Virus record (IMG/VR): IMGVR_UViG_3300025154_002045
Coordinates: 1 to 55,922 of that record
Strand: one strand, 5' to 3'
DNA length: 55,922 bases
Source of the DNA: a virus
Lineage: Duplodnaviria > Caudoviricetes
In this document: one piece after another, positions 1 through 55,922 of the stretch
Position numbering within the stretch: the stretch's first letter is position 1
Layout of the letters: the number at the start of each line of letters is the position of its first letter
Translations under genes and position numbers: made by a program
Notes under the pieces: model-generated
What the model was told of the DNA's origin: nothing
What the model saw: the letters and a program-made list of their open reading frames with translations, nothing else
Databases searched by the model: none

Positions 1-27
1 ACCGGGCGAAATCAAGGATATACAATT

Positions 28-1644
28 TCACAAATAGGGAGAGGTGCCGGAGCGGTTGAACGGGCTTGACTCGAAATCAAGTGTACTCGCAAGGGTATCG
101 AGGGTTCGAATCCCTCCCTCTCCGCCAGATGTCCAAGTTAGAACCTTAGGTACGGCAAGGGTTTTTGAGCCCTTGCCCACGACTTTTGGGGGGTCGAACT
201 TGGACATGTGTAAGTCCATCAAGACATCAAAGACTGGCGTCCATATCGGCGTCAGTTTTTGATTTCTGACCGTGAATCCCTCAATGCAAAGCTTTAATAC
301 CGTTCGCTTCTGACTCGTGCCACTCTTTCCGTACACTTGATCAGCATGATCCGTGAAGTCCAGTAGCTCGTTGAATTTCTGCACGAATTTGTCCGACTTG
401 CCCTCGAGCACGGCCAAGTGATCCTGATACATTTCTTTCTCCTTAAGAAGCTCGTCCTGAATCTTTATAAAGACCTCTGCGTCTATGATGCGTTTTGAGC
501 GATCCACGACGATATTGCGGATCTGCTGTTGCACCCTGATCAAGTCGTGCTTGAGACTCTTACGCTCGTTATCCTCCTGCGTTAGACGCTCCTGTGCGAA
601 GTGCTGGAAGTACGCATCCAAGACAGTCTTGAACTTAGGTGGCAACTGCACATGAGAAAGATACGCCATGACCTGTTCCTCGATAATCTCGGATCGTGTG
701 TACTTTCTTTCCGGACATTTGGCGTCACGCCGGTGAGAGCAGTTATAGTACAAGTGACCCTTTTTCACCTGACCACTCAACATCGAACCGCAGTGACCGC
801 ATCGCATGAAGCCAGTAAGCGGAAACGTATGCTTGCGAGACCGGTCCGCATAGTGATTGTGCTGGGCGATGATCTCCTGCACGTCATCAAACATTTTCTT
901 TGTGATGAGTGACGGGAAGTTTGCCTGATTGGTAGCCGATCGTGTTTTTATAAGTCCGTAGTAGATCGTATTTTGAAGCATCCGTTCAACACCTTTCTTT
1001 GAGACACGTTTGCCAGCCTTACTTTTGAGACCACGCTTTGCCAACTCGTCACCGAGTGTGTAATAAGAAAATTTGCCGGTGGCGTAGAGCTCGAACCCGA
1101 GCTTCACATATGGTGCTCGAACATTGTCCACAATAAGCGACTTGGTCTTCCGATCGTTCATGTAGCCGATTGGGGCGTATCCGGGGAACCTGCCACGCTC
1201 TACGGCTTCCTTGAGACCCTTCCTGACCTCCCAGCTGATGTTCTGGGACGTCCATTGAGCGATCGACGACATGATGTTCTCGACCAACTCTCCGGAGAAA
1301 GACTCGTCGAATTGCTCGACCACCGAGATCAACCGAACGTCGTGCTTCTTGAGCATCATCTTGATCGCCGCATAGTCGGCCACGTTGCGACACATACGAT
1401 CGAGCTTGTGCATCAGGATCGCATCGATCTTGGCATCAGTCTTTGCTCGGTGAAGCATTTTCTGAAGCTGTGGACGTTCAACGGTACGAGCCGATTCGCC
1501 CTTTTCTTCGTAGATGCCATCCGGTGCGAGATTCCAATTGTGATCCATGCCGTACTTCTGACATGCTTTCACCTGAGCCGGAATACTCAGTTCTCGTTCG
1601 GCCTGACGAGATGTAGAGACACGGCCGTAGATTAAGTAGTTCAT
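28..1644 (-). CDS. Large serine recombinase (phage integrase)
   Basis: YGRVST catalytic motif, KLDRMCRN, recombinase domain (GYAPIGY), Zn ribbon (CGHCG...C...C), coiled coil; last ~32 codons are antisense to the tRNA and its leader. Confidence 0.95.
   Translation of the reverse strand: MNYLIYGRVSTSRQAERELSIPAQVKACQKYGMDHNWNLAPDGIYEEKGESARTVERPQLQKMLHRAKTDAKIDAILMHKLDRMCRNVADYAAIKMMLKKHDVRLISVVEQFDESFSGELVENIMSSIAQWTSQNISWEVRKGLKEAVERGRFPGYAPIGYMNDRKTKSLIVDNVRAPYVKLGFELYATGKFSYYTLGDELAKRGLKSKAGKRVSKKGVERMLQNTIYYGLIKTRSATNQANFPSLITKKMFDDVQEIIAQHNHYADRSRKHTFPLTGFMRCGHCGSMLSGQVKKGHLYYNCSHRRDAKCPERKYTRSEIIEEQVMAYLSHVQLPPKFKTVLDAYFQHFAQERLTQEDNERKSLKHDLIRVQQQIRNIVVDRSKRIIDAEVFIKIQDELLKEKEMYQDHLAVLEGKSDKFVQKFNELLDFTDHADQVYGKSGTSQKRTVLKLCIEGFTVRNQKLTPIWTPVFDVLMDLHMSKFDPPKVVGKGSKTLAVPKVLTWTSGGEGGIRTLDTLASTLDFESSPFNRSGTSPYL
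38..127 (+). tRNA. tRNA-Ser, anticodon CGA
   Basis: Acceptor stem GGAGAGG/CCTCTCC, anticodon arm CTTGA-CT(CGA)AA-TCAAG, long variable arm, T-loop GGTTCGAATCC, G discriminator and encoded CCA. Confidence 0.97.
122..145. other. attL of prophage (core CCGCCAG plus phage arm ATGTCCAAGTTAGAACC)
   Basis: Core CCGCCAG 122-128 recurs at 37971-37977; arm 128-145 is the inverted complement of 37947-37966 apart from a 2-nt insertion. Confidence 0.88.
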
Positions 1645-1706
1645 AATTTATAAATTCTTTACTAATTTTTTATAATTTCTTGACCACCACCTCTTAAAAT
1701 AACTAG

Positions 1707-1730
1707 AGGGCTCACCTTGCGGAGAGCCCT
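1707..1730 (-). terminator. Hairpin between repressor and integrase (possible terminator/attenuator)
   Basis: AGGGCTC...GAGCCCT stem with GCAA loop on minus strand; weak U-tract. Confidence 0.4.
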
Positions 1731-1735
1731 GTTCG

Positions 1736-2452
1736 TTAATACTTTTTGATGTGGTAAACCAACCGACCTATCATCTTGCTCTCCTTGAGATGGTAGGTCT
1801 TTTTGAAGCCCTCCTTCTCCGGCCGAAGCTCAAGGTGATCACCTCGCTCTTGGTAATAAGTCATCACCAGACCATCCGGTGTACTCATGATCACGATGTC
1901 GCCATTCTTTGGATCGTGATCGGCATCAAGAATAACGAAGTCTCCGGAAAGAATGCCTGCATCCGGAAGTGCGAGATCAGACACCCTAAGCCCAAACACT
2001 CGATGACCCGCAATGATTGAATCCTTCGGCATTAAAACGAAATCGCTCGAACGATTCAAATGACCATCGAGATCATCAATAGGAATCGCTACGAGCACTG
2101 GCAATTTAAAATGTCCGTCACCGGAAAAACTTTTTTTCAATTCCTCCAATCCCTCTTCAAGTTTGTTGGCGGCTTCATGCACACGCTTCTCGCCGACATC
2201 TTTGAGATTGAATTTGTAGTCAGTCTGCATGCTGACCTTTTGCATTTTGCCCTCCGCCCAATGCTTCTTCACTTCCTCTTTCGGAAGCTGGTATGCCTTA
2301 GCAAAAGTCTCCAACTGTTTGTTGGATGGCATACGAGCACCATTCTCCAGCTGGCTCACATAGCTCGAGGAAAAGCCGAGCCGCTCTGCGATCTCTTTGA
2401 TACTCCAGTTATTCGATTCTCTTTGTTGTTTTAGATATGAACCAAATGACAT
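1736..2452 (-). CDS. CI-like repressor: XRE HTH plus degenerate S24/LexA domain
   Basis: N-terminal HTH (SIKEIAERLGFSSSYVSQLENG); C-terminal S24 pattern (FGLRV...GI.SGD.VI.D...KNGDIVI...LELRPE); divergent from cro. Confidence 0.88.
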   Translation of the reverse strand: MSFGSYLKQQRESNNWSIKEIAERLGFSSSYVSQLENGARMPSNKQLETFAKAYQLPKEEVKKHWAEGKMQKVSMQTDYKFNLKDVGEKRVHEAANKLEEGLEELKKSFSGDGHFKLPVLVAIPIDDLDGHLNRSSDFVLMPKDSIIAGHRVFGLRVSDLALPDAGILSGDFVILDADHDPKNGDIVIMSTPDGLVMTYYQERGDHLELRPEKEGFKKTYHLKESKMIGRLVYHIKKY

Positions 2453-2520
2453 ATTTGTTGATTTTGCTTAATCGGTTAATGGCGACCTTATTGCTTACAT
2501 GATAGCAAATTAGTAAAGAT

Positions 2521-2581
2521 TAAGCAACTTTGCTTATCCACACCCCAATATATTGACCTTGTAAGCAAAATTGCTTAATAT
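2521..2581 (+). promoter_or_regulatory. Lytic promoter with two palindromic operators TAAGCAA-N2-TTGCTTA
   Basis: Operators at 2521-2536 and 2562-2577; -35 TTGACC 2553-2558, 17-nt spacer, -10 TAATAT 2576-2581; extra TTGCTTA half-sites at 2464 and 2491; DnaA-box match TTATCCACA 2534-2542. Confidence 0.8.
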
Positions 2582-2611
2582 GACTGTAGGGGTCTAAAAG
2601 TTAAACAATTT

Positions 2612-2818
2612 ATGAACAAAGCACCAGTGAATATAAAACTCCGTGACCTTCGAATCAAGAAAGGGCTAACGCAATACAAGCTAGCCCGAATTCTTGGTTT
2701 TAAGCACAACACTGCGATCAGCCGGTACGAGACAGGACGGAAGCGTCCGAATCTCGAAACAGCCCAGCGGATCGCTTTGGCTCTCGGAGTCAGAGTAGAG
2801 GAAGTTTTCTTGCCGTAG
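2612..2818 (+). CDS. Cro-like XRE HTH regulator
   Basis: 68 aa, LRDLRIKKGLTQYKLARILG...ISRYETGRKRP HTH; divergent from repressor. Confidence 0.9.
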   Translation: MNKAPVNIKLRDLRIKKGLTQYKLARILGFKHNTAISRYETGRKRPNLETAQRIALALGVRVEEVFLP

Positions 2819-2871
2819 GCAAGGTGGGGTCAAAAAAAGTGTGAGGTCACTTCTATGAACCAAACCACCGC

Positions 2872-3150
2872 ATGTCCAAACCAGCAAAAGACGAGGAAGC
2901 TCTTATTGAGCTTACTCACAATGCTCTCGCCGAAGTTCTCGGACGGGAGCCTACTAAGCAGGAAGTTTGGAAAGTCCATGCTGGCTTTAAGCGCATGGCG
3001 TTCATGCTTTTGGATCACATGGATCACATCAAAAAACATGACAACAAAAATCCTGATCAAGAGACTTATCCGAAGGATGTGGACTCGGATGACTCGGAAA
3101 CCGCCGACGAGGAAGGAACTTCTTTGGAGACGGGAGAGTCTACTCCGTAA
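2872..3150 (+). CDS. Hypothetical phage early protein
   Basis: ATG-initiated 92-aa ORF right after cro, helical N-terminus, acidic tail. Confidence 0.6.
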   Translation: MSKPAKDEEALIELTHNALAEVLGREPTKQEVWKVHAGFKRMAFMLLDHMDHIKKHDNKNPDQETYPKDVDSDDSETADEEGTSLETGESTP

Positions 3151-3250
3151 TTTCACAATCCGGGAACTCGAAAATCCAACTATGCGACGAGACTTCTGCC
3201 GAGCGATGGACAACATCGATCGAGCCCTACCCAAGTCCAAAGAATGGTAG
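3038..3250 (+). CDS. Hypothetical basic protein (3' part of ORF 2855-3250)
   Basis: In-frame ATG at 3038 after an A-run; overlaps previous ORF in another frame. Confidence 0.35.
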   Translation: MTTKILIKRLIRRMWTRMTRKPPTRKELLWRRESLLRNFTIRELENPTMRRDFCRAMDNIDRALPKSKEW

Positions 3251-3342
3251 ACGGCGTCTTACTCTCCCCTCAATGGCGCCAGACGGTGATGGGAGGAATA
3301 AGGCGCGGTCTGGTCAACCATTCGCCTTTATTATTCGTTGCC

Positions 3343-3885
3343 ATGTCAGATGAAAAAATAAAAGTTAGAGATTTAAGAAATGGCGATTGGTATTGGATCA
3401 ACAAAGTACTCCTCGATGAGTACGGAGAGAAACTCAAGCCGATCGGCATCGCAATTTATAACTGCCTGGCGGCACATGCTAATCAGGAGGGTTTTTGTTT
3501 TCCATCACACAAGCACATTGCCAACAAAATAGGAGCCAGCATCTCGAGCGTGCAAAGAGGCATCCGGCAACTTATCAAACTGAATCTCATTCGCAAAGGC
3601 CGACAACGATATCACAACCTCTACTACCTCTTAAAACTAGATAGGTCACACAGACCGACCTCAAAAGAGATCGGTCAGTCAGACCGGCACATCGGTCATA
3701 CAGACCGGTCAGATCAGTCAGCCGGAACTACTAACAAGAATAAAGAAAAAGATTTAAATAAAAAGAATTACGCTCGTGATCAAAAAACTGTGGATAACTT
3801 GGAGGAAATGAAAAGAGCACTGGCCAACAAGATGTCCATGAATAGCGGTAGGAAGCATTTAAGAACGGCAACGGATGAACCTTGA
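3343..3885 (+). CDS. Phage replication initiator (wHTH, HTH_36-like)
   Basis: IAIYNCLAAHAN..G.CFPS...IA.KIG.S.SSVQRGIRQLIKLNLI pattern; internal iterons; start moved to ATG 3343. Confidence 0.82.
   Translation: MSDEKIKVRDLRNGDWYWINKVLLDEYGEKLKPIGIAIYNCLAAHANQEGFCFPSHKHIANKIGASISSVQRGIRQLIKLNLIRKGRQRYHNLYYLLKLDRSHRPTSKEIGQSDRHIGHTDRSDQSAGTTNKNKEKDLNKKNYARDQKTVDNLEEMKRALANKMSMNSGRKHLRTATDEP
3644..3797. repeat. Putative phage origin: iterons GGTCANNCAGACCG, A-rich tract and DnaA box
   Basis: Copies at 3644-3657, 3673-3686, 3694-3707 plus a degenerate fourth near 3713; A-rich 3731-3770; TGTGGATAA 3789-3797. Confidence 0.75.
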
Positions 3886-3954
3886 AAAGCAATTGATCGT
3901 TCGGAAGTCGTCGAACCCGAACCATTGATTATTTATTAATTAACCACCATGAAC

Positions 3955-4079
3955 GAGGATTTCTGCGGCCGAGCCCGATAAGGAACTGGTGAATGCAATT
4001 CACTCTTTCCCGACCCGAGGTTCTCCGTTGCCAGGTATAGAACCAACAACAGCTTATCGGGCTGGCATCAGAGAACCTC
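3955..4079 (+). ncRNA. Candidate structured leader RNA upstream of Zn-ribbon gene
   Basis: Perfect 11-bp stem 3972-3982/4053-4063 extended by outer pairing; inner hairpins GTGAAT/ATTCAC and GGTTCT/AGAACC. Confidence 0.5.
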
Positions 4080-4092
4080 CGGAACAAAAACT

Positions 4093-4383
4093 ATGGAAGC
4101 AGAGGAACCAACCAATCTAGGAAACTGTCCTCACTGCACCAACATCATCTTCAAAGATGCGGTTTTCAACTCCGAGGGCCGATTCTCTATGCGGTGTCCA
4201 CATTGCAGTAAGACACTGAAAGTGATTATCAAACAAAAGATTGAGATCATTATTCTCCCTGCTATCAATGAAATAAAGAAAAAAAGTCCCGGGGTGGTCG
4301 CAGTGATCCTCGTCCTTTACCTTCCGCCGATCCTACATCGATTGACGCAAGGGGCGGACATTTTTCAGGATATTTTTAGCTGA
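4093..4383 (+). CDS. Small zinc-ribbon protein (Mu Com-like)
   Basis: Two CPHC motifs about 20 aa apart (CPHC...F...SMRCPHCSK), hydrophobic C-terminus. Confidence 0.65.
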   Translation: MEAEEPTNLGNCPHCTNIIFKDAVFNSEGRFSMRCPHCSKTLKVIIKQKIEIIILPAINEIKKKSPGVVAVILVLYLPPILHRLTQGADIFQDIFS

Positions 4384-4408
4384 CTCAACAGCGTAGACCT
4401 TTGAGATC

Positions 4409-4439
4409 GCAAAAAGGAGCTTATATAGCCCCTTTTTGC
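4409..4439. terminator. Bidirectional intrinsic terminator
   Basis: GCAAAAAGGAGC-loop-GCCCCTTTTTGC between convergent units. Confidence 0.65.
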
Positions 4440-4454
4440 CATTTATTTGCCCCT

Positions 4455-4643
4455 GTGGCGAGCTTTGCCCGAGGGGTTAGAGCCTTTGTGCCTATAAAGC
4501 AAAAAACTCCCACAAATGGAAGTCCTTTGCTGGAATAGCACTCTTGGTAGACCCGTAAGCCACCGCCGCTTTTAACCGAACAAGTCGGACTTATTGAACG
4601 GTAATGTTTCCGGCGTAAGCCGAAAAATACCAACTCTCGCTAC
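4455..4643 (+). ncRNA. Candidate ~190-nt multi-hairpin RNA of unknown family
   Basis: Closing stem GTGGCGAG/CTCGCTAC, at least five internal hairpins, CGGC-GTAA-GCCG GNRA loop; G-U pairs favour + strand. Confidence 0.5.
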
Positions 4644-4665
4644 TCCAACATAATTTTATCACTTT

Positions 4666-5487
4666 TCATAAATAGCTGGGAGCATATTTTTGATACTGGT
4701 TCTTGTCGACAAAGATTATGGAATTGACGTAGTGAAGTGTGGTCTCTAGCAAAGTATGTCTAAGCTGTCTGTTTAAGGCCACCAGATTAGCTCCCCGGAG
4801 AAGCATATTCGCTGACATTGAATGTCTTAGTAGATGCGGATACGTTCTTTTGCTTATCCTAGCTCTTTTAGCCAAAACATGAACAAGCTTCCTTAAATCT
4901 TGTCCCTTGTAATTATTTTGCATCCTAAGGGTGGTGAAAAGAAAATCGTCTTCCGTTCTCGGATATTTTTCCAGATACTCGAAAACAACTTTTGTGCATT
5001 CAGGGGGTATCTCCGAAATCCCATCCTTGAAACCCTTACCGCTCACAACTCTCACAGCGTTTTGAGCATACAGAAAATCTTTTTTTCTAAGATTGCAAAG
5101 CTCTTTATTTCTTAGCCCTGAATAAGCAAGAAGTGAGATAATTGCCTTCTCTCGAACATTTTTGGAACTAAATATGAGAGTGGTGATCTCCGCTTCAGTG
5201 AGAGTATCCTTCATCATCGGCTTTGGCTTTTTTTGTCTGCCCAGCTTGATCGGGTTACCAATAAATTTCATATACTTTTCTATCGCCAAGGACGTGTTCA
5301 GCTTATAACTATAAGAGAATGGCGAAGTGTAAAAAGCATAAACATAATTTTTTACTTTTTCGTGATCAGGATACTCACCAATAGATTCAATCAAGCGCCT
5401 TGCACCACCTACGTAACCATGAACCGTAATTTCTGATAGACCCTCATCCACAACCAAAAACCGCTCAAACATTGTTTTATTTGTCAT
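4666..5487 (-). CDS. Tyrosine recombinase (Xer-like, 273 aa)
   Basis: SGLRNKEL, GKGFKD, PHLLRHS, LRH...TTLHY: complete R-K-H-R-H-Y set. Confidence 0.92.
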   Translation of the reverse strand: MTNKTMFERFLVVDEGLSEITVHGYVGGARRLIESIGEYPDHEKVKNYVYAFYTSPFSYSYKLNTSLAIEKYMKFIGNPIKLGRQKKPKPMMKDTLTEAEITTLIFSSKNVREKAIISLLAYSGLRNKELCNLRKKDFLYAQNAVRVVSGKGFKDGISEIPPECTKVVFEYLEKYPRTEDDFLFTTLRMQNNYKGQDLRKLVHVLAKRARISKRTYPHLLRHSMSANMLLRGANLVALNRQLRHTLLETTLHYVNSIIFVDKNQYQKYAPSYL

Positions 5488-5511
5488 CTTTATTGTTGTT
5501 AATTTGTAATT

Positions 5512-5545
5512 AATAAAAATACCCCCTGGCTAAGCCAAAGGGTAT
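5512..5545 (-). terminator. Intrinsic terminator at end of the minus-strand defence operon
   Basis: Minus strand ATACCCTTTGGC-TTA-GCCAGGGGGTAT followed by TTTTATT. Confidence 0.6.
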
Positions 5546-5594
5546 CTTTATGGAGAATTCCGCAAGCGTGGCTTTGCCACGAAAACTCACTAGA

Positions 5595-6119
5595 CTACGC
5601 TTTGAAATCCCAGTTATCCTCGTACTGTTCAGCGGTCGGAGTAGGTATCGGATACTGTTCTCCTTTTACGCCAAGCCGGAAAATACGCATCTCTCCATCC
5701 TTAACTTTCTTGCCCTCTTTTTTCTTCTCTCCCAGCCAGAGGGTGTGTTGACCTTTTACATAGTTCGCAACAACTTTGCTCGGAACAATATAAAACTTAA
5801 AAACATTGGTGTCTTTTGAAATGTTTACGAAACAGTAAAAGAGAGTCGGGATGTCGACCGTTTCGTTTTTCTTGCTCATGATCCATCCGCTTACAGACGA
5901 TCCGTGAACCTTTGAGACCGATGCCTTATTGCGACTGTTCTGAAAGTTAGTCTTTACTTCCATCTGGTATAGCTTTCCGGTGCGAGGATCAGAGACTAAA
6001 ATGTCGACACTCTTCGTGTGACCGAGTGTCATGTTTGCGTCGTATCCTCGCAAAGCAAGCTGTGATAGAACAGCAAATTCACCGGCGATAGATACTGAGT
6101 TTTTGTTGATTGAATTCAT
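5595..6119 (-). CDS. PD-(D/E)XK nuclease-fold protein
   Basis: AGEFAVLSQL..RG...VDILV...MEVKT motif. Confidence 0.75.
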   Translation of the reverse strand: MNSINKNSVSIAGEFAVLSQLALRGYDANMTLGHTKSVDILVSDPRTGKLYQMEVKTNFQNSRNKASVSKVHGSSVSGWIMSKKNETVDIPTLFYCFVNISKDTNVFKFYIVPSKVVANYVKGQHTLWLGEKKKEGKKVKDGEMRIFRLGVKGEQYPIPTPTAEQYEDNWDFKA

Positions 6120-6136
6120 GGGCTTATTGTTAAAGA

Positions 6137-6889
6137 TTACTTATATTTGTTAATTGTCTCGACGTACTGACAATAATCGCAATCCGGCTTACCGGCTGGA
6201 ATAGCATCGCCATTGAGACACTTGTGAGCGTCGATGAGTGCTTTTTCTACCCATGAATCATCGCCGGTGTACGGGATCAAAGTGATATCGAAGTCTAGCT
6301 TCGCATCGAATGCCTCACGGTCAGACTTCCCATTGCAGTAAACGAAATATCCAGTGCTGGAAACTTTCAATCCGTTACGGCGAAGCAACCACTGATACAC
6401 CTCCATCTGACGCTTATATCCAATCTGCCATTCTTTATTAAGCTCGGTGATATCCTCGGCTTTGGAAGTCGCCTTATAGTCGACGACAATGTATTCACCC
6501 TGCGGACTTTGCCAGAGATCATCAATCGCACCGAACACTAAAAAGTTTGTCTCCGGATGCAGATACTGAATGCCGGTAAAATTGTGTCGCCACTTTTCCA
6601 ACTGCTCGTGAGGAATCGGTCGTGCATCAATCCCATACTTTTCGATAAGCGGATGCTTTGTACCGTTCGCACGATGGATATCAAACTCGGCTTTTAAGAG
6701 ATGGTCTACCGCCGAGTTTAGAGCGAATGGAAAGCCGGGTGGCCGTCCGACACCGAGTTTGCGATCGTAATAGAAGCAACGAGGACACTGCAAAGAAAGA
6801 TCAATCTTTGATCGTGATAGTTTGAACGGGTCCGACGATGCCGGATCATATAAACTTTTTACTCGTTGTGGTGTGTAGTATTCAGACAT
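6137..6889 (-). CDS. PD-(D/E)XK nuclease, AddB/Cas4-like with Cys ligands
   Basis: LSRSKI...CPRCFY, GAIDD, VDYKAT, QMEVY, C-terminal CDYC; start moved to ATG 6889. Confidence 0.85.
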   Translation of the reverse strand: MSEYYTPQRVKSLYDPASSDPFKLSRSKIDLSLQCPRCFYYDRKLGVGRPPGFPFALNSAVDHLLKAEFDIHRANGTKHPLIEKYGIDARPIPHEQLEKWRHNFTGIQYLHPETNFLVFGAIDDLWQSPQGEYIVVDYKATSKAEDITELNKEWQIGYKRQMEVYQWLLRRNGLKVSSTGYFVYCNGKSDREAFDAKLDFDITLIPYTGDDSWVEKALIDAHKCLNGDAIPAGKPDCDYCQYVETINKYK

Positions 6890-6893
6890 AAAA

Positions 6894-9683
6894 TTAAAAG
6901 CCGTACTGATCCATACGCAATTTAAATGCGTCACGACCGCCCTCAGTGACGAGGATTATTTCTTCCTTAATTTCCTTTTTATCGATTGCACCCATAGCTT
7001 TGATTGATCCACGGGTCTGGTCGCCAGCTTTTATGTAATCGCAACACACTACAAGCTCGGCATCACCGTTCACGACAAAGTTCGCACTGTGGCTAGCGAA
7101 AATAAGCTGGCGTTTACTCTTAGCTCTCCAGACTTGCTGGACAATATCTTTGAACATTTTGCTGTCGATATCGTCTTCCGGCTGGTCAATGATGAGAGGC
7201 GCGCCCGGCTGGTTCAAAAGGACGGTAAGCAAAGCAGTAGCTTGCTGACCAGCTGATGCATCTGAAAATGCAATATAGTCTTTTTTCGTTTTGTTGGTGC
7301 AATAAGAAAACTTCGGATTAAATTGAAGCTCTGTAACGGAGAGATCGAGCCATCGAGCAGAGTCGAAGCTAGTCGCAATTCTCATGCGTTCGGTATCGAT
7401 AAAATTACATTTATTTAGAATCGGAGTATCCGGCATTTCATCCGGTCCCTCCGTAGAATGCAGTGCGAGTTTTTCAAGTTCCGAAAGAATACCATTCCAC
7501 TCAACAAATGGATCGCTGGCTTTCAATAGACATTGGCAGATTTTCTCAAGCTTCGCTTCATTGATATTCATGCCCGAAAAGGCGGTTTTAAGTTTTAGAG
7601 TAAGAGCGTCGGTGTCTAAACTATTCTTAATCTCTGCCTTAATGAGATCGCCAGAAAGTGCTGTGAACTGAGTACACTGCTTTTCAAGAGCCGTAATCTT
7701 TTGAGTATGCAAACCATCCCACTTCGTGCGAAGTTTTTTGTACACAGTTTCCGGGTCGCCAAGAGCCGCAAGTGCATTGCGTTTTTCCGTCTGTTGTTTT
7801 TTGAGTGCGGCGATACGCTTCTCAAGAGTTTGTATTTGATCGAGCTGTTGCTGGTTAACCTTAGCTTTTACTTTTGCGGCCTCGTATTTCTTATCAAATG
7901 CCACCTTGAGTTTTTCCCATTCTTTGATCTCGTCATTGATGGCCTTGAGTGATGCTGGCTTAAAGAGATTTGAGAGTGCAGTAACGCCAGCCTCTATTTC
8001 TGTAAACTTAGAAGCATATTTTTTTTGAATCCGACCGATCAGAGCTGTATTTTCTAGCTCAACCTCTTCCTCTTCCACCTCTTCACTTTCCAATGCTTCC
8101 ACAAGACCATTGACGTGTTCCTGTGTTGTTTCGAGCTCGTTTTTGAGACCCTCGATAATCGCTTCTTCGTTATCGTATTTTGCCTTCTGATCGATAACTT
8201 CCTGATCCTCTTTAGGCAACCCCTTGAGACTCTTGCGAAGTTTTCCAAGCTGTTCGGTTGATGAAGCTATCTCAACATTGTTTTTGTCGACTTCCGCTTC
8301 GATTTCCTTCATCCGGATTAAGTCACCATAAGCGGATCGCATCTTTGCTTCCGTGTCTCGTACATCCGAACGAATCTGATCGAGTTCCTGTTTGATTGGA
8401 AGCTCGACAAAACGCTTCAGCTCATCGATGCGTACACCTACGCTACTAAGCTGTTTCTGACTGTACGCTTGGATCGGAAGCAAATTGCGAACTTGCTGTT
8501 CTGTGGCCGGAGTGAATTCACCGTCGCCAATTTTAAGTAAAATTTCCTGCTTCTTTGAGTTACGTTTTACGATATGAGGAACGTCATTGAGCAGAAATTC
8601 CACATGCACCTCACCGTCAAATTTCTGGAGAGTATTGTCGATCAAATTCTTGCGTTTAGTCTGCACTATGTCCATGTCCTCGCTTTCTACCGGCTGATCA
8701 CAAAGACCCCAGCGGAGATATTCGAGGATTGTAGACTTGCCCGTACCACGACCACCGATGATGGCGTTGTACTGCTGGTTTAAATCAAAGCCAACCTGCC
8801 CAAGAAACTTGGAGTTTGTGACGCTGATTGAAGTGATCCAAAGATTCGGGAGTTCGGGTTCAACGAGAGAGACTCTGGATTCTCTAGCCAAACATGCCTG
8901 ACGGAGTGCCTCTGCAGTCGGCTCTGACCATTTGACGTAGGTGCTAGGTGATCCAAGATCGGAATGGTCACGCTTGCGGTTATCGGAAGTTTGAAAGACC
9001 GCAATCGGTTTGTACCCATTGTTTTGCTGACGTCCTTCAAGGATATTTTTGTAGCCGTCGCTAGACTTTGAATACTCACCATCAACATAACCGCCCACGC
9101 AACGCATCTCTTTGTAATGCTTTGCGAATCCATCACGGAAAAGAGTTTTATGTCCTGCAGTGGTGACGTTCGGGAGTATGATGAATTTTCCTTTAAGCCA
9201 AGGATGCTGATTCAGTCGTTCTTCGAGATCATTCAATCCCGTGATTGATGTCGGCGATACAGACTCAACACTTGCAAGTTTACTCTTAGCTAAATCCGTA
9301 GATGCAATAGTAAGTGTGGTGAGGATATCCCCGAATTTTGTCTCGTCGAAATCAGCGTCGAGCAAAAGTATTGCTTGGCATGGTGGAGATGAAAGAGTGA
9401 GCTCGATACCAGGAAAGACAACGATCTGATCCTTTGAATCAATAGATTCACCGATAAGATTAACTTCGGATGCGGCGGCCGCTTTTACATATGGGAACAT
9501 GCAAAAGTCATGGTGATCAGTTATCGCAATCGCATCGAGACCTTTTGCTCGGCACGCTTGAATAAGCTCATCTGCGTAAGCTTGGCGTTCTTTTGGTGTA
9601 GCGGCTTCCGCACCGTCCCAATTTGCATCTCGGGGAGTGTGAACTTGGAAGTCGCATTTGTAGAAGTGAGCGCCTTTATCCAT
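6894..9683 (-). CDS. PHP phosphoesterase plus SMC-like ATPase (TrlF/Ppl-type defence protein)
   Basis: DFQVHTP, AITDHH, PGIEL, SD PHP motifs; Walker A GGRGTGKS, coiled coil, SAGQ signature, IIDQPEDD Walker B, ASH. Confidence 0.88.
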   Translation of the reverse strand: MDKGAHFYKCDFQVHTPRDANWDGAEAATPKERQAYADELIQACRAKGLDAIAITDHHDFCMFPYVKAAAASEVNLIGESIDSKDQIVVFPGIELTLSSPPCQAILLLDADFDETKFGDILTTLTIASTDLAKSKLASVESVSPTSITGLNDLEERLNQHPWLKGKFIILPNVTTAGHKTLFRDGFAKHYKEMRCVGGYVDGEYSKSSDGYKNILEGRQQNNGYKPIAVFQTSDNRKRDHSDLGSPSTYVKWSEPTAEALRQACLARESRVSLVEPELPNLWITSISVTNSKFLGQVGFDLNQQYNAIIGGRGTGKSTILEYLRWGLCDQPVESEDMDIVQTKRKNLIDNTLQKFDGEVHVEFLLNDVPHIVKRNSKKQEILLKIGDGEFTPATEQQVRNLLPIQAYSQKQLSSVGVRIDELKRFVELPIKQELDQIRSDVRDTEAKMRSAYGDLIRMKEIEAEVDKNNVEIASSTEQLGKLRKSLKGLPKEDQEVIDQKAKYDNEEAIIEGLKNELETTQEHVNGLVEALESEEVEEEEVELENTALIGRIQKKYASKFTEIEAGVTALSNLFKPASLKAINDEIKEWEKLKVAFDKKYEAAKVKAKVNQQQLDQIQTLEKRIAALKKQQTEKRNALAALGDPETVYKKLRTKWDGLHTQKITALEKQCTQFTALSGDLIKAEIKNSLDTDALTLKLKTAFSGMNINEAKLEKICQCLLKASDPFVEWNGILSELEKLALHSTEGPDEMPDTPILNKCNFIDTERMRIATSFDSARWLDLSVTELQFNPKFSYCTNKTKKDYIAFSDASAGQQATALLTVLLNQPGAPLIIDQPEDDIDSKMFKDIVQQVWRAKSKRQLIFASHSANFVVNGDAELVVCCDYIKAGDQTRGSIKAMGAIDKKEIKEEIILVTEGGRDAFKLRMDQYGF

Positions 9684-9687
9684 AAAA

Positions 9688-10701
9688 TTAAGTAATCTTC
9701 AACTTACCTGACTTGAAGCCCTCGACTATGATCTTCATGCACTTATTAAAAGTACGCATGGCGTCACCTTTCAGTGGAGTATCCTGAATGCTCAAAAGTG
9801 CTTCTCGACATTCCTTATCGAGTCCGGCAATATCGTCCATTGTCTTGATTTCAACATTGGGCTCGTTTCGCAAAAGAAACCACTCTTTGTCTGTGGTTTT
9901 ACTGTGATCAAGGACTTCCAAGTCCTTGTGCGTCATTTTCGGGAATAGGTAATAAAACTTTTTATCGTAAAAATAATATTTTGTTAGAAACATCTCGCCA
10001 ACGGCGATATGTCCTGCACGTTGCGATCCGTCAGTGAAATTTCTACGCATGCGACCGGCATACTTGATGACATAGCCATCTTTAATGATGGTCGATCGTT
10101 GTTCTGCAAACTTCTCCCAATCTCCACCGTAAGCGGCGTTGAATTTAGTTATAAAAAGTTCGTGCATCTTTTCCAGATATGCATCGATATAAGCAGAAAA
10201 TGCAATGGGATTGTGGTAACACTCCAGCAAGTCTTTGACGACAGAGAGATCATCCGTAATTAAATATTTCCCTTTCTCTATCTTAGATGCAAAGTAAGCC
10301 ATGCCGTAGAGGTCGGGCTGTATTTTCTGTGTGCCTTTCTTTAAATAATAAACTCCGACAATGCCGTTCTTTACGCCACCCAGTGCATGATGAAATCTCT
10401 GATAGAGTGCATTACCGGCCGAGTTCCTACTTAGCGCATCAGTCCCTTCTAGCGCAATTACTGGCTTCTTGTTTATTTCTTTACCGTTGAGTCCATCAAC
10501 CCATTGTTCGTCTACATACCATGCGGCGTCACACGAACCGTAAGAAACACCCTCGAATCCAAAAGTAAGACCACCCTCTGAAAAGGACTTCTGATCCTCG
10601 TTGCTACTTTGTGGAAAGATTCGAAGTTTAATCCCTTTGGTTTCGTGACCAAGGGTGTCTAGAATCTCTCTTTTTATGATTTCGTCGCTGGAGTATGCCA
10701 T
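9688..10701 (-). CDS. Putative restriction endonuclease subunit B
   Basis: Downstream of two MTases; SCDAAW...IALEGT candidate catalytic motif; AGNALYQR resembles type II REase recognition segments. Confidence 0.5.
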   Translation of the reverse strand: MAYSSDEIIKREILDTLGHETKGIKLRIFPQSSNEDQKSFSEGGLTFGFEGVSYGSCDAAWYVDEQWVDGLNGKEINKKPVIALEGTDALSRNSAGNALYQRFHHALGGVKNGIVGVYYLKKGTQKIQPDLYGMAYFASKIEKGKYLITDDLSVVKDLLECYHNPIAFSAYIDAYLEKMHELFITKFNAAYGGDWEKFAEQRSTIIKDGYVIKYAGRMRRNFTDGSQRAGHIAVGEMFLTKYYFYDKKFYYLFPKMTHKDLEVLDHSKTTDKEWFLLRNEPNVEIKTMDDIAGLDKECREALLSIQDTPLKGDAMRTFNKCMKIIVEGFKSGKLKIT

Positions 10702-10705
10702 ATAG

Positions 10706-11788
10706 TTATAGGGATTTAATTTTCTCCAGAATCGCTTCCGTCTCCAACTCCAAGACGAAACTCACAAGGTCAGACTCCTTATTTATCTCTTCACCTTTCG
10801 ACTCCAGGTAGAACTGCTTAAGCTCGTCGTTCGTGAAATTTGAAATGAGATAAAACTTAATATAGTTCCCAAGCCAGACAGTGTACTCTTCCCGTGATAG
10901 TGGATTTTCCGCAGTATATTTTGTTGCGGGGAGTGTAATTTTTATTTTGAAATCGCCATCCAAACTGATTAAACCGAAGTAGTCCTTTGACGGCTTTGCC
11001 TTTGCCGGATGGATCTCGAATCCTTGATCAAACAATCCGGTGTTGAGATATTTTTCCAGCTGTTTGGTCATGACGAGATTGCCGGTTTTTGCCTCGCCGA
11101 CAATGAAGTCATGGGTGACATGATCACTCTCGTCCTTTGTTCCTTGCTTGAAGTTTCTAATAAGTGCCAACTCGATCATGTGGAAACCAGTGCTTGGGAG
11201 ATATCCGTAATTACTTATTTTTGTTATGAGCTCACTCAGACCATATCCGGCAAAGTCCGGAGAGCCTATCGCATGGGCGAGAGGTATTTGGTTCTCTACA
11301 ATGAAGCCAAGGTGTCGGAAGTATTCACCGGCAAGGTATTCCATAAAGGGTTCCATTCCATTGCCTTGCTTACTGGTCTCGATACGCTGGATGATGTAGT
11401 TTTCTCGGTCTTTTATGTGATCGAACTTTGTCTTAAGTAGATCGACTAATTTCTCTTCGGACTCAAACTCAATCGGGACGATATATTTATCGCCCTCAAA
11501 CAAATACTTCTTTGCTTGCGACAAAATGTACGGCGTGTTTTTGAGGACACCGTTGTCAAAAATACCCGATACGAATTTGTAATTAAACGCATTATAAAAA
11601 AGCTTCATCAATCCCTTTGGAGTGAAAGGATAGATCGGATTTTCAAAATACCCAGCACCAGTGATACTGCTATAAATAAAAGCTTCCTTCGCAGGCATTT
11701 TGACAGCCGGTCCCATTTCAGTATCGACAATCTCGAAATCGAAGTTGGCTTTAAATATATTGAAAAAATCTTTAGTGTAAATTTCCAT
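10706..11788 (-). CDS. Putative restriction endonuclease subunit A (PD-(D/E)XK)
   Basis: E...EYFR..G.IVE, SPDF...VGEAKT; follows MTases; start moved to ATG 11788. Confidence 0.6.
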   Translation of the reverse strand: MEIYTKDFFNIFKANFDFEIVDTEMGPAVKMPAKEAFIYSSITGAGYFENPIYPFTPKGLMKLFYNAFNYKFVSGIFDNGVLKNTPYILSQAKKYLFEGDKYIVPIEFESEEKLVDLLKTKFDHIKDRENYIIQRIETSKQGNGMEPFMEYLAGEYFRHLGFIVENQIPLAHAIGSPDFAGYGLSELITKISNYGYLPSTGFHMIELALIRNFKQGTKDESDHVTHDFIVGEAKTGNLVMTKQLEKYLNTGLFDQGFEIHPAKAKPSKDYFGLISLDGDFKIKITLPATKYTAENPLSREEYTVWLGNYIKFYLISNFTNDELKQFYLESKGEEINKESDLVSFVLELETEAILEKIKSL

Positions 11789-11792
11789 AAAA

Positions 11793-13421
11793 TTATACGT
11801 GTTGTAATTTAAATAAGCTTTGCTGAACCTCTTTTTTTTTCTGCTCACGCTTCTCCTCCCGAGGAACATCCTGAAAGAGATTCGTGATGTTTTCAATACT
11901 CATCCTTTCGTGCTCGGCGACCTGAGAGCCATCAAAAATCTTGCTGATCACAACACCCACGAATAGATCGTATGCCTTGTTCAGATTAAAGAGCTTGTCA
12001 TTATTCTTGCCAAGGCATTTGACGATCTCATCCGCAATTTCGTCAGGGTAGATCGCTTTTTTATTTGTCGCCGGTGCTTTCTTTTGAGAATTTACAAAAG
12101 TCACGTAGAAGTCCGACTTAGGCGAAAACTTAGCCCAGTTTTTGTTGTAAGGACTGCCAAATGTGTCGTAAGAGGAAATGTCCACCAACTCCATGCCATG
12201 ATCCCTAATGAGCTCGGCAAGACTGATCCAGATTTTCAAATCTTTATTGTGGAAAGCAAGAGTAAAATAAGCATCTTTTTTGAGAACCCTTTTTGCCTCA
12301 CCAATAAAGGCGGTGAGCTGATCATAGTATTCGTTTACTCCTTTTTTCTGGACAGGATTTATAATGACCTCGTCCTCAATTTCAAACGCCTTCTCAAGCC
12401 AGCAATTCCAGATATACGAAAGTTCTGAGTATTGGATCGTGTCACCGTATGGAGGGTCAGTAATCAAATAATCCACGCTAGACGGTTTTACTTCCGCCAT
12501 CTTCAATGAGGATTTGTTGTAAATTTTGGACGAGGGTTTCGAGACCTTGTTTCGGGAAGCCTTCTCTGAGATCACAACCTTCGCCATTTTTACATTGTCG
12601 ACACGATCAACAAACCTCCACCACACATTCTCTTCGATAAAGTCGTCCGGAATCCAAAAGTTATTTACGCCAAGAGGACGAACATTCTCTGCTTTTAATT
12701 TGCTCACATGCAATAGGGTGTTGGTGAAAGCGAGCATGAACAAGTCTCTGTTTTTCAGAGGTAATTCTTTGATAGCGGTATGAAGCGTTGCCAAAGCAAA
12801 GAGATTCCTCTTTGTAAACATGTCCGACACTTTCTTTACTCCCTTATACGAAAACCGATCCTTATAGAATTTCTCCGGAAAGTCCATATCCGGATACTTC
12901 AAGCTTTTAGGAAATTTTACAGTCGGCTCTAGATCGTCTTGTGTGAGACTAACTTTTTGTTTATTCCGGAAACTACTGTCGGCGATCACTGCGTTATAAT
13001 CCTTGCTGTTTTTCTTTCCGAGAATGGTGTACAGAATATACTTATCTTTTGTCGTGTAGAGAGGCATTATTTTCTCCCTTACAGCTTTCTCGATTACCGA
13101 AAATTCGTCCTCGAAAGAAACCGGATCGTAGCTTACATCCATAGAGTTTTTTGCCAAAAAGACGGCAAAGGGATTGAGATCGTAGCCGATGAAGTTTCTG
13201 TCGGCCAAGACTGACTGCAATCCTATAATTCCGCTACCACAAAACGGGTCCAAAACGACATGATCCTTTTTGGAGTATTTTTCGATGTATTGATCGACAA
13301 CAAACCAGGGTTTCCTCGACCAATACTTGTGAAGCTTTGCGACGCGCGAATACTGACGATCGTGTTTGATATCGTTTACGTCGACAAGGTTCTTTACGAT
13401 TTGTGAAATGGTTAATGACAT
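11793..13421 (-). CDS. Amino DNA methyltransferase (motif I then DPPY)
   Basis: HKYWSRKP, VLDPFCGSG, ITDPPY. Confidence 0.9.
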   Translation of the reverse strand: MSLTISQIVKNLVDVNDIKHDRQYSRVAKLHKYWSRKPWFVVDQYIEKYSKKDHVVLDPFCGSGIIGLQSVLADRNFIGYDLNPFAVFLAKNSMDVSYDPVSFEDEFSVIEKAVREKIMPLYTTKDKYILYTILGKKNSKDYNAVIADSSFRNKQKVSLTQDDLEPTVKFPKSLKYPDMDFPEKFYKDRFSYKGVKKVSDMFTKRNLFALATLHTAIKELPLKNRDLFMLAFTNTLLHVSKLKAENVRPLGVNNFWIPDDFIEENVWWRFVDRVDNVKMAKVVISEKASRNKVSKPSSKIYNKSSLKMAEVKPSSVDYLITDPPYGDTIQYSELSYIWNCWLEKAFEIEDEVIINPVQKKGVNEYYDQLTAFIGEAKRVLKKDAYFTLAFHNKDLKIWISLAELIRDHGMELVDISSYDTFGSPYNKNWAKFSPKSDFYVTFVNSQKKAPATNKKAIYPDEIADEIVKCLGKNNDKLFNLNKAYDLFVGVVISKIFDGSQVAEHERMSIENITNLFQDVPREEKREQKKKEVQQSLFKLQHV

Positions 13422-13422
13422 A

Positions 13423-14445
13423 TTATTTCTTTTGGAATACTAAGCAGTAATGATGCAAGATATTGCTTGCCCATGCTGAAGGGTATCCGTAGGGTGCAAG
13501 TCCGACTTTATCCTGTATCCAGAGCTTCTCGTCTTTGAGCACATACTTCTTCGAAAGAAGCCGTGCCAAGTCCCACGCCAATGGATACATTTTACCTTCT
13601 TTCTTTATATTCTTCACAATCACCACGAGGTAACCTCCGTCCTTCAGTAAATCGAAAATATCAAAGTATATATTCGCCAATTTCTCCAAAAAGAGATCGT
13701 AGTCGGCAATGTTGCCCAAGTCCTCTGCGGCTTCCGAGTAATTAACATCGAGACCATCCTTAGTTCTGTCTTTTTTGAAATCTTTTGTGCTTCTATTCAA
13801 CACATCCCAATACGGTGGTGATGAGATCGAGAAAGCGATTTTAGGAAGCTTTAATTTTTTGATGTTTGCGGCATTTTCGTTAAAGATAGTCTTTTTGAAT
13901 TCCGGAGTCCGCTTGAGAGATAGATCGTAGTATTTTTTGTTGAGCTCTATACCATATCCAATTCGGCCGGTTCGCTTACAAGCGACCATCGTGCTTCCAA
14001 TTCCACAGAACGGGTCCAACACAGCTTCACCTTTTTTGGTAAAGAAATTTATAAATCCCTCAATCATCGTCGGCGAGAATGTTGCAGGATGATCTTCGGT
14101 GTTCGGCGATATTTCTCGCTCTTCTTTTAAATCCTTATGTAAAGCATTGAAAATAAACCAGCTGCAACTAAATTTTACCCACTCTTTTCCTGTCATCTCA
14201 TTGAGTGGATTGGATAGATCGTAAGCACCGTCTTCCGGATTAATTAAAATGGCGTTGGCTTTTTCAACATCACCACCTGGGTTATACAAAGCAACTTCTG
14301 CCCATCTCTCAATAAAGTGGTCAGGTATTAACTCCTTTTTGTTCTTAAGGAGGTGAGCAAGTTTCTTTTTTGCCAGTTTGTTTTTTTCCTCGTCTAAGAC
14401 GGGTACAACTTGCTTTTTATCTTTGTAGTAAAAGTGGGATTTCAT
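13423..14445 (-). CDS. Amino DNA methyltransferase, probably N4-cytosine (SPPY)
   Basis: HPATF, VLDPFCGIGST, SSPPYW; start moved to ATG 14445. Confidence 0.9.
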   Translation of the reverse strand: MKSHFYYKDKKQVVPVLDEEKNKLAKKKLAHLLKNKKELIPDHFIERWAEVALYNPGGDVEKANAILINPEDGAYDLSNPLNEMTGKEWVKFSCSWFIFNALHKDLKEEREISPNTEDHPATFSPTMIEGFINFFTKKGEAVLDPFCGIGSTMVACKRTGRIGYGIELNKKYYDLSLKRTPEFKKTIFNENAANIKKLKLPKIAFSISSPPYWDVLNRSTKDFKKDRTKDGLDVNYSEAAEDLGNIADYDLFLEKLANIYFDIFDLLKDGGYLVVIVKNIKKEGKMYPLAWDLARLLSKKYVLKDEKLWIQDKVGLAPYGYPSAWASNILHHYCLVFQKK

Positions 14446-14452
14446 AATTGAT

Positions 14453-14956
14453 TTATTCTGCTGGAATATATTCCTGATGACCGCATCTGCATGCCGTACC
14501 ATCGTTAGTGGCCATGCTGAAGTACGATTTCTTAGCAACGATAATAAAGTCTTCAAAGAATGGCTTGAACGACAAAACCTGCGAGTCTGCTTGCAGTGCT
14601 CGCATAAGTTTCTTGTCATCCTCATCCGGAGTCGGATCAGTAGAGCCGGGATGATTGATTAAGATCATGAACTTCTTTGCAAGGAATAGAGAGAAGTAAT
14701 GCCAGAGCATTTGCGTATCGAGATTCTTGGGGGAGGAACCAAGAAAGACCTGATGTCCGAGGAACAGGTTTCGGTCGTCGAGATAGATTCCAATCACTTT
14801 GGAAACACTTTCGTCTTCCAAGTCTTTGAGAAATTTGTACAGGTCTTCCGGATCACGAACCTGACCCTGAATCGGAAGCTCTACATCGGTCTCAACGATC
14901 TCATATTTCTTGAGGTATCGTTTTCCATCATCATTTTTGTGTTCAACGTTTTTCAT
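14453..14956 (-). CDS. RadC/JAB-like protein with degenerate metal site
   Basis: VRDPED, IYLD..N, INHPGS..P.PD..D, DFIIV....YFSM match RadC layout. Confidence 0.7.
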   Translation of the reverse strand: MKNVEHKNDDGKRYLKKYEIVETDVELPIQGQVRDPEDLYKFLKDLEDESVSKVIGIYLDDRNLFLGHQVFLGSSPKNLDTQMLWHYFSLFLAKKFMILINHPGSTDPTPDEDDKKLMRALQADSQVLSFKPFFEDFIIVAKKSYFSMATNDGTACRCGHQEYIPAE

Positions 14957-14976
14957 AGGCAATTTCCAAAGTTAAT

Positions 14977-16053
14977 TTATAATTTGACGTACCTCGTGCC
15001 TCGGCCACGCCCGACTCGTTTGACTAGTCCGAGTTCTATCAATCTCTCCAATGCCTGACTGACTGTAACTCCTACAATGCCGGTGGCCTTGGCGATATCA
15101 CCAGGAGCGGCCTCGCCAACAGATGTGAGATATTTCCATACCTCGTACTGCTTGGGAGAAAGGGTGTCTTCGACTTTTTCCTCTTCCAGATACGAGAGAG
15201 CCTTTGTTGCTTGCTCTCGCACGACTGACAAAAAGAAATTAAGCCACGGCGAGATAGTGTCGTGATCAGTATTGAATGTTTCCTGCGACTTGCGGAGTGC
15301 CAAATAGTATTCGTCCTTGCGACGCTCGACGATTTGCTCGTGCGACACATACTGAACGAATTGATAACCAGATCGGAGTAGCAAAAGGTTCGTGAGCACA
15401 CGGGAAAGACGCCCATTGCCGTCTTCAAATGGGTGGATTTTCAAAAACTCAACGATAAAGTTTGAAATCAGAAGCAAAGGATGAAAGCGGTTCTTTTCAA
15501 ACGCATCATTTGTCCATTCAAGAAGCTCCTGCATTTCCTTTGCAGTAAGATATGCCGGTGTAGTCTCGAACATGATCTTGGCGACTTTGCCATCCGGTCC
15601 AAGTACGCCGACCGTGTTCTCTTTCTTTTTGTAACCGCCACGATGCACATCGTCTTTGTTGGAATATTTGAGAAGCTGATTGTGGAGTGATGTGACCACA
15701 CTCTCTCGAAGTGGCAAAGTCTGGAAAGAGTCAAAAACATTCTGAAGCACTTCAAGATAACCCTGCACTTCCTGCGAGTCTCGATCGGAAAACTTTGAGA
15801 CCGCAAGACCCTGCATTATTTTTTCTACTTCCTCATCGGTAAGCTTTGCACCCTCGATACGAGTGGACGCACCTGCAGAAGTAATAAGCACCGACTGCTT
15901 CAAGCTAGTGATCGCTTGCGGAGTCATTCGCAGACCCGACTTAAATTCACCTCGAATACCATCGATCTCAGCCAAGAGAGCGACAATGTGTGGTTCGGGA
16001 CTTTTGATCCTGTGATCGAATTTGTTTGTAATATTGTCCATAAGATTACTCAT
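14977..16053 (-). CDS. Fic family protein with C-terminal wHTH
   Basis: HPFEDGNGRLSR, auto-inhibitory STRIEG, C-terminal LIELGLVKRVGRGRGTRY. Confidence 0.93.
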   Translation of the reverse strand: MSNLMDNITNKFDHRIKSPEPHIVALLAEIDGIRGEFKSGLRMTPQAITSLKQSVLITSAGASTRIEGAKLTDEEVEKIMQGLAVSKFSDRDSQEVQGYLEVLQNVFDSFQTLPLRESVVTSLHNQLLKYSNKDDVHRGGYKKKENTVGVLGPDGKVAKIMFETTPAYLTAKEMQELLEWTNDAFEKNRFHPLLLISNFIVEFLKIHPFEDGNGRLSRVLTNLLLLRSGYQFVQYVSHEQIVERRKDEYYLALRKSQETFNTDHDTISPWLNFFLSVVREQATKALSYLEEEKVEDTLSPKQYEVWKYLTSVGEAAPGDIAKATGIVGVTVSQALERLIELGLVKRVGRGRGTRYVKL

Positions 16054-16181
16054 ATAGGTTATATATGTGATTATATGGGATTATATGAGTAAATACAAGT
16101 CCCTGACCTGTGGGTATCCTAAAAGCCCCTTAATCAAGGCTTTTTCTACCAAAAACCTCCATTTTGTGTCATAATGACTTC

Positions 16182-16742
16182 ATGGACGAAGCATCAGGAT
16201 ACAAAGTAGCTCACTTTACCGGCGATGAATTTCTCGCTATTGGAGACATCATAAAGACCTTTTGGGAGAATGTTCCTACAAGTAACCCTCCGAAATTTGT
16301 CATGGTCATGGGAGGAGTCGGGGCCGGAAAGACGACTATACGCCGCCAGCAATTTGCAGACGGTTATGTGAACATCGACGCCGGTGAGATATACCAAGCT
16401 CTCCTGAAATCTTACGATCCAGATGATCCAAAACTCGAGGACTACACCGCATTTGCAACTCACCTGATCCTGAAAGAGTGCATCCTCGAAAAGAAAAATA
16501 TCGTGATTGAAATCATCGGTGATTCAGCCGAAGCCATAACCCCGGTCATCGACAAGATGAAAGAAATCGGCTACGAAATCTCCGTCTCTGGAATCACTTG
16601 CGACCCTGCCGAAGCATACGAGCGACATCTCAAGGCGGTAAAGGAAGATAAGAATTATTTGTCCGCATACTACACACAAGACGCTACGTTGGGAGCCTTT
16701 TATACTTACTTCGATCTGGGAGCCGTGCCGGTGCAGAAATAA
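16182..16742 (+). CDS. Zeta-toxin-like P-loop kinase
   Basis: MGGVGAGKTT, VNIDAGEI, NIVIE, K..GYEI; divergent from Fic; start moved to ATG 16182. Confidence 0.7.
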   Translation: MDEASGYKVAHFTGDEFLAIGDIIKTFWENVPTSNPPKFVMVMGGVGAGKTTIRRQQFADGYVNIDAGEIYQALLKSYDPDDPKLEDYTAFATHLILKECILEKKNIVIEIIGDSAEAITPVIDKMKEIGYEISVSGITCDPAEAYERHLKAVKEDKNYLSAYYTQDATLGAFYTYFDLGAVPVQK

Positions 16743-16759
16743 CTTATACACAGTGTGCA

Positions 16760-16803
16760 TATTCGCAACCCTCTTGCGAATAAAATGTTCGTAGTGATAT
16801 AAT
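16760..16803 (+). promoter_or_regulatory. Putative late-operon promoter with palindromic operator
   Basis: TATTCGCAA-CCCTC-TTGCGAATA 16760-16782 overlapping -35 TTGCGA; extended -10 TG-A-TATAAT 16795-16803. Confidence 0.65.
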
Positions 16804-16863
16804 AAATTCACAATCGAATAACTTAATGCCTCAAGGGGCATTCCTGAAAGGGATTCCGAGTTT

Positions 16864-16912
16864 AAGGGCTCGTGACCAATCGCTTAATTGCGAACGGTCA
16901 CGAGCCCTTTTT
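16864..16912 (+). terminator. Strong intrinsic terminator just downstream of the late promoter
   Basis: 14-bp perfect stem AAGGGCTCGTGACC/GGTCACGAGCCCTT followed by T-run. Confidence 0.75.
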
Positions 16913-16922
16913 CGTTATCCGA

Positions 16923-17058
16923 TTGTTTCCAGCTCCCTGATACCTCTCGGTCGAACATCCACTAGCTGTGATCGACCTCACACTGCACGGGACTCACGGG
17001 TTTCGTGTACATAAAAAAATTTCACAGCGGATGAGGGGGTGTCAGAGAGCTGGAACAA
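16923..17058 (+). ncRNA. Candidate structured leader RNA upstream of methyltransferase
   Basis: ~25-bp closing stem TTGTTTCCAGCTC.CTGATACCTCTC/GAGGGGGTGTCAG.GAGCTGGAACAA, two inner hairpins, possible pseudoknot GCTGTGA/TCACAGC. Confidence 0.55.
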
Positions 17059-17068
17059 TAAATATTTT

Positions 17069-18088
17069 ATGTTTAGCAAATTTCAATCATTACCAAGTTA
17101 CTTCGGCGGCAAGCGAAAGCTGGTCAAGTATATTTTTAAGCCGATCAAAAAGACCGAAGGAGTTTTTATAGACGCTTTTCTTGGCGGTGGATCAGTAAGT
17201 CTCTACGCCAAAGCAAAAGGATACAAAGTTATCGCAAACGACATCGCATTCCGATCCGCCATTATCGGCCGGGCCCTGATTTCCAACAACAGCGTAAAGA
17301 TTGAGACCGAGGATTTGGCGAGACTCTTCCTCGATGTTAAGCACGACGGCTTTATTCGCAAGAATTATTGCCCGAAAGTATTCACCAGCAAGATCGCCGA
17401 CTTCCTCGACACCGCAATCGTGAACGCACGAGCGGTCGAGAACGAAACCAAGCGACATCTCCTCCTGCACCTCCTCATAAAGTTTATTTTGTCCTGCCGA
17501 CAATTTGGAAAATTCACGCACACCAGAGACACGCTCGATCTTGAAGCTCGCAAATGGGAGTGGCCGCTCCGGTCCAAGTCTCATGCACCGAAAAACCTCC
17601 GCATGATCCAAAATCCGATGATGACTTTGGAAAAATTAAAAGACGAAATTAATCATGGCGTTTTCGATAATCATCAAGACAATGAAATACACCAAAAAGA
17701 CGTGTTCGAATTTCTCAAGAAAGTTACTGGTGATGTTGCTTATTTTGATCCTCCTTATCCTGGCTCTTCTTCCTACGAGGTTGAGTATGGGATCTTGGAT
17801 AACATCCTCGCCGGAAAAAAGCTCGACAACAAACCCAGTCCCTTCTCCAACAAAGATGCCGACGAATTTCTAGAGCGGATGTTCGAGTCGGCAAAGCACA
17901 TTCCGCAATGGGTTATCTCCCTCGGCCAGAACAAAGAGGACGTGGGAGTAAAGCCGGAGAAGCTTCTCGCAATGGTGCAGAAGCACCGCAAAGCGGAAGT
18001 GCAGATGCTCGATCACAAGTGGTCGGTATCGAACGCCGGAGGTCGAGGCCAAACAGACAACATTGAGTACATGATCGTAACCATATGA
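17069..18088 (+). CDS. DNA adenine methyltransferase (D12/Dam-like class)
   Basis: YFGGKRKL, DAFLGGGSVS, IAND, YFDPPY; start moved to ATG 17069. Confidence 0.9.
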   Translation: MFSKFQSLPSYFGGKRKLVKYIFKPIKKTEGVFIDAFLGGGSVSLYAKAKGYKVIANDIAFRSAIIGRALISNNSVKIETEDLARLFLDVKHDGFIRKNYCPKVFTSKIADFLDTAIVNARAVENETKRHLLLHLLIKFILSCRQFGKFTHTRDTLDLEARKWEWPLRSKSHAPKNLRMIQNPMMTLEKLKDEINHGVFDNHQDNEIHQKDVFEFLKKVTGDVAYFDPPYPGSSSYEVEYGILDNILAGKKLDNKPSPFSNKDADEFLERMFESAKHIPQWVISLGQNKEDVGVKPEKLLAMVQKHRKAEVQMLDHKWSVSNAGGRGQTDNIEYMIVTI

Positions 18089-18894
18089 CAAAACCAACAG
18101 CACAAATCAAGACAGTGAAAATTAAGGAATGCATTCCGAACTCTTGGAATCCCAACGAGATGAATGCACGCCAATTTACGTCGCTCAAGAAAGCGGTCAC
18201 CAAGTTCGGACAAACGAAGCCGATCCAAGTTGGCGTCTGGCCGAACATGAAAGTGAAAGATGGCTATGTCATTGTCGGCGGTTACCACACATGGAAAGTG
18301 CTGGGTGAACTAGGTAATACGGACATCGAAGCAAACGTCCACGAATTCAAAAGCGAGGACGAAGCGAAGCTTTACGGTTTGACCGACAACATTCACGGGT
18401 CCAACCAGCAACTGAAACTCGGTAAGCTCGCATACGAGCTGACGCAGAATGGCTACTCGATAAAAGAGATCGCAAGCAATCTCGGTGAGGAGGATATCAA
18501 CGTTAAGGATGCACTCGACCTCGTGAAAGATGAGATCGCAAAGAAAATGGTCGAGCTCAAGAATGCCGAGCGTGAGAACTTTGTCGCCCTGAACTTTATC
18601 GTCGACAAAGACCCGAAAGAAGCGGCCGATGATTTTATTACTGCCGTCACTGCCTTTGCCAAAACCAAAGGCGTGAAAGTCGCTAAGGCGACCAAGGACG
18701 TGAACGGCCAGAGAGAAACGATCGCCCTCTTGAGCTTCAACGTGACCAATCCGCAAAAGACGGTGATCGACGACGCACTCGCACACATCGCAAAGGTCGA
18801 GGGTGTGAGCGAGAGCAAGGCATTAGAGCATATTTGCTCGCAATTCCTGTTGACCATATCTGACCTTAACTCACCGAAACATGGCAAAAATTGA
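18085..18894 (+). CDS. ParB/Srx N-terminal domain protein
   Basis: PNSWNPN.M....F..L...V..FG...PI, IVGGYHTW. Confidence 0.8.
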   Translation: MTKPTAQIKTVKIKECIPNSWNPNEMNARQFTSLKKAVTKFGQTKPIQVGVWPNMKVKDGYVIVGGYHTWKVLGELGNTDIEANVHEFKSEDEAKLYGLTDNIHGSNQQLKLGKLAYELTQNGYSIKEIASNLGEEDINVKDALDLVKDEIAKKMVELKNAERENFVALNFIVDKDPKEAADDFITAVTAFAKTKGVKVAKATKDVNGQRETIALLSFNVTNPQKTVIDDALAHIAKVEGVSESKALEHICSQFLLTISDLNSPKHGKN

Positions 18895-19303
18895 TACTAA
18901 AAGTAAAAGGAGTCATGACGCAATACGCCTTAAATACGAAGGTGAATCTTATGATTCCATTTCTAAAAGTATCAAAACGCCGGTGGAAACGATCCGAAGC
19001 TGGTTCAAGCCGTCGGGGCCACTCAAAGCAGAGTACGAGAAATACTGCGATGAGCAGAACGAATTTAAGAAACGTGAAGCCCAAGACATCATCAAAAAGA
19101 ACATTGCGACTGCCGCTTCCATGCTCGTTGCCCTTATGGCCAGTGCAGATGATAACGTTAAATTTCGTGCCGCAAAAGAACTCCTCGACCGAGAGCTTGG
19201 AAGTCCGAAAGAGACTGTCGAGCACCGAGGTCTATTCGGAACAGACCTAAGCTATGAACAAATCCTCCGAAAAGCCAGAGAAAAACCCCCTCCAGATGGT
19301 TAA
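18881..19303 (+). CDS. Terminase small subunit (putative)
   Basis: N-terminal HTH, AAKELLDR motif, directly before TerL. Confidence 0.75.
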   Translation: MAKIDTKSKRSHDAIRLKYEGESYDSISKSIKTPVETIRSWFKPSGPLKAEYEKYCDEQNEFKKREAQDIIKKNIATAASMLVALMASADDNVKFRAAKELLDRELGSPKETVEHRGLFGTDLSYEQILRKAREKPPPDG

Positions 19304-20903
19304 TGACCTTATCGAAACGATGAGGATTTGTGACGCTGATCCACAAGAATTCATCGAACACTGTTTATCAATAAAAACCAAGAATCAGCAAACAGTTCTT
19401 TTACACCTGAATACCGCACAGACCATGATCCACGACAGGATCAAGAAACTGCGAGCACTCGGTAAGCCGATAAGAATGATCATCTTGAAAGCGAGACAGG
19501 AGGGGGTCTCTACTCTCTGCGAAGCTCTGATCTTCGAACGGACTGCCAGATTCGAGAACACAAACTCGCTTATAGTCGCACACGAACCGGAATCAACAGA
19601 CGCAATCTTTGCCATGAGTAAGCTCTTCTACGACTTACTGCCAATGTGGGCAAAGCCAATGCGACGGTACGACAATAAGAAACAGATGGTGTTTGAGAAT
19701 CCAGAGGAGAAGTCGAGAGCAAAAAACCCAGGACTGCGAAGCCGAATGGTTATCGCAACAGCCGAGAAAGCGAAAGTGGGCAGAGGGTTGACCCTCCACA
19801 ACTTTCACGGATCGGAAGTGGCATTCTGGAAAAATGCTAAAGACCTCATGCTCTCGGTACTACAAGCAATTCCGAACCTACCGAACACAAGCGTGTTCCT
19901 AGAGTCGACTGCCAACGGATTCGGAGGTGACGGCGAATACTTCTACAAGACCGTGCAAGACTCGCTTGCCGGTAAGAACGGATTCGAGCTCGTCTTCCTA
20001 CCGTGGCACTTGATGGACGAATACAGCACGCCATTTGCCGGAGATAAAGAAAAGATAAAGTTTTCCGAAACTCTGGACGAATACGAGAAAGGACTCAAGG
20101 CGTCGGCAAAACTGACCCTTGAACAACTCAACTGGCGACGCTGGGCAATCCAAAACCTCTGCGGAGGCGACGTCGAGAAGTTCAAGCAGGAATACCCAGC
20201 AACGATCGAGGAATCATTCGTTGCCTCAAGCAAGTCAGTGATCTCAAAGCAGTACATCGAAGCCCAAGGGAAATTCACCCGAAGCCCGATACGAAAGCTC
20301 GACGACATCCTGATCTACGAGGAACCGAATCCGAGACACTTCTACAGCTTAGGTGCAGACCCAAGCGAAGGGATCGGACAAGACGACTCTGCGATCACGA
20401 TCATCGACAAGATGACCGGCCGAGAGGTGGGATCGTACATCGGACAGATACAGCCGGACTTGTTTGCCAAGAAAATCAAACAGGCGGCCGAACTCTTCAA
20501 CGATGCACTGGCAGTAGTGGAAATAAACAATCACGGTCTAGCGGTAATCAACGCACTCAAAGGCGAATACTCGAATCTCTACCAACGCACGGTGTTCGAT
20601 AAGCAAGCGAATACCAAGCGCAAAGAGCTGGGATGGAAAACAAGCCAAACCACAAAGCCCCTCATGGTAGACGACTTCATCGCCGGATTGCGTGACGAGG
20701 ACATCGGACTCTCAAGCCAGACAACCGTAAGCCAGATGATGACGTTCGTACACACGAATGAAAGCAACCGGTACGGAATGGGTGCAGAGAGCGGACAGAA
20801 AGATGATGCCCTGATATCAGCGATGCTCGCATGGCAAGGATTGAAAGAACTACCAAGCGAAATGCCGATACAGAGAAAAGGTCGATCAATGAAACTTTAC
20901 TAA
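19254..20903 (+). CDS. terL: Terminase large subunit
   Basis: LKARQEGVS Walker A, HGSEVAFW Walker B, ESTANG, nuclease GADPSEG and KDDALIS; start could be 19296. Confidence 0.93.
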   Translation: MNKSSEKPEKNPLQMVNDLIETMRICDADPQEFIEHCLSIKTKNQQTVLLHLNTAQTMIHDRIKKLRALGKPIRMIILKARQEGVSTLCEALIFERTARFENTNSLIVAHEPESTDAIFAMSKLFYDLLPMWAKPMRRYDNKKQMVFENPEEKSRAKNPGLRSRMVIATAEKAKVGRGLTLHNFHGSEVAFWKNAKDLMLSVLQAIPNLPNTSVFLESTANGFGGDGEYFYKTVQDSLAGKNGFELVFLPWHLMDEYSTPFAGDKEKIKFSETLDEYEKGLKASAKLTLEQLNWRRWAIQNLCGGDVEKFKQEYPATIEESFVASSKSVISKQYIEAQGKFTRSPIRKLDDILIYEEPNPRHFYSLGADPSEGIGQDDSAITIIDKMTGREVGSYIGQIQPDLFAKKIKQAAELFNDALAVVEINNHGLAVINALKGEYSNLYQRTVFDKQANTKRKELGWKTSQTTKPLMVDDFIAGLRDEDIGLSSQTTVSQMMTFVHTNESNRYGMGAESGQKDDALISAMLAWQGLKELPSEMPIQRKGRSMKLY

Positions 20904-20904
20904 T

Positions 20905-22803
20905 ATGGCAACCACCAAAGAACTACAAAAATATAATAGCGAGTACGACGAAGCGAAAAAGAACTTCTTGTACTATTTCAAACCCGAATTTGATCGGGGT
21001 TATAAGCTGTTCTCGTCTTACAACGGAGATCGTGCCGCTGAACTGGAACAGACGAATGACGGTGAGATATGGCAGTCCAACGTTTTCATTCCCCAAGTAT
21101 TTGCATACATCAAGACGTTCCTCCAAAAGACCGTCGGCATTACCCCCGACTTTAAGCTCGATGGAAAGAACAGTGACGCAATGAAAGACTTGATCCTCTG
21201 GCTCTGGGAAGTAGGAATGAGTGACGACCTGATCGACTACTTCCTGCAGGTGTTTATTTGCGGAACGACAATAGGTAAAGACTTCTTGCGTAAGGAAACC
21301 AAGAAAAAGAGAAAGAAAGAGATAAGTATTGTCGAGAAAATAAAGAAACTCGTATTTAAAACCGAGACCTCCAAGATCACCTTCCGTCCGGACTTTGACC
21401 CTGTAGATATTTATAACTTCTATCCTCACCCAAGGATGAAAAAGATGGCCGATCCACTACCTGTATTCCACCGGTATGTGCTGACGCTGGACGAAATGAA
21501 AGCCCAGTATCCGGATGTACCAAAGAGTAAGTGGACGCAATTCGTGGACAAAGAGGGAGAGGTTACCAAGTCCGGTGGTGATATGACCGACTACGCATAC
21601 GTGCGAAAGGAAGTCTTAATCCAACTGCGTAAGAGTTTGAGAGAGACAACCAAAGCGTCATCTCCGATCCAAGGCAACCCGAATAATCCGGTCCAAATGC
21701 CAACAAGCGATGACAAGCTCTTCGAAGTCGTAGAGAGATGGACTGACGACGTGATGACCGTATTCCTACCAATGGACGGAACACCGATCGAGATCAAAGA
21801 CGGTGACAACCCATACGACCACCAATCGAAACCTTATTCCCGAACAGGCTTCTTCCCTCGAGCGTTCTCGTTTTACTGGCTCGGTATCCCGAAGCTCGTA
21901 GACCATTTGCAAGAACTCCTGAACTCCGTGACCAACCAGAGAGTGGACGCTATCACAATGAAAATTCACAGCATGATTGCGGCGGCACCGGTGGCTCTTC
22001 CCGGTTACAAACAATCAACCATCAGCATACGACCACTTGGAATCCTCTGGACGAATGACCCGAATTCCGTCAAAGAACTGAAGTTTGGCGACGTAAACTC
22101 CTCTGCGTTTATAGAACCCGATCACATCAAAGAAGCGATGCGTATCGCAGTCGGAATAGACGAATACACAACCACGGCCGGTGCAGACAGCAAACAAACT
22201 GCAACCGTTGCCTCATTCATGCGAGAAGCAACACTCGAGGGAGTAAAGCTTTTCCTGATCATGCTCCGAGGTTCGTACATCATGCACTTTGAGCACTGGA
22301 TTTGCATGATCAAGCAATTCTGGACAACCAAAGGCGTGGTGCCGGATAAGGCCGTCGCAATTCTCATGCGTCACGGACTTATAACCCCCGAAACAGAAAA
22401 CCTTGAAGGACTATTCGACTACGAATACGAAATGTCCCTCGAATCAACATCTGCCCTCGCTTCCTCGTCCGAACTCAAGAAAGCAAAAGACTTGGAACTC
22501 TGGGCTTTGATCAAAGACGTGAACGAAATCGTAGACACGGAAACCGGAACGGTCTACTCGGTAAAGAAGTTCAAGATACTGATGAAGCTCTTTGAGGATT
22601 ACGGCTGGGAGCCAACGAACTACATAAGCGAGACAAAGCAACCACCCGTCACTGCACCAATAGACGAAACAATCCCATCGGGAACTGGATCACCGGCCAC
22701 CGGTGACGCACCTGCAGTCGAACTGCCACCGGACGCAGTATCCGAGCAAGGACTGCCGGGTAACGAAATGGGTGCGATGCTCGGTAACGCAATGAAGCAA
22801 TAA
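20905..22803 (+). CDS. Portal protein
   Basis: 632 aa after TerL; VDIYNFYPHP, NPYDH..KPY, GIPKLV..LQ..LN...NQR.D podoviral portal patterns. Confidence 0.85.
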   Translation: MATTKELQKYNSEYDEAKKNFLYYFKPEFDRGYKLFSSYNGDRAAELEQTNDGEIWQSNVFIPQVFAYIKTFLQKTVGITPDFKLDGKNSDAMKDLILWLWEVGMSDDLIDYFLQVFICGTTIGKDFLRKETKKKRKKEISIVEKIKKLVFKTETSKITFRPDFDPVDIYNFYPHPRMKKMADPLPVFHRYVLTLDEMKAQYPDVPKSKWTQFVDKEGEVTKSGGDMTDYAYVRKEVLIQLRKSLRETTKASSPIQGNPNNPVQMPTSDDKLFEVVERWTDDVMTVFLPMDGTPIEIKDGDNPYDHQSKPYSRTGFFPRAFSFYWLGIPKLVDHLQELLNSVTNQRVDAITMKIHSMIAAAPVALPGYKQSTISIRPLGILWTNDPNSVKELKFGDVNSSAFIEPDHIKEAMRIAVGIDEYTTTAGADSKQTATVASFMREATLEGVKLFLIMLRGSYIMHFEHWICMIKQFWTTKGVVPDKAVAILMRHGLITPETENLEGLFDYEYEMSLESTSALASSSELKKAKDLELWALIKDVNEIVDTETGTVYSVKKFKILMKLFEDYGWEPTNYISETKQPPVTAPIDETIPSGTGSPATGDAPAVELPPDAVSEQGLPGNEMGAMLGNAMKQ

Positions 22804-22808
22804 CGCAT

Positions 22809-23048
22809 ATGACTAAAACACTCAACAAAGAAATAGAAGCAACGATCAGCAACTTGTATGAGACCAAGTATTTTGAAGCGTTGTCAGAGCTTATTGCGAA
22901 CGAACTCGATATCACAAAGACGTGGCTACTCAACAAACAACTGACTGCCGACGAGATTCGGTTTTATCAAGGTCGAGCCGAAGGACTCGGGGTCATCCTG
23001 ATCCAGATAAAAGCTATTCACGATGAATATATGAAAACACCAACATAA
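22809..23048 (+). CDS. Small conserved phage protein after portal
   Basis: 79 aa, IRFYQGRAEGL motif typical of the portal-scaffold interval. Confidence 0.7.
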   Translation: MTKTLNKEIEATISNLYETKYFEALSELIANELDITKTWLLNKQLTADEIRFYQGRAEGLGVILIQIKAIHDEYMKTPT

Positions 23049-23064
23049 CATCTCCCAACCACAA

Positions 23065-23128
23065 GGAAATCGCCAAACTTTTTGAGGGGTTCAGCTGGCC
23101 TCTTAAGATGGGATTTCTGGCGATTTCC
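23065..23128 (+). ncRNA. Structured intergenic element before scaffold gene
   Basis: Perfect 11-bp stem GGAAATCGCCA/TGGCGATTTCC enclosing a second hairpin. Confidence 0.4.
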
Positions 23129-23143
23129 ACATCTTGAGAGACC

Positions 23144-23176
23144 AACCGAGCCTCCCGAAAAGGGGCTCGGTTTATT
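23144..23176 (+). terminator. Intrinsic terminator inside late operon
   Basis: AACCGAGCCTC-loop-GGGGCTCGGTT followed by TATT. Confidence 0.6.
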
Positions 23177-23242
23177 AATTTGCAGACGCCAACGTGCCGA
23201 CCGTGATCGGATACCGAGGAACAATCTGCGACTAACACGCCT

Positions 23243-24091
23243 ATGAACGACAAAAACAATTCCGGCGCCGAACCGAACACACCGTCATTCGACGATGCAG
23301 TCGGTAAGGAACAACCGGTCAATTCAATCCCGTCAGGCACCTCAACAGAGGAACAACCTGACAAAAAACCAGACGCCAACGGTGATAAGCCCGAGGATCA
23401 ATCTGGCGTAAAGCCAAACGATAAGAGCGAAAGTCCCGAGGACAAAGACAAGAAGTCCGAGGGCGACAACACCTTCTGGGGCAAGTTCAAGAGCGAGGAC
23501 GATGCTAAACGCTCCTACGACGAAGCCCAGACCAAGATTATCGACCAAGGCAAAGAGATCAACGATCTCAAAACCGGAAGCGAGAAAAACCAACAGTTTC
23601 TCTCGATACTCGATAAAGCCTTGACCAAGAATCCGCAACTAGCCGAACAGCTGAAAGCGAGTCTCGCCGAAGCTATGAAAGCCAGCGATGCAGAACCAGA
23701 GGATGAACCGGACATCGACACTCTTCTCGACAAGAAGCTCGAGGAACGGGAAACGAAAGCCAAGACCAAAACAGAGATCGACAAATGGATCTCGGAACAC
23801 GAGGACTTCAAAACTCCTGAGATTGGTCATCAGATTCTCGATCTTATCGAGAAAGAAAAGCTTCCGTTTAATGCCCGAACGCTTCAACTGGCCTACGACT
23901 CCGTAACCAAGGATTCGCAGACAAAGAAAGCGGCCGACGAAGCTCTCAAGAAAGAGGAAGTCAAAAATCTCGAAAGAGAGAATGCGTCCGGCGTCGGTGG
24001 TGGCCAACCGGCCAACAAAGGCAAGACCTCCGAAGAGAGTCCATTCGACGATCTCGTCGGTGAGAGCATCAACCCTAATCGAGTTAAGTAA
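23243..24091 (+). CDS. Capsid scaffolding protein
   Basis: Acidic low-complexity N-terminus, GKFKS.DD...SY motif, coiled coil, precedes MCP. Confidence 0.8.
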   Translation: MNDKNNSGAEPNTPSFDDAVGKEQPVNSIPSGTSTEEQPDKKPDANGDKPEDQSGVKPNDKSESPEDKDKKSEGDNTFWGKFKSEDDAKRSYDEAQTKIIDQGKEINDLKTGSEKNQQFLSILDKALTKNPQLAEQLKASLAEAMKASDAEPEDEPDIDTLLDKKLEERETKAKTKTEIDKWISEHEDFKTPEIGHQILDLIEKEKLPFNARTLQLAYDSVTKDSQTKKAADEALKKEEVKNLERENASGVGGGQPANKGKTSEESPFDDLVGESINPNRVK

Positions 24092-24151
24092 CGCTTATAA
24101 GGTTCGAATGGCCTGTGAGCGGTTGCTAACTCTTAACCTAAACAACAACCT

Positions 24152-25375
24152 ATGGCTGAACCAAATCACATCATCGGATCGAGGGACACACTGACCATTG
24201 AGCAGAGTCAGCGTATTCCTGATGTCGATGACAAAATTTTCCTCCTTGAACCGGGAGAGTCACCGCTCACTGCCTTCTTGACCCAGATCGGAAAGATCGG
24301 AGACGGCGGGGGCAAGTTCAAGGGACACGCTCTTCAAAAAAGAGTCGTGTACAACCCCGAATTCACGGAATACGAGGATCAGTATTCCGGCGTCTGGGCA
24401 CAGATCAACAACGGTGCTGGATATGCATCCGGCGCAACTGCTCTTGTTGTAGACAACCCAGGTGCTTCGATCTTCACCAAGTTCGACCTGATCAAGAACA
24501 CTCGAACCGGTGAAATCATGCGTGTCACTGCAGTCGATTACTCAACACTAACCCTCACGGTAACTCGTGGAGCTGGTGCAACTGCGGCCGCCGCCATTAA
24601 CGATAACGATTGGTTGCTCGTTATAGGCCCTGCTTTTGAGGAAGGTTCGAAATCTGGTGATTCCAATACGACCAAGCTCGTAAAGGTCACCAACTACACT
24701 CAAATCTTCAAGACGAAGTTCGGCGTGACCCAAACCGAGAATGCATCAAAGCTCTATCCGTCCGGCAACCCCGGTGCGGACTTGAAGTACCTCCGAGCAA
24801 AACACGGTATCGAACAGGCAAAGAAAATCGAACGTGCGTACTGGTTCGGTGAAAAGAAAGAAGTAACCGGTCCAGACGGCAAACCGCTTCGCCTCTCCGG
24901 AGGAATCCTAGAAGCGATCACTGCCGCCGGAAGCGTACAGGACGAAGCCGGATCAGCTCTTACCGAGCCTGAGTTCCGCACTTTCCTCCAGAACTACGCA
25001 TTCAAGTACGGATCATCCGAGAAGTATTTCTTCTGTGGCAACACCGTACTCGGATACTTGGAAAGCTTTGCCACTTCCAAGATGTACATCGTACCGAGCG
25101 ATAAGACTTACGGCGTAGAAATCCGTAAGTTCCAGTCGTCATTCGGAACGCTGAACATTGTCCGCCACCCGATGTTCGACAACCAGTATGCCGGTATAGG
25201 CGTAGTGGTCGATCTCTCCACGCTTAAGCACTGTCCGCTGAATGGCCGAGACACCAATCTCGAAACCAACATTCAGGACAACGATGCTGACGAGGAAGTC
25301 GATCAGTACAAGACCGAAGCCGGTCTGCAGAGAGTCAACTTCGAAAAGAACGCACTCCTCAAGGGCGTCGCCTAA
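24152..25375 (+). CDS. Major capsid protein (SU10/DUF5309-like)
   Basis: DV.DKI..L.P.ESPL, EEG, NYTQIF, IERAYWFG, GGI, FQSSFGTLNIV.HP, EAGL. Confidence 0.88.
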   Translation: MAEPNHIIGSRDTLTIEQSQRIPDVDDKIFLLEPGESPLTAFLTQIGKIGDGGGKFKGHALQKRVVYNPEFTEYEDQYSGVWAQINNGAGYASGATALVVDNPGASIFTKFDLIKNTRTGEIMRVTAVDYSTLTLTVTRGAGATAAAAINDNDWLLVIGPAFEEGSKSGDSNTTKLVKVTNYTQIFKTKFGVTQTENASKLYPSGNPGADLKYLRAKHGIEQAKKIERAYWFGEKKEVTGPDGKPLRLSGGILEAITAAGSVQDEAGSALTEPEFRTFLQNYAFKYGSSEKYFFCGNTVLGYLESFATSKMYIVPSDKTYGVEIRKFQSSFGTLNIVRHPMFDNQYAGIGVVVDLSTLKHCPLNGRDTNLETNIQDNDADEEVDQYKTEAGLQRVNFEKNALLKGVA

Positions 25376-25479
25376 ATGGATTAGAGGCTCTGTTCTGACT
25401 TGCTGGCCTCCACCTTGCGTGGAAGCCAGAAGTCAGGGCGGAGGCCGAAATTACAAACATTAATCACTCAAACTTACTT

Positions 25480-25836
25480 ATGGCTAAATTCAATTCACAC
25501 ATCAAAAGTCTGCGAATCGTACTCAAGCCCGCCCAGCCGATATTCGAGGGAGGCCTCAAGATCGGCGACACTCCAGGCGAGTACGCACAATTCTCGGACG
25601 GACAATTCGAGACCGCAAACGAGGAACACCTTTCCAAGTTAGCAAGTCTCTCAACATTCGGCATCGATTTCTGGAAAGTATCCGAGGAATCTTCACCGAT
25701 TGATCCGCCGACGGTCGACGGCGAACTACAGAAGCTCACCAAAAAGGAATTACAGACCTTGGCCGGTGAAAAAAACGTCGAGCTGGACGGAACAGAAACC
25801 AAAGACCGCCTGATCGAACTTCTGCAAGGCAGATAG
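25480..25836 (+). CDS. Phage protein with C-terminal HeH/Rho-N-like motif
   Basis: LQKLTKKELQTLA....V......TKDRLIELL. Confidence 0.7.
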   Translation: MAKFNSHIKSLRIVLKPAQPIFEGGLKIGDTPGEYAQFSDGQFETANEEHLSKLASLSTFGIDFWKVSEESSPIDPPTVDGELQKLTKKELQTLAGEKNVELDGTETKDRLIELLQGR

Positions 25837-25870
25837 ACCGACATGAGGTCGTAAATAACACACCAATCTT

Positions 25871-26650
25871 ATGGCAATCATATCAGCAGACCTAAAAGAA
25901 TATGAGTCAAATAGTGCCAACTCAGACGGCGGTGAGATCACGGCAGTAGAAGTCGTGGACAACGTCGACAACAACCTCTTCACCGACATAACCGGTGACG
26001 AAGCGGCCGCCGGTGGCACTGAATACCGAAAGGCCTTCCGAAAGAATACGCACGGATCACTTTCGTGGCAGAACGTCGTGACGTGGCTTCAATCACAACC
26101 GACCAACGCCGCTCTTTCGTTCGGATTCGGGATCGATCATGCCGATGATGACGAGGGTGCTCAAGGAAACATGTCGGCATTCTCCGCAAACGCAGTCGTT
26201 GCAGTCGTCTCCGATGGTGCTGACACTCGACAAGTGACAGTCGTCGGCGAGGATGCGTCCGGAAACAGACAGGCGGAAAACCTGACGCTAAACGGTACCA
26301 CCGAAGTCGTGGGTGCTCTGACGTTCTCCAAACTCTACGGTGCTTATGTGGCATCGCTCTCTGGATCACGCATTGTGACAATCCGACAAGGATCGGGAGG
26401 CACTACCCGAGGCACCATCGGAGTAAACAAAAAGACCAGTTTTATCTGGTACGGCAGAGTCTACTCCGGAGGATCTCCTATCGATGCCGAAGGAGGAAAC
26501 ATGGCAAACAAAGCGGCCGGAATGGAACACGGTGATATTGCGTCCGGTGGAAACTTCGGACTCTGGTATCGCCTGACATGGCCAGCTGGGGCCGGTGCAG
26601 TGACCGCCAATTCAACCCAAGTGAAGTCCGAGGGAGACACGGCGGCGTAA
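25871..26650 (+). CDS. Putative virion structural/decoration protein
   Basis: Gly/Thr/Ser-rich beta-type composition, NNLF.DITG.E...G..EYR motif, position after capsid. Confidence 0.6.
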   Translation: MAIISADLKEYESNSANSDGGEITAVEVVDNVDNNLFTDITGDEAAAGGTEYRKAFRKNTHGSLSWQNVVTWLQSQPTNAALSFGFGIDHADDDEGAQGNMSAFSANAVVAVVSDGADTRQVTVVGEDASGNRQAENLTLNGTTEVVGALTFSKLYGAYVASLSGSRIVTIRQGSGGTTRGTIGVNKKTSFIWYGRVYSGGSPIDAEGGNMANKAAGMEHGDIASGGNFGLWYRLTWPAGAGAVTANSTQVKSEGDTAA

Positions 26651-26669
26651 ACGGAAAGATCGATAAGCT

Positions 26670-28223
26670 ATGGCTAAAACATTCTTAACAAAAAAGAATA
26701 ACGCCAAAAGCACGATCACGGACAATCCTCTAACATCAGGTGCAACAACCGTGAACGTGCAGTCCGGCGACGGTGCAAAGTTTCCGGCGGCTCCATTCCA
26801 CGCCACACTCTACACGAGCGATCCAAGCGTGGGAGAAATTGTGAAAGTAACTGCCAAGTCAACAGATGCATTCACGATTGAACGAGCCAAAGAAAACACG
26901 ACAGCCCAAGAATGGGCGCAAAACACCAGAATCGAACTCTTGGTAACAGCCAAGCTCTTTGACGACCTCCAAATTCGAACCGAGGTCATCATTGCAACCG
27001 ATGGTTCGGGTGATTACAACTGCGACGGTACAGACGACCAGACAGAAATAAACGAAGCAATCAGTGACCTGCCAGCCGGAGGCGGTATCGTTCGCCTAAA
27101 AAGAGGAACGTACACTCTGACCGGACTCGTTCAGATTCTCAAAGACAATGTTGTGCTCGAGGGCGAGGGTGCATCAACGCTTATAAAAGCGGCCAATGCC
27201 AGTAACCTTGGCGACATCGTGCGTGTGGGTGACGGCGGTACGACAGCGTACTCGAATATCGTCATTCGGAATCTAAAAGTTGACGGCAACCAAGCAAATC
27301 AAACGTCCGGAAACTCCAGCCCGATTGTGCTATGGGGTACAAGCTCCAACAAGCACAAACGGATTCTCATCGAGAATTGCTGGCTTACCGGTGCGCGTCT
27401 CGATTGTCTGAAAGTTATAGGCACCGAGGAAAGCATAATCAGAAATTGCTTCGTTCACGACAACACCGGAACCGGAATAGGTCTCTTCACTAACTCCCAG
27501 CACAACACGATCACCGGGAACGTCCTGACTTCAAATGGCTACGGCGTGTATGACAGTGCATGCAACTACAACACCTTCAGTGGCAACGTAAGCCGAAGCA
27601 ACGGCTACGGTTTTTACCTGAGCAATGCTTGGCGTGAAGCGGTAACCGGCAATGCAATCTTCACGAGCACAAACTACGGAGTCTACATCGTCGGTGGTCA
27701 ACGAAATGCAGTCACAGGAAATCATCTCTACGGCGACAGCTGGGGCATGATCATTGGCAACAGCTCGAACATCACCAAGTACAACGTGATCTCCGGAAAC
27801 ACCGTTGCGTGGGCGACGAGTCAAGGAATCGCTCTCTATCACGGAAGCGGTACAACGATTAATAACGTGGTAACTGGCAATCACATCTTCGGATGTGGAG
27901 GACATGGAATTTATCTCTACGGTTCTTCCTTTAACACGATTACTGGAAACGCCATCGACAACGCTTCTCGGTCAACCAACAACACATCTCAAAGCATATT
28001 CCTAACCAATAACGGAACGGTCTACTCGACCTACAACGTTATCTCCTCAAACAACTGCCAAGCGACCCAAGCGAATAAGGCCGCCTATCACATCCGTGAA
28101 CAGAGTACGAGTGATGACTTCAACTTGGCGATCGCAAATGTCTGCAAGGACGGCGTAACCGGACAGATTGGACTTCAGGGAACCAACTCCGTGCGAGGTA
28201 CCAACATTCCTGCGACAGGATAA
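26670..28223 (+). CDS. Spike/fibre with right-handed parallel beta-helix
   Basis: DGTDDQ.EIN.AI...GG.V.L..GTY start and repeated N.(I/V)(T/S)GN...G..GI turns. Confidence 0.85.
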   Translation: MAKTFLTKKNNAKSTITDNPLTSGATTVNVQSGDGAKFPAAPFHATLYTSDPSVGEIVKVTAKSTDAFTIERAKENTTAQEWAQNTRIELLVTAKLFDDLQIRTEVIIATDGSGDYNCDGTDDQTEINEAISDLPAGGGIVRLKRGTYTLTGLVQILKDNVVLEGEGASTLIKAANASNLGDIVRVGDGGTTAYSNIVIRNLKVDGNQANQTSGNSSPIVLWGTSSNKHKRILIENCWLTGARLDCLKVIGTEESIIRNCFVHDNTGTGIGLFTNSQHNTITGNVLTSNGYGVYDSACNYNTFSGNVSRSNGYGFYLSNAWREAVTGNAIFTSTNYGVYIVGGQRNAVTGNHLYGDSWGMIIGNSSNITKYNVISGNTVAWATSQGIALYHGSGTTINNVVTGNHIFGCGGHGIYLYGSSFNTITGNAIDNASRSTNNTSQSIFLTNNGTVYSTYNVISSNNCQATQANKAAYHIREQSTSDDFNLAIANVCKDGVTGQIGLQGTNSVRGTNIPATG

Positions 28224-28229
28224 AAGATT

Positions 28230-29531
28230 ATGTTCAATTCCTACCAATTCAACAGCGCAAGACTCAATGACACCGGCTCATCAACCGTGAGCAAGGTAAT
28301 GAACTACGTGCTGGATGTATTCGGATTGGTAGCAAAGCCGATCACCTATGTCTTCGATCAAGTGATGACGGTGGAAGCCATACGAACATATCTGACCGAC
28401 ATCAGGAATCTTGCTGAAAAAGTAGGCACGTATCTCATGGACGTATACGGTCTTGCCGAAAAAACTCTTACGTATGTCTTCGATATGCGGAGCTTGATCG
28501 ACAAGACATCCATGTACCTCTGGGACGGACTGCAACTCATCGCAAAACAAATCACGTACTTGCTCGACATCATTGGCGGTGCCGTGATGACGATGACTTA
28601 TAAGCTCGACATGCGAGAGCTGGCAACAAAGAGTACGACGTATCTGCATGACATCCTTCTCACGATCGGACAAACGATAACCTACGTGTTCGACTCATTC
28701 CTGTCGGCCGTGAGAGAGACAACGTACCGGATGGATATCAGGAATCTTGCGACAAAGCTCACAACCTACTTGATCAACATCGGGGACGTGGTCGCAAAGA
28801 TCGTGACATATAGATTCGACATGCGAAATCTGGCAAGCCAATCAACCATATACCTGCTCGATATTCGAAACCTGATAAGCAAGACGTGGACGTATGTGCT
28901 GGACGCAAGAAATCTTGCTACCAAAGCAACGCAGTATCTCTTCGACATGGCTGGTGCTGTCACTAAAAGCACTCAATACATGTTCGACGTGCTGATCAGT
29001 GCAGTAAGCCAAACAACGTATCTCTTCGACACCAGAAGTCTCGTCACAAAAGCATTGACGTACATCAATGATATACGAGGGCTTATTGCAAAACTGCAAA
29101 CCTACAAGTGGGATATCCGGACACTCGCATCGAGAGTGACCAGCTATCTCTTAGACATCCGAGGCTTCGTGGCGAAATCCGTGACTTATGCATTAGACAT
29201 TCTAAGTCACATCGCAAAAATCTGGACGTACCGATTCGACATCCTGATTGGAGTCGGCAAGGTGTGGACGTATCTTCTCGACATTCGAGGATTGGTATCG
29301 AGGACGTGGAAGTACGTGTGGGACATCCTGAAAATTCCACCCGGTGTAAAGATTGCCGTTGATTTCCTCTCGGCGAAAGTATCCGTGCTCATGCTTTCCG
29401 CAAAAGAAACACTGGGACTTACCACTGCCAAGAACAACATTGAGGTCAAGACAGCTCGAGCAGATCAACAGCTTCAGAATGCAAAAGCTGACGTGACGTT
29501 TCCGAGCAATAAGCAAGACATAAACCTATGA
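28230..29531 (+). CDS. 14-residue tandem-repeat protein, putative fibre shaft
   Basis: 25 consecutive units of consensus TYxxD(I/M)RxLxxKxx; FN..FN N-terminus. Confidence 0.75.
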   Translation: MFNSYQFNSARLNDTGSSTVSKVMNYVLDVFGLVAKPITYVFDQVMTVEAIRTYLTDIRNLAEKVGTYLMDVYGLAEKTLTYVFDMRSLIDKTSMYLWDGLQLIAKQITYLLDIIGGAVMTMTYKLDMRELATKSTTYLHDILLTIGQTITYVFDSFLSAVRETTYRMDIRNLATKLTTYLINIGDVVAKIVTYRFDMRNLASQSTIYLLDIRNLISKTWTYVLDARNLATKATQYLFDMAGAVTKSTQYMFDVLISAVSQTTYLFDTRSLVTKALTYINDIRGLIAKLQTYKWDIRTLASRVTSYLLDIRGFVAKSVTYALDILSHIAKIWTYRFDILIGVGKVWTYLLDIRGLVSRTWKYVWDILKIPPGVKIAVDFLSAKVSVLMLSAKETLGLTTAKNNIEVKTARADQQLQNAKADVTFPSNKQDINL

Positions 29532-29842
29532 GCATAAAAATCGTACAAAACGACTCCCGTCCTCCACTGGAATTCTCCCTGACGCAAGACGGCGCACCGG
29601 TAAATCTTACCGGATGCACGGTGAAGTTCTATATGAAAAACGCCACGACCGGATCGGTAAAAATCAACGGCGTTGCATGCACTGTCACCGACGCAGTCAA
29701 AGGGAAATGTCGGTACAGCTGGACGGGTTCAGACACCGACACGGTCGGAACGTATCTCGGTGAGGTCGAGGTCACGTTTGGCGACGGAAAGATTCAGACC
29801 GGCTTCAAGCAATTATCAATCATCATCCGTGATGACATCTAA
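29528..29842 (+). CDS. BppU N-terminal-like Ig-fold virion protein
   Basis: ND..P.L...L..DG.PVNLTG.TVKF.M...G...Y.W...DT...G.Y.GE.EVTF.DG. Confidence 0.75.
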   Translation: MSIKIVQNDSRPPLEFSLTQDGAPVNLTGCTVKFYMKNATTGSVKINGVACTVTDAVKGKCRYSWTGSDTDTVGTYLGEVEVTFGDGKIQTGFKQLSIIIRDDI

Positions 29843-29848
29843 ACGCAT

Positions 29849-30481
29849 ATGAACCGAGGCGAAATAAGACAATCAATAAAAAACGAAGTCGACGATCAAA
29901 CACTCGACGACACGATCTCAAACTCGTGGATTCAACGTGCGGATGAAAAGGTGCAAAGCTGGCGTCCTCCCGAGGATCGTGACCAGACATTCGACTACTG
30001 GGACTACCTCAAGACCGAACAGCCATACACGACAGTGGCCAACCAGCCAAAATATCCAGTTCCCGAAAATTACCGAGCATTCGTGGAATTAAAGATCGGA
30101 ACGGACACACAACCGTACACGCTGATCGACTTCCGAGCACGTACCCGATACACGGATCACGTGGTGTACACACTCGGCGGTTCTTTCTACCCGATAACAA
30201 CTCCGACTGTAGACGGCGACGCAATGATGCTGGTCTTTGTCCGCATATCGGATGACTTCGCATCGGATAACGACGAACCAGAGGTCGAAAAGCTCTATCA
30301 CCAAGCCTACGTCGAGTGGGGCAAAAAGATGTACTACAACCAGCAAGGCGACACCGAGCTTGAACGCCAAGCTGATACCAACTTCGAACGGATCATGATC
30401 GGAAAGTGGCGAGACCAAGAGCTTGCCCGAATGGCGTCGGCCGACGATCAAGCTTCTATCCCACGAAGCAGTCTCGTATAA
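29849..30481 (+). CDS. Head-tail adaptor protein
   Basis: M..GEIR..I...VDD...WI.RA, TVANQ..Y..P, YP..P, YH.A.V patterns. Confidence 0.7.
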   Translation: MNRGEIRQSIKNEVDDQTLDDTISNSWIQRADEKVQSWRPPEDRDQTFDYWDYLKTEQPYTTVANQPKYPVPENYRAFVELKIGTDTQPYTLIDFRARTRYTDHVVYTLGGSFYPITTPTVDGDAMMLVFVRISDDFASDNDEPEVEKLYHQAYVEWGKKMYYNQQGDTELERQADTNFERIMIGKWRDQELARMASADDQASIPRSSLV

Positions 30482-30490
30482 ACCAAACCT

Positions 30491-32179
30491 ATGGCACTAG
30501 CAAAGAAAATCTGGAAAGCGTCACGATTTCACAAAGGCATCTCAAACCTGAATGCCGATGGTAGTTTTTGGTTCTCAAATGGACTCGACATAGACCAATA
30601 CCCTCCGTACATCAAAGTCGCAAATAAGTTTTTCAAAGAAACGGATAGCGTGTTGCTACCGGCACTCGATGAACCGTGGGGCATGGCGTATTTCAACAAC
30701 AGATACTACATGGCGAATCGTAACAACGGAAAGATTTTTGAAAATACTTTTTCCAGCTGGGTGGAAGTCCACGACAACGTGAATATCTGGGGAGGAAGTG
30801 GAATGTTTGCCGACGAGGACTATCTCTATTACGCCGGAAGTACGTGGATCGGACGCTACGACAAAACCACGTGGACGGACTCGTGGCAATCACTCAACGT
30901 TAACACTGCGTTTGATCCCGTGCCGATCACCAAGTTTTTGAAATTCATCTGCTTTGGAAATAAACAGTACATGGCGGCGTGGGATACGGCCGCAAGCTCA
31001 TGGAATCCAAACCGACTGACGCTTCCATCCGGATACGTGATCCGCTGGCTCGCTCCGCTTACCGACTATCTGGTGGTCTCTGCTCATCATGAGAGCCAAG
31101 GATCGGCATTGTTTTTCTGGGACGGATACTCACAAACATATAACCGTGTCCTCCAGCTGACGCAAACCGAATGCCTCTCCGGTGTCGTCGATAAAAACGT
31201 GCTGTACATGGTGATGAGAGACGGCTGGATTTGCCGATTCAACGGTGCAGGAATCGAAAAGCTGAATCGCTTCCCAGACATGGACTACCAAGACTACATC
31301 AACATCCTCGCTCAATGCGTAAAGGTGTACCAAGGCATGATCTATATCGCAAAAGGATCGAACACATTCGAAGTGACCCGACGCCATCACTTCTGCGGAA
31401 TCTGGGTATTCAATCCTGCGACCAACGCTCTCTACTACAAACACCGATTCTCCAACAATGCAGTCAACAACCACACGGGCGGTGTCTCAAGTGTGCAATT
31501 CCTATTCGTCGATCGAAATACGATCCGTGTCGGATATCGAGACAGCACAAAATACATCGTCGATATAAACCACGACACCGGAACGTACCGACCTTATGAC
31601 TTCGGTGCGTACTGGGTCAGTCCGCTCGTCGATGACGAGCCGTATCTGCGAAAGAGATTCAAGCAAGCGATCTTGAACTTTATGAAGCCGATGCCGAACA
31701 GTAGCTTCTCTCGCTTCGAAGTGAAGTACAACACCAGCGAACGTTGGGTGCGAGACATGAAAAGCGTAAACAGTGGTGGGTCCGACTTCTGCATCCTTTC
31801 AAGTTTTCCAACCGGCATGGAAATCGGCGACGAAGTGATAGTCACTACCGGCGGTGCGGCCGGACAAACACGGCACATCAAAGCAATGGACACTGTAACC
31901 AAGCGCATCGACTTTGACGAAACGCTGTACTACGTCGGCGGATCAATCGGAACGATGTCGGCTGGTGACATGGTGATGATCACGCCTTTCAAGAAACTTG
32001 GCACGATCAAAGGAAACGAAAACTCCGGCAAGGTTAACAAGATGATCCGCTTCAATGCGAGGACAAAGAAAATCCAATTTAAGGTCGAAATTTGGAGCAA
32101 CTCCGGCTTCGGTGGCGAGTGGGACATGGGTCTGAAAGATTTCTCCGCCATTTTTGTGCCGGATCGAATAATCAAATAA
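30491..32179 (+). CDS. Tail nozzle/stabilisation protein (beta-propeller-like)
   Basis: Aromatic beta-rich repeats, follows adaptor, C-terminal K.F...IQFKVE. Confidence 0.65.
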   Translation: MALAKKIWKASRFHKGISNLNADGSFWFSNGLDIDQYPPYIKVANKFFKETDSVLLPALDEPWGMAYFNNRYYMANRNNGKIFENTFSSWVEVHDNVNIWGGSGMFADEDYLYYAGSTWIGRYDKTTWTDSWQSLNVNTAFDPVPITKFLKFICFGNKQYMAAWDTAASSWNPNRLTLPSGYVIRWLAPLTDYLVVSAHHESQGSALFFWDGYSQTYNRVLQLTQTECLSGVVDKNVLYMVMRDGWICRFNGAGIEKLNRFPDMDYQDYINILAQCVKVYQGMIYIAKGSNTFEVTRRHHFCGIWVFNPATNALYYKHRFSNNAVNNHTGGVSSVQFLFVDRNTIRVGYRDSTKYIVDINHDTGTYRPYDFGAYWVSPLVDDEPYLRKRFKQAILNFMKPMPNSSFSRFEVKYNTSERWVRDMKSVNSGGSDFCILSSFPTGMEIGDEVIVTTGGAAGQTRHIKAMDTVTKRIDFDETLYYVGGSIGTMSAGDMVMITPFKKLGTIKGNENSGKVNKMIRFNARTKKIQFKVEIWSNSGFGGEWDMGLKDFSAIFVPDRIIK

Positions 32180-32183
32180 ATAT

Positions 32184-32390
32184 ATGCCCGAAGAAACACT
32201 AACATTTCGACTTGAAAAGATAGATGCAGAGAATGTGAAAAAGACTGACACACGTGAGGAAGTGTCGGTCGTGAATATTCCAGCTCTGCAATTCCAGAAA
32301 GTAATACTGGAAAAAACGATCAGCGACTCGCAAGAACAACTCGACCAGATAGATGAGGTCTTGGTCGAGTGGGAAAAGTTACCGAAATAG
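32184..32390 (+). CDS. Hypothetical phage protein
   Basis: Tightly packed ORF, TATG start, coiled-coil character. Confidence 0.6.
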   Translation: MPEETLTFRLEKIDAENVKKTDTREEVSVVNIPALQFQKVILEKTISDSQEQLDQIDEVLVEWEKLPK

Positions 32391-32392
32391 TT

Positions 32393-32608
32393 ATGGACGA
32401 CTACAACAATAACAACAAACAGCCGAAGCAGGATTTTGATCCAAATCTGGGGTCGATCTTAACCCTGCTTCGAGACATCCCGATACTGAACACTGCTCCA
32501 TCCGACGCACCAAGAACCCCGATCAGCTTTGCGTTGTATGAGAGCGGTGGCACACGCCGGTTCTATGTCTTTTTTAACGGAGCGTGGAGGTACGCAACCC
32601 TTACTTAA
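32393..32608 (+). CDS. Hypothetical virion protein
   Basis: TAPS..P...LYESGGTRRFYVF.NG.W; start moved to ATG 32393. Confidence 0.6.
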   Translation: MDDYNNNNKQPKQDFDPNLGSILTLLRDIPILNTAPSDAPRTPISFALYESGGTRRFYVFFNGAWRYATLT

Positions 32609-32614
32609 AAACTT

Positions 32615-33958
32615 ATGGCAACAATAACAATACAAAAAGGTCAAACCTTATCGGGAATCGCCAAACAGCAAGGCACGACAATCGATGCCTTGATGAAAGC
32701 GAATCCAAGTATCAAGAATGCGAACCTGATATACGCCGGTTCGAGTTTGAACTTGCCCGGAGCACCGACTTCACCCGTTGTTGCCCCTAAGGCGAGCGTT
32801 CCAACCCCTCCTGCACCCGTGACACCTTCTTCGCCCGTAACCCAGCGCGTTGACCAAATTTCGAGCCCGGGGACGAGCGGTGTACCGGAGAAAAGCACCC
32901 TGTATGGAGCTGAAGTGCCTTCTTCGACCTCTTTGCTCGCAAAATACCGATCCGAGCTCGGTCTTGATTCCGCCCTAAAAGGCATGCAAGACAGCCAGAC
33001 TTCCTACCTTGATACCCTCAAGAATCTGCCAAAGAAAGCAGACATCTATGAACAGGAAAAAACTAAACGTGGTGTCGACGTCATGCAAAAGAATCTGCAG
33101 AGTTTAGACGATCGACTGGCGACTATGGAAATGTCGCTTGATGATTCAGAGAAAGATATTCGTGACCGAATGATTAAAAGCGGTGCAATGGTTACCGAAA
33201 GTCAGACACAGCGACTGGTCTCTACTGAGAAGCAACCACTGATGGACGAATATAGAAAACTTCTGAATGAGCGTAACCGACTGGCCAACAATCTCGGCGT
33301 TGCCGAAACGTCGGCAAAGGATTCTGCCGGTATGAGATACGACGATTCCACACTGCCACTTACCGTCGCAGAAAAGATGATGGGCTTCCAGAAAGACCAG
33401 TACGGCGTACTCGGTGATCTCCTGAAGCAAGTCTTCGGTGCTTCAGAAAAAGATGTCGCAAACATTGTCGAAGCTTCCAAATACGGCAAAGAGCAAGAAA
33501 AGAAAGATGCTCAAGACGTGATCAACCGAGCGATCCAACTCGCAAACCTCGCCAACGACACACCATCCGGAACAGTGCTTGATATTGCTGGTACAAAAGT
33601 AGTAGGCACAAAGAAAGCGACCGGTAGTGGCTCTGGTGACGGTGGTAGTGCAAGCGACGTCGAAGCCTACGCACTTGAGCTTCTAAATAACCCGAACTTC
33701 ACCGCAAGCAACGTGCCTCAAAACATACGAGCGCAAGTCCTCCAGAAACGAGATCAGATTATTTCTGAAGCAAACACACAACAGCAAGCCGATGCGGCGG
33801 CCGCTCAAGCGTTGAAAGCAAGTCAGCCAAAGATAACGGCTCAAGACTTTGGTGCTGGGGTCAAAGACGTATTCACCCAAAAGATACCGAATGTTGCGAA
33901 GGCCGGATTCAACACCAGCAAAAACTTCTTCAAAGGTCTCTTCGGTATAGGAAATTAA
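32615..33958 (+). CDS. LysM-domain protein, putative ejection/pilot protein
   Basis: IQKGQTLSGIA...GTTI..L...NP.I.N.NLIYAG..LNLP, Pro-rich linker, coiled coil. Confidence 0.8.
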   Translation: MATITIQKGQTLSGIAKQQGTTIDALMKANPSIKNANLIYAGSSLNLPGAPTSPVVAPKASVPTPPAPVTPSSPVTQRVDQISSPGTSGVPEKSTLYGAEVPSSTSLLAKYRSELGLDSALKGMQDSQTSYLDTLKNLPKKADIYEQEKTKRGVDVMQKNLQSLDDRLATMEMSLDDSEKDIRDRMIKSGAMVTESQTQRLVSTEKQPLMDEYRKLLNERNRLANNLGVAETSAKDSAGMRYDDSTLPLTVAEKMMGFQKDQYGVLGDLLKQVFGASEKDVANIVEASKYGKEQEKKDAQDVINRAIQLANLANDTPSGTVLDIAGTKVVGTKKATGSGSGDGGSASDVEAYALELLNNPNFTASNVPQNIRAQVLQKRDQIISEANTQQQADAAAAQALKASQPKITAQDFGAGVKDVFTQKIPNVAKAGFNTSKNFFKGLFGIGN

Positions 33959-33964
33959 AACGTT

Positions 33965-36781
33965 ATGGCTTACATCAAAGACCCTAAAACAGGAAAGTAT
34001 GTAAACACCGGTTCTGCACCAGCCTCTCCTCCACTCACCGTACCCAAACCATCATCGGCCGGTACTGCAGTGAAGTACCAAAAGAATGCCGAGGGAAAGT
34101 TTGTGACGACCGAGGTAGAGAAAACGGCCGGTAAGCCGAATGTGACAACAGTCGAGGGACTGAGAGATTTTGCTTTGCAAAATAACGTGGACGTCTCCTC
34201 CACTCAACCTAAAGAATCAACACTGCAGAAAATACTCCATGTGCTCAACACCGGAGGATATGCAGTCGGTGGTCTTATAAGCGGAAAAGGAATCAAGGCC
34301 GGAATCAAAGAACGCATCCAGCCATCTGAAGCACTCGGTATTAAAAGCAAAGTCGGTGGATTTATTGCCGACATACTGCTCGATCCAACAACGTATCTGA
34401 GCTTCGGTTACGGTGCTGGTGCAAAACTCGCAACCAAAGCTGGAACGGTGGTGCTCAGTAAAACCGGAACGTCACTCCTCAAGAAGTCGATCCTTGAAGT
34501 CGGCGAACAGGGTGCAAGAAAAATGCTTGCCGAAAAAGTGCTTGCGGATGGTGGCGAAAAGTTTCTCGCAAAAGGCGGTCTGAAATTCGCTGGAAAACAG
34601 ATAGTGCCACGATCAGCTGTCACTGCTCCATTCAGAGCCGCAGACTGGCTTGTTGAAAAGACTCCGGTAGTCGGAAAGATATACGAGAGTGCAAAAGACT
34701 TGGCAGGTAAAGCATTCGTGCCATTCAAAAGCATTAAAGACTTGCCGGGACGCATTGGCGAGGAATACGTCGACAAGTTCTCACAATTCAGCAAAGCAAC
34801 CCGGTCCGAAGTCGGAAAGGCCGTCGAGGAAGCAACCACACTCGGTAAGAGTGCAAAAAAGGAACTCGGAAAAGATGCCGGTACTAGAGTCGGTCGCATG
34901 ATCGAAGGAATGGCAGAGATTCCTGCAAAGGTAGCCGATGGAGTGGAGAAAACAGCCACGGCCGGAAACAAGGTTATCGATGACATCATCGGTCACATTC
35001 AGGGCGAGCATAAAAGATTCGCAACACTCGAAAAAGAACGAGGACTGCTTGATAACGAACTTCCGGATTATCTGCGTCACTACCTGACACCGGAGGGTCG
35101 TGACTTCATCGCAAAGAATAGTGACGTTGCCGCAGAACTTCTCCAAAAAACGAGAGTAAGCACTCCGTTCGCAAAAGCTCGAACACTCGACGACACGATC
35201 GTAAATATAAATAGTTACTTCCGCAAGACTCACGGAGTGAAGCTCTTTGAGCAAGATGCATTCAAAGCGTTTGGTGCTCGTAAAGCCGAACATGTCAAAG
35301 CCGTGAATACCTACGACTTCCTAACCGACGTCGGGAAGCAATTCGGGAAGCAAGCCGAAATGGTCACCAAAGAATATAAACATCCGATAAGCGGACAGAT
35401 GGTGAAAAAAGAGACTGCAAAGCCAATCTTCGACAACGGAATGCGGTACATCGAAAGCACCGTGCCTCAACTCAAAGGTGTGTTGTTGCCCGAACAGATC
35501 GTGAAGCACGTCGAGGAAACTTATAAGGTGCTTACGAGCGATGAAGCAACAAAGGGCTTCCTAAGAATCTACGACAAAGCTCTCGGCTTCTGGAAAGGAT
35601 CGGTGACTGGGTGGTTTCCTGCATTCCATGTCCGAAACTCAATCGGTGGAATTTTTAATAACTTTATAGCCGGAGTCAAAAACCCTACTCGATACCTCCA
35701 GGGCGATCAGATTGCTCGAGGAGTAAAAGGAACGATCACAACCAAGCTGGGTACGAAATACACCTACCAGCAAGTAAAAGAAATTGTCGAGAAGCTGGGA
35801 GTGGTAGGACAGCCCGGTTACTTGGATGTGATGCGTGAGGTCGAGAAAGACGTGGGTAAGGGTGCTGTTGGAAAACTCATGGATCTGCCGAAAAACGCAA
35901 TGGAGATCACTGAAAATCGACTCCGCCTACCTCTCTTTGTGGATCGCTTGATCAAAGGCGACGCACCAGAGGAAGCCGCAAAGTCGGTATTCCAATTCCA
36001 CTTCGACTACGCACCGGAGGGACTAGCAACTTTCGAGCAGAACATTATGAAGCGACTGTTGCCGTTCTACCGATGGACTCGTGGCAATATTCCGCTTCAG
36101 CTCGAGCAGATGGTAAAGCAACCGGGTAAGTATGCCGCCATCGGCAAGTTTGTAGATAACCTCCAAGTCGACAAAGAGAAAGCCAAAGAGGAATTCCAGT
36201 ATCTGCCTCCGTACATGCGAGAGGGATTGCCGGTCCGACTTGGCGAAAAAAACGGATTCTCGCAATACCTCTACGGTTTGGGTTTGCCGGTTGAGGATAT
36301 CAACCGCCTTTACAAAGGAAGCCCACGGCGAACATTGGCGAGCATGGTCGGCGAACTCTCACCGATCCTGAAGTATCCGATTGAAGCGGCCACCGGCCAG
36401 AATCTATTCACCGGTGAGCCAATCAAAGAAGGAAGCCGTGTCTATCCGTTCGTGAATGCCGTCCCCGGACTGCGTGATTGGCTCGAGGTTTCCGAACATA
36501 AGAATAAAAACGGTGATGTCAGCTACCGAGCGAATGCTTACAAACTCCACTTCTTAAACACCGCTCTTGGTCGCTTTTACACGACAGCCGGAAAACTTTC
36601 TGATGACAACACATCGGGAGTCGTGAAGTTCCTCTACGGACTCGTCGGTGCAAAAGCAAAGTCAGTCGACATGGAAAAAGAAAAGTTCTGGCGTGATCGG
36701 GACGTACAAGACCGACTCGAGGAGGAATTGGAAGGCAGAGGTCTCATCAACAGGTTCGACTCCGTGTACGTACCGAAGTAA
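33965..36781 (+). CDS. Large internal virion/ejection protein
   Basis: 938 aa helical; ILLDPTTYL, FHVRN.IG, FDY..L..FE....KR..PFY.W, IE..TG.N.F.G.PI patterns of podoviral injection proteins. Confidence 0.7.
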   Translation: MAYIKDPKTGKYVNTGSAPASPPLTVPKPSSAGTAVKYQKNAEGKFVTTEVEKTAGKPNVTTVEGLRDFALQNNVDVSSTQPKESTLQKILHVLNTGGYAVGGLISGKGIKAGIKERIQPSEALGIKSKVGGFIADILLDPTTYLSFGYGAGAKLATKAGTVVLSKTGTSLLKKSILEVGEQGARKMLAEKVLADGGEKFLAKGGLKFAGKQIVPRSAVTAPFRAADWLVEKTPVVGKIYESAKDLAGKAFVPFKSIKDLPGRIGEEYVDKFSQFSKATRSEVGKAVEEATTLGKSAKKELGKDAGTRVGRMIEGMAEIPAKVADGVEKTATAGNKVIDDIIGHIQGEHKRFATLEKERGLLDNELPDYLRHYLTPEGRDFIAKNSDVAAELLQKTRVSTPFAKARTLDDTIVNINSYFRKTHGVKLFEQDAFKAFGARKAEHVKAVNTYDFLTDVGKQFGKQAEMVTKEYKHPISGQMVKKETAKPIFDNGMRYIESTVPQLKGVLLPEQIVKHVEETYKVLTSDEATKGFLRIYDKALGFWKGSVTGWFPAFHVRNSIGGIFNNFIAGVKNPTRYLQGDQIARGVKGTITTKLGTKYTYQQVKEIVEKLGVVGQPGYLDVMREVEKDVGKGAVGKLMDLPKNAMEITENRLRLPLFVDRLIKGDAPEEAAKSVFQFHFDYAPEGLATFEQNIMKRLLPFYRWTRGNIPLQLEQMVKQPGKYAAIGKFVDNLQVDKEKAKEEFQYLPPYMREGLPVRLGEKNGFSQYLYGLGLPVEDINRLYKGSPRRTLASMVGELSPILKYPIEAATGQNLFTGEPIKEGSRVYPFVNAVPGLRDWLEVSEHKNKNGDVSYRANAYKLHFLNTALGRFYTTAGKLSDDNTSGVVKFLYGLVGAKAKSVDMEKEKFWRDRDVQDRLEEELEGRGLINRFDSVYVPK

Positions 36782-36785
36782 TCAC

Positions 36786-37013
36786 ATGGAAAAAACAGAC
36801 TACCAAAACCAACTGCAAGATGAACGTCTTGATCGAGTCGAAAAGACCGTAAACGAAATCAAAGACAATCATCTAACACACATGCAAACCGATCTGACGA
36901 AAGTAGGTACTGACGTCGATTGGCTTAAACGATTCTTCTGGGTCATCGCTACGGCGTCAGTGGGAGGTCTGATCACAGCAATTATAAATTTACTACTAAC
37001 CATCAACAAATAA
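36786..37013 (+). CDS. XhlA-like membrane protein/holin
   Basis: Coiled coil then one C-terminal TM segment, before endolysin; start moved to ATG 36786. Confidence 0.65.
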   Translation: MEKTDYQNQLQDERLDRVEKTVNEIKDNHLTHMQTDLTKVGTDVDWLKRFFWVIATASVGGLITAIINLLLTINK

Positions 37014-37017
37014 ACTT

Positions 37018-37584
37018 ATGGAAATCATTCAAAAGAAATCACCAAACTTCTGGGTAGGTCGCAAAGGTTACCGCCCTGAAGCAGTCGTCATCCATATCAT
37101 GGACGGCACCCTAGTCGGCACTGATGCATGGTTCGCAAACCACACGTCGCAAGTAAGCGCACATTACGGAATTGGAAAGCTCGGACAAGTCCACCAGTAC
37201 GTGCAAGAAAATGATACCGCCTGGCACGCTGGCCGTGTCGATGCACCGGTTTGGAAGCTCATAAGACCAAACCTAAACCCGAACCTGTACACGATCGGGA
37301 TTGAACACGAGGGAAAACCAAATGACCAGTGGACGGAGGAAATGAAAAGAGTAAGTGCAAACCTGATCCGAGAAATTTGCCAACGATGGCAGATTCCAAT
37401 CGACCGGAATCACATCGTTGGTCACTTTGAGATTTTCTCAAAGAAACCAAACTGCCCGGCAAGCAATAAAGCGATCATCGACGAGCTGGTCACCCTTGCC
37501 GGTCAACAAACAACCAATCTGTCCATCGAGGACGGTGTGAGGAAAATCGAGGAGGGATTGGCAATTATTAAGCGAGCATTTTAA
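37018..37584 (+). CDS. Endolysin, N-acetylmuramoyl-L-alanine amidase (Amidase_2)
   Basis: VVIH, SAHY, AWHAG, IGIEHEG, GHFE...CP. Confidence 0.93.
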   Translation: MEIIQKKSPNFWVGRKGYRPEAVVIHIMDGTLVGTDAWFANHTSQVSAHYGIGKLGQVHQYVQENDTAWHAGRVDAPVWKLIRPNLNPNLYTIGIEHEGKPNDQWTEEMKRVSANLIREICQRWQIPIDRNHIVGHFEIFSKKPNCPASNKAIIDELVTLAGQQTTNLSIEDGVRKIEEGLAIIKRAF

Positions 37585-37589
37585 CCACT

Positions 37590-37805
37590 ATGACAACACC
37601 AACAAAAGAAGCCCTAAAGCACCTAGCAGTCGTGTTCTTTTACTCCGCAGTATCGGCAGTCCTGCCCATCCTGATCGCTTACGCTCAGAACGACCCACGT
37701 TGGGCGTTACTGATCCCAGTGATCAATGCGGCGTGGTACTCCGTAACTCGATACCTGAAAGAGCAAAAGCTGATCGAAAACGATATTGCCCGAGGAGAGG
37801 AATAG
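37590..37805 (+). CDS. Putative holin
   Basis: 71 aa, two hydrophobic segments, charged C-terminus, after endolysin. Confidence 0.65.
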   Translation: MTTPTKEALKHLAVVFFYSAVSAVLPILIAYAQNDPRWALLIPVINAAWYSVTRYLKEQKLIENDIARGEE

Positions 37806-37831
37806 TCGCTAAATCTAGCGGAAATCCGGTC

Positions 37832-37970
37832 TTAGTAGACCTTTACGGCAAAGGCCGGAACGTCAAACGAGGCCGGATTATCCTTGTAAATTCGCCTTAA
37901 ATCACGTACAATTTTATCAACGCGACTGTAATGAAGCCCCCTAATCGGTTCTAACTTCGGGACATCGCCA
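37832..37970 (-). other. Orphan 3' end of the integrase gene (in frame only after excision)
   Basis: Joined at the att core it extends the integrase frame by 45 sense codons to TAA at 37834-37832. Confidence 0.75.
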
Positions 37971-37977
37971 CCGCCAG
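37947..37977. other. attR of prophage
   Basis: GGTTCTAACTT-CG-GGACATC-GCCA-CCGCCAG; arms inverted relative to attL. Confidence 0.88.
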
Positions 37978-38047
37978 GACAATTTCTTATCGGAGCGACC
38001 CACCTGCCTCAGGCAGGTACGGCGACCGATGGGGCTGTGTCCAATAC

Positions 38048-38079
38048 ACAAAACGACTCCTTTTTCGGGGTCGTTTTGT
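38048..38079. terminator. Intrinsic terminator
   Basis: ACAAAACGACTCC-TTTTTC-GGGGTCGTTTTGT. Confidence 0.75.
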
Positions 38080-38302
38080 CATTCTTCGCATACTACACGC
38101 GACGCTTCTTCTCACGTTGAGAAAGTGCGCTCGCGGCAGTCTGCCTCGCGGGCTTGCTCGTTCGCTTTGAACGAAGTTGCTTTGATGCAACTCGTGCAAT
38201 CTTCTTACTCGTTGCTTTCTTTGGCATACGAAAGGTTAATAATTATTGACAGCATATTACAGGACTTGAAAGATCTTGCAAAATGGATTAGTATATCTCC
38301 GT

Positions 38303-38950
38303 ATGCATGAGACAAAACGTAAAATTCTTGCCCTTTCCCGTAGCCGGAACTTGGGCGATATGTCCCTCCAACAAATCGGGGATGCTGTCGGGATTAAGAA
38401 TCCTAGCGGGGTCAGTTACCACCTTTCCCAGCTCTACGCGTCTGGGCACCTGAGAAAGGGAGGGAGTGGTGTCGTAACCGCTTTGGATGATCGGGGCGAT
38501 GCCATCTCGCTTAACTCCATCCCGATTCTCGGGGCGGCGAATTGTGGCCCAGCCAGCCTGTACGCGGAAGATGTGGTGGAAGGTTTTCTTCAGGTATCTG
38601 CAAAGCTCGTCCACCCAGGAAAGAAGCTGTTTGCACTTCGTGCCAGCGGCAACTCCATGAATAACGCAAAGGCGGGTGATCGCAAAGACAAGATTGAGGA
38701 CGGCGACTACATCATCATCGACTCGACCAAGCGTAATCCGGAGTCTGGTTCCTACATCGTCGCCGTCCTCGAAGGCCTGGCAAACATCAAGCGGTTCTCG
38801 AAGAACGATCAGACCGGCGAGATCGCTCTCCTCTCGGAATCCACAGAATCGAATCCACCAATTTTTCTTCATCCCGAGGACTCCGATAAGTTCTTCGTAG
38901 CTGGTGAGGTAAAGTTCGTTCTTAAAAAACCAGCAATGAACTGGAACTAA
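38303..38950 (+). CDS. LexA-like repressor (wHTH plus S24 peptidase)
   Basis: SLQQIGDAVGIKNPSGVSYHL..L...G.L; LGAANCG cleavage site, GNSM serine, IKR lysine; start moved to ATG 38303. Confidence 0.88.
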   Translation: MHETKRKILALSRSRNLGDMSLQQIGDAVGIKNPSGVSYHLSQLYASGHLRKGGSGVVTALDDRGDAISLNSIPILGAANCGPASLYAEDVVEGFLQVSAKLVHPGKKLFALRASGNSMNNAKAGDRKDKIEDGDYIIIDSTKRNPESGSYIVAVLEGLANIKRFSKNDQTGEIALLSESTESNPPIFLHPEDSDKFFVAGEVKFVLKKPAMNWN

Positions 38951-38953
38951 TCT

Positions 38954-39199
38954 ATGCCCAATTACCACGTGACTAATAAGAAAGGTTCCGACAATTGGAG
39001 GATTGTTAAGGAAAACGCCGATCGAGCCTCTGGCACCGCGAACACGCAGAAACAAGCTGAACAGTTAGCGAAACAGTTTGCCGAAGGAGCAGGCGGAGGG
39101 GAGGTACGAATCCATCGTCCAAATGGTGGGCCGATCCGAGATAGCGATACAGTCGCACCTGGTCGCGATCCTTTTCCGCCAAGAGATAAAAAGAATTAG
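38954..39199 (+). CDS. DUF2188 family protein
   Basis: YHV......W.I..E...RAS....TQ..A...A........EVRIH..NG.IRD......DPFPP. Confidence 0.85.
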   Translation: MPNYHVTNKKGSDNWRIVKENADRASGTANTQKQAEQLAKQFAEGAGGGEVRIHRPNGGPIRDSDTVAPGRDPFPPRDKKN

Positions 39200-39202
39200 T
39201 AT

Positions 39203-40093
39203 ATGTCCTGGGAAGATACTTTCAAATCTTGGGGCGCTGCGCCGGGCACTACGGAACAGCAGAAAATGGAGAATACTGAGACGGCTGTTCGGAAAGCTAT
39301 AAGTGCCAGTGCTCGTTTGGCGGATATGGATATTTCGATCATTCCGCAGGGGTCATACAAATCGAAGACGAACGTTAAGAATGACAGTGATGTCGATATT
39401 TGCGTTTGCCTGAACTCAACCTTCTTCCCAAGATATCCTGAAGGTAAAACGCAAAACGACTACGGAAACGTCGATGGCTCCATCAGTTTTTCAGACTTCA
39501 AAAACCTCATACAAAAAGCTTTGGAAGATTACTTTGAAAAGTCAGAAATCACTCGCGGAAACAAAGCGTTCGATATCCATTCAAATACTTACAGAATCGA
39601 TGCGGATGTGGTTCCTGCTTTTGCTTACAGGTATTACTACGATACAGGTTATGATTGGCACAAGGAAGAAGGAATCTGCTTTCTTACTGACGATGGAACA
39701 AAAATAATAAACTGGCCTCACCAGACGTACAGAAATTGTAAAAATAAACATGACGCAACGGGGCAAAGATATCGCAAGATGACTCGTATCTTAAAAAGAT
39801 TACGAAACAAGATGCAGGAAGAAAATATTGTCGAAGCAAAAGACATACCGTCTTTCCTTATCCAGAGCATGGTTTGGAGCGCTCCTGACGACCACTTTAA
39901 TAGAGCAACGTATTCCGCTGATGTGCGTGCAGTACTCGCGCACTGTTACAATGAGACACTGCCGAATGGAAAGCATGCGACATTACGTGAGGTTAACGAT
40001 ATTAAAAATATCTATGGATCGCATCAGCCGTGTACTCGAGAGAAAGCTCATGCCTTTTTCTCGAGGGCATGGAGCTATTTTGAATTTGAATAA
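39203..40093 (+). CDS. cdnE: CBASS CD-NTase, CdnE-like
   Basis: QGSY...TN....SDVDI, RGNKAF.I, DADVVPA, INWP, RILK, PSFLIQS. Confidence 0.9.
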   Translation: MSWEDTFKSWGAAPGTTEQQKMENTETAVRKAISASARLADMDISIIPQGSYKSKTNVKNDSDVDICVCLNSTFFPRYPEGKTQNDYGNVDGSISFSDFKNLIQKALEDYFEKSEITRGNKAFDIHSNTYRIDADVVPAFAYRYYYDTGYDWHKEEGICFLTDDGTKIINWPHQTYRNCKNKHDATGQRYRKMTRILKRLRNKMQEENIVEAKDIPSFLIQSMVWSAPDDHFNRATYSADVRAVLAHCYNETLPNGKHATLREVNDIKNIYGSHQPCTREKAHAFFSRAWSYFEFE

Positions 40094-40098
40094 ATGCT

Positions 40099-40716
40099 AT
40101 GGAGAAAATGAACAATTCAATCAAAATACATGCCCAGATATTCACTTTTCTCATCATATGGGGCCTGGTGCTATTTATCAGCAGAATATATTCGACCATC
40201 GATTTGTGGTCAGCAATAAAACTGATTCCTCAAGCAATTTCACTCTACGTTGCCGTAGGGATTATTTTTACAAAATGGTTGTGGCGTTCGAAATTTTTGC
40301 AAGGTTGGCTTATTAAAATTCCTGATCTTCAAGGCACATGGCGTGGTGAATTGAAAAGCGACTGGATTAATCCAGAGACGGGAAAGGGTATGGATCCCAT
40401 TTCTATGATTTTGGTAATCAAACAAACTTTTTCAAGCATTCAATGCACCCTCATGACAAAAGAGTCTTCAAGCTATAGCACGACAGCAAATATAAACATT
40501 GCTCCAAATAGCGAGGACTTGTATTTAACTTATAATTACACTAATCGACCAAAGGCTACTATTCGAGAGAGAAGCGCAATTCACGACGGCGCTTCTCTTT
40601 TGAAAATTATCGATAAACCCAGCAGATGCCTCGAGGGTGAGTATTGGACGAGCCGTAAAACTCGTGGCGAAATGACACTCTCTTTCGATTCAAAGGATCT
40701 CGTAGAGAAATTTTAG
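40099..40716 (+). CDS. cap15: CBASS effector Cap15 (2TM plus beta-barrel)
   Basis: Two TM helices, W.W, PDLQGTW.G.L.S, IKQT, T.ESSS.S, Y.Y.N.P, H.G, L.GEYWT.R.T.G. Confidence 0.88.
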   Translation: MEKMNNSIKIHAQIFTFLIIWGLVLFISRIYSTIDLWSAIKLIPQAISLYVAVGIIFTKWLWRSKFLQGWLIKIPDLQGTWRGELKSDWINPETGKGMDPISMILVIKQTFSSIQCTLMTKESSSYSTTANINIAPNSEDLYLTYNYTNRPKATIRERSAIHDGASLLKIIDKPSRCLEGEYWTSRKTRGEMTLSFDSKDLVEKF

Positions 40717-40737
40717 GATTAGTTGTATCCTCGATCG

Positions 40738-42087
40738 TTAGATTATTTCCACGGTTCTGTTTAGATAAATCAATCGACTCCTTAGATTTCCAAGCAGTTC
40801 CCGTTTCTCAGACACGCTTCCTTCTTTCAGAAGATACTTAGCGTACGTTCGGATATTTACGTCACCCTCATCGGCTTCTTTCTTTCCATCCGATCCAAAG
40901 ACCACTTTTTGAAAATGACTGAACCGCTTGATCTCATCCTCCAGCTTGTGTCGCATCCCAAGCTCGTTAATATTGATCCGGTCGAGAATTTTTAAAAGCT
41001 CTCCGATCAGCTCCTCCTCCCTGATGTACTGGTTCTTGCAGTTCCGGTCGCGCGCCCGCGTGCAGCCGTAGTAGACATAGTGCGCCGTTGTCCCATCGCG
41101 AAGCTTTTTGTACTTGTCCTCCGCGCTGATACCGGATCCGCAGTAGCCACAGGTAAACAATTTGGTGAACGCGAACTCTTTATTCTCGCGTACGATCTGG
41201 TCTCGCTTGAGCTGGACTTGACCGAGATCGAACAATTCTTTTGTGATGATTGGCTTATGCTTGCCTTCGTACCAATTGCCGCTATTTTTGGGACGCTCGA
41301 ATACCCCGTAGTACATCGGGGCATCAAGGATACGGTAGAGACCGCTCAATGTCAGCGACTTATTACCGCGTGTTTTAAAGTTCAGGTCATGCTTTAGCCA
41401 GTTGTAAATCTTCCGACCGCTCCATTTCTCATACGCAAGCTTTTCAAACATTTGTTTGATAACCGGAGCGCGCACAGGATCGATGATGATCTGACATTTG
41501 CGATCCATCCGACCTTGATTCAGATAACCAAGCGGTGCAACACCCGGCCATAGCCCCATTTCTGCCCGCGTTCGAAGTCCACGTTTTACGTTCTCGCCGC
41601 GATGATCGTTTTCTAACTTTGCTGTCGATCCTAAAATCATCAACATGAATTTTTCGTTGGGCGAGTTGCTGAACCGCTGACCGTACGTTCGGATCTCGTG
41701 AAGCAATCCTTGATCCATTAAATCCACGATAGCTCCGAGGTCGCCCGCATTTCTGCTCAATCGATCTGGTGCCCACGTAAGAATCCCACCGAACTTTCCT
41801 AACCTGATGTCCGCCAAAAGTTCGTTGTAAATAGGTCGTTGTCCCGTTGCCTTTGCCGAATGACTTTCGCGACGGATTTCGGTCACGTCGAGCCCCTCTC
41901 TTTCTGCGAGTTGGAGCATCTCCTTAATCTGTGAGTCAATGGAAAGTACCTGACGCTCCTCTGACTCAGTTGACTTACGAGCGTAGAGGCAGTACTTCAC
42001 CTTCTCTACGACTTCAGGTTTTTCCTGTTCGTGTTTTGTGCGTGTATACCCAGATTGGGCTACCGCCACTCCATGATTGTTTTTCAT
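40738..42087 (-). CDS. Large serine recombinase
   Basis: YARKSTESEERQ, DRLSRN, APLGY, CGYCG...C...C; start moved to ATG 42087. Confidence 0.93.
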   Translation of the reverse strand: MKNNHGVAVAQSGYTRTKHEQEKPEVVEKVKYCLYARKSTESEERQVLSIDSQIKEMLQLAEREGLDVTEIRRESHSAKATGQRPIYNELLADIRLGKFGGILTWAPDRLSRNAGDLGAIVDLMDQGLLHEIRTYGQRFSNSPNEKFMLMILGSTAKLENDHRGENVKRGLRTRAEMGLWPGVAPLGYLNQGRMDRKCQIIIDPVRAPVIKQMFEKLAYEKWSGRKIYNWLKHDLNFKTRGNKSLTLSGLYRILDAPMYYGVFERPKNSGNWYEGKHKPIITKELFDLGQVQLKRDQIVRENKEFAFTKLFTCGYCGSGISAEDKYKKLRDGTTAHYVYYGCTRARDRNCKNQYIREEELIGELLKILDRININELGMRHKLEDEIKRFSHFQKVVFGSDGKKEADEGDVNIRTYAKYLLKEGSVSEKRELLGNLRSRLIYLNRTVEII

Positions 42088-42167
42088 ACAACACAAGGGA
42101 TGACGCAATGGCGGTGGGGCGTCCAGGCTGCCTACTGTAGGTAACTTATCTCCTTAAATTTTCTTGT

Positions 42168-45100
42168 TTACGCGTAAACCGGCGCGTACTCTTTATAAAC
42201 TCGGACAGTCTCCAAATAGATGTATTCAATCAAACGCTCAGTCTGCTGCTCCTGAATGATGCCACGTTGAATCAAAAGCAACCGAACGTTCTGACGGATT
42301 CGGGCTTTGATTGTTTCGTTGTTCGTCCAATCAATTGTCAGGTCGCGACGAATACGCTTCGTAAGATCCTTCACGAATTCTTTAATATCGATTTTGGCAT
42401 CCTTCAAATCAGGATCCTTGGCCAACGAATCATAGAACGTGATTTCCTCGGGAGACAATCCAAACGCCTGGCTTTCGGCATCTAGTTTTTTAATCTCGTC
42501 GGCGATTTCGAGCAGTCGTTTGATGATTTCAGATGAGCTAATCACGTTGTTCTCGTATTTCTCGATCAGATCCGTGAGCAAGGTGAGCATTGTTTCGTAA
42601 CGAGCCTTGTTGGTCCGCATTCGAGTGACGATTTCTTTATCCAAGAGCTTACGGACAGTATCAACGGCCAAATTTTTGTATTCCGACTTACGGATCTCCT
42701 CAGCAAACTTGTCATCGAAAATCGAGATACTCTTGGATTCGTCGGCTGACGCAAACAGATCAATGATGTTCTCAGCTTGCACGGCGTCATGAATCAAGGA
42801 ACGGATTGCGCTCTCGGTTGCCTCTGGGAATACCGCCTTTGGAATAATCGTTTGTTTCGCAATTCCTTCGCGAACAGCCTGAAGGAACTGTATGTCAGTC
42901 AGGATATCCATAGCCGACTCGCTTGGCATGACAAGAGCGTGGAGCTTCGAGAGTTTCCCCACCGTTCCGATAAATTGCATCTTGCGGTCATCGGATAGAA
43001 TTCCATCTTTGGTGATGACCTCATTGATACAAGCCTGCAAAAGGCGTGAGAGCTCGGTGCCTTTCAATTTCTTCCAACCTGAATACTTGATTCCGTTGAA
43101 GAATGAAATAGCAGACTGATGCAACGAGCCCATCTCGGCGATAATCTCATCGAGAGAGAGCATGGCTTCTTTCTGCACGCCAGAATCGTAAATCGAGAGA
43201 GCTTTTTTCAGATTCTCAGCGATCCCAATGTAATCAACGATGAGTCCGCCCGGTTTGTCCTTAAACACACGATTTACGCGGGCGATGGCCTGCATGAGCC
43301 CATGGTTCTTGAGGGGCTTATCGAGATACATCGTGTGCAAACATGGAACGTCAAAGCCCGTCAGCCACATGTCGCAAACGATGGCGATCTTGAGCGGGTC
43401 GTTAATTTTCTTGAAGCGTTTCTCCAGCTTTTTAGTATCTCGTTCCAGCTGAATGTCCGACGCAAACTCGTCACTGTTTGAAATCACAACCGCACACTCT
43501 GGCGCGTCCCACATCTTTTTCATCTCCTTGTAGACCGCGACGGCGATTCTACGGCTCATCGTCACAACCATTGCCTTACCTTCAATTGGGCGATTGTTAT
43601 AATGATGAACAATGTCTTTCGCCACCTGTTCAATACGGCTCTGTGTACCGATGATTTCTTCGAGAACAGCCCATTCTTTTCGAGCCTTCGTCTTTTCGTC
43701 GACGATAATCTCTCCCAAGAGACTGTCGAATTTGGAGTCAACAAATTTATCTGCCATGTGCAGCGGCACCAGCCTCCCCTCGTAGTAGATTGGGACGGTC
43801 GCTCCATCTTTCACTGCCTTGCCGATGCGATATTCGCTGACAACCGGCCCGAACACGCGCATCGTATCCTTATCGTTGTTCGCGATGGGGGTTCCCGTCA
43901 CACCAAGGAAGCTCGCATTAGGCATGGCCTGTCGCACATTGCCTGCCAACGCGCTGTATTGCGTACGGTGCGCCTCATCCGCAAGCACAATTACGTTCTC
44001 ACGATCTGTAAGGACTGCATTCGCGTCAGGATCCTCTTTAAACTTCTGGATAGTCGTGAAAATAAGCTCGCTCCCAAGACGACCGAGACGCTCTCGCAAA
44101 TCCTTGATGCTGGATGCTCGTTTCGCAAGGGTGCCATACCCCGACCGTTTGAAGGTTTTATACAGCTGGTCGTCCAAATCTTCACGATCGGTCAAAAACA
44201 CATAGGAAGGGCTCTTCAAGGCATCGATCCGTTTGGTCTTGTTCACGTAGAAAACCATGGACAACGATTTGCCCGAACCCTGCGTGTGCCAAAAGACACC
44301 AATCTTGCGTTCCTGTTTGCCGGCGATAGCGTGGACTGTGCTCTCTACGGTCTTATTCACCCCGTAGTACTGGTGGTAGAGACACATCTTCTTGGTGTAG
44401 GTCACTGCGTCTCCATCCCCATCGGCCTCAAATACAATGAAGTTTTGGAGTACATCCAAGAACCGCTGTTTATTGAACAGGCCGCGCAAAAGTACCTCGA
44501 GCTGGACGGCGTCCTTCGGGGCATCGTCGTCCGTGTTCACGCCTTTCCATGACGCATAACGTTCCCAGGAAGAAGAGATCGTCCCATACTTTGCGTTATG
44601 AAGGTCAGAGAGTCCGACAATCTGATTGTACAAAAAGAGTTTTGGAACCTCCCTTTTATAGGATTCGACATCCCGATACGCTTCCCCGATCGAGGCGGAA
44701 TCTCGCACGGCACTTTTCAACTCAAACACTGATAGCGGTAACCCGTTCACGAAGACCACTACATCTGGTCGGCAAACTGAATCGATGCCTTGCACTGTAA
44801 ATTGATTAACGACCAGAAATTCATTTGCTTCCTGATTCTGAAAATCAATCAATTTAACCAACTCGGTGTGTTCATTTCCATCGGCTCGCCAAGAGTGCTT
44901 TTTCCCATCCGTAATCCAAGCGAACATCTCCTTGTTCCCTAGAACCAGGTCGGCATGGTTGTATTCTGCGACGTCACGAGCAACCACCTCGGCTTGTCCT
45001 GAAGGCAATTGGGGATTGAGACGACGAATGGCACCAACCAACCGATCCTTCAACACTACTGTGCGAAAATCGCCACGCTCGGCCTTCTGCTGGCCCGGGT

Positions 45101-45194
45101 TAATGTCTGGACCATAGACATATTCGTAGCCCTGACCCTTGAGCCAATCTATGAGAGATTGCTCGGTTAAATTTTGTTCGTTGAGGGGGTTCAT
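42168..45194 (-). CDS. hsdR: Type I restriction subunit R
   Basis: RPD...NGLP...ELK, WHTQGSGKS, DEAHR, TGTP, GFD.P, QAIARVNR. Confidence 0.96.
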   Translation of the reverse strand: MNPLNEQNLTEQSLIDWLKGQGYEYVYGPDINPGQQKAERGDFRTVVLKDRLVGAIRRLNPQLPSGQAEVVARDVAEYNHADLVLGNKEMFAWITDGKKHSWRADGNEHTELVKLIDFQNQEANEFLVVNQFTVQGIDSVCRPDVVVFVNGLPLSVFELKSAVRDSASIGEAYRDVESYKREVPKLFLYNQIVGLSDLHNAKYGTISSSWERYASWKGVNTDDDAPKDAVQLEVLLRGLFNKQRFLDVLQNFIVFEADGDGDAVTYTKKMCLYHQYYGVNKTVESTVHAIAGKQERKIGVFWHTQGSGKSLSMVFYVNKTKRIDALKSPSYVFLTDREDLDDQLYKTFKRSGYGTLAKRASSIKDLRERLGRLGSELIFTTIQKFKEDPDANAVLTDRENVIVLADEAHRTQYSALAGNVRQAMPNASFLGVTGTPIANNDKDTMRVFGPVVSEYRIGKAVKDGATVPIYYEGRLVPLHMADKFVDSKFDSLLGEIIVDEKTKARKEWAVLEEIIGTQSRIEQVAKDIVHHYNNRPIEGKAMVVTMSRRIAVAVYKEMKKMWDAPECAVVISNSDEFASDIQLERDTKKLEKRFKKINDPLKIAIVCDMWLTGFDVPCLHTMYLDKPLKNHGLMQAIARVNRVFKDKPGGLIVDYIGIAENLKKALSIYDSGVQKEAMLSLDEIIAEMGSLHQSAISFFNGIKYSGWKKLKGTELSRLLQACINEVITKDGILSDDRKMQFIGTVGKLSKLHALVMPSESAMDILTDIQFLQAVREGIAKQTIIPKAVFPEATESAIRSLIHDAVQAENIIDLFASADESKSISIFDDKFAEEIRKSEYKNLAVDTVRKLLDKEIVTRMRTNKARYETMLTLLTDLIEKYENNVISSSEIIKRLLEIADEIKKLDAESQAFGLSPEEITFYDSLAKDPDLKDAKIDIKEFVKDLTKRIRRDLTIDWTNNETIKARIRQNVRLLLIQRGIIQEQQTERLIEYIYLETVRVYKEYAPVYA

Positions 45195-45195
45195 A

Positions 45196-46533
45196 TTATC
45201 GAAGGTTCATTTCTTTCCTAATCTCCATTAACCAAACAGAAGATTTATCCTTGAGGTTTCGCATGCTCACATCGGACTTTTCCTCGAAGAGTTCGAGATT
45301 CTTTAGTGCCATCGGCATATTTTTTTGCTTCACGAAGTAATTAAACCCCAGCCAAAAGTACAAAACGGGTTTTTCTGTGAGGGTTGGGAGTTTTTCGTTG
45401 AACTGAGTCACCTCTTGTGAGGTAGCTATTTCTCCCGGATAGTTTTGCGTTTTAATTTTTTCGCACCACTTCCAAGCGGAGGGATAATTACCAATCCAAA
45501 AATGTAAAAAGGCTTGGTTATATCTCCACTCAGGCATATTGAATCCATGGCACTTCTTTGTAATAACAAGTGCCTGTTTCGGATCGTTGTCCCAACTGAA
45601 AGCAACTATGGATTTCAGGAGCAGTGCCCGGTAGCAATTTGAATTTAACTTGAGAGCAGTCGCCAGATTTTCTCGAGCCTTTTGTTGTTCATTTTTCCTA
45701 AAGCAATACAAACCAACCATTGCAAACTCATTGGACAGCAATGTGTCAATTTTTCCCAAGATTACTCCGTCGAAAGGTGATCTCTGTGGCGCAGATCGTA
45801 TCTGATTCTTAAGATCTTCGTGTAGCTTAATCGAGAGAAATGGGTTACCAGAAATAAAGGAAGCAATCCCTACAATGTATTTAACGGATTTAACTACAAT
45901 GTCCGCAGAAATCTGGAATCCCTTGAATGCCAACTCATCATTAAAGTTAATTGCTTTCGGTAAAGTTGAAAGAAAATCCTTTGATAGATCTTGGCTTACT
46001 TCATGCGCAACTGGTCTGTGCAATACCAAACCATCCAACGATAGGAAATATTTGTCGCTTCCTTCTTTTCGTTTTTTTGTTTCTCCGAATATATAGATGT
46101 GCCCGTTGGTTCTCTTGTGGAGTTTTTTTATTGAACTGAAGTTATTGAACTTCGTTGCTAAGTGGTTCTTTACAATGATTACATCAAAGGTGTCCTCGAG
46201 CTCTTCATTCGCAATTTGCCGCTTTATGGAAGATAAGAAATCCTTTTTTAAGGCTTGTTCGGCTTCATTGGTATCAGCATGAATGCAAAGAACGAGTCCT
46301 ACGTTTTTTTTCTTATGTCTGGGAATCCAGAATCGATTTACGAACCAATAAACAATCCACGACGCCAATACCAACGAGTAGACCCACCTTAAATCATTTG
46401 AGGTACTATACTTCGAGAGAAAATTGTCCGATGCTATAAACCCAGCAACAAGAAGAACACACCCGCCGATCAGAGCAAGTACTGCATGTGCTCTGTTTTC
46501 AACCCAGTCAAGAAATTTATTAAGAATTTCCAT
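45196..46533 (-). CDS. Membrane-anchored protein with TPR-like C-terminus
   Basis: Two N-terminal hydrophobic segments, helical repeats (ALKLNSN.Y.A; YFWLG.NY); 1-4 nt from flanking hsd genes. Confidence 0.7.
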   Translation of the reverse strand: MEILNKFLDWVENRAHAVLALIGGCVLLVAGFIASDNFLSKYSTSNDLRWVYSLVLASWIVYWFVNRFWIPRHKKKNVGLVLCIHADTNEAEQALKKDFLSSIKRQIANEELEDTFDVIIVKNHLATKFNNFSSIKKLHKRTNGHIYIFGETKKRKEGSDKYFLSLDGLVLHRPVAHEVSQDLSKDFLSTLPKAINFNDELAFKGFQISADIVVKSVKYIVGIASFISGNPFLSIKLHEDLKNQIRSAPQRSPFDGVILGKIDTLLSNEFAMVGLYCFRKNEQQKARENLATALKLNSNCYRALLLKSIVAFSWDNDPKQALVITKKCHGFNMPEWRYNQAFLHFWIGNYPSAWKWCEKIKTQNYPGEIATSQEVTQFNEKLPTLTEKPVLYFWLGFNYFVKQKNMPMALKNLELFEEKSDVSMRNLKDKSSVWLMEIRKEMNLR

Positions 46534-46537
46534 ACAC

Positions 46538-48979
46538 TTACACCAACTTTGACAGCAACGAATCCCTAGACTGTTTCAGGAGATTGTTTTCTTCTTCACA
46601 AACGACCATCTTTTCAATTAACGGTCGCATATTGATCGTAAATATCTCGGCTAGCGAGGTTGGGGGAATCACAAAGTCTTGTTGCTCAAAGTCCGGCCAA
46701 TGCCCTTTGTATTCCTGCATCTTAATTTTTTCTTTTGTAAGGAAATATACGAATAGCGTAGAGTAACCATTTTTCCCTTTGTATGGAAGAACGTTTTGAA
46801 TGCAAGAAAACGGTTCGGTCAGCAGCCGGTAATAACAAGTATGATTCGTGAATACAACGACTGGATTTTCTATGCTGGCTATTACTCCTGGTTGATCATT
46901 GTGATAGCCAATATTGCCAGATCTACCTTGGTCAAGGATCGGTACCTTCCCCACTGGAAGAGCGGACTTGTTATCATACTTTTTTCCGACATTAATCCGC
47001 TCGACAACATCGAGCACGTTTTGAACTTTCCAACCCATTGGAATTTCTCCCATCTCACTTTCAACCAACCCAACCTTCTCGCGCCCAGGAAAGTTGAACT
47101 TAATGAACCATTCATTAAAAATTTTGGATGCGATGGTTTCTAGGATTTTTATTGATGAAAAGCTGATTTCTCCCCAGTCATATTTAGGGTAAAGACTCGT
47201 TAACGCAGAGGTAATTTTAGCGTCTAGCTCTACATTCTTTTCCGTCTGTTTTTTTAGGAATTCGACAGTGTGCTTCATGTCTTGCTCAAACGAGATGCCA
47301 TCATCCTCAACCTCAGAAAGACCGACGTAACGTCCGGGAGTAAGGACATAGCCATTTTTCTTTATCTCTTCGAGAGTCACGGACTTACAGTACCCGGCGA
47401 TATCTTCGTATGTTGCGGCTCCCGATTCTCCACGCCAGGCACGGACGGTGCCTGCAATTTTTTGGATATGCTCCGTGTTGAACACGACCTGCTTGCGAGA
47501 GATCTGCTCAAACAATTCCCGCGCATCGATGAAGAGTGTCTCGCCCTTGCGGCTTCGGAATCGGTCACCACCCTTATTCTTTGAGAGGAACCAGAGCGAT
47601 ACTGGGAGTCCGACGTTGTAGAAGAGCTTGGACGGGCAGGAAATGATCACGTCGACTAGATCGGTTTCGATCAGCTTCTGTCGAAGTTCGCCTTCCTTAC
47701 CTGATACGGCCAACGCACCGTTTGGCATGACGAAGCCAGCATTGCCGTTTGGGGCAAGGTGATGTGCGAAGTGTTGTACCCACATGAAGTTGGCGTTCCC
47801 GGACGGTGGGAGGCCGAGAGTGATGCGGGGGTCATTATCCGATATCTTGGACGGTTCCCATTCCGCATTGAACGGCGGATTGGCGATCACGAAATCCGCC
47901 TGGAGGTGCGGGAACATGTCATTGTAGTAGGAGTTGCCGAGCTCGATCTTTCCCGAAAGGCCGCGAATTGCCAGATTCATTTTTGCGAGGCGGAGCGTCG
48001 TCTGATTGCTCTCCTGGCAGCTAATGGAAAGCTTCGACGGATCCTGACCGTGTTCACGGAGAAACTTTCCCATCGACACGAACATGCCACCGCTTCCGCA
48101 GGCCGGGTCAAAGACACGTGCATTTTCGTATGGTTCGAGAATCTCAACGAGGAGAGAGACGATAGAACGAGGCGAAAAAAACTCCCCACCGCGTTTGCCT
48201 TCGGCAGATGCAAACTGTCCCAGAAAGTATTCGTAAATGCGACCAAGAATATCCTTCTCGCGATCAAAGTCGTGGTCGAACGAGATGCGCGAAAAAATGT
48301 TGACCAACTCGCCGAGTACCGAGTGATCGAGGTTTGTCTTGGTATAGACGCGTGGCAGGACATTTTCGAGCTGAGCCGGATTATCCTTCTCGATGAGCGT
48401 CATTGCGTCATCCAGAACCTTTCCCAAGTCCGCACTCATGGTCTTCGTCTGAAGGTATTCCCAACGCGAATGTTCCGGAACGTAGAACACGCCTTCGGCG
48501 GTGTAGAAATCCTTGGTCTCGAGGATGTGCTTCCGAGCTTCTTCGTTCGAAACATAGAAGTCCTCGTTCTTTGGGTCGCGGGTCATTTCCGCAAGCACTT
48601 CGCGACGCTTGTAGAAGGAGTCGGAGATGTATTTCAAAAAGAGGAGGCCGAGGACGATATTCTTGTACTCGGACACGTCTATGTTCCCCCGAAGCTTGTC
48701 GGCGGCCGCCCAAAGCTCTTTTTCAAAGCCTAAATCATGGTGTTGGCCTTTCTTGCCAACTACGCTTTCTGTCGCCTTCTTTTGCTCCTTTACGATCCGC
48801 GCTTGCAGTTCTTCCGAAAGAGATATCTTCGGAATGAGCCAGGTTGGCTTGGAAGGATCCCCAACGTTCTCTGCCTTGATATCGCCCTTCTTAATCTTTT
48901 GGTGGACGGCAACACGCGAAATCCCTAACATTTTAGCGAGCTGGGTTGGAGTAATGAATTCAGACTTGTTGATGGCCAT
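46538..48979 (-). CDS. hsdM: HTH-HsdM fused to a single-TRD HsdS-like domain
   Basis: N-terminal HTH; LWAAADKLRG, GEFFSP, DPACGSGG, ANPPFN; C-terminal LETIA..IF.EWF..F.FP...SEMGEIP.GW...RDSLLSKL. Confidence 0.9.
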   Translation of the reverse strand: MAINKSEFITPTQLAKMLGISRVAVHQKIKKGDIKAENVGDPSKPTWLIPKISLSEELQARIVKEQKKATESVVGKKGQHHDLGFEKELWAAADKLRGNIDVSEYKNIVLGLLFLKYISDSFYKRREVLAEMTRDPKNEDFYVSNEEARKHILETKDFYTAEGVFYVPEHSRWEYLQTKTMSADLGKVLDDAMTLIEKDNPAQLENVLPRVYTKTNLDHSVLGELVNIFSRISFDHDFDREKDILGRIYEYFLGQFASAEGKRGGEFFSPRSIVSLLVEILEPYENARVFDPACGSGGMFVSMGKFLREHGQDPSKLSISCQESNQTTLRLAKMNLAIRGLSGKIELGNSYYNDMFPHLQADFVIANPPFNAEWEPSKISDNDPRITLGLPPSGNANFMWVQHFAHHLAPNGNAGFVMPNGALAVSGKEGELRQKLIETDLVDVIISCPSKLFYNVGLPVSLWFLSKNKGGDRFRSRKGETLFIDARELFEQISRKQVVFNTEHIQKIAGTVRAWRGESGAATYEDIAGYCKSVTLEEIKKNGYVLTPGRYVGLSEVEDDGISFEQDMKHTVEFLKKQTEKNVELDAKITSALTSLYPKYDWGEISFSSIKILETIASKIFNEWFIKFNFPGREKVGLVESEMGEIPMGWKVQNVLDVVERINVGKKYDNKSALPVGKVPILDQGRSGNIGYHNDQPGVIASIENPVVVFTNHTCYYRLLTEPFSCIQNVLPYKGKNGYSTLFVYFLTKEKIKMQEYKGHWPDFEQQDFVIPPTSLAEIFTINMRPLIEKMVVCEEENNLLKQSRDSLLSKLV

Positions 48980-48995
48980 AGGTAATAAAATAGCA

Positions 48996-49050
48996 TTAAC
49001 ATGTGTAAAGTATATGACGTTTATTCTCTTGTCAAGTTTACATGTGTTAA
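48996..49050 (-). promoter_or_regulatory. hsdM promoter bracketed by inverted operator arms
   Basis: TTAACATGTGTAAA 48996-49009 and TTTACATGTGTTAA 49037-49050 flank minus-strand TTGACA (49035-49030) and a TA-rich -10. Confidence 0.6.
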
Positions 49051-49153
49051 GTTCGTACGCAATGATCCATCAAAAATGCCTTGAAAGTATCAATAAATAC
49101 TCTGGGGCGGCAGAATTGCTTTACTTACGGGGTAGTTATGCTATCCTAGCAAC

Positions 49154-49266
49154 GTCTAGATCCAAGCCTTAGCAAGGCTTTTATTGCCTATTTCCGGATT
49201 GCGCGCATTGAGCGGCATCCGGTTAAAACAAACCTCGCACAATCCGTGCTTGGCTTGGGTCTAGAC
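49154..49266 (+). ncRNA. Structured leader/small RNA, c4-antisense-like layout
   Basis: 15-bp stem GTCTAGATCCAAGCC/GGCTTGGGTCTAGAC, inner CCGGAT..ATCCGG hairpin, extended -10 TG-C-TATCCT just upstream. Confidence 0.45.
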
Positions 49267-49326
49267 ACCACCGGGTGTCGCTTTTGTTTTATGCGAACAC
49301 CCCACCTAATTCCTTTATCAGCAACT

Positions 49327-49992
49327 ATGTCCACACTCTTTGGGCTCATCGCGTTCGCTGCGTTTGTCTGTACGTTTCTCGGACTCATCAAGCCGAGCTT
49401 ACTCTCCCGTTTTTCAAAGAAACCCATGACTCGGCTGCGTTCATTCGCCACTTTTGGAGGTATTTTTTTCTTATTTTTGATCCTTGCCGCAGCATCGTCC
49501 CCTTCACAACCTGTGTCAGAGAACCAATCGGAAAGCCAAAACGACGCATCGGTTATGCAGGAAGACGCTGCTAGTTATGTGACTGAGGAGAACACCCAAG
49601 AACGCACAATCGAACAAGCTATCATCGAACTCCTAGGCGAAGCATCGAATGAAGACTTACCGCGTGTTCGTAATATCGACGCGTATGATGGGGTGATCCT
49701 CGTTGAGTACAGCGCTGATGAGAATCTCACGAGCAATCTCACGAGATTTGGAATCTGGATGGACACCATTGAAATCGTGCAAAAGCTCTCTGACAACGAG
49801 GACATTAACAGTGTTACTGTTAATGCTTATCTCAACCTTGTCGACGCATACGGCAACACAGCGCCCGGCAAGGTAATGACCGTAAACATCACCAAGGAGA
49901 CGTGGTCGAAGATCAACTGGGATAATTTCCTCACCGATAATCTCCCTGTCGTTGCGGACATCTATTGGGTTCACCCAGCAATTAACGACTAG
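49327..49992 (+). CDS. Membrane-anchored acidic extracytoplasmic protein
   Basis: Two N-terminal TM segments, S/E linker, D.YGN motif; start moved to ATG 49327. Confidence 0.7.
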   Translation: MSTLFGLIAFAAFVCTFLGLIKPSLLSRFSKKPMTRLRSFATFGGIFFLFLILAAASSPSQPVSENQSESQNDASVMQEDAASYVTEENTQERTIEQAIIELLGEASNEDLPRVRNIDAYDGVILVEYSADENLTSNLTRFGIWMDTIEIVQKLSDNEDINSVTVNAYLNLVDAYGNTAPGKVMTVNITKETWSKINWDNFLTDNLPVVADIYWVHPAIND

Positions 49993-51488
49993 AATTTCAT
50001 ATTCATGACGTCTCCGAAGACTGATTTGCCACCCATAAATGGACGTATCTTTGATCTCGGCGGACGGGTTTCGATGATCTTATTGACCATGGTGGTGAAA
50101 GCGTCAGCGAGATCGTCATGACGTTCAAGACCGAAACCAGCAAGTTGAGCAATGAGCAGCTCGGATCCTTTTCTCGAGAATTTGATGATGCCGGAGCGGA
50201 TCGCTTCGGATGTGAAAGCGATTCTCGTTCGCTTATCGTTCCCACCTGGATTTACCCCCTCAACAGGCAAGCCCTTCTCCTTCAACCTCTGAACGAGATA
50301 GTCTTGTGCCTGCACGTTTTCGATGTACATCACGTGACGATGTGTCATTTTAAATCGTGTATGTAACTGTTCAATAGTCTTGATGATACCAGGAAATGTT
50401 AAGCGCTCGTTTATAGAATTAGGTAGGATGAAAATTCGCAGCTCTTCGCCGTACCCGTGCACCACTGCTGACACCATAGCAGTATAGTCGGCGGTTTGTT
50501 TCTGCGAGATTGCTAAATCAACCCCCGTTGCAATGATAGGGTACGTATATCGATCGACCTTCGGTATCTCGTCGTAATACTGGATCCACTCGGGAAATAC
50601 GACTCGTGTTGCGTCAGAAATAATAGTCAATAAATATTCTTGCTGCCACGCAAGTTCGTTCGCCACACTCTGACGTAATTCCTCGATCTTTTCTTCCGTT
50701 TCAAATTTACCTGGCCATAAACAATGACCATCCTCATCGACCAGGGGATACCATTTATATAATCCACGAAGCTCCTTTGCTTCAATCTTTCCTCGCAGAC
50801 GCATCATAAGCGAATCATCGTGAAGCAAATTCCCTACGATGATTGTGCGCGTACCAATGTCGCCGAGTGGAATAACCTCGCGGGTGAACCAGTCGAACGT
50901 CTTATTTCGTCCCTCCATTGTTTTACAGGAATTCATGTCTTCAACGTCGTCGAGAATAAGTAAATCTGGACGATGCTCGAAATGACGAGTGCCACGGATG
51001 CTCTGTTCAACGGAGACAACCATGATGCGGGCGTTGGTGTTCGTAAAAACAAGCGATGACATTGCCCATTCACCTCCTGTTTCTTCTTGGAATGGTCCCA
51101 TATCGCTTTTGAGCAACTTGTTGTTTTCGAGCTCGCGTCGAATATTCATCATATGTTGTCGCGCTTGCGCCTGCGTTTGACAAATAATGACCACAAATTT
51201 TTTTTGCTGGATTCCAAGAATTGCCCAAAGCGAGTACGACAACGTCACGATCGTCGACTTGGCTGAACCGCGAAACGCGACAATACACGCAAGTTTGTTC
51301 GATGTATCTTCGGTGATGCGGAAGATGTCCTTTTGAAATTCTGCAATCGGATATTTCACATAGTGCGAAAAATACAGATGAAAAAACATCAGGTGACTTT
51401 CGCGAGCAACCGTTTGCCGAACGACACGATCCTTAGCAATGGCATCAATAGGATTATTGGTTTGTATTTTCGTTGTTGTCCTCTTCAT
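49989..51488 (-). CDS. terL: Terminase large subunit
   Basis: AFRGSAKST, LLILDDVE, WQQEY, GVDLA...AD.TA, HDDLADAF; start moved to ATG 51488. Confidence 0.92.
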   Translation of the reverse strand: MKRTTTKIQTNNPIDAIAKDRVVRQTVARESHLMFFHLYFSHYVKYPIAEFQKDIFRITEDTSNKLACIVAFRGSAKSTIVTLSYSLWAILGIQQKKFVVIICQTQAQARQHMMNIRRELENNKLLKSDMGPFQEETGGEWAMSSLVFTNTNARIMVVSVEQSIRGTRHFEHRPDLLILDDVEDMNSCKTMEGRNKTFDWFTREVIPLGDIGTRTIIVGNLLHDDSLMMRLRGKIEAKELRGLYKWYPLVDEDGHCLWPGKFETEEKIEELRQSVANELAWQQEYLLTIISDATRVVFPEWIQYYDEIPKVDRYTYPIIATGVDLAISQKQTADYTAMVSAVVHGYGEELRIFILPNSINERLTFPGIIKTIEQLHTRFKMTHRHVMYIENVQAQDYLVQRLKEKGLPVEGVNPGGNDKRTRIAFTSEAIRSGIIKFSRKGSELLIAQLAGFGLERHDDLADAFTTMVNKIIETRPPRSKIRPFMGGKSVFGDVMNMKF

Positions 51489-51870
51489 ATTCGTTTGTGA
51501 TTCCTGCGAGCACGAATGCTTGGCGAACAAGCTCTTTTTGCTCATCCGATAATTCATGCACTGTGTTCAGGGTTCCTTCTAGCTCGATGCGTGTTTTGTA
51601 GTCCGTGTGATGATGCTTGAGCCAATACATGATCGCCCGCATATCCCGATCCCTCACCGCGCCGATGAGCTGACTTTCAGCAAGGTCGTTGACCATGAGA
51701 CGACCGTCAAAAATTGCGATATCGACTTTTCGTGAAAATTCCGCATCCTCTTCTTTCCAGCGATAAAATGTCGCCCGTCCGATGCAGAGTTTCTCACAGG
51801 CTATCTGTACGATTGGTGTTTTCTTAAGCTGTTCCAGAAACAGCATTTTTGTTTCGTTGTTTTTCTTCAT
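51454..51870 (-). CDS. Terminase small subunit (HTH)
   Basis: FLEQL...ACEK..IGRATFYRWK.ED.EF, AES.L, AI.YWLK; overlaps terL start. Confidence 0.8.
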   Translation of the reverse strand: MKKNNETKMLFLEQLKKTPIVQIACEKLCIGRATFYRWKEEDAEFSRKVDIAIFDGRLMVNDLAESQLIGAVRDRDMRAIMYWLKHHHTDYKTRIELEGTLNTVHELSDEQKELVRQAFVLAGITNEYEEDNNENTNQ

Positions 51871-52640
51871 AGCAATTTAGCCTTTTGGCCAGACATCTTC
51901 TCCCAATAGGAAATAATCCCGGCGCAATATTCAAGATCAACTTCGCCAGCAAAACAGCGCCGTTTTGTTTGCTCACAGCAAATGAGTGTCGTGCCCGATC
52001 CCGCGAATGGCTCATACACAACATCACCGACATTAGTGGCGTTGAGTACCAAGTGGCGAACGAGTGGAATCGGCTTCTGTGTTGGATGCCGACTACTTTT
52101 GTTCGGCTTTGGGTAGAAGAGGACGGACTTGTCCTTGCTTCGACGGAAGGCGTGCCTGCCGAACCAGCCAAAGACAATAAGTTCATGCTGCGGAAGATAA
52201 TCCTTCCGCCCTATGACCGCGTGATTTTTTACCCAGATAATGAGCTGGGAAAAATACACGTGCAGTTGATCAAGCGCATCCTTGAGTGCGAACAGCATCT
52301 TGTCGCAGTTGAAAATGTAGATGCTGTTTTTCTTTATAAGATGCGGAAGCACTGGAACGAGCCACGCCTTGGTGAACGTTACATATTCGCCCTCGGTAGA
52401 AATATCATCGTTCACAATACGCTTGTTCACCTTCACTGCGGAGAATCCCTCCTTACTTTGCGTATAGGACACGCCATATGGAGGATCAGTTATCACGGCA
52501 TTGATGCGTGTATTTCCTATGAGTTTTTTCACGAGCGTCGCATCTAACGAACTTCCGCAGAGCAGGCGATGGTCGCCAAGCTGCCAGATTTGGCCGGTCT
52601 TAATTGAGCTTTTTCGCTTTTTGTCCTGTGAGTTTTTCAT
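51867..52640 (-). CDS. DNA methyltransferase (N4/N6 beta class)
   Basis: LG.HRLLCG.S, TDPPYG, HPTQKP, EPFAGSGTT; start moved to ATG 52640. Confidence 0.92.
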   Translation of the reverse strand: MKNSQDKKRKSSIKTGQIWQLGDHRLLCGSSLDATLVKKLIGNTRINAVITDPPYGVSYTQSKEGFSAVKVNKRIVNDDISTEGEYVTFTKAWLVPVLPHLIKKNSIYIFNCDKMLFALKDALDQLHVYFSQLIIWVKNHAVIGRKDYLPQHELIVFGWFGRHAFRRSKDKSVLFYPKPNKSSRHPTQKPIPLVRHLVLNATNVGDVVYEPFAGSGTTLICCEQTKRRCFAGEVDLEYCAGIISYWEKMSGQKAKLL

Positions 52641-53871
52641 AACGGTTAAGAATGACCTCCGCAAATACGGGGCTTTGTTCAATAAGATAGGTTGAGCGCT
52701 GTAATTGTTCTGCGGCGACCATTAAGCTTCCGGATCCTGCAAAACAGTCCAAGATGATGTCGCCAGATTTGGTGCATCGGCGAAGTGCTCGCTCATGCAG
52801 CTTCGGTGGCTTTGCGGTCGGGTGCGTCATGTCAGTGCCGTTAAGACGCTTCACGAGCCAGATGTCGATCATATCAAGCACGTCCTCGAGTGTGCGGTTT
52901 CCAGTGCCGACTTCTGCGTTCATGATTTCGGAGAGATTAAGTACCTTGTCAGATAAATACGGTTTACCAATCGTGCCGTAAACACATGGTTCGAACTGAC
53001 GGTTAAACGCAACCTGCGGAGTCGGAGTCGAGTTGTTCTTGATCCATAAGCACACACGCTTATTTTGCACCTGTAAGTCCTGATAAAGGGTTTGCAAAAG
53101 CCAGATATATTTCTGGTCGCAGTACGTGAAGATGTGCACATCCTTCTCGCATACTGACAATCCATTGGTCAGTGCCTTACACAGAAACTCGCGATATTCT
53201 GCGTCAGATTTATTGTCATCGACCTGCCCGCCGAAGTGACGCTTGCCGCCAATACCCTTATCGTATGACAGACCAATGTTATAAGGCGGATCTTGGAGAA
53301 TGATGTTGGCTTTCTTGTCACCCATGAGTGTCTGCACGGACTTTGGATCGGTGCTGTCACCGCACAGCAGACGATGCCGCCCTAGTTGATAAAGATCGCC
53401 CGTCTTAACCTTCGGCTTCTTGATGCGTCCAACTTCCTTGTCCACATCAAACTCATCATCCTCGACATCAAGGTCATCAAAGAGATGCGATAGATCGGTG
53501 TTATCAAAACCGCTGACGAGTAGCATATCGATGTCAAAGTTCTCGGCAAGCTTGTCCCAATCCCAATCGCCGTGTACGCGATTTGAAGACAATAGATACT
53601 GGTTGTATTCCTGCTTCGTAAGTTTGCGATTCGGAACACGTACTTCGATTTTCTCGTTGCCGCGTTCGAGGAGTTTCAGCACCATGAGCCGCTGGTGGCC
53701 GGCGATGACTTTGTTGTCCATGTCGACAACGGGAATCTCGACGAGGTTAAATTTCTTGAGGCTCTTCTTGAGATCCTCGATCTGTTTCGGACTCATTGTG
53801 CGTGGGTTCTTCTCGTTGGGAACGAGGTCGGAAACCCGACGCCGTTCCGTCTTCCATGAAAGTTTTTGCAT
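52600..53871 (-). CDS. ParB-N-fused DNA methyltransferase
   Basis: NPR...IAGHQR ParB part; HRLLCGDS, DPPYN, HPT.KP, D.FAGSGS. Confidence 0.92.
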   Translation of the reverse strand: MQKLSWKTERRRVSDLVPNEKNPRTMSPKQIEDLKKSLKKFNLVEIPVVDMDNKVIAGHQRLMVLKLLERGNEKIEVRVPNRKLTKQEYNQYLLSSNRVHGDWDWDKLAENFDIDMLLVSGFDNTDLSHLFDDLDVEDDEFDVDKEVGRIKKPKVKTGDLYQLGRHRLLCGDSTDPKSVQTLMGDKKANIILQDPPYNIGLSYDKGIGGKRHFGGQVDDNKSDAEYREFLCKALTNGLSVCEKDVHIFTYCDQKYIWLLQTLYQDLQVQNKRVCLWIKNNSTPTPQVAFNRQFEPCVYGTIGKPYLSDKVLNLSEIMNAEVGTGNRTLEDVLDMIDIWLVKRLNGTDMTHPTAKPPKLHERALRRCTKSGDIILDCFAGSGSLMVAAEQLQRSTYLIEQSPVFAEVILNRYEKLTGQKAKKLN

Positions 53872-54010
53872 ACACTTTTCGTAAAGATTTATACAAGAAG
53901 CATACAGATAAGCGAGTTTTTATATCATCCGCCATGACTCCAGATTTCAAACTAAAAATAGCCCTTTGTCTGGGCTAATTCTGCATACGTCGAGCTGGAT
54001 ACACGGCGGA

Positions 54011-54643
54011 CTAAAAAATAGCGATGTGGTAGAGGGGATGAATACGATAACCCGAGCCAGACTTTGAGTCGATCACTTCATATTCTTGCGACGTACCAAG
54101 GTCACGGCGCAATGCTAAATTGATTGTTCTTTTTTGTTCGCTCAGGGCCTTTAGATCCTTACATCCAATTTTCTCTATTAATTCTTGCGTTGATGCATAA
54201 CCACCTTGTTTTTCTACAAGTATTCGAAGTAGGGCTAGATTCATTCCATCATTTGCAAAATCGCAACGGGAATTGTCTTTACTATCACGATAGGTCATGC
54301 GTCCTTCCGGCGAAAGCGCTAATCGGATAAGGGTCACGTCGTAAGCGTATTCTTTCATTTTACCTCGCAGGATATCCATGAGCTCATCCCATTTCGCTGC
54401 GGGATCTACTTTCCAGATACGAGCAAAATCTGAATCAAATTTCGATCCTCTCAGCCATACTGCAATTATGTCCATCGCACGGTTATAAGCTCCTCCCAAT
54501 TCCTTTTCAAGAAACATGAGATGTAGATCCCTTAATTCTTCTGGTTCCCTTACGGTCGTAAATCCAATTTCAATTTCAGAAAAAATCCGCTGTAATGCAG
54601 GTAGGTATTCGTGAACAGATATTCGAGAGAATTCATCGACCAT
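54011..54643 (-). CDS. Protein with C-terminal OmpR-like winged helix
   Basis: LLRILV...G...S..EL...I...IN..LR..L.....I....G.GYRI; upstream of the packaging operon. Confidence 0.65.
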   Translation of the reverse strand: MVDEFSRISVHEYLPALQRIFSEIEIGFTTVREPEELRDLHLMFLEKELGGAYNRAMDIIAVWLRGSKFDSDFARIWKVDPAAKWDELMDILRGKMKEYAYDVTLIRLALSPEGRMTYRDSKDNSRCDFANDGMNLALLRILVEKQGGYASTQELIEKIGCKDLKALSEQKRTINLALRRDLGTSQEYEVIDSKSGSGYRIHPLYHIAIF

Positions 54644-54725
54644 ACAGGGGCATATTATCAGACCTATCCATAAATATCTCTTCTTGGGTTCAATTGCAAT
54701 GTATCTAAATCTTCATTCATTTTCT

Positions 54726-55643
54726 ATGACGATCCGCACCCTCATCGTCGGCTATGAGCCGCCCTCAGACCTAGCCGCCCTTAACCCACGAGACCGAAGG
54801 AACGCTGAGTATTTTTCCAAGCTCCTTGGAGAGCATAACCTTGGCGAACTCCATTACTCCTCTCAAGAAAACTTTTGTGAAAAGCTCGACGCACTCGATC
54901 CAATCATCGTCATTGTTTTCGATTCTTCCACGGCGCGTGAGGTGAGCGAGTACAAAAGGGACACGTTCGTGTACGTCGCGGAATCGCCGAGTTCCGTTTT
55001 CCACCGCAAGACGGAGGTTGAATCCCGTCAGCTGAAAAACGAAAAGATTTTCAGAGAAGCCGCAGGACTCTTGCGTCAGATCATTGAAGAAGGTGAGGAG
55101 AAGTTGGTCGCCGCGCGGAGGTACGCGGCAATGTCCTTTCAGGACAAGTACGACATGGTCGTACAGATGCTTATCAGCGACGACGAAAAAATCCATAAGA
55201 TGGGACGTGAACTCATCAATCGAAACGATATCGATCCTGACTTCATTTGGATTCGTGTGAAGCTGATTGCTGACCTGTGGCAAAACGCTGACGCGAAGGG
55301 TCGTCAAGAATTTACGGAAGCCGCTATACAAGGACATGTCAGTAACGGTATCGCGCATCAGATGAAGGATTTCACCGACGCGGACGGACAGATTTACAAG
55401 CAATTCATGTTTCACGACGTGCATGGCAAGGATGTAAACGAAATCCGCCTGGTTCCTGTGGCAACACCAGATATGGGAAAGTATGATTACGAAGCTCTCT
55501 TTAGTAAGCACGAAACTCCAATTGGTTCACGCACGGATCTTGAGGCGGGAATCTGGAAAACGGAGCGAGATATTCAGATGTCTAATTCCAACGATGAGCC
55601 CACCGATTCTCCACTAAATCCAGCGGAAAAACTACATAAATGA
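54726..55643 (+). CDS. Hypothetical protein
   Basis: Long ORF with normal composition; start uncertain (54684/54699/54726). Confidence 0.65.
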   Translation: MTIRTLIVGYEPPSDLAALNPRDRRNAEYFSKLLGEHNLGELHYSSQENFCEKLDALDPIIVIVFDSSTAREVSEYKRDTFVYVAESPSSVFHRKTEVESRQLKNEKIFREAAGLLRQIIEEGEEKLVAARRYAAMSFQDKYDMVVQMLISDDEKIHKMGRELINRNDIDPDFIWIRVKLIADLWQNADAKGRQEFTEAAIQGHVSNGIAHQMKDFTDADGQIYKQFMFHDVHGKDVNEIRLVPVATPDMGKYDYEALFSKHETPIGSRTDLEAGIWKTERDIQMSNSNDEPTDSPLNPAEKLHK

Positions 55644-55692
55644 GACAGTGCCGAAACCCAAAAAAGTGTCTCATTTGTCTCGTTTGTGTTCC
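55638..55692. repeat. Inverted plus 9-nt tandem repeats
   Basis: AAATGAGACA 55638-55647 / TGTCTCATTT 55667-55676, then TGTCTCGTT and TGTGTTCC in register. Confidence 0.5.
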
Positions 55693-55821
55693 GTCGACCC
55701 CGACCCACTGTCCTTAAAAGCGCCTATGGACGAATGATCGAAAACCCCTTAGAATACCCCGCAGATGGTGGTACTTAACCCGTGTACACCGCCAATTTAC
55801 AATTTTTGTGAAAATTGATAT

Positions 55822-55844
55822 GAGGGAGGGTGAGAACCCTCGAT
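55822..55844 (-). repeat. Inverted copy of the tRNA-Ser T-arm/acceptor region
   Basis: Reverse complement ATCGAGGGTTC-TCA-CCCTCCCTC versus tRNA 97-120 ATCGAGGGTTC-GAAT-CCCTCCCTC. Confidence 0.85.
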
Positions 55845-55922
55845 GGTTCGGATGACGACTGAAGCGAGAGAATAGATCCCGCTTTGCGGGAGATGATTCC
55901 GAGCGAAGGAGTCATCATTGTG

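Follow-up and report, generated by a model that had tools for sequence, protein, structure and literature searches.

Positions 37978 to 55794 of the 55,922-nucleotide stretch of viral DNA analyzed here (the window) form what we take, with moderate confidence and on the evidence of gene content and relatives, to be an intact member of a compact integrative family and a helper-dependent phage satellite. Comparison of loci shows a conserved family core comprising a regulator, a ParB-domain DNA methyltransferase (ParB-MTase), in some loci a second methyltransferase, the small and large terminase subunits (TerS and TerL), and a large serine recombinase (LSR), with swappable defense-gene slots around it. 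We infer helper dependence and encapsidation: members of the family probably travel in the capsids of other phages.

Extent and integration ends of the island

The evidence supports the island as a discrete mobile element behind a complete serine-integrase prophage, with a common tRNA-Ser 3' end (Table 1). The tandem stacking of the two, proposed in an earlier reading of the letters alone (the sequence-only reading), was borne out; both use that tRNA end. The sizes given there, 17,818 bp for the island and 37,849 bp for the prophage, were each one base off the measured 17,817 and 37,850 bp. The island is 94% coding, and its 15 ORFs encode an S24 repressor, a DUF2188 protein, CBASS, an LSR, type I restriction-modification (R-M), a membrane protein, TerL, a probable TerS, a methyltransferase, a ParB-MTase, a winged-helix (wHTH) protein, and one uncharacterized product. 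Domain and PHROG searches confirmed the earlier inventory of an LSR, TerL, two methyltransferases, and defense cargo with no structural genes. The wHTH and TerS calls stood in part: both genes are present, the wHTH match is weak but structure-backed, and TerS is probable only. Missing from that account were the S24 repressor with DUF2188, the half-specificity domain on HsdM, and the membrane ORF at 49246-49992.

Table 1. Features of the island and its flank, in window coordinates
Feature	Position	Strand	Evidence or remark
tRNA-Ser(cga)	38-127	+	ARAGORN; 3' end CCGCCA at 122-127 is the attachment point common to prophage and island
Complete prophage (context, outside the island)	128-37977	+	Own LSR, D12 methyltransferase, ParB, TerS, TerL, portal, SU10-like capsid, amidase
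Left terminal segment	37978-38275	+	Conserved arm after CCGCCA, hairpin, terminator-like stem, S24 promoter region
S24 LexA/CI-like autocleavable repressor	38276-38950	+	Peptidase_S24, 1.2e-16
DUF2188 small protein, S24 partner	38954-39199	+	Domain and PADLOC searches; PADLOC candidate PDC-S16
CBASS CD-NTase	39203-40093	+	PADLOC Cyclase, 3.5e-118
CBASS Cap15 2TM effector	40099-40716	+	PADLOC 2TM effector, 2.2e-79; Pfam Cap15_CD_rec
LSR (island integrase)	40738-42108	-	Pfam Resolvase, Recombinase, Zn_ribbon_recom
HsdR (type I R-M)	42168-45194	-	Domain and PADLOC searches
TPR protein, no assigned role	45196-46533	-	Homologs are neighbors of hsd genes in L011 and L002
HTH-HsdM fused to half HsdS	46538-48979	-	Domain and PADLOC searches
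Membrane-anchored ORF	49246-49992	+	Probable start 49328; phrog_8263, phrog_25008 (families with no assigned function)
TerL	49989-51557	-	phrog_38, 1.5e-75; probable start at conserved Met24, 51488
Probable TerS	51454-51870	-	PHROG TerS families, 1.5e-6 and 5e-6; N-terminal HTH, then long helix
N6/N4 DNA methyltransferase	51867-52682	-	Domain and PHROG searches
ParB-MTase	52600-53871	-	phrog_498, 9.6e-94; ParB families
Winged-helix regulator (OmpR/PhoB-type C-terminal domain)	54011-54643	-	Operon head; Trans_reg_C, 0.0015, under Pfam cutoff
319-aa ORF (cargo)	54684-55643	+	One homolog, 43% over 287 aa, directly after TerL in L014
Right terminal segment	55640-55794	+	Terminator hairpin, conserved arm, terminal CCGCCA at 55789-55794

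The proposed ends at 37978 and 55794 are supported by sequence comparison as real boundaries because homology to the closest relative (G001) stops exactly at 55794, a single contig covers 37965-55825, and relatives lie at tRNA 3' ends. The right arm aligns with G001 at 72% identity over 157 nt (E = 1.4e-15), and the covering contig, 17,861 nt long, comes from public run X3. G001 also adjoins a tRNA-Ser(cga), which points at the G001 recombinase, and keeps the first ~40 nt of the left arm past the tRNA end. Contigs of other runs match the left end for ~25 nt and then differ; one joins it straight to a tRNA 3' end with no prophage between, and others place it after a related right end. On the right side, contigs of run X9 track the island up to 55794 and then differ, with variants joining 53872 to 55694. 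The sequence-only reading had placed the right end by the CCGCCA at 55789. That motif occurs 17 times on the plus strand (5 times within the island) where ~12 copies would be expected, and at this chance-level frequency it was rejected as proof of the ends, which are real by the independent evidence above. The check that it had suggested for a circle junction gave a negative result: neither a join from 55794 to 37978 nor an empty site occurs in the assembled contigs of public runs, which drop rare forms. Two contig joints, 42130 to 55665 and 37992 to 41006, have as few as 20 to 21 letters on one side and were left out of the reading.

Within 37800-55922, no terminal or flanking repeats beyond chance and no Rfam match were detected. 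A circular contig was rejected, as the window has no terminal repeat; among the 37 family loci that are whole contigs, none has terminal repeats. An att site within the 3' end of the LSR gene, suspected from loci L053 and L055, was dropped, since the LSR C terminus is conserved as protein to the stop, and circular permutation of the island via a second attP was replaced by a simpler layout in which cargo separates the tRNA from the LSR, as it does in many relatives (12/18).

The inner ends of the neighboring prophage (128 and ~37944-37977) form a pair of imperfect inverted repeats, which fits attL and attR of a serine integrase. The LSRs of prophage and island share 27% identity. Against a helper role for this prophage, its TerL is unrelated to that of the island, and its portal differs in type from those of the sister phages described below.

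Family of relatives and the conserved core

The family was defined from 108 fetched loci with a TerL at least 44% identical to that of the island; some counts below are over a set of 129 loci, sister phage L082 among them. Homologs of TerL fall into >3,000 protein clusters. Identity is 56-98% for the best 120, 15 of which lie on contigs >100 kb, and 440 loci were confirmed in species-representative genomes. The hosts are mostly ~1-Mb Patescibacteria of groundwater and similar habitats. Island TerL is 50-65% identical to family members in MAGs of many lineages; near-identical TerLs occur in differently labelled MAGs, and several copies may share one MAG. In the tree, all 107 portal-less TerL rows form one clade (support, 94) that is sister to 9 rows of portal-linked phages, and the island TerL groups inside this clade with L001 (support, 99). 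The family is shown to be large and, as judged from these sequences, monophyletic, with a single origin beside phages whose gene order is ParB-MTase, TerS, TerL, portal, and capsid.

The family order is ParB-MTase, TerS, TerL, variable cargo, and LSR; an S24 repressor transcribed divergently is often present too. Of the 108 family loci, 64 have an LSR downstream of TerL on the same strand. With the distance set at ≤10 kb, the figure is 49/80, and 13 of the 31 loci without it have <2 kb of sequence there. Where a tRNA is found ≤6 kb past the LSR (18/64 loci), it is always on the opposite strand (18/18) and is a tRNA-Ser in 11 of the 18; terS-terL points to cargo, LSR, and tRNA in every one of these loci. 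The median span from S24 to LSR is 6.75 kb, and the shortest is 4.9 kb (n = 27). The sequence-only reading had set the near-half ratio of island to prophage size beside possible packaging as dimers; because family elements range from ~5 to >15 kb between repressor and recombinase, this ratio looks coincidental.

The island follows the same order, with ParB-MTase and TerS upstream of TerL on the minus strand (53871 down to 49989), an LSR on that strand 7.9 kb past TerL with only R-M and the membrane ORF between, and, the prophage discounted, an LSR-side end at the 3' end of a tRNA-Ser pointing to the LSR. Its S24 gene is an exception. Homologs of S24 occur in 38/129 loci, usually divergent from the regulator-methyltransferase-terminase operon, an arrangement that the island does not have. 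DUF2188 lies beside S24 in 11 loci (the six best of the 11 copies are 55-75% identical), and CBASS adjoins S24 also in L009, L040, L055, and L079. By this comparison, the island copy is rearranged relative to the common order because its S24-DUF2188-CBASS block sits at the LSR end, with the tRNA end on one side of it and the LSR on the other, and not beside the regulator. The island LSR is 84-86% identical to that of G001.

Judged by its modeled fold, TerL is a full-length large terminase: the AF2 model (pLDDT, 79.6) has as its top Foldseek matches the large terminases of PhiV-1, HK97, D6E, T4, and Sf6. Motifs that we take to be the Walker-type and acidic motifs are invariant in a 32-sequence alignment, and a search of PDB sequences with the TerL profile gave 0 matches. 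Directly upstream of TerL in 109 of the 129 loci lies the gene whose product is, from weak profile matches and gene position, a probable TerS. A relative's TerS matched Sf6_terminase at 0.004; the fold search returned weak rows, small terminases among them and none at E ≤ 0.001; and hhalign found no similarity to the TerS of the sister phages. ParB-MTase was likewise found in 109/129 loci, including sister phage L082, which has the same protein before its TerS-TerL-portal genes. The regulator slot is occupied in relatives by the same wHTH protein, for which Atlas structure rows give Trans_reg_C at residues ~105-210, or by unrelated c5 or c8 proteins; c5 had no usable match in Atlas structures. 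Family dN/dS estimates (TerL median, 0.032 over 14 pairs; LSR, 0.017 over 3; ParB-MTase, 0.084 over 7; TerS, 0.085 over 17) show strong purifying selection on TerL, TerS, methyltransferase, and LSR; for terL, which the sequence-only reading had singled out for this check, selection is thus not relaxed. PADLOC gave no specific match to TerL, TerS, or LSR.

Domain and PHROG searches and tblastn revealed in the island neither genes for portal, capsid, tail, lysis, or replication nor remnants of such genes. The 331 proteins of related phages and the neighboring prophage that were used as tblastn queries gave only ParB and methyltransferase similarities, which, with the high coding density, upholds the earlier claim that structural genes are absent without decayed remains. 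The suggested survey of relatives agrees: HMMs of sister-phage portal and major capsid protein matched 0/108 family loci and nothing in the window, so the island is not a simple deletion remnant. PHROG tallies over 103 inner and 118 flanking ORFs list the 25 commonest families, none of them a head or tail family; single structural genes in some loci are possible. A replication or primase domain was found in none of the 15 island ORFs and does not recur in the family core, and the island has no recognizable excision factor. Of five other host genomes, none matched the capsid and portal profiles PF05065, PF04860, and PF05133. For the SU10_MCP profile, the control in the host-genome search was silent.

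The defense cargo reported earlier (CBASS and R-M) is real and varies among relatives. The slot after TerL holds the membrane ORF here and Sie-like, DUF4352, SNase, or OB-fold genes elsewhere, and L053 and L055, two copies in one MAG, have common ends and different cargo. The 319-aa ORF matched nothing in Pfam, PHROG, or PADLOC.

Proposed life cycle and competing explanations

As a satellite, the element would be activated when the S24 repressor is cleaved or a phage infects, derepressing the operon. The methyltransferases would methylate element DNA, the LSR would excise the element, and its own TerS-TerL would recognize this DNA and pump it into procapsids of an infecting or resident phage, with tails and lysis also provided by that helper. 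In the new cell, the LSR would insert the element at a tRNA. The satellite interpretation offered by the sequence-only reading holds in that the element is discrete, has a complete terminase without capsid or portal, and is no deletion remnant; its excision part found no junction contig. The high TerL identity across lineages (50-65%) is unexpected if the enzyme docks on diverse helper portals. Also weighing against the satellite reading are the lack of a replication gene and of a recognizable excision factor that could lead to a packageable concatemer, and the absence of terminal repeats from the 37 whole-contig loci.

It is possible, though unlikely, that the island is a defense island with a domesticated terminase, in which TerS-TerL would be kept because it seizes phage procapsids or cuts phage DNA and so shields the host population, the methyltransferases would mark self, and movement would be rare, by the LSR plus another route. 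Both cargo slots are indeed mostly defense (CBASS, R-M, ThsB-TIR, Sie-like, nucleases, reverse transcriptases), the ~1-Mb genomes have no capsid or portal match, a replicase is absent, and TerL varies very little between lineages, which would suit a role on the host's side. However, TerL, TerS, and LSR lack a PADLOC match, and integrase linkage, tRNA-end insertion, multicopy MAGs, and near-identical TerLs in differently labelled MAGs suggest that the element often moves horizontally. Nor need interference and satellite transfer exclude each other: PICIs and PLEs combine the two. An in situ packaging engine resembling lateral transduction or a GTA appears improbable. Here the integrated copy would send LSR-side cargo and adjacent chromosome, not the whole element, into helper capsids, which suits the lack of both a replicase and a recognizable excision factor, the uniform orientation of terS-terL in the 18 tRNA-linked loci, and the lateral transduction of defense genes by phages and PICIs documented in the accessible portion of PMC12829572. 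Packaging from terS toward terL would leave methyltransferases, regulator, and repressor behind, whereas the module is conserved in its entirety and forms a monophyletic group.

Very little probability attaches to a degraded prophage, either one whose structural genes were deleted or the far end of the neighbor. ParB-MTase, TerS, and TerL are the normal start of a phage late operon, and the region directly adjoins a prophage. But portal and capsid are missing from all 108 relatives with no remnants, the portal-less forms make up one old clade on which purifying selection acts, and relatives occur at tRNAs with no prophage there. A single 55.9-kb prophage with two terminases was rejected: the neighbor has inverted-repeat ends of its own, the TerLs are unrelated, and the island assembles as a separate contig.

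A wider version of the satellite reading strikes us as distinctly unlikely. It would make the family a major unrecognized class of hitchers, perhaps the main defense-gene vehicle in Patescibacteria, needing only proheads, tails, and lysis because it brings along its own recognition and translocation motor and self-methylation; the conserved TerL would dock on unrelated portals, giving a very broad helper and host range. In a bolder variant, the motor would load DNA into something besides a helper capsid. If the satellite reading itself is true, the family defines a minimum for virion parasitism, with a repressor-to-recombinase span of ~5-6 kb at its smallest. Its exchangeable defense cassettes (CBASS, R-M, Thoeris-like TIR, Sie-like, and others) would offer a testable mechanism for the movement of defense systems in these lineages. 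The family is concentrated in Patescibacteria, a group in which little is known about gene-exchange routes or about phages. Two components may also serve as tools: the LSRs, whose tRNA-end sites are defined, and the compact, conserved terminase.

Comparison with known satellites

In general terms the island is like a satellite, mobile and without virion genes of its own, and it lacks the structural, lysis, and replication modules of an intact prophage. PICIs, such as the SaPIs, are integrated, repressor-controlled elements that lack genes for capsid, tail, and lysis; besides accessory or defense cargo, they have their own small terminase, which redirects packaging. Integration, repressor, absence of virion genes, and cargo are thus common to PICIs and the family. 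PICIs, however, use the helper TerL and have a replication module (primase or rep plus ori) and usually a tyrosine integrase, whereas the family has its own TerL, a ParB-MTase, an LSR, and no replication gene; the island in particular has no replication module of its own and carries a full-length TerL. PLEs take the packaging motor from the helper, supply replication functions themselves, and, unlike the family, are not known to encode a TerL. Integration by a large serine recombinase, described for the PLEs of Vibrio cholerae in the accessible text of PMC6002521, is a likeness to the family.

Among satellites with their own terminase, cf-PICIs depend on a helper for the remainder, according to the available part of the source (10.1101/2022.09.08.507074), but build their own small capsids, whereas the island and its 108 relatives have neither capsid nor portal. 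PICMIs, as presented in the consulted part of PMC10803314, are ~6 kb, like the smallest family members, lack capsid-remodelling genes, benefit host defense, and have an infecting phage as helper. Their core there is integrase, AlpA, and primase beside fis, and the word "terminase" is absent from that text; the family differs in having TerS, TerL, methyltransferase, LSR, and tRNA insertion and no primase, and the island itself shows none of the PICMI core and lies at tRNA-Ser. Tycheposons and marine VEIMEs are tRNA associated and have cargo slots, some with serine recombinases and packaging genes (accessible parts of 10.1101/2020.12.28.424599 and PMC9618062). They carry TerS or a capsid protein together with replication genes, and the large terminase is named as a helper function in the part of PMC9618062 available. 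Full-text literature searches found no description of a capsid-less TerL-LSR family; supplementary gene tables on VEIMEs and tycheposons could hold TerL-bearing elements.

The sister phages are temperate and siphovirus-like (L082-L087 and L121-L123), and their TerL, at 34-40% identity, branches as the sister group of the family. After ParB-MTase, TerS, and TerL, they continue with portal, protease, major capsid protein, adaptor, and tail, where the family has cargo and the LSR. Known satellites borrow the helper TerL (PICIs, PLEs, PICMIs, and VEIMEs) or build capsids (cf-PICIs); if our reading is true, there would be a third satellite strategy, in which a widespread family retains no more than the packaging motor, methylases, and an integrase.

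Gene content of the island and its terminase

The island at 37978-55794 is an intact, selected, tRNA-integrating element, in which a conserved core of regulator, methylases, terminase holoenzyme, and integrase is flanked by swappable defense cargo. It occupies 17,817 bp of a window that covers all of a single 55,922-bp virus record, and 94% of it is coding; the only noncoding gaps longer than 60 bp measure 298, 348, 139, and 151 bp. The sequence-only reading had described an island with a terminase, a recombinase, methyltransferases (MTases), a regulator, and defense cargo but with neither structural genes nor decayed copies of them. Annotation confirmed this description, as did a tblastn search with 331 proteins from related phages and the neighboring prophage, which found no structural-gene remnants in the island and returned ParB/MTase similarities only. 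No replicase or excision factor was recognized in the island.

Coordinates and strands of features in the window, with the island genes in order
Feature	Coordinates	Strand
tRNA-Ser(cga)	38-127	
Prophage	128-37977	
Prophage large serine recombinase (LSR) frame	28-1644	minus
Prophage attL	127/128	
Prophage TerL	19254-20903	
Second CCGCCA, prophage right end	37972-37977	
S24 LexA/CI-like repressor		
DUF2188 protein	38954-39199	
CD-NTase and Cap15 (CBASS)		
Island LSR		minus
Type I restriction-modification genes: HsdR	42168-45194	minus
Type I restriction-modification genes: TPR protein, HTH-HsdM with fused half-specificity domain	45196-48979	minus
Membrane ORF		plus
TerL, probable TerS, N6/N4 MTase, ParB-MTase, winged-helix regulator		minus (all)
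319-aa ORF, no function assigned		plus
tRNA-Ser-like stretch, just outside the island	55822-55845	minus

The island TerL matches phrog_38 (1.5e-75), has no sequence similarity to the prophage TerL, and is only 26% identical to that of the nearest isolated phages; a search of PDB chains by sequence, using a TerL profile of 32 relatives, found none. The top structural matches of its AlphaFold model (pLDDT 79.6) are full-length large terminases, namely those of PhiV-1, HK97, D6E, T4, and Sf6 (E values of 7e-18 to 1e-10). Alignment of the relatives shows that invariant Walker-type and acidic motifs are retained. Judged from its sequence and predicted fold, TerL is real and intact. The TerS assignment is probable. 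Its gene overlaps the TerL start, and the product matches PHROG TerS families at about 1e-6, while the TerS of a relative gives a weak Sf6_terminase match. The predicted structure consists of an HTH and a long helix, with small terminases among its weak top fold rows; no similarity to the TerS of the portal-bearing sister phages was found.

The type I restriction-modification system has no separate hsdS. Its HsdM (813 aa) bears the HTH at the N terminus and the half-specificity domain at the C terminus (residues ∼605-813). The TPR protein (445 aa) is encoded between hsdM and hsdR, and homologues of it adjoin hsd genes in two relatives (L011 and L002). The DUF2188 protein matches the PADLOC candidate PDC-S16; because its gene consistently accompanies that of the S24 repressor, on the downstream side, in 11 loci (55-75% identity in the best 6 of the 11), a regulatory rather than a defensive role is suggested.

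Ends, integration site, and neighboring prophage

Both ends of the island, 37978 and 55794, had been proposed from a recurring CCGCCA. The motif by itself says little as an end marker, with 17 copies on the plus strand against about 12 expected; the positions are nevertheless supported by four independent lines. The closest relative of the island LSR (84-86% identical) lies in G001, a genome of ∼1 Mb, beside tRNA-Ser(cga), the same tRNA as in the window. There the tRNA points at the LSR, and one gene of 1,157 aa separates them. G001 and the window have conserved sequence over the first ∼40 nt past the tRNA. Positions 55640-55794 align with the G001 element at its opposite terminus (72% over 157 nt; E value of 1.4e-15), and the homology ends exactly at the CCGCCA that finishes at 55794. 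Among 64 family loci with a complete LSR, 18 have a tRNA no more than 6 kb beyond it, in every case on the strand opposite the LSR; 11 of these are tRNA-Ser, and 12 of the 18 loci have cargo between LSR and tRNA, as in the window.

Thirteen metagenome runs from groundwater and soil hold the element. In one of them (X3), a single assembled contig of 17,861 nt, at a depth of 130, corresponds to 37965-55825 and nothing beyond. Contigs from other runs place the left end either directly after a tRNA 3' end, with no prophage between, or after a right end that is related but not the same; in further contigs, the right-end sequence runs as far as 55794 and gives way there to a related left end. Such joints are what tandem or circular copies of family members would give, and are not a circle of this element itself.

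Two side observations concern the flanks. The 24-nt stretch just outside the island resembles the T-arm/3' part of tRNA-Ser, inverted, and its score of 31 exceeds the highest value among 300 random windows, 25; the X3 contig stops within it, at 55825. It may be a tRNA remnant from an older insertion. In addition, runs X7, X9, and X10 each contain one contig in which 42130, immediately upstream of where the LSR starts, is linked to 55665 in the right terminal segment, with 13.5 kb skipped. With only 21 letters on one side, this joint may represent either a related element without the terminase operon or a short common motif.

The neighboring prophage is complete, with an LSR, D12 MTase, ParB, TerS, TerL, portal, SU10-like capsid protein, and amidase; its portal gives a weak SU10-like match. 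Imperfect inverted repeats form its inner ends, the left one abutting the CCGCCA of the tRNA and the right one a second CCGCCA, a structure that is the signature of serine-integrase attL/attR. The prophage LSR frame runs across attL and takes its last ∼33 codons from the complementary strand of the tRNA-Ser gene, so the C terminus of the integrase is expected to change between integration and excision. In contigs from other runs, the prophage right end occurs in other flanks. The host is probably a groundwater patescibacterium, and the prophage may belong to a small number of complete ones from Patescibacteria.

A family of portal-less TerL-LSR elements

TerL homologues fall into >3,000 protein clusters, of which the best 120 are 56-98% identical to the island protein; 15 of these are on contigs of 100-430 kb. 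A scan with one genome per species confirmed 440 TerL loci. We studied 80 of these and added 49 loci from two scans of viral contigs. A survey of genomes for capsid-less recombinase-TerL-TerS-MTase islands had been proposed in the sequence-only reading; here, 108 loci encode a TerL sharing 44% identity or more with that of the island. All-ORF clustering gave a conserved order: divergently transcribed S24 (with DUF2188), regulator, ParB-MTase with an optional second MTase, TerS, TerL, zero to several cargo genes, and LSR on the TerL strand. Three unrelated kinds of regulator fill the same slot, the winged-helix type of the island being one. Island TerS and ParB-MTase each match 109 of the 129 loci, and homologues of the LSR, S24, and DUF2188 occur in 80, 38, and 11 of the 129, respectively. 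An LSR on the same strand lies inside the 10 kb examined in 49 of the 80 genome loci, directly 3' of TerL in 17 by our own count from the gene-order listing; 13 of the 31 genome loci without an LSR have <2 kb of sequence on that side. Measured in 27 loci, the distance from S24 to the LSR is 6.75 kb at the median and 4.9 kb at its shortest. Our confidence in the existence of the family, and in its anatomy, is high.

If the island were a simple deletion remnant, its relatives would include portal and capsid genes. Loci with a TerL 34-40% identical (L082-L087 and L121-L123) are ordinary phages; L082 has the full order ParB-MTase, TerS, TerL, portal (phrog_2662; 1.4e-110), protease, major head protein (phrog_10), adaptor, and tail. 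Portal and capsid profiles from these sister phages had no match in the window or in any of the 108 family loci, which contradicts the remnant explanation. Among the families listed in a PHROG tally of 103 ORFs between TerL and LSR are Sie-like proteins, helicases, nucleases, ABC transporters, reverse transcriptases, and MTases, and a tally of 118 flank ORFs (drawn from 269 cluster representatives of 385 candidates) lists families of the same kinds; the 25 commonest families listed in either tally include no head or tail families. In a midpoint-rooted FastTree phylogeny of 127 TerL rows, built after exclusion of three rows that were <400 aa or contained X, every one of the 107 portal-less rows falls into a single clade (SH-like support of 94), sister to a clade of nine portal-linked phage rows (support of 97). 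The capsid-less state thus has a single origin and later diversified. Relaxed selection on terL, which the sequence-only reading had named as a counterargument, is not seen at the family level, where the median dN/dS is 0.032 for pairs drawn from the family rather than from close kin of this copy (14 pairs; range, 0.012-0.061; Nei-Gojobori method, pairs with 0.05 < dS < 1). Medians for the LSR, ParB-MTase, and TerS are 0.017 (3 pairs), 0.084 (7 pairs), and 0.085 (17 pairs).

Cargo swapping is seen clearly in two loci from different contigs of the same MAG (L053 and L055): they agree at 93-95% identity in the core and at both ends, and the cassette next to S24 is CBASS in one and other genes in the other. 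Separately, some contigs carry two family elements (L115/L116 on a 39-kb viral contig, L015/L042 on a 56-kb contig, and also L043), separated by 20-28 kb or lying almost in tandem. These pairs, along with the contigs joining related ends, suggest arrays at one site.

By our count of record labels, 52 of the 80 genome loci belong to Patescibacteria-type lineages, the others being labeled Gammaproteobacteria (10), Bdellovibrionota-type (7), Bacteroidota (2), or unclassified (9). The non-Patescibacteria labels are doubtful, since in the TerL tree MAGs labeled "uncultured Gammaproteobacteria," "Bdellovibrionales," and "Saccharibacteria" have TerLs near-identical to those of Patescibacteria MAGs, and the three such genomes whose size was checked measure no more than 0.9-1.3 Mb. 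It looks as though either the labels are unreliable or transfer is very wide.

Proposed mechanism and comparison with known systems

With moderate confidence, we regard the element as a helper-dependent hitcher, i.e., a phage satellite. Derepression, via S24 autocleavage or via infection, would be followed by self-methylation of the element DNA; the LSR would cut the element out of the chromosome, its own TerS-TerL would package it into procapsids of another phage, and reinsertion at the tRNA would follow in the next cell. Among the gaps in this mechanism we count the missing replicase and excision factor and the unusual conservation of TerL. Five host genomes (one labeled complete) hold one family TerL each and gave no match to Phage_capsid, Phage_portal, or SPP1_portal (for SU10_MCP, the control itself gave no match), so having a helper resident in the host is not the general case. 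Packaging as dimers, also proposed earlier, is unsupported. Element sizes vary widely across the family, in better agreement with concatemer filling, as in PICMIs (PMC10803314), than with a fixed ratio.

PADLOC has no models for the family core genes, and a full-text search, covering text outside supplements and subscription journals, found no description of a capsid-less TerS-TerL-MTase-LSR family. By kind, we lean toward placing the family among phage satellites or hitchers, as a form without an earlier description in the literature searched. PICIs, PLEs, PICMIs, VEIMEs, and tycheposons differ in that they are not known to carry more than TerS or a capsid gene, together with replication genes. 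The cf-PICIs are reported to make capsids of their own (10.1101/2022.09.08.507074).
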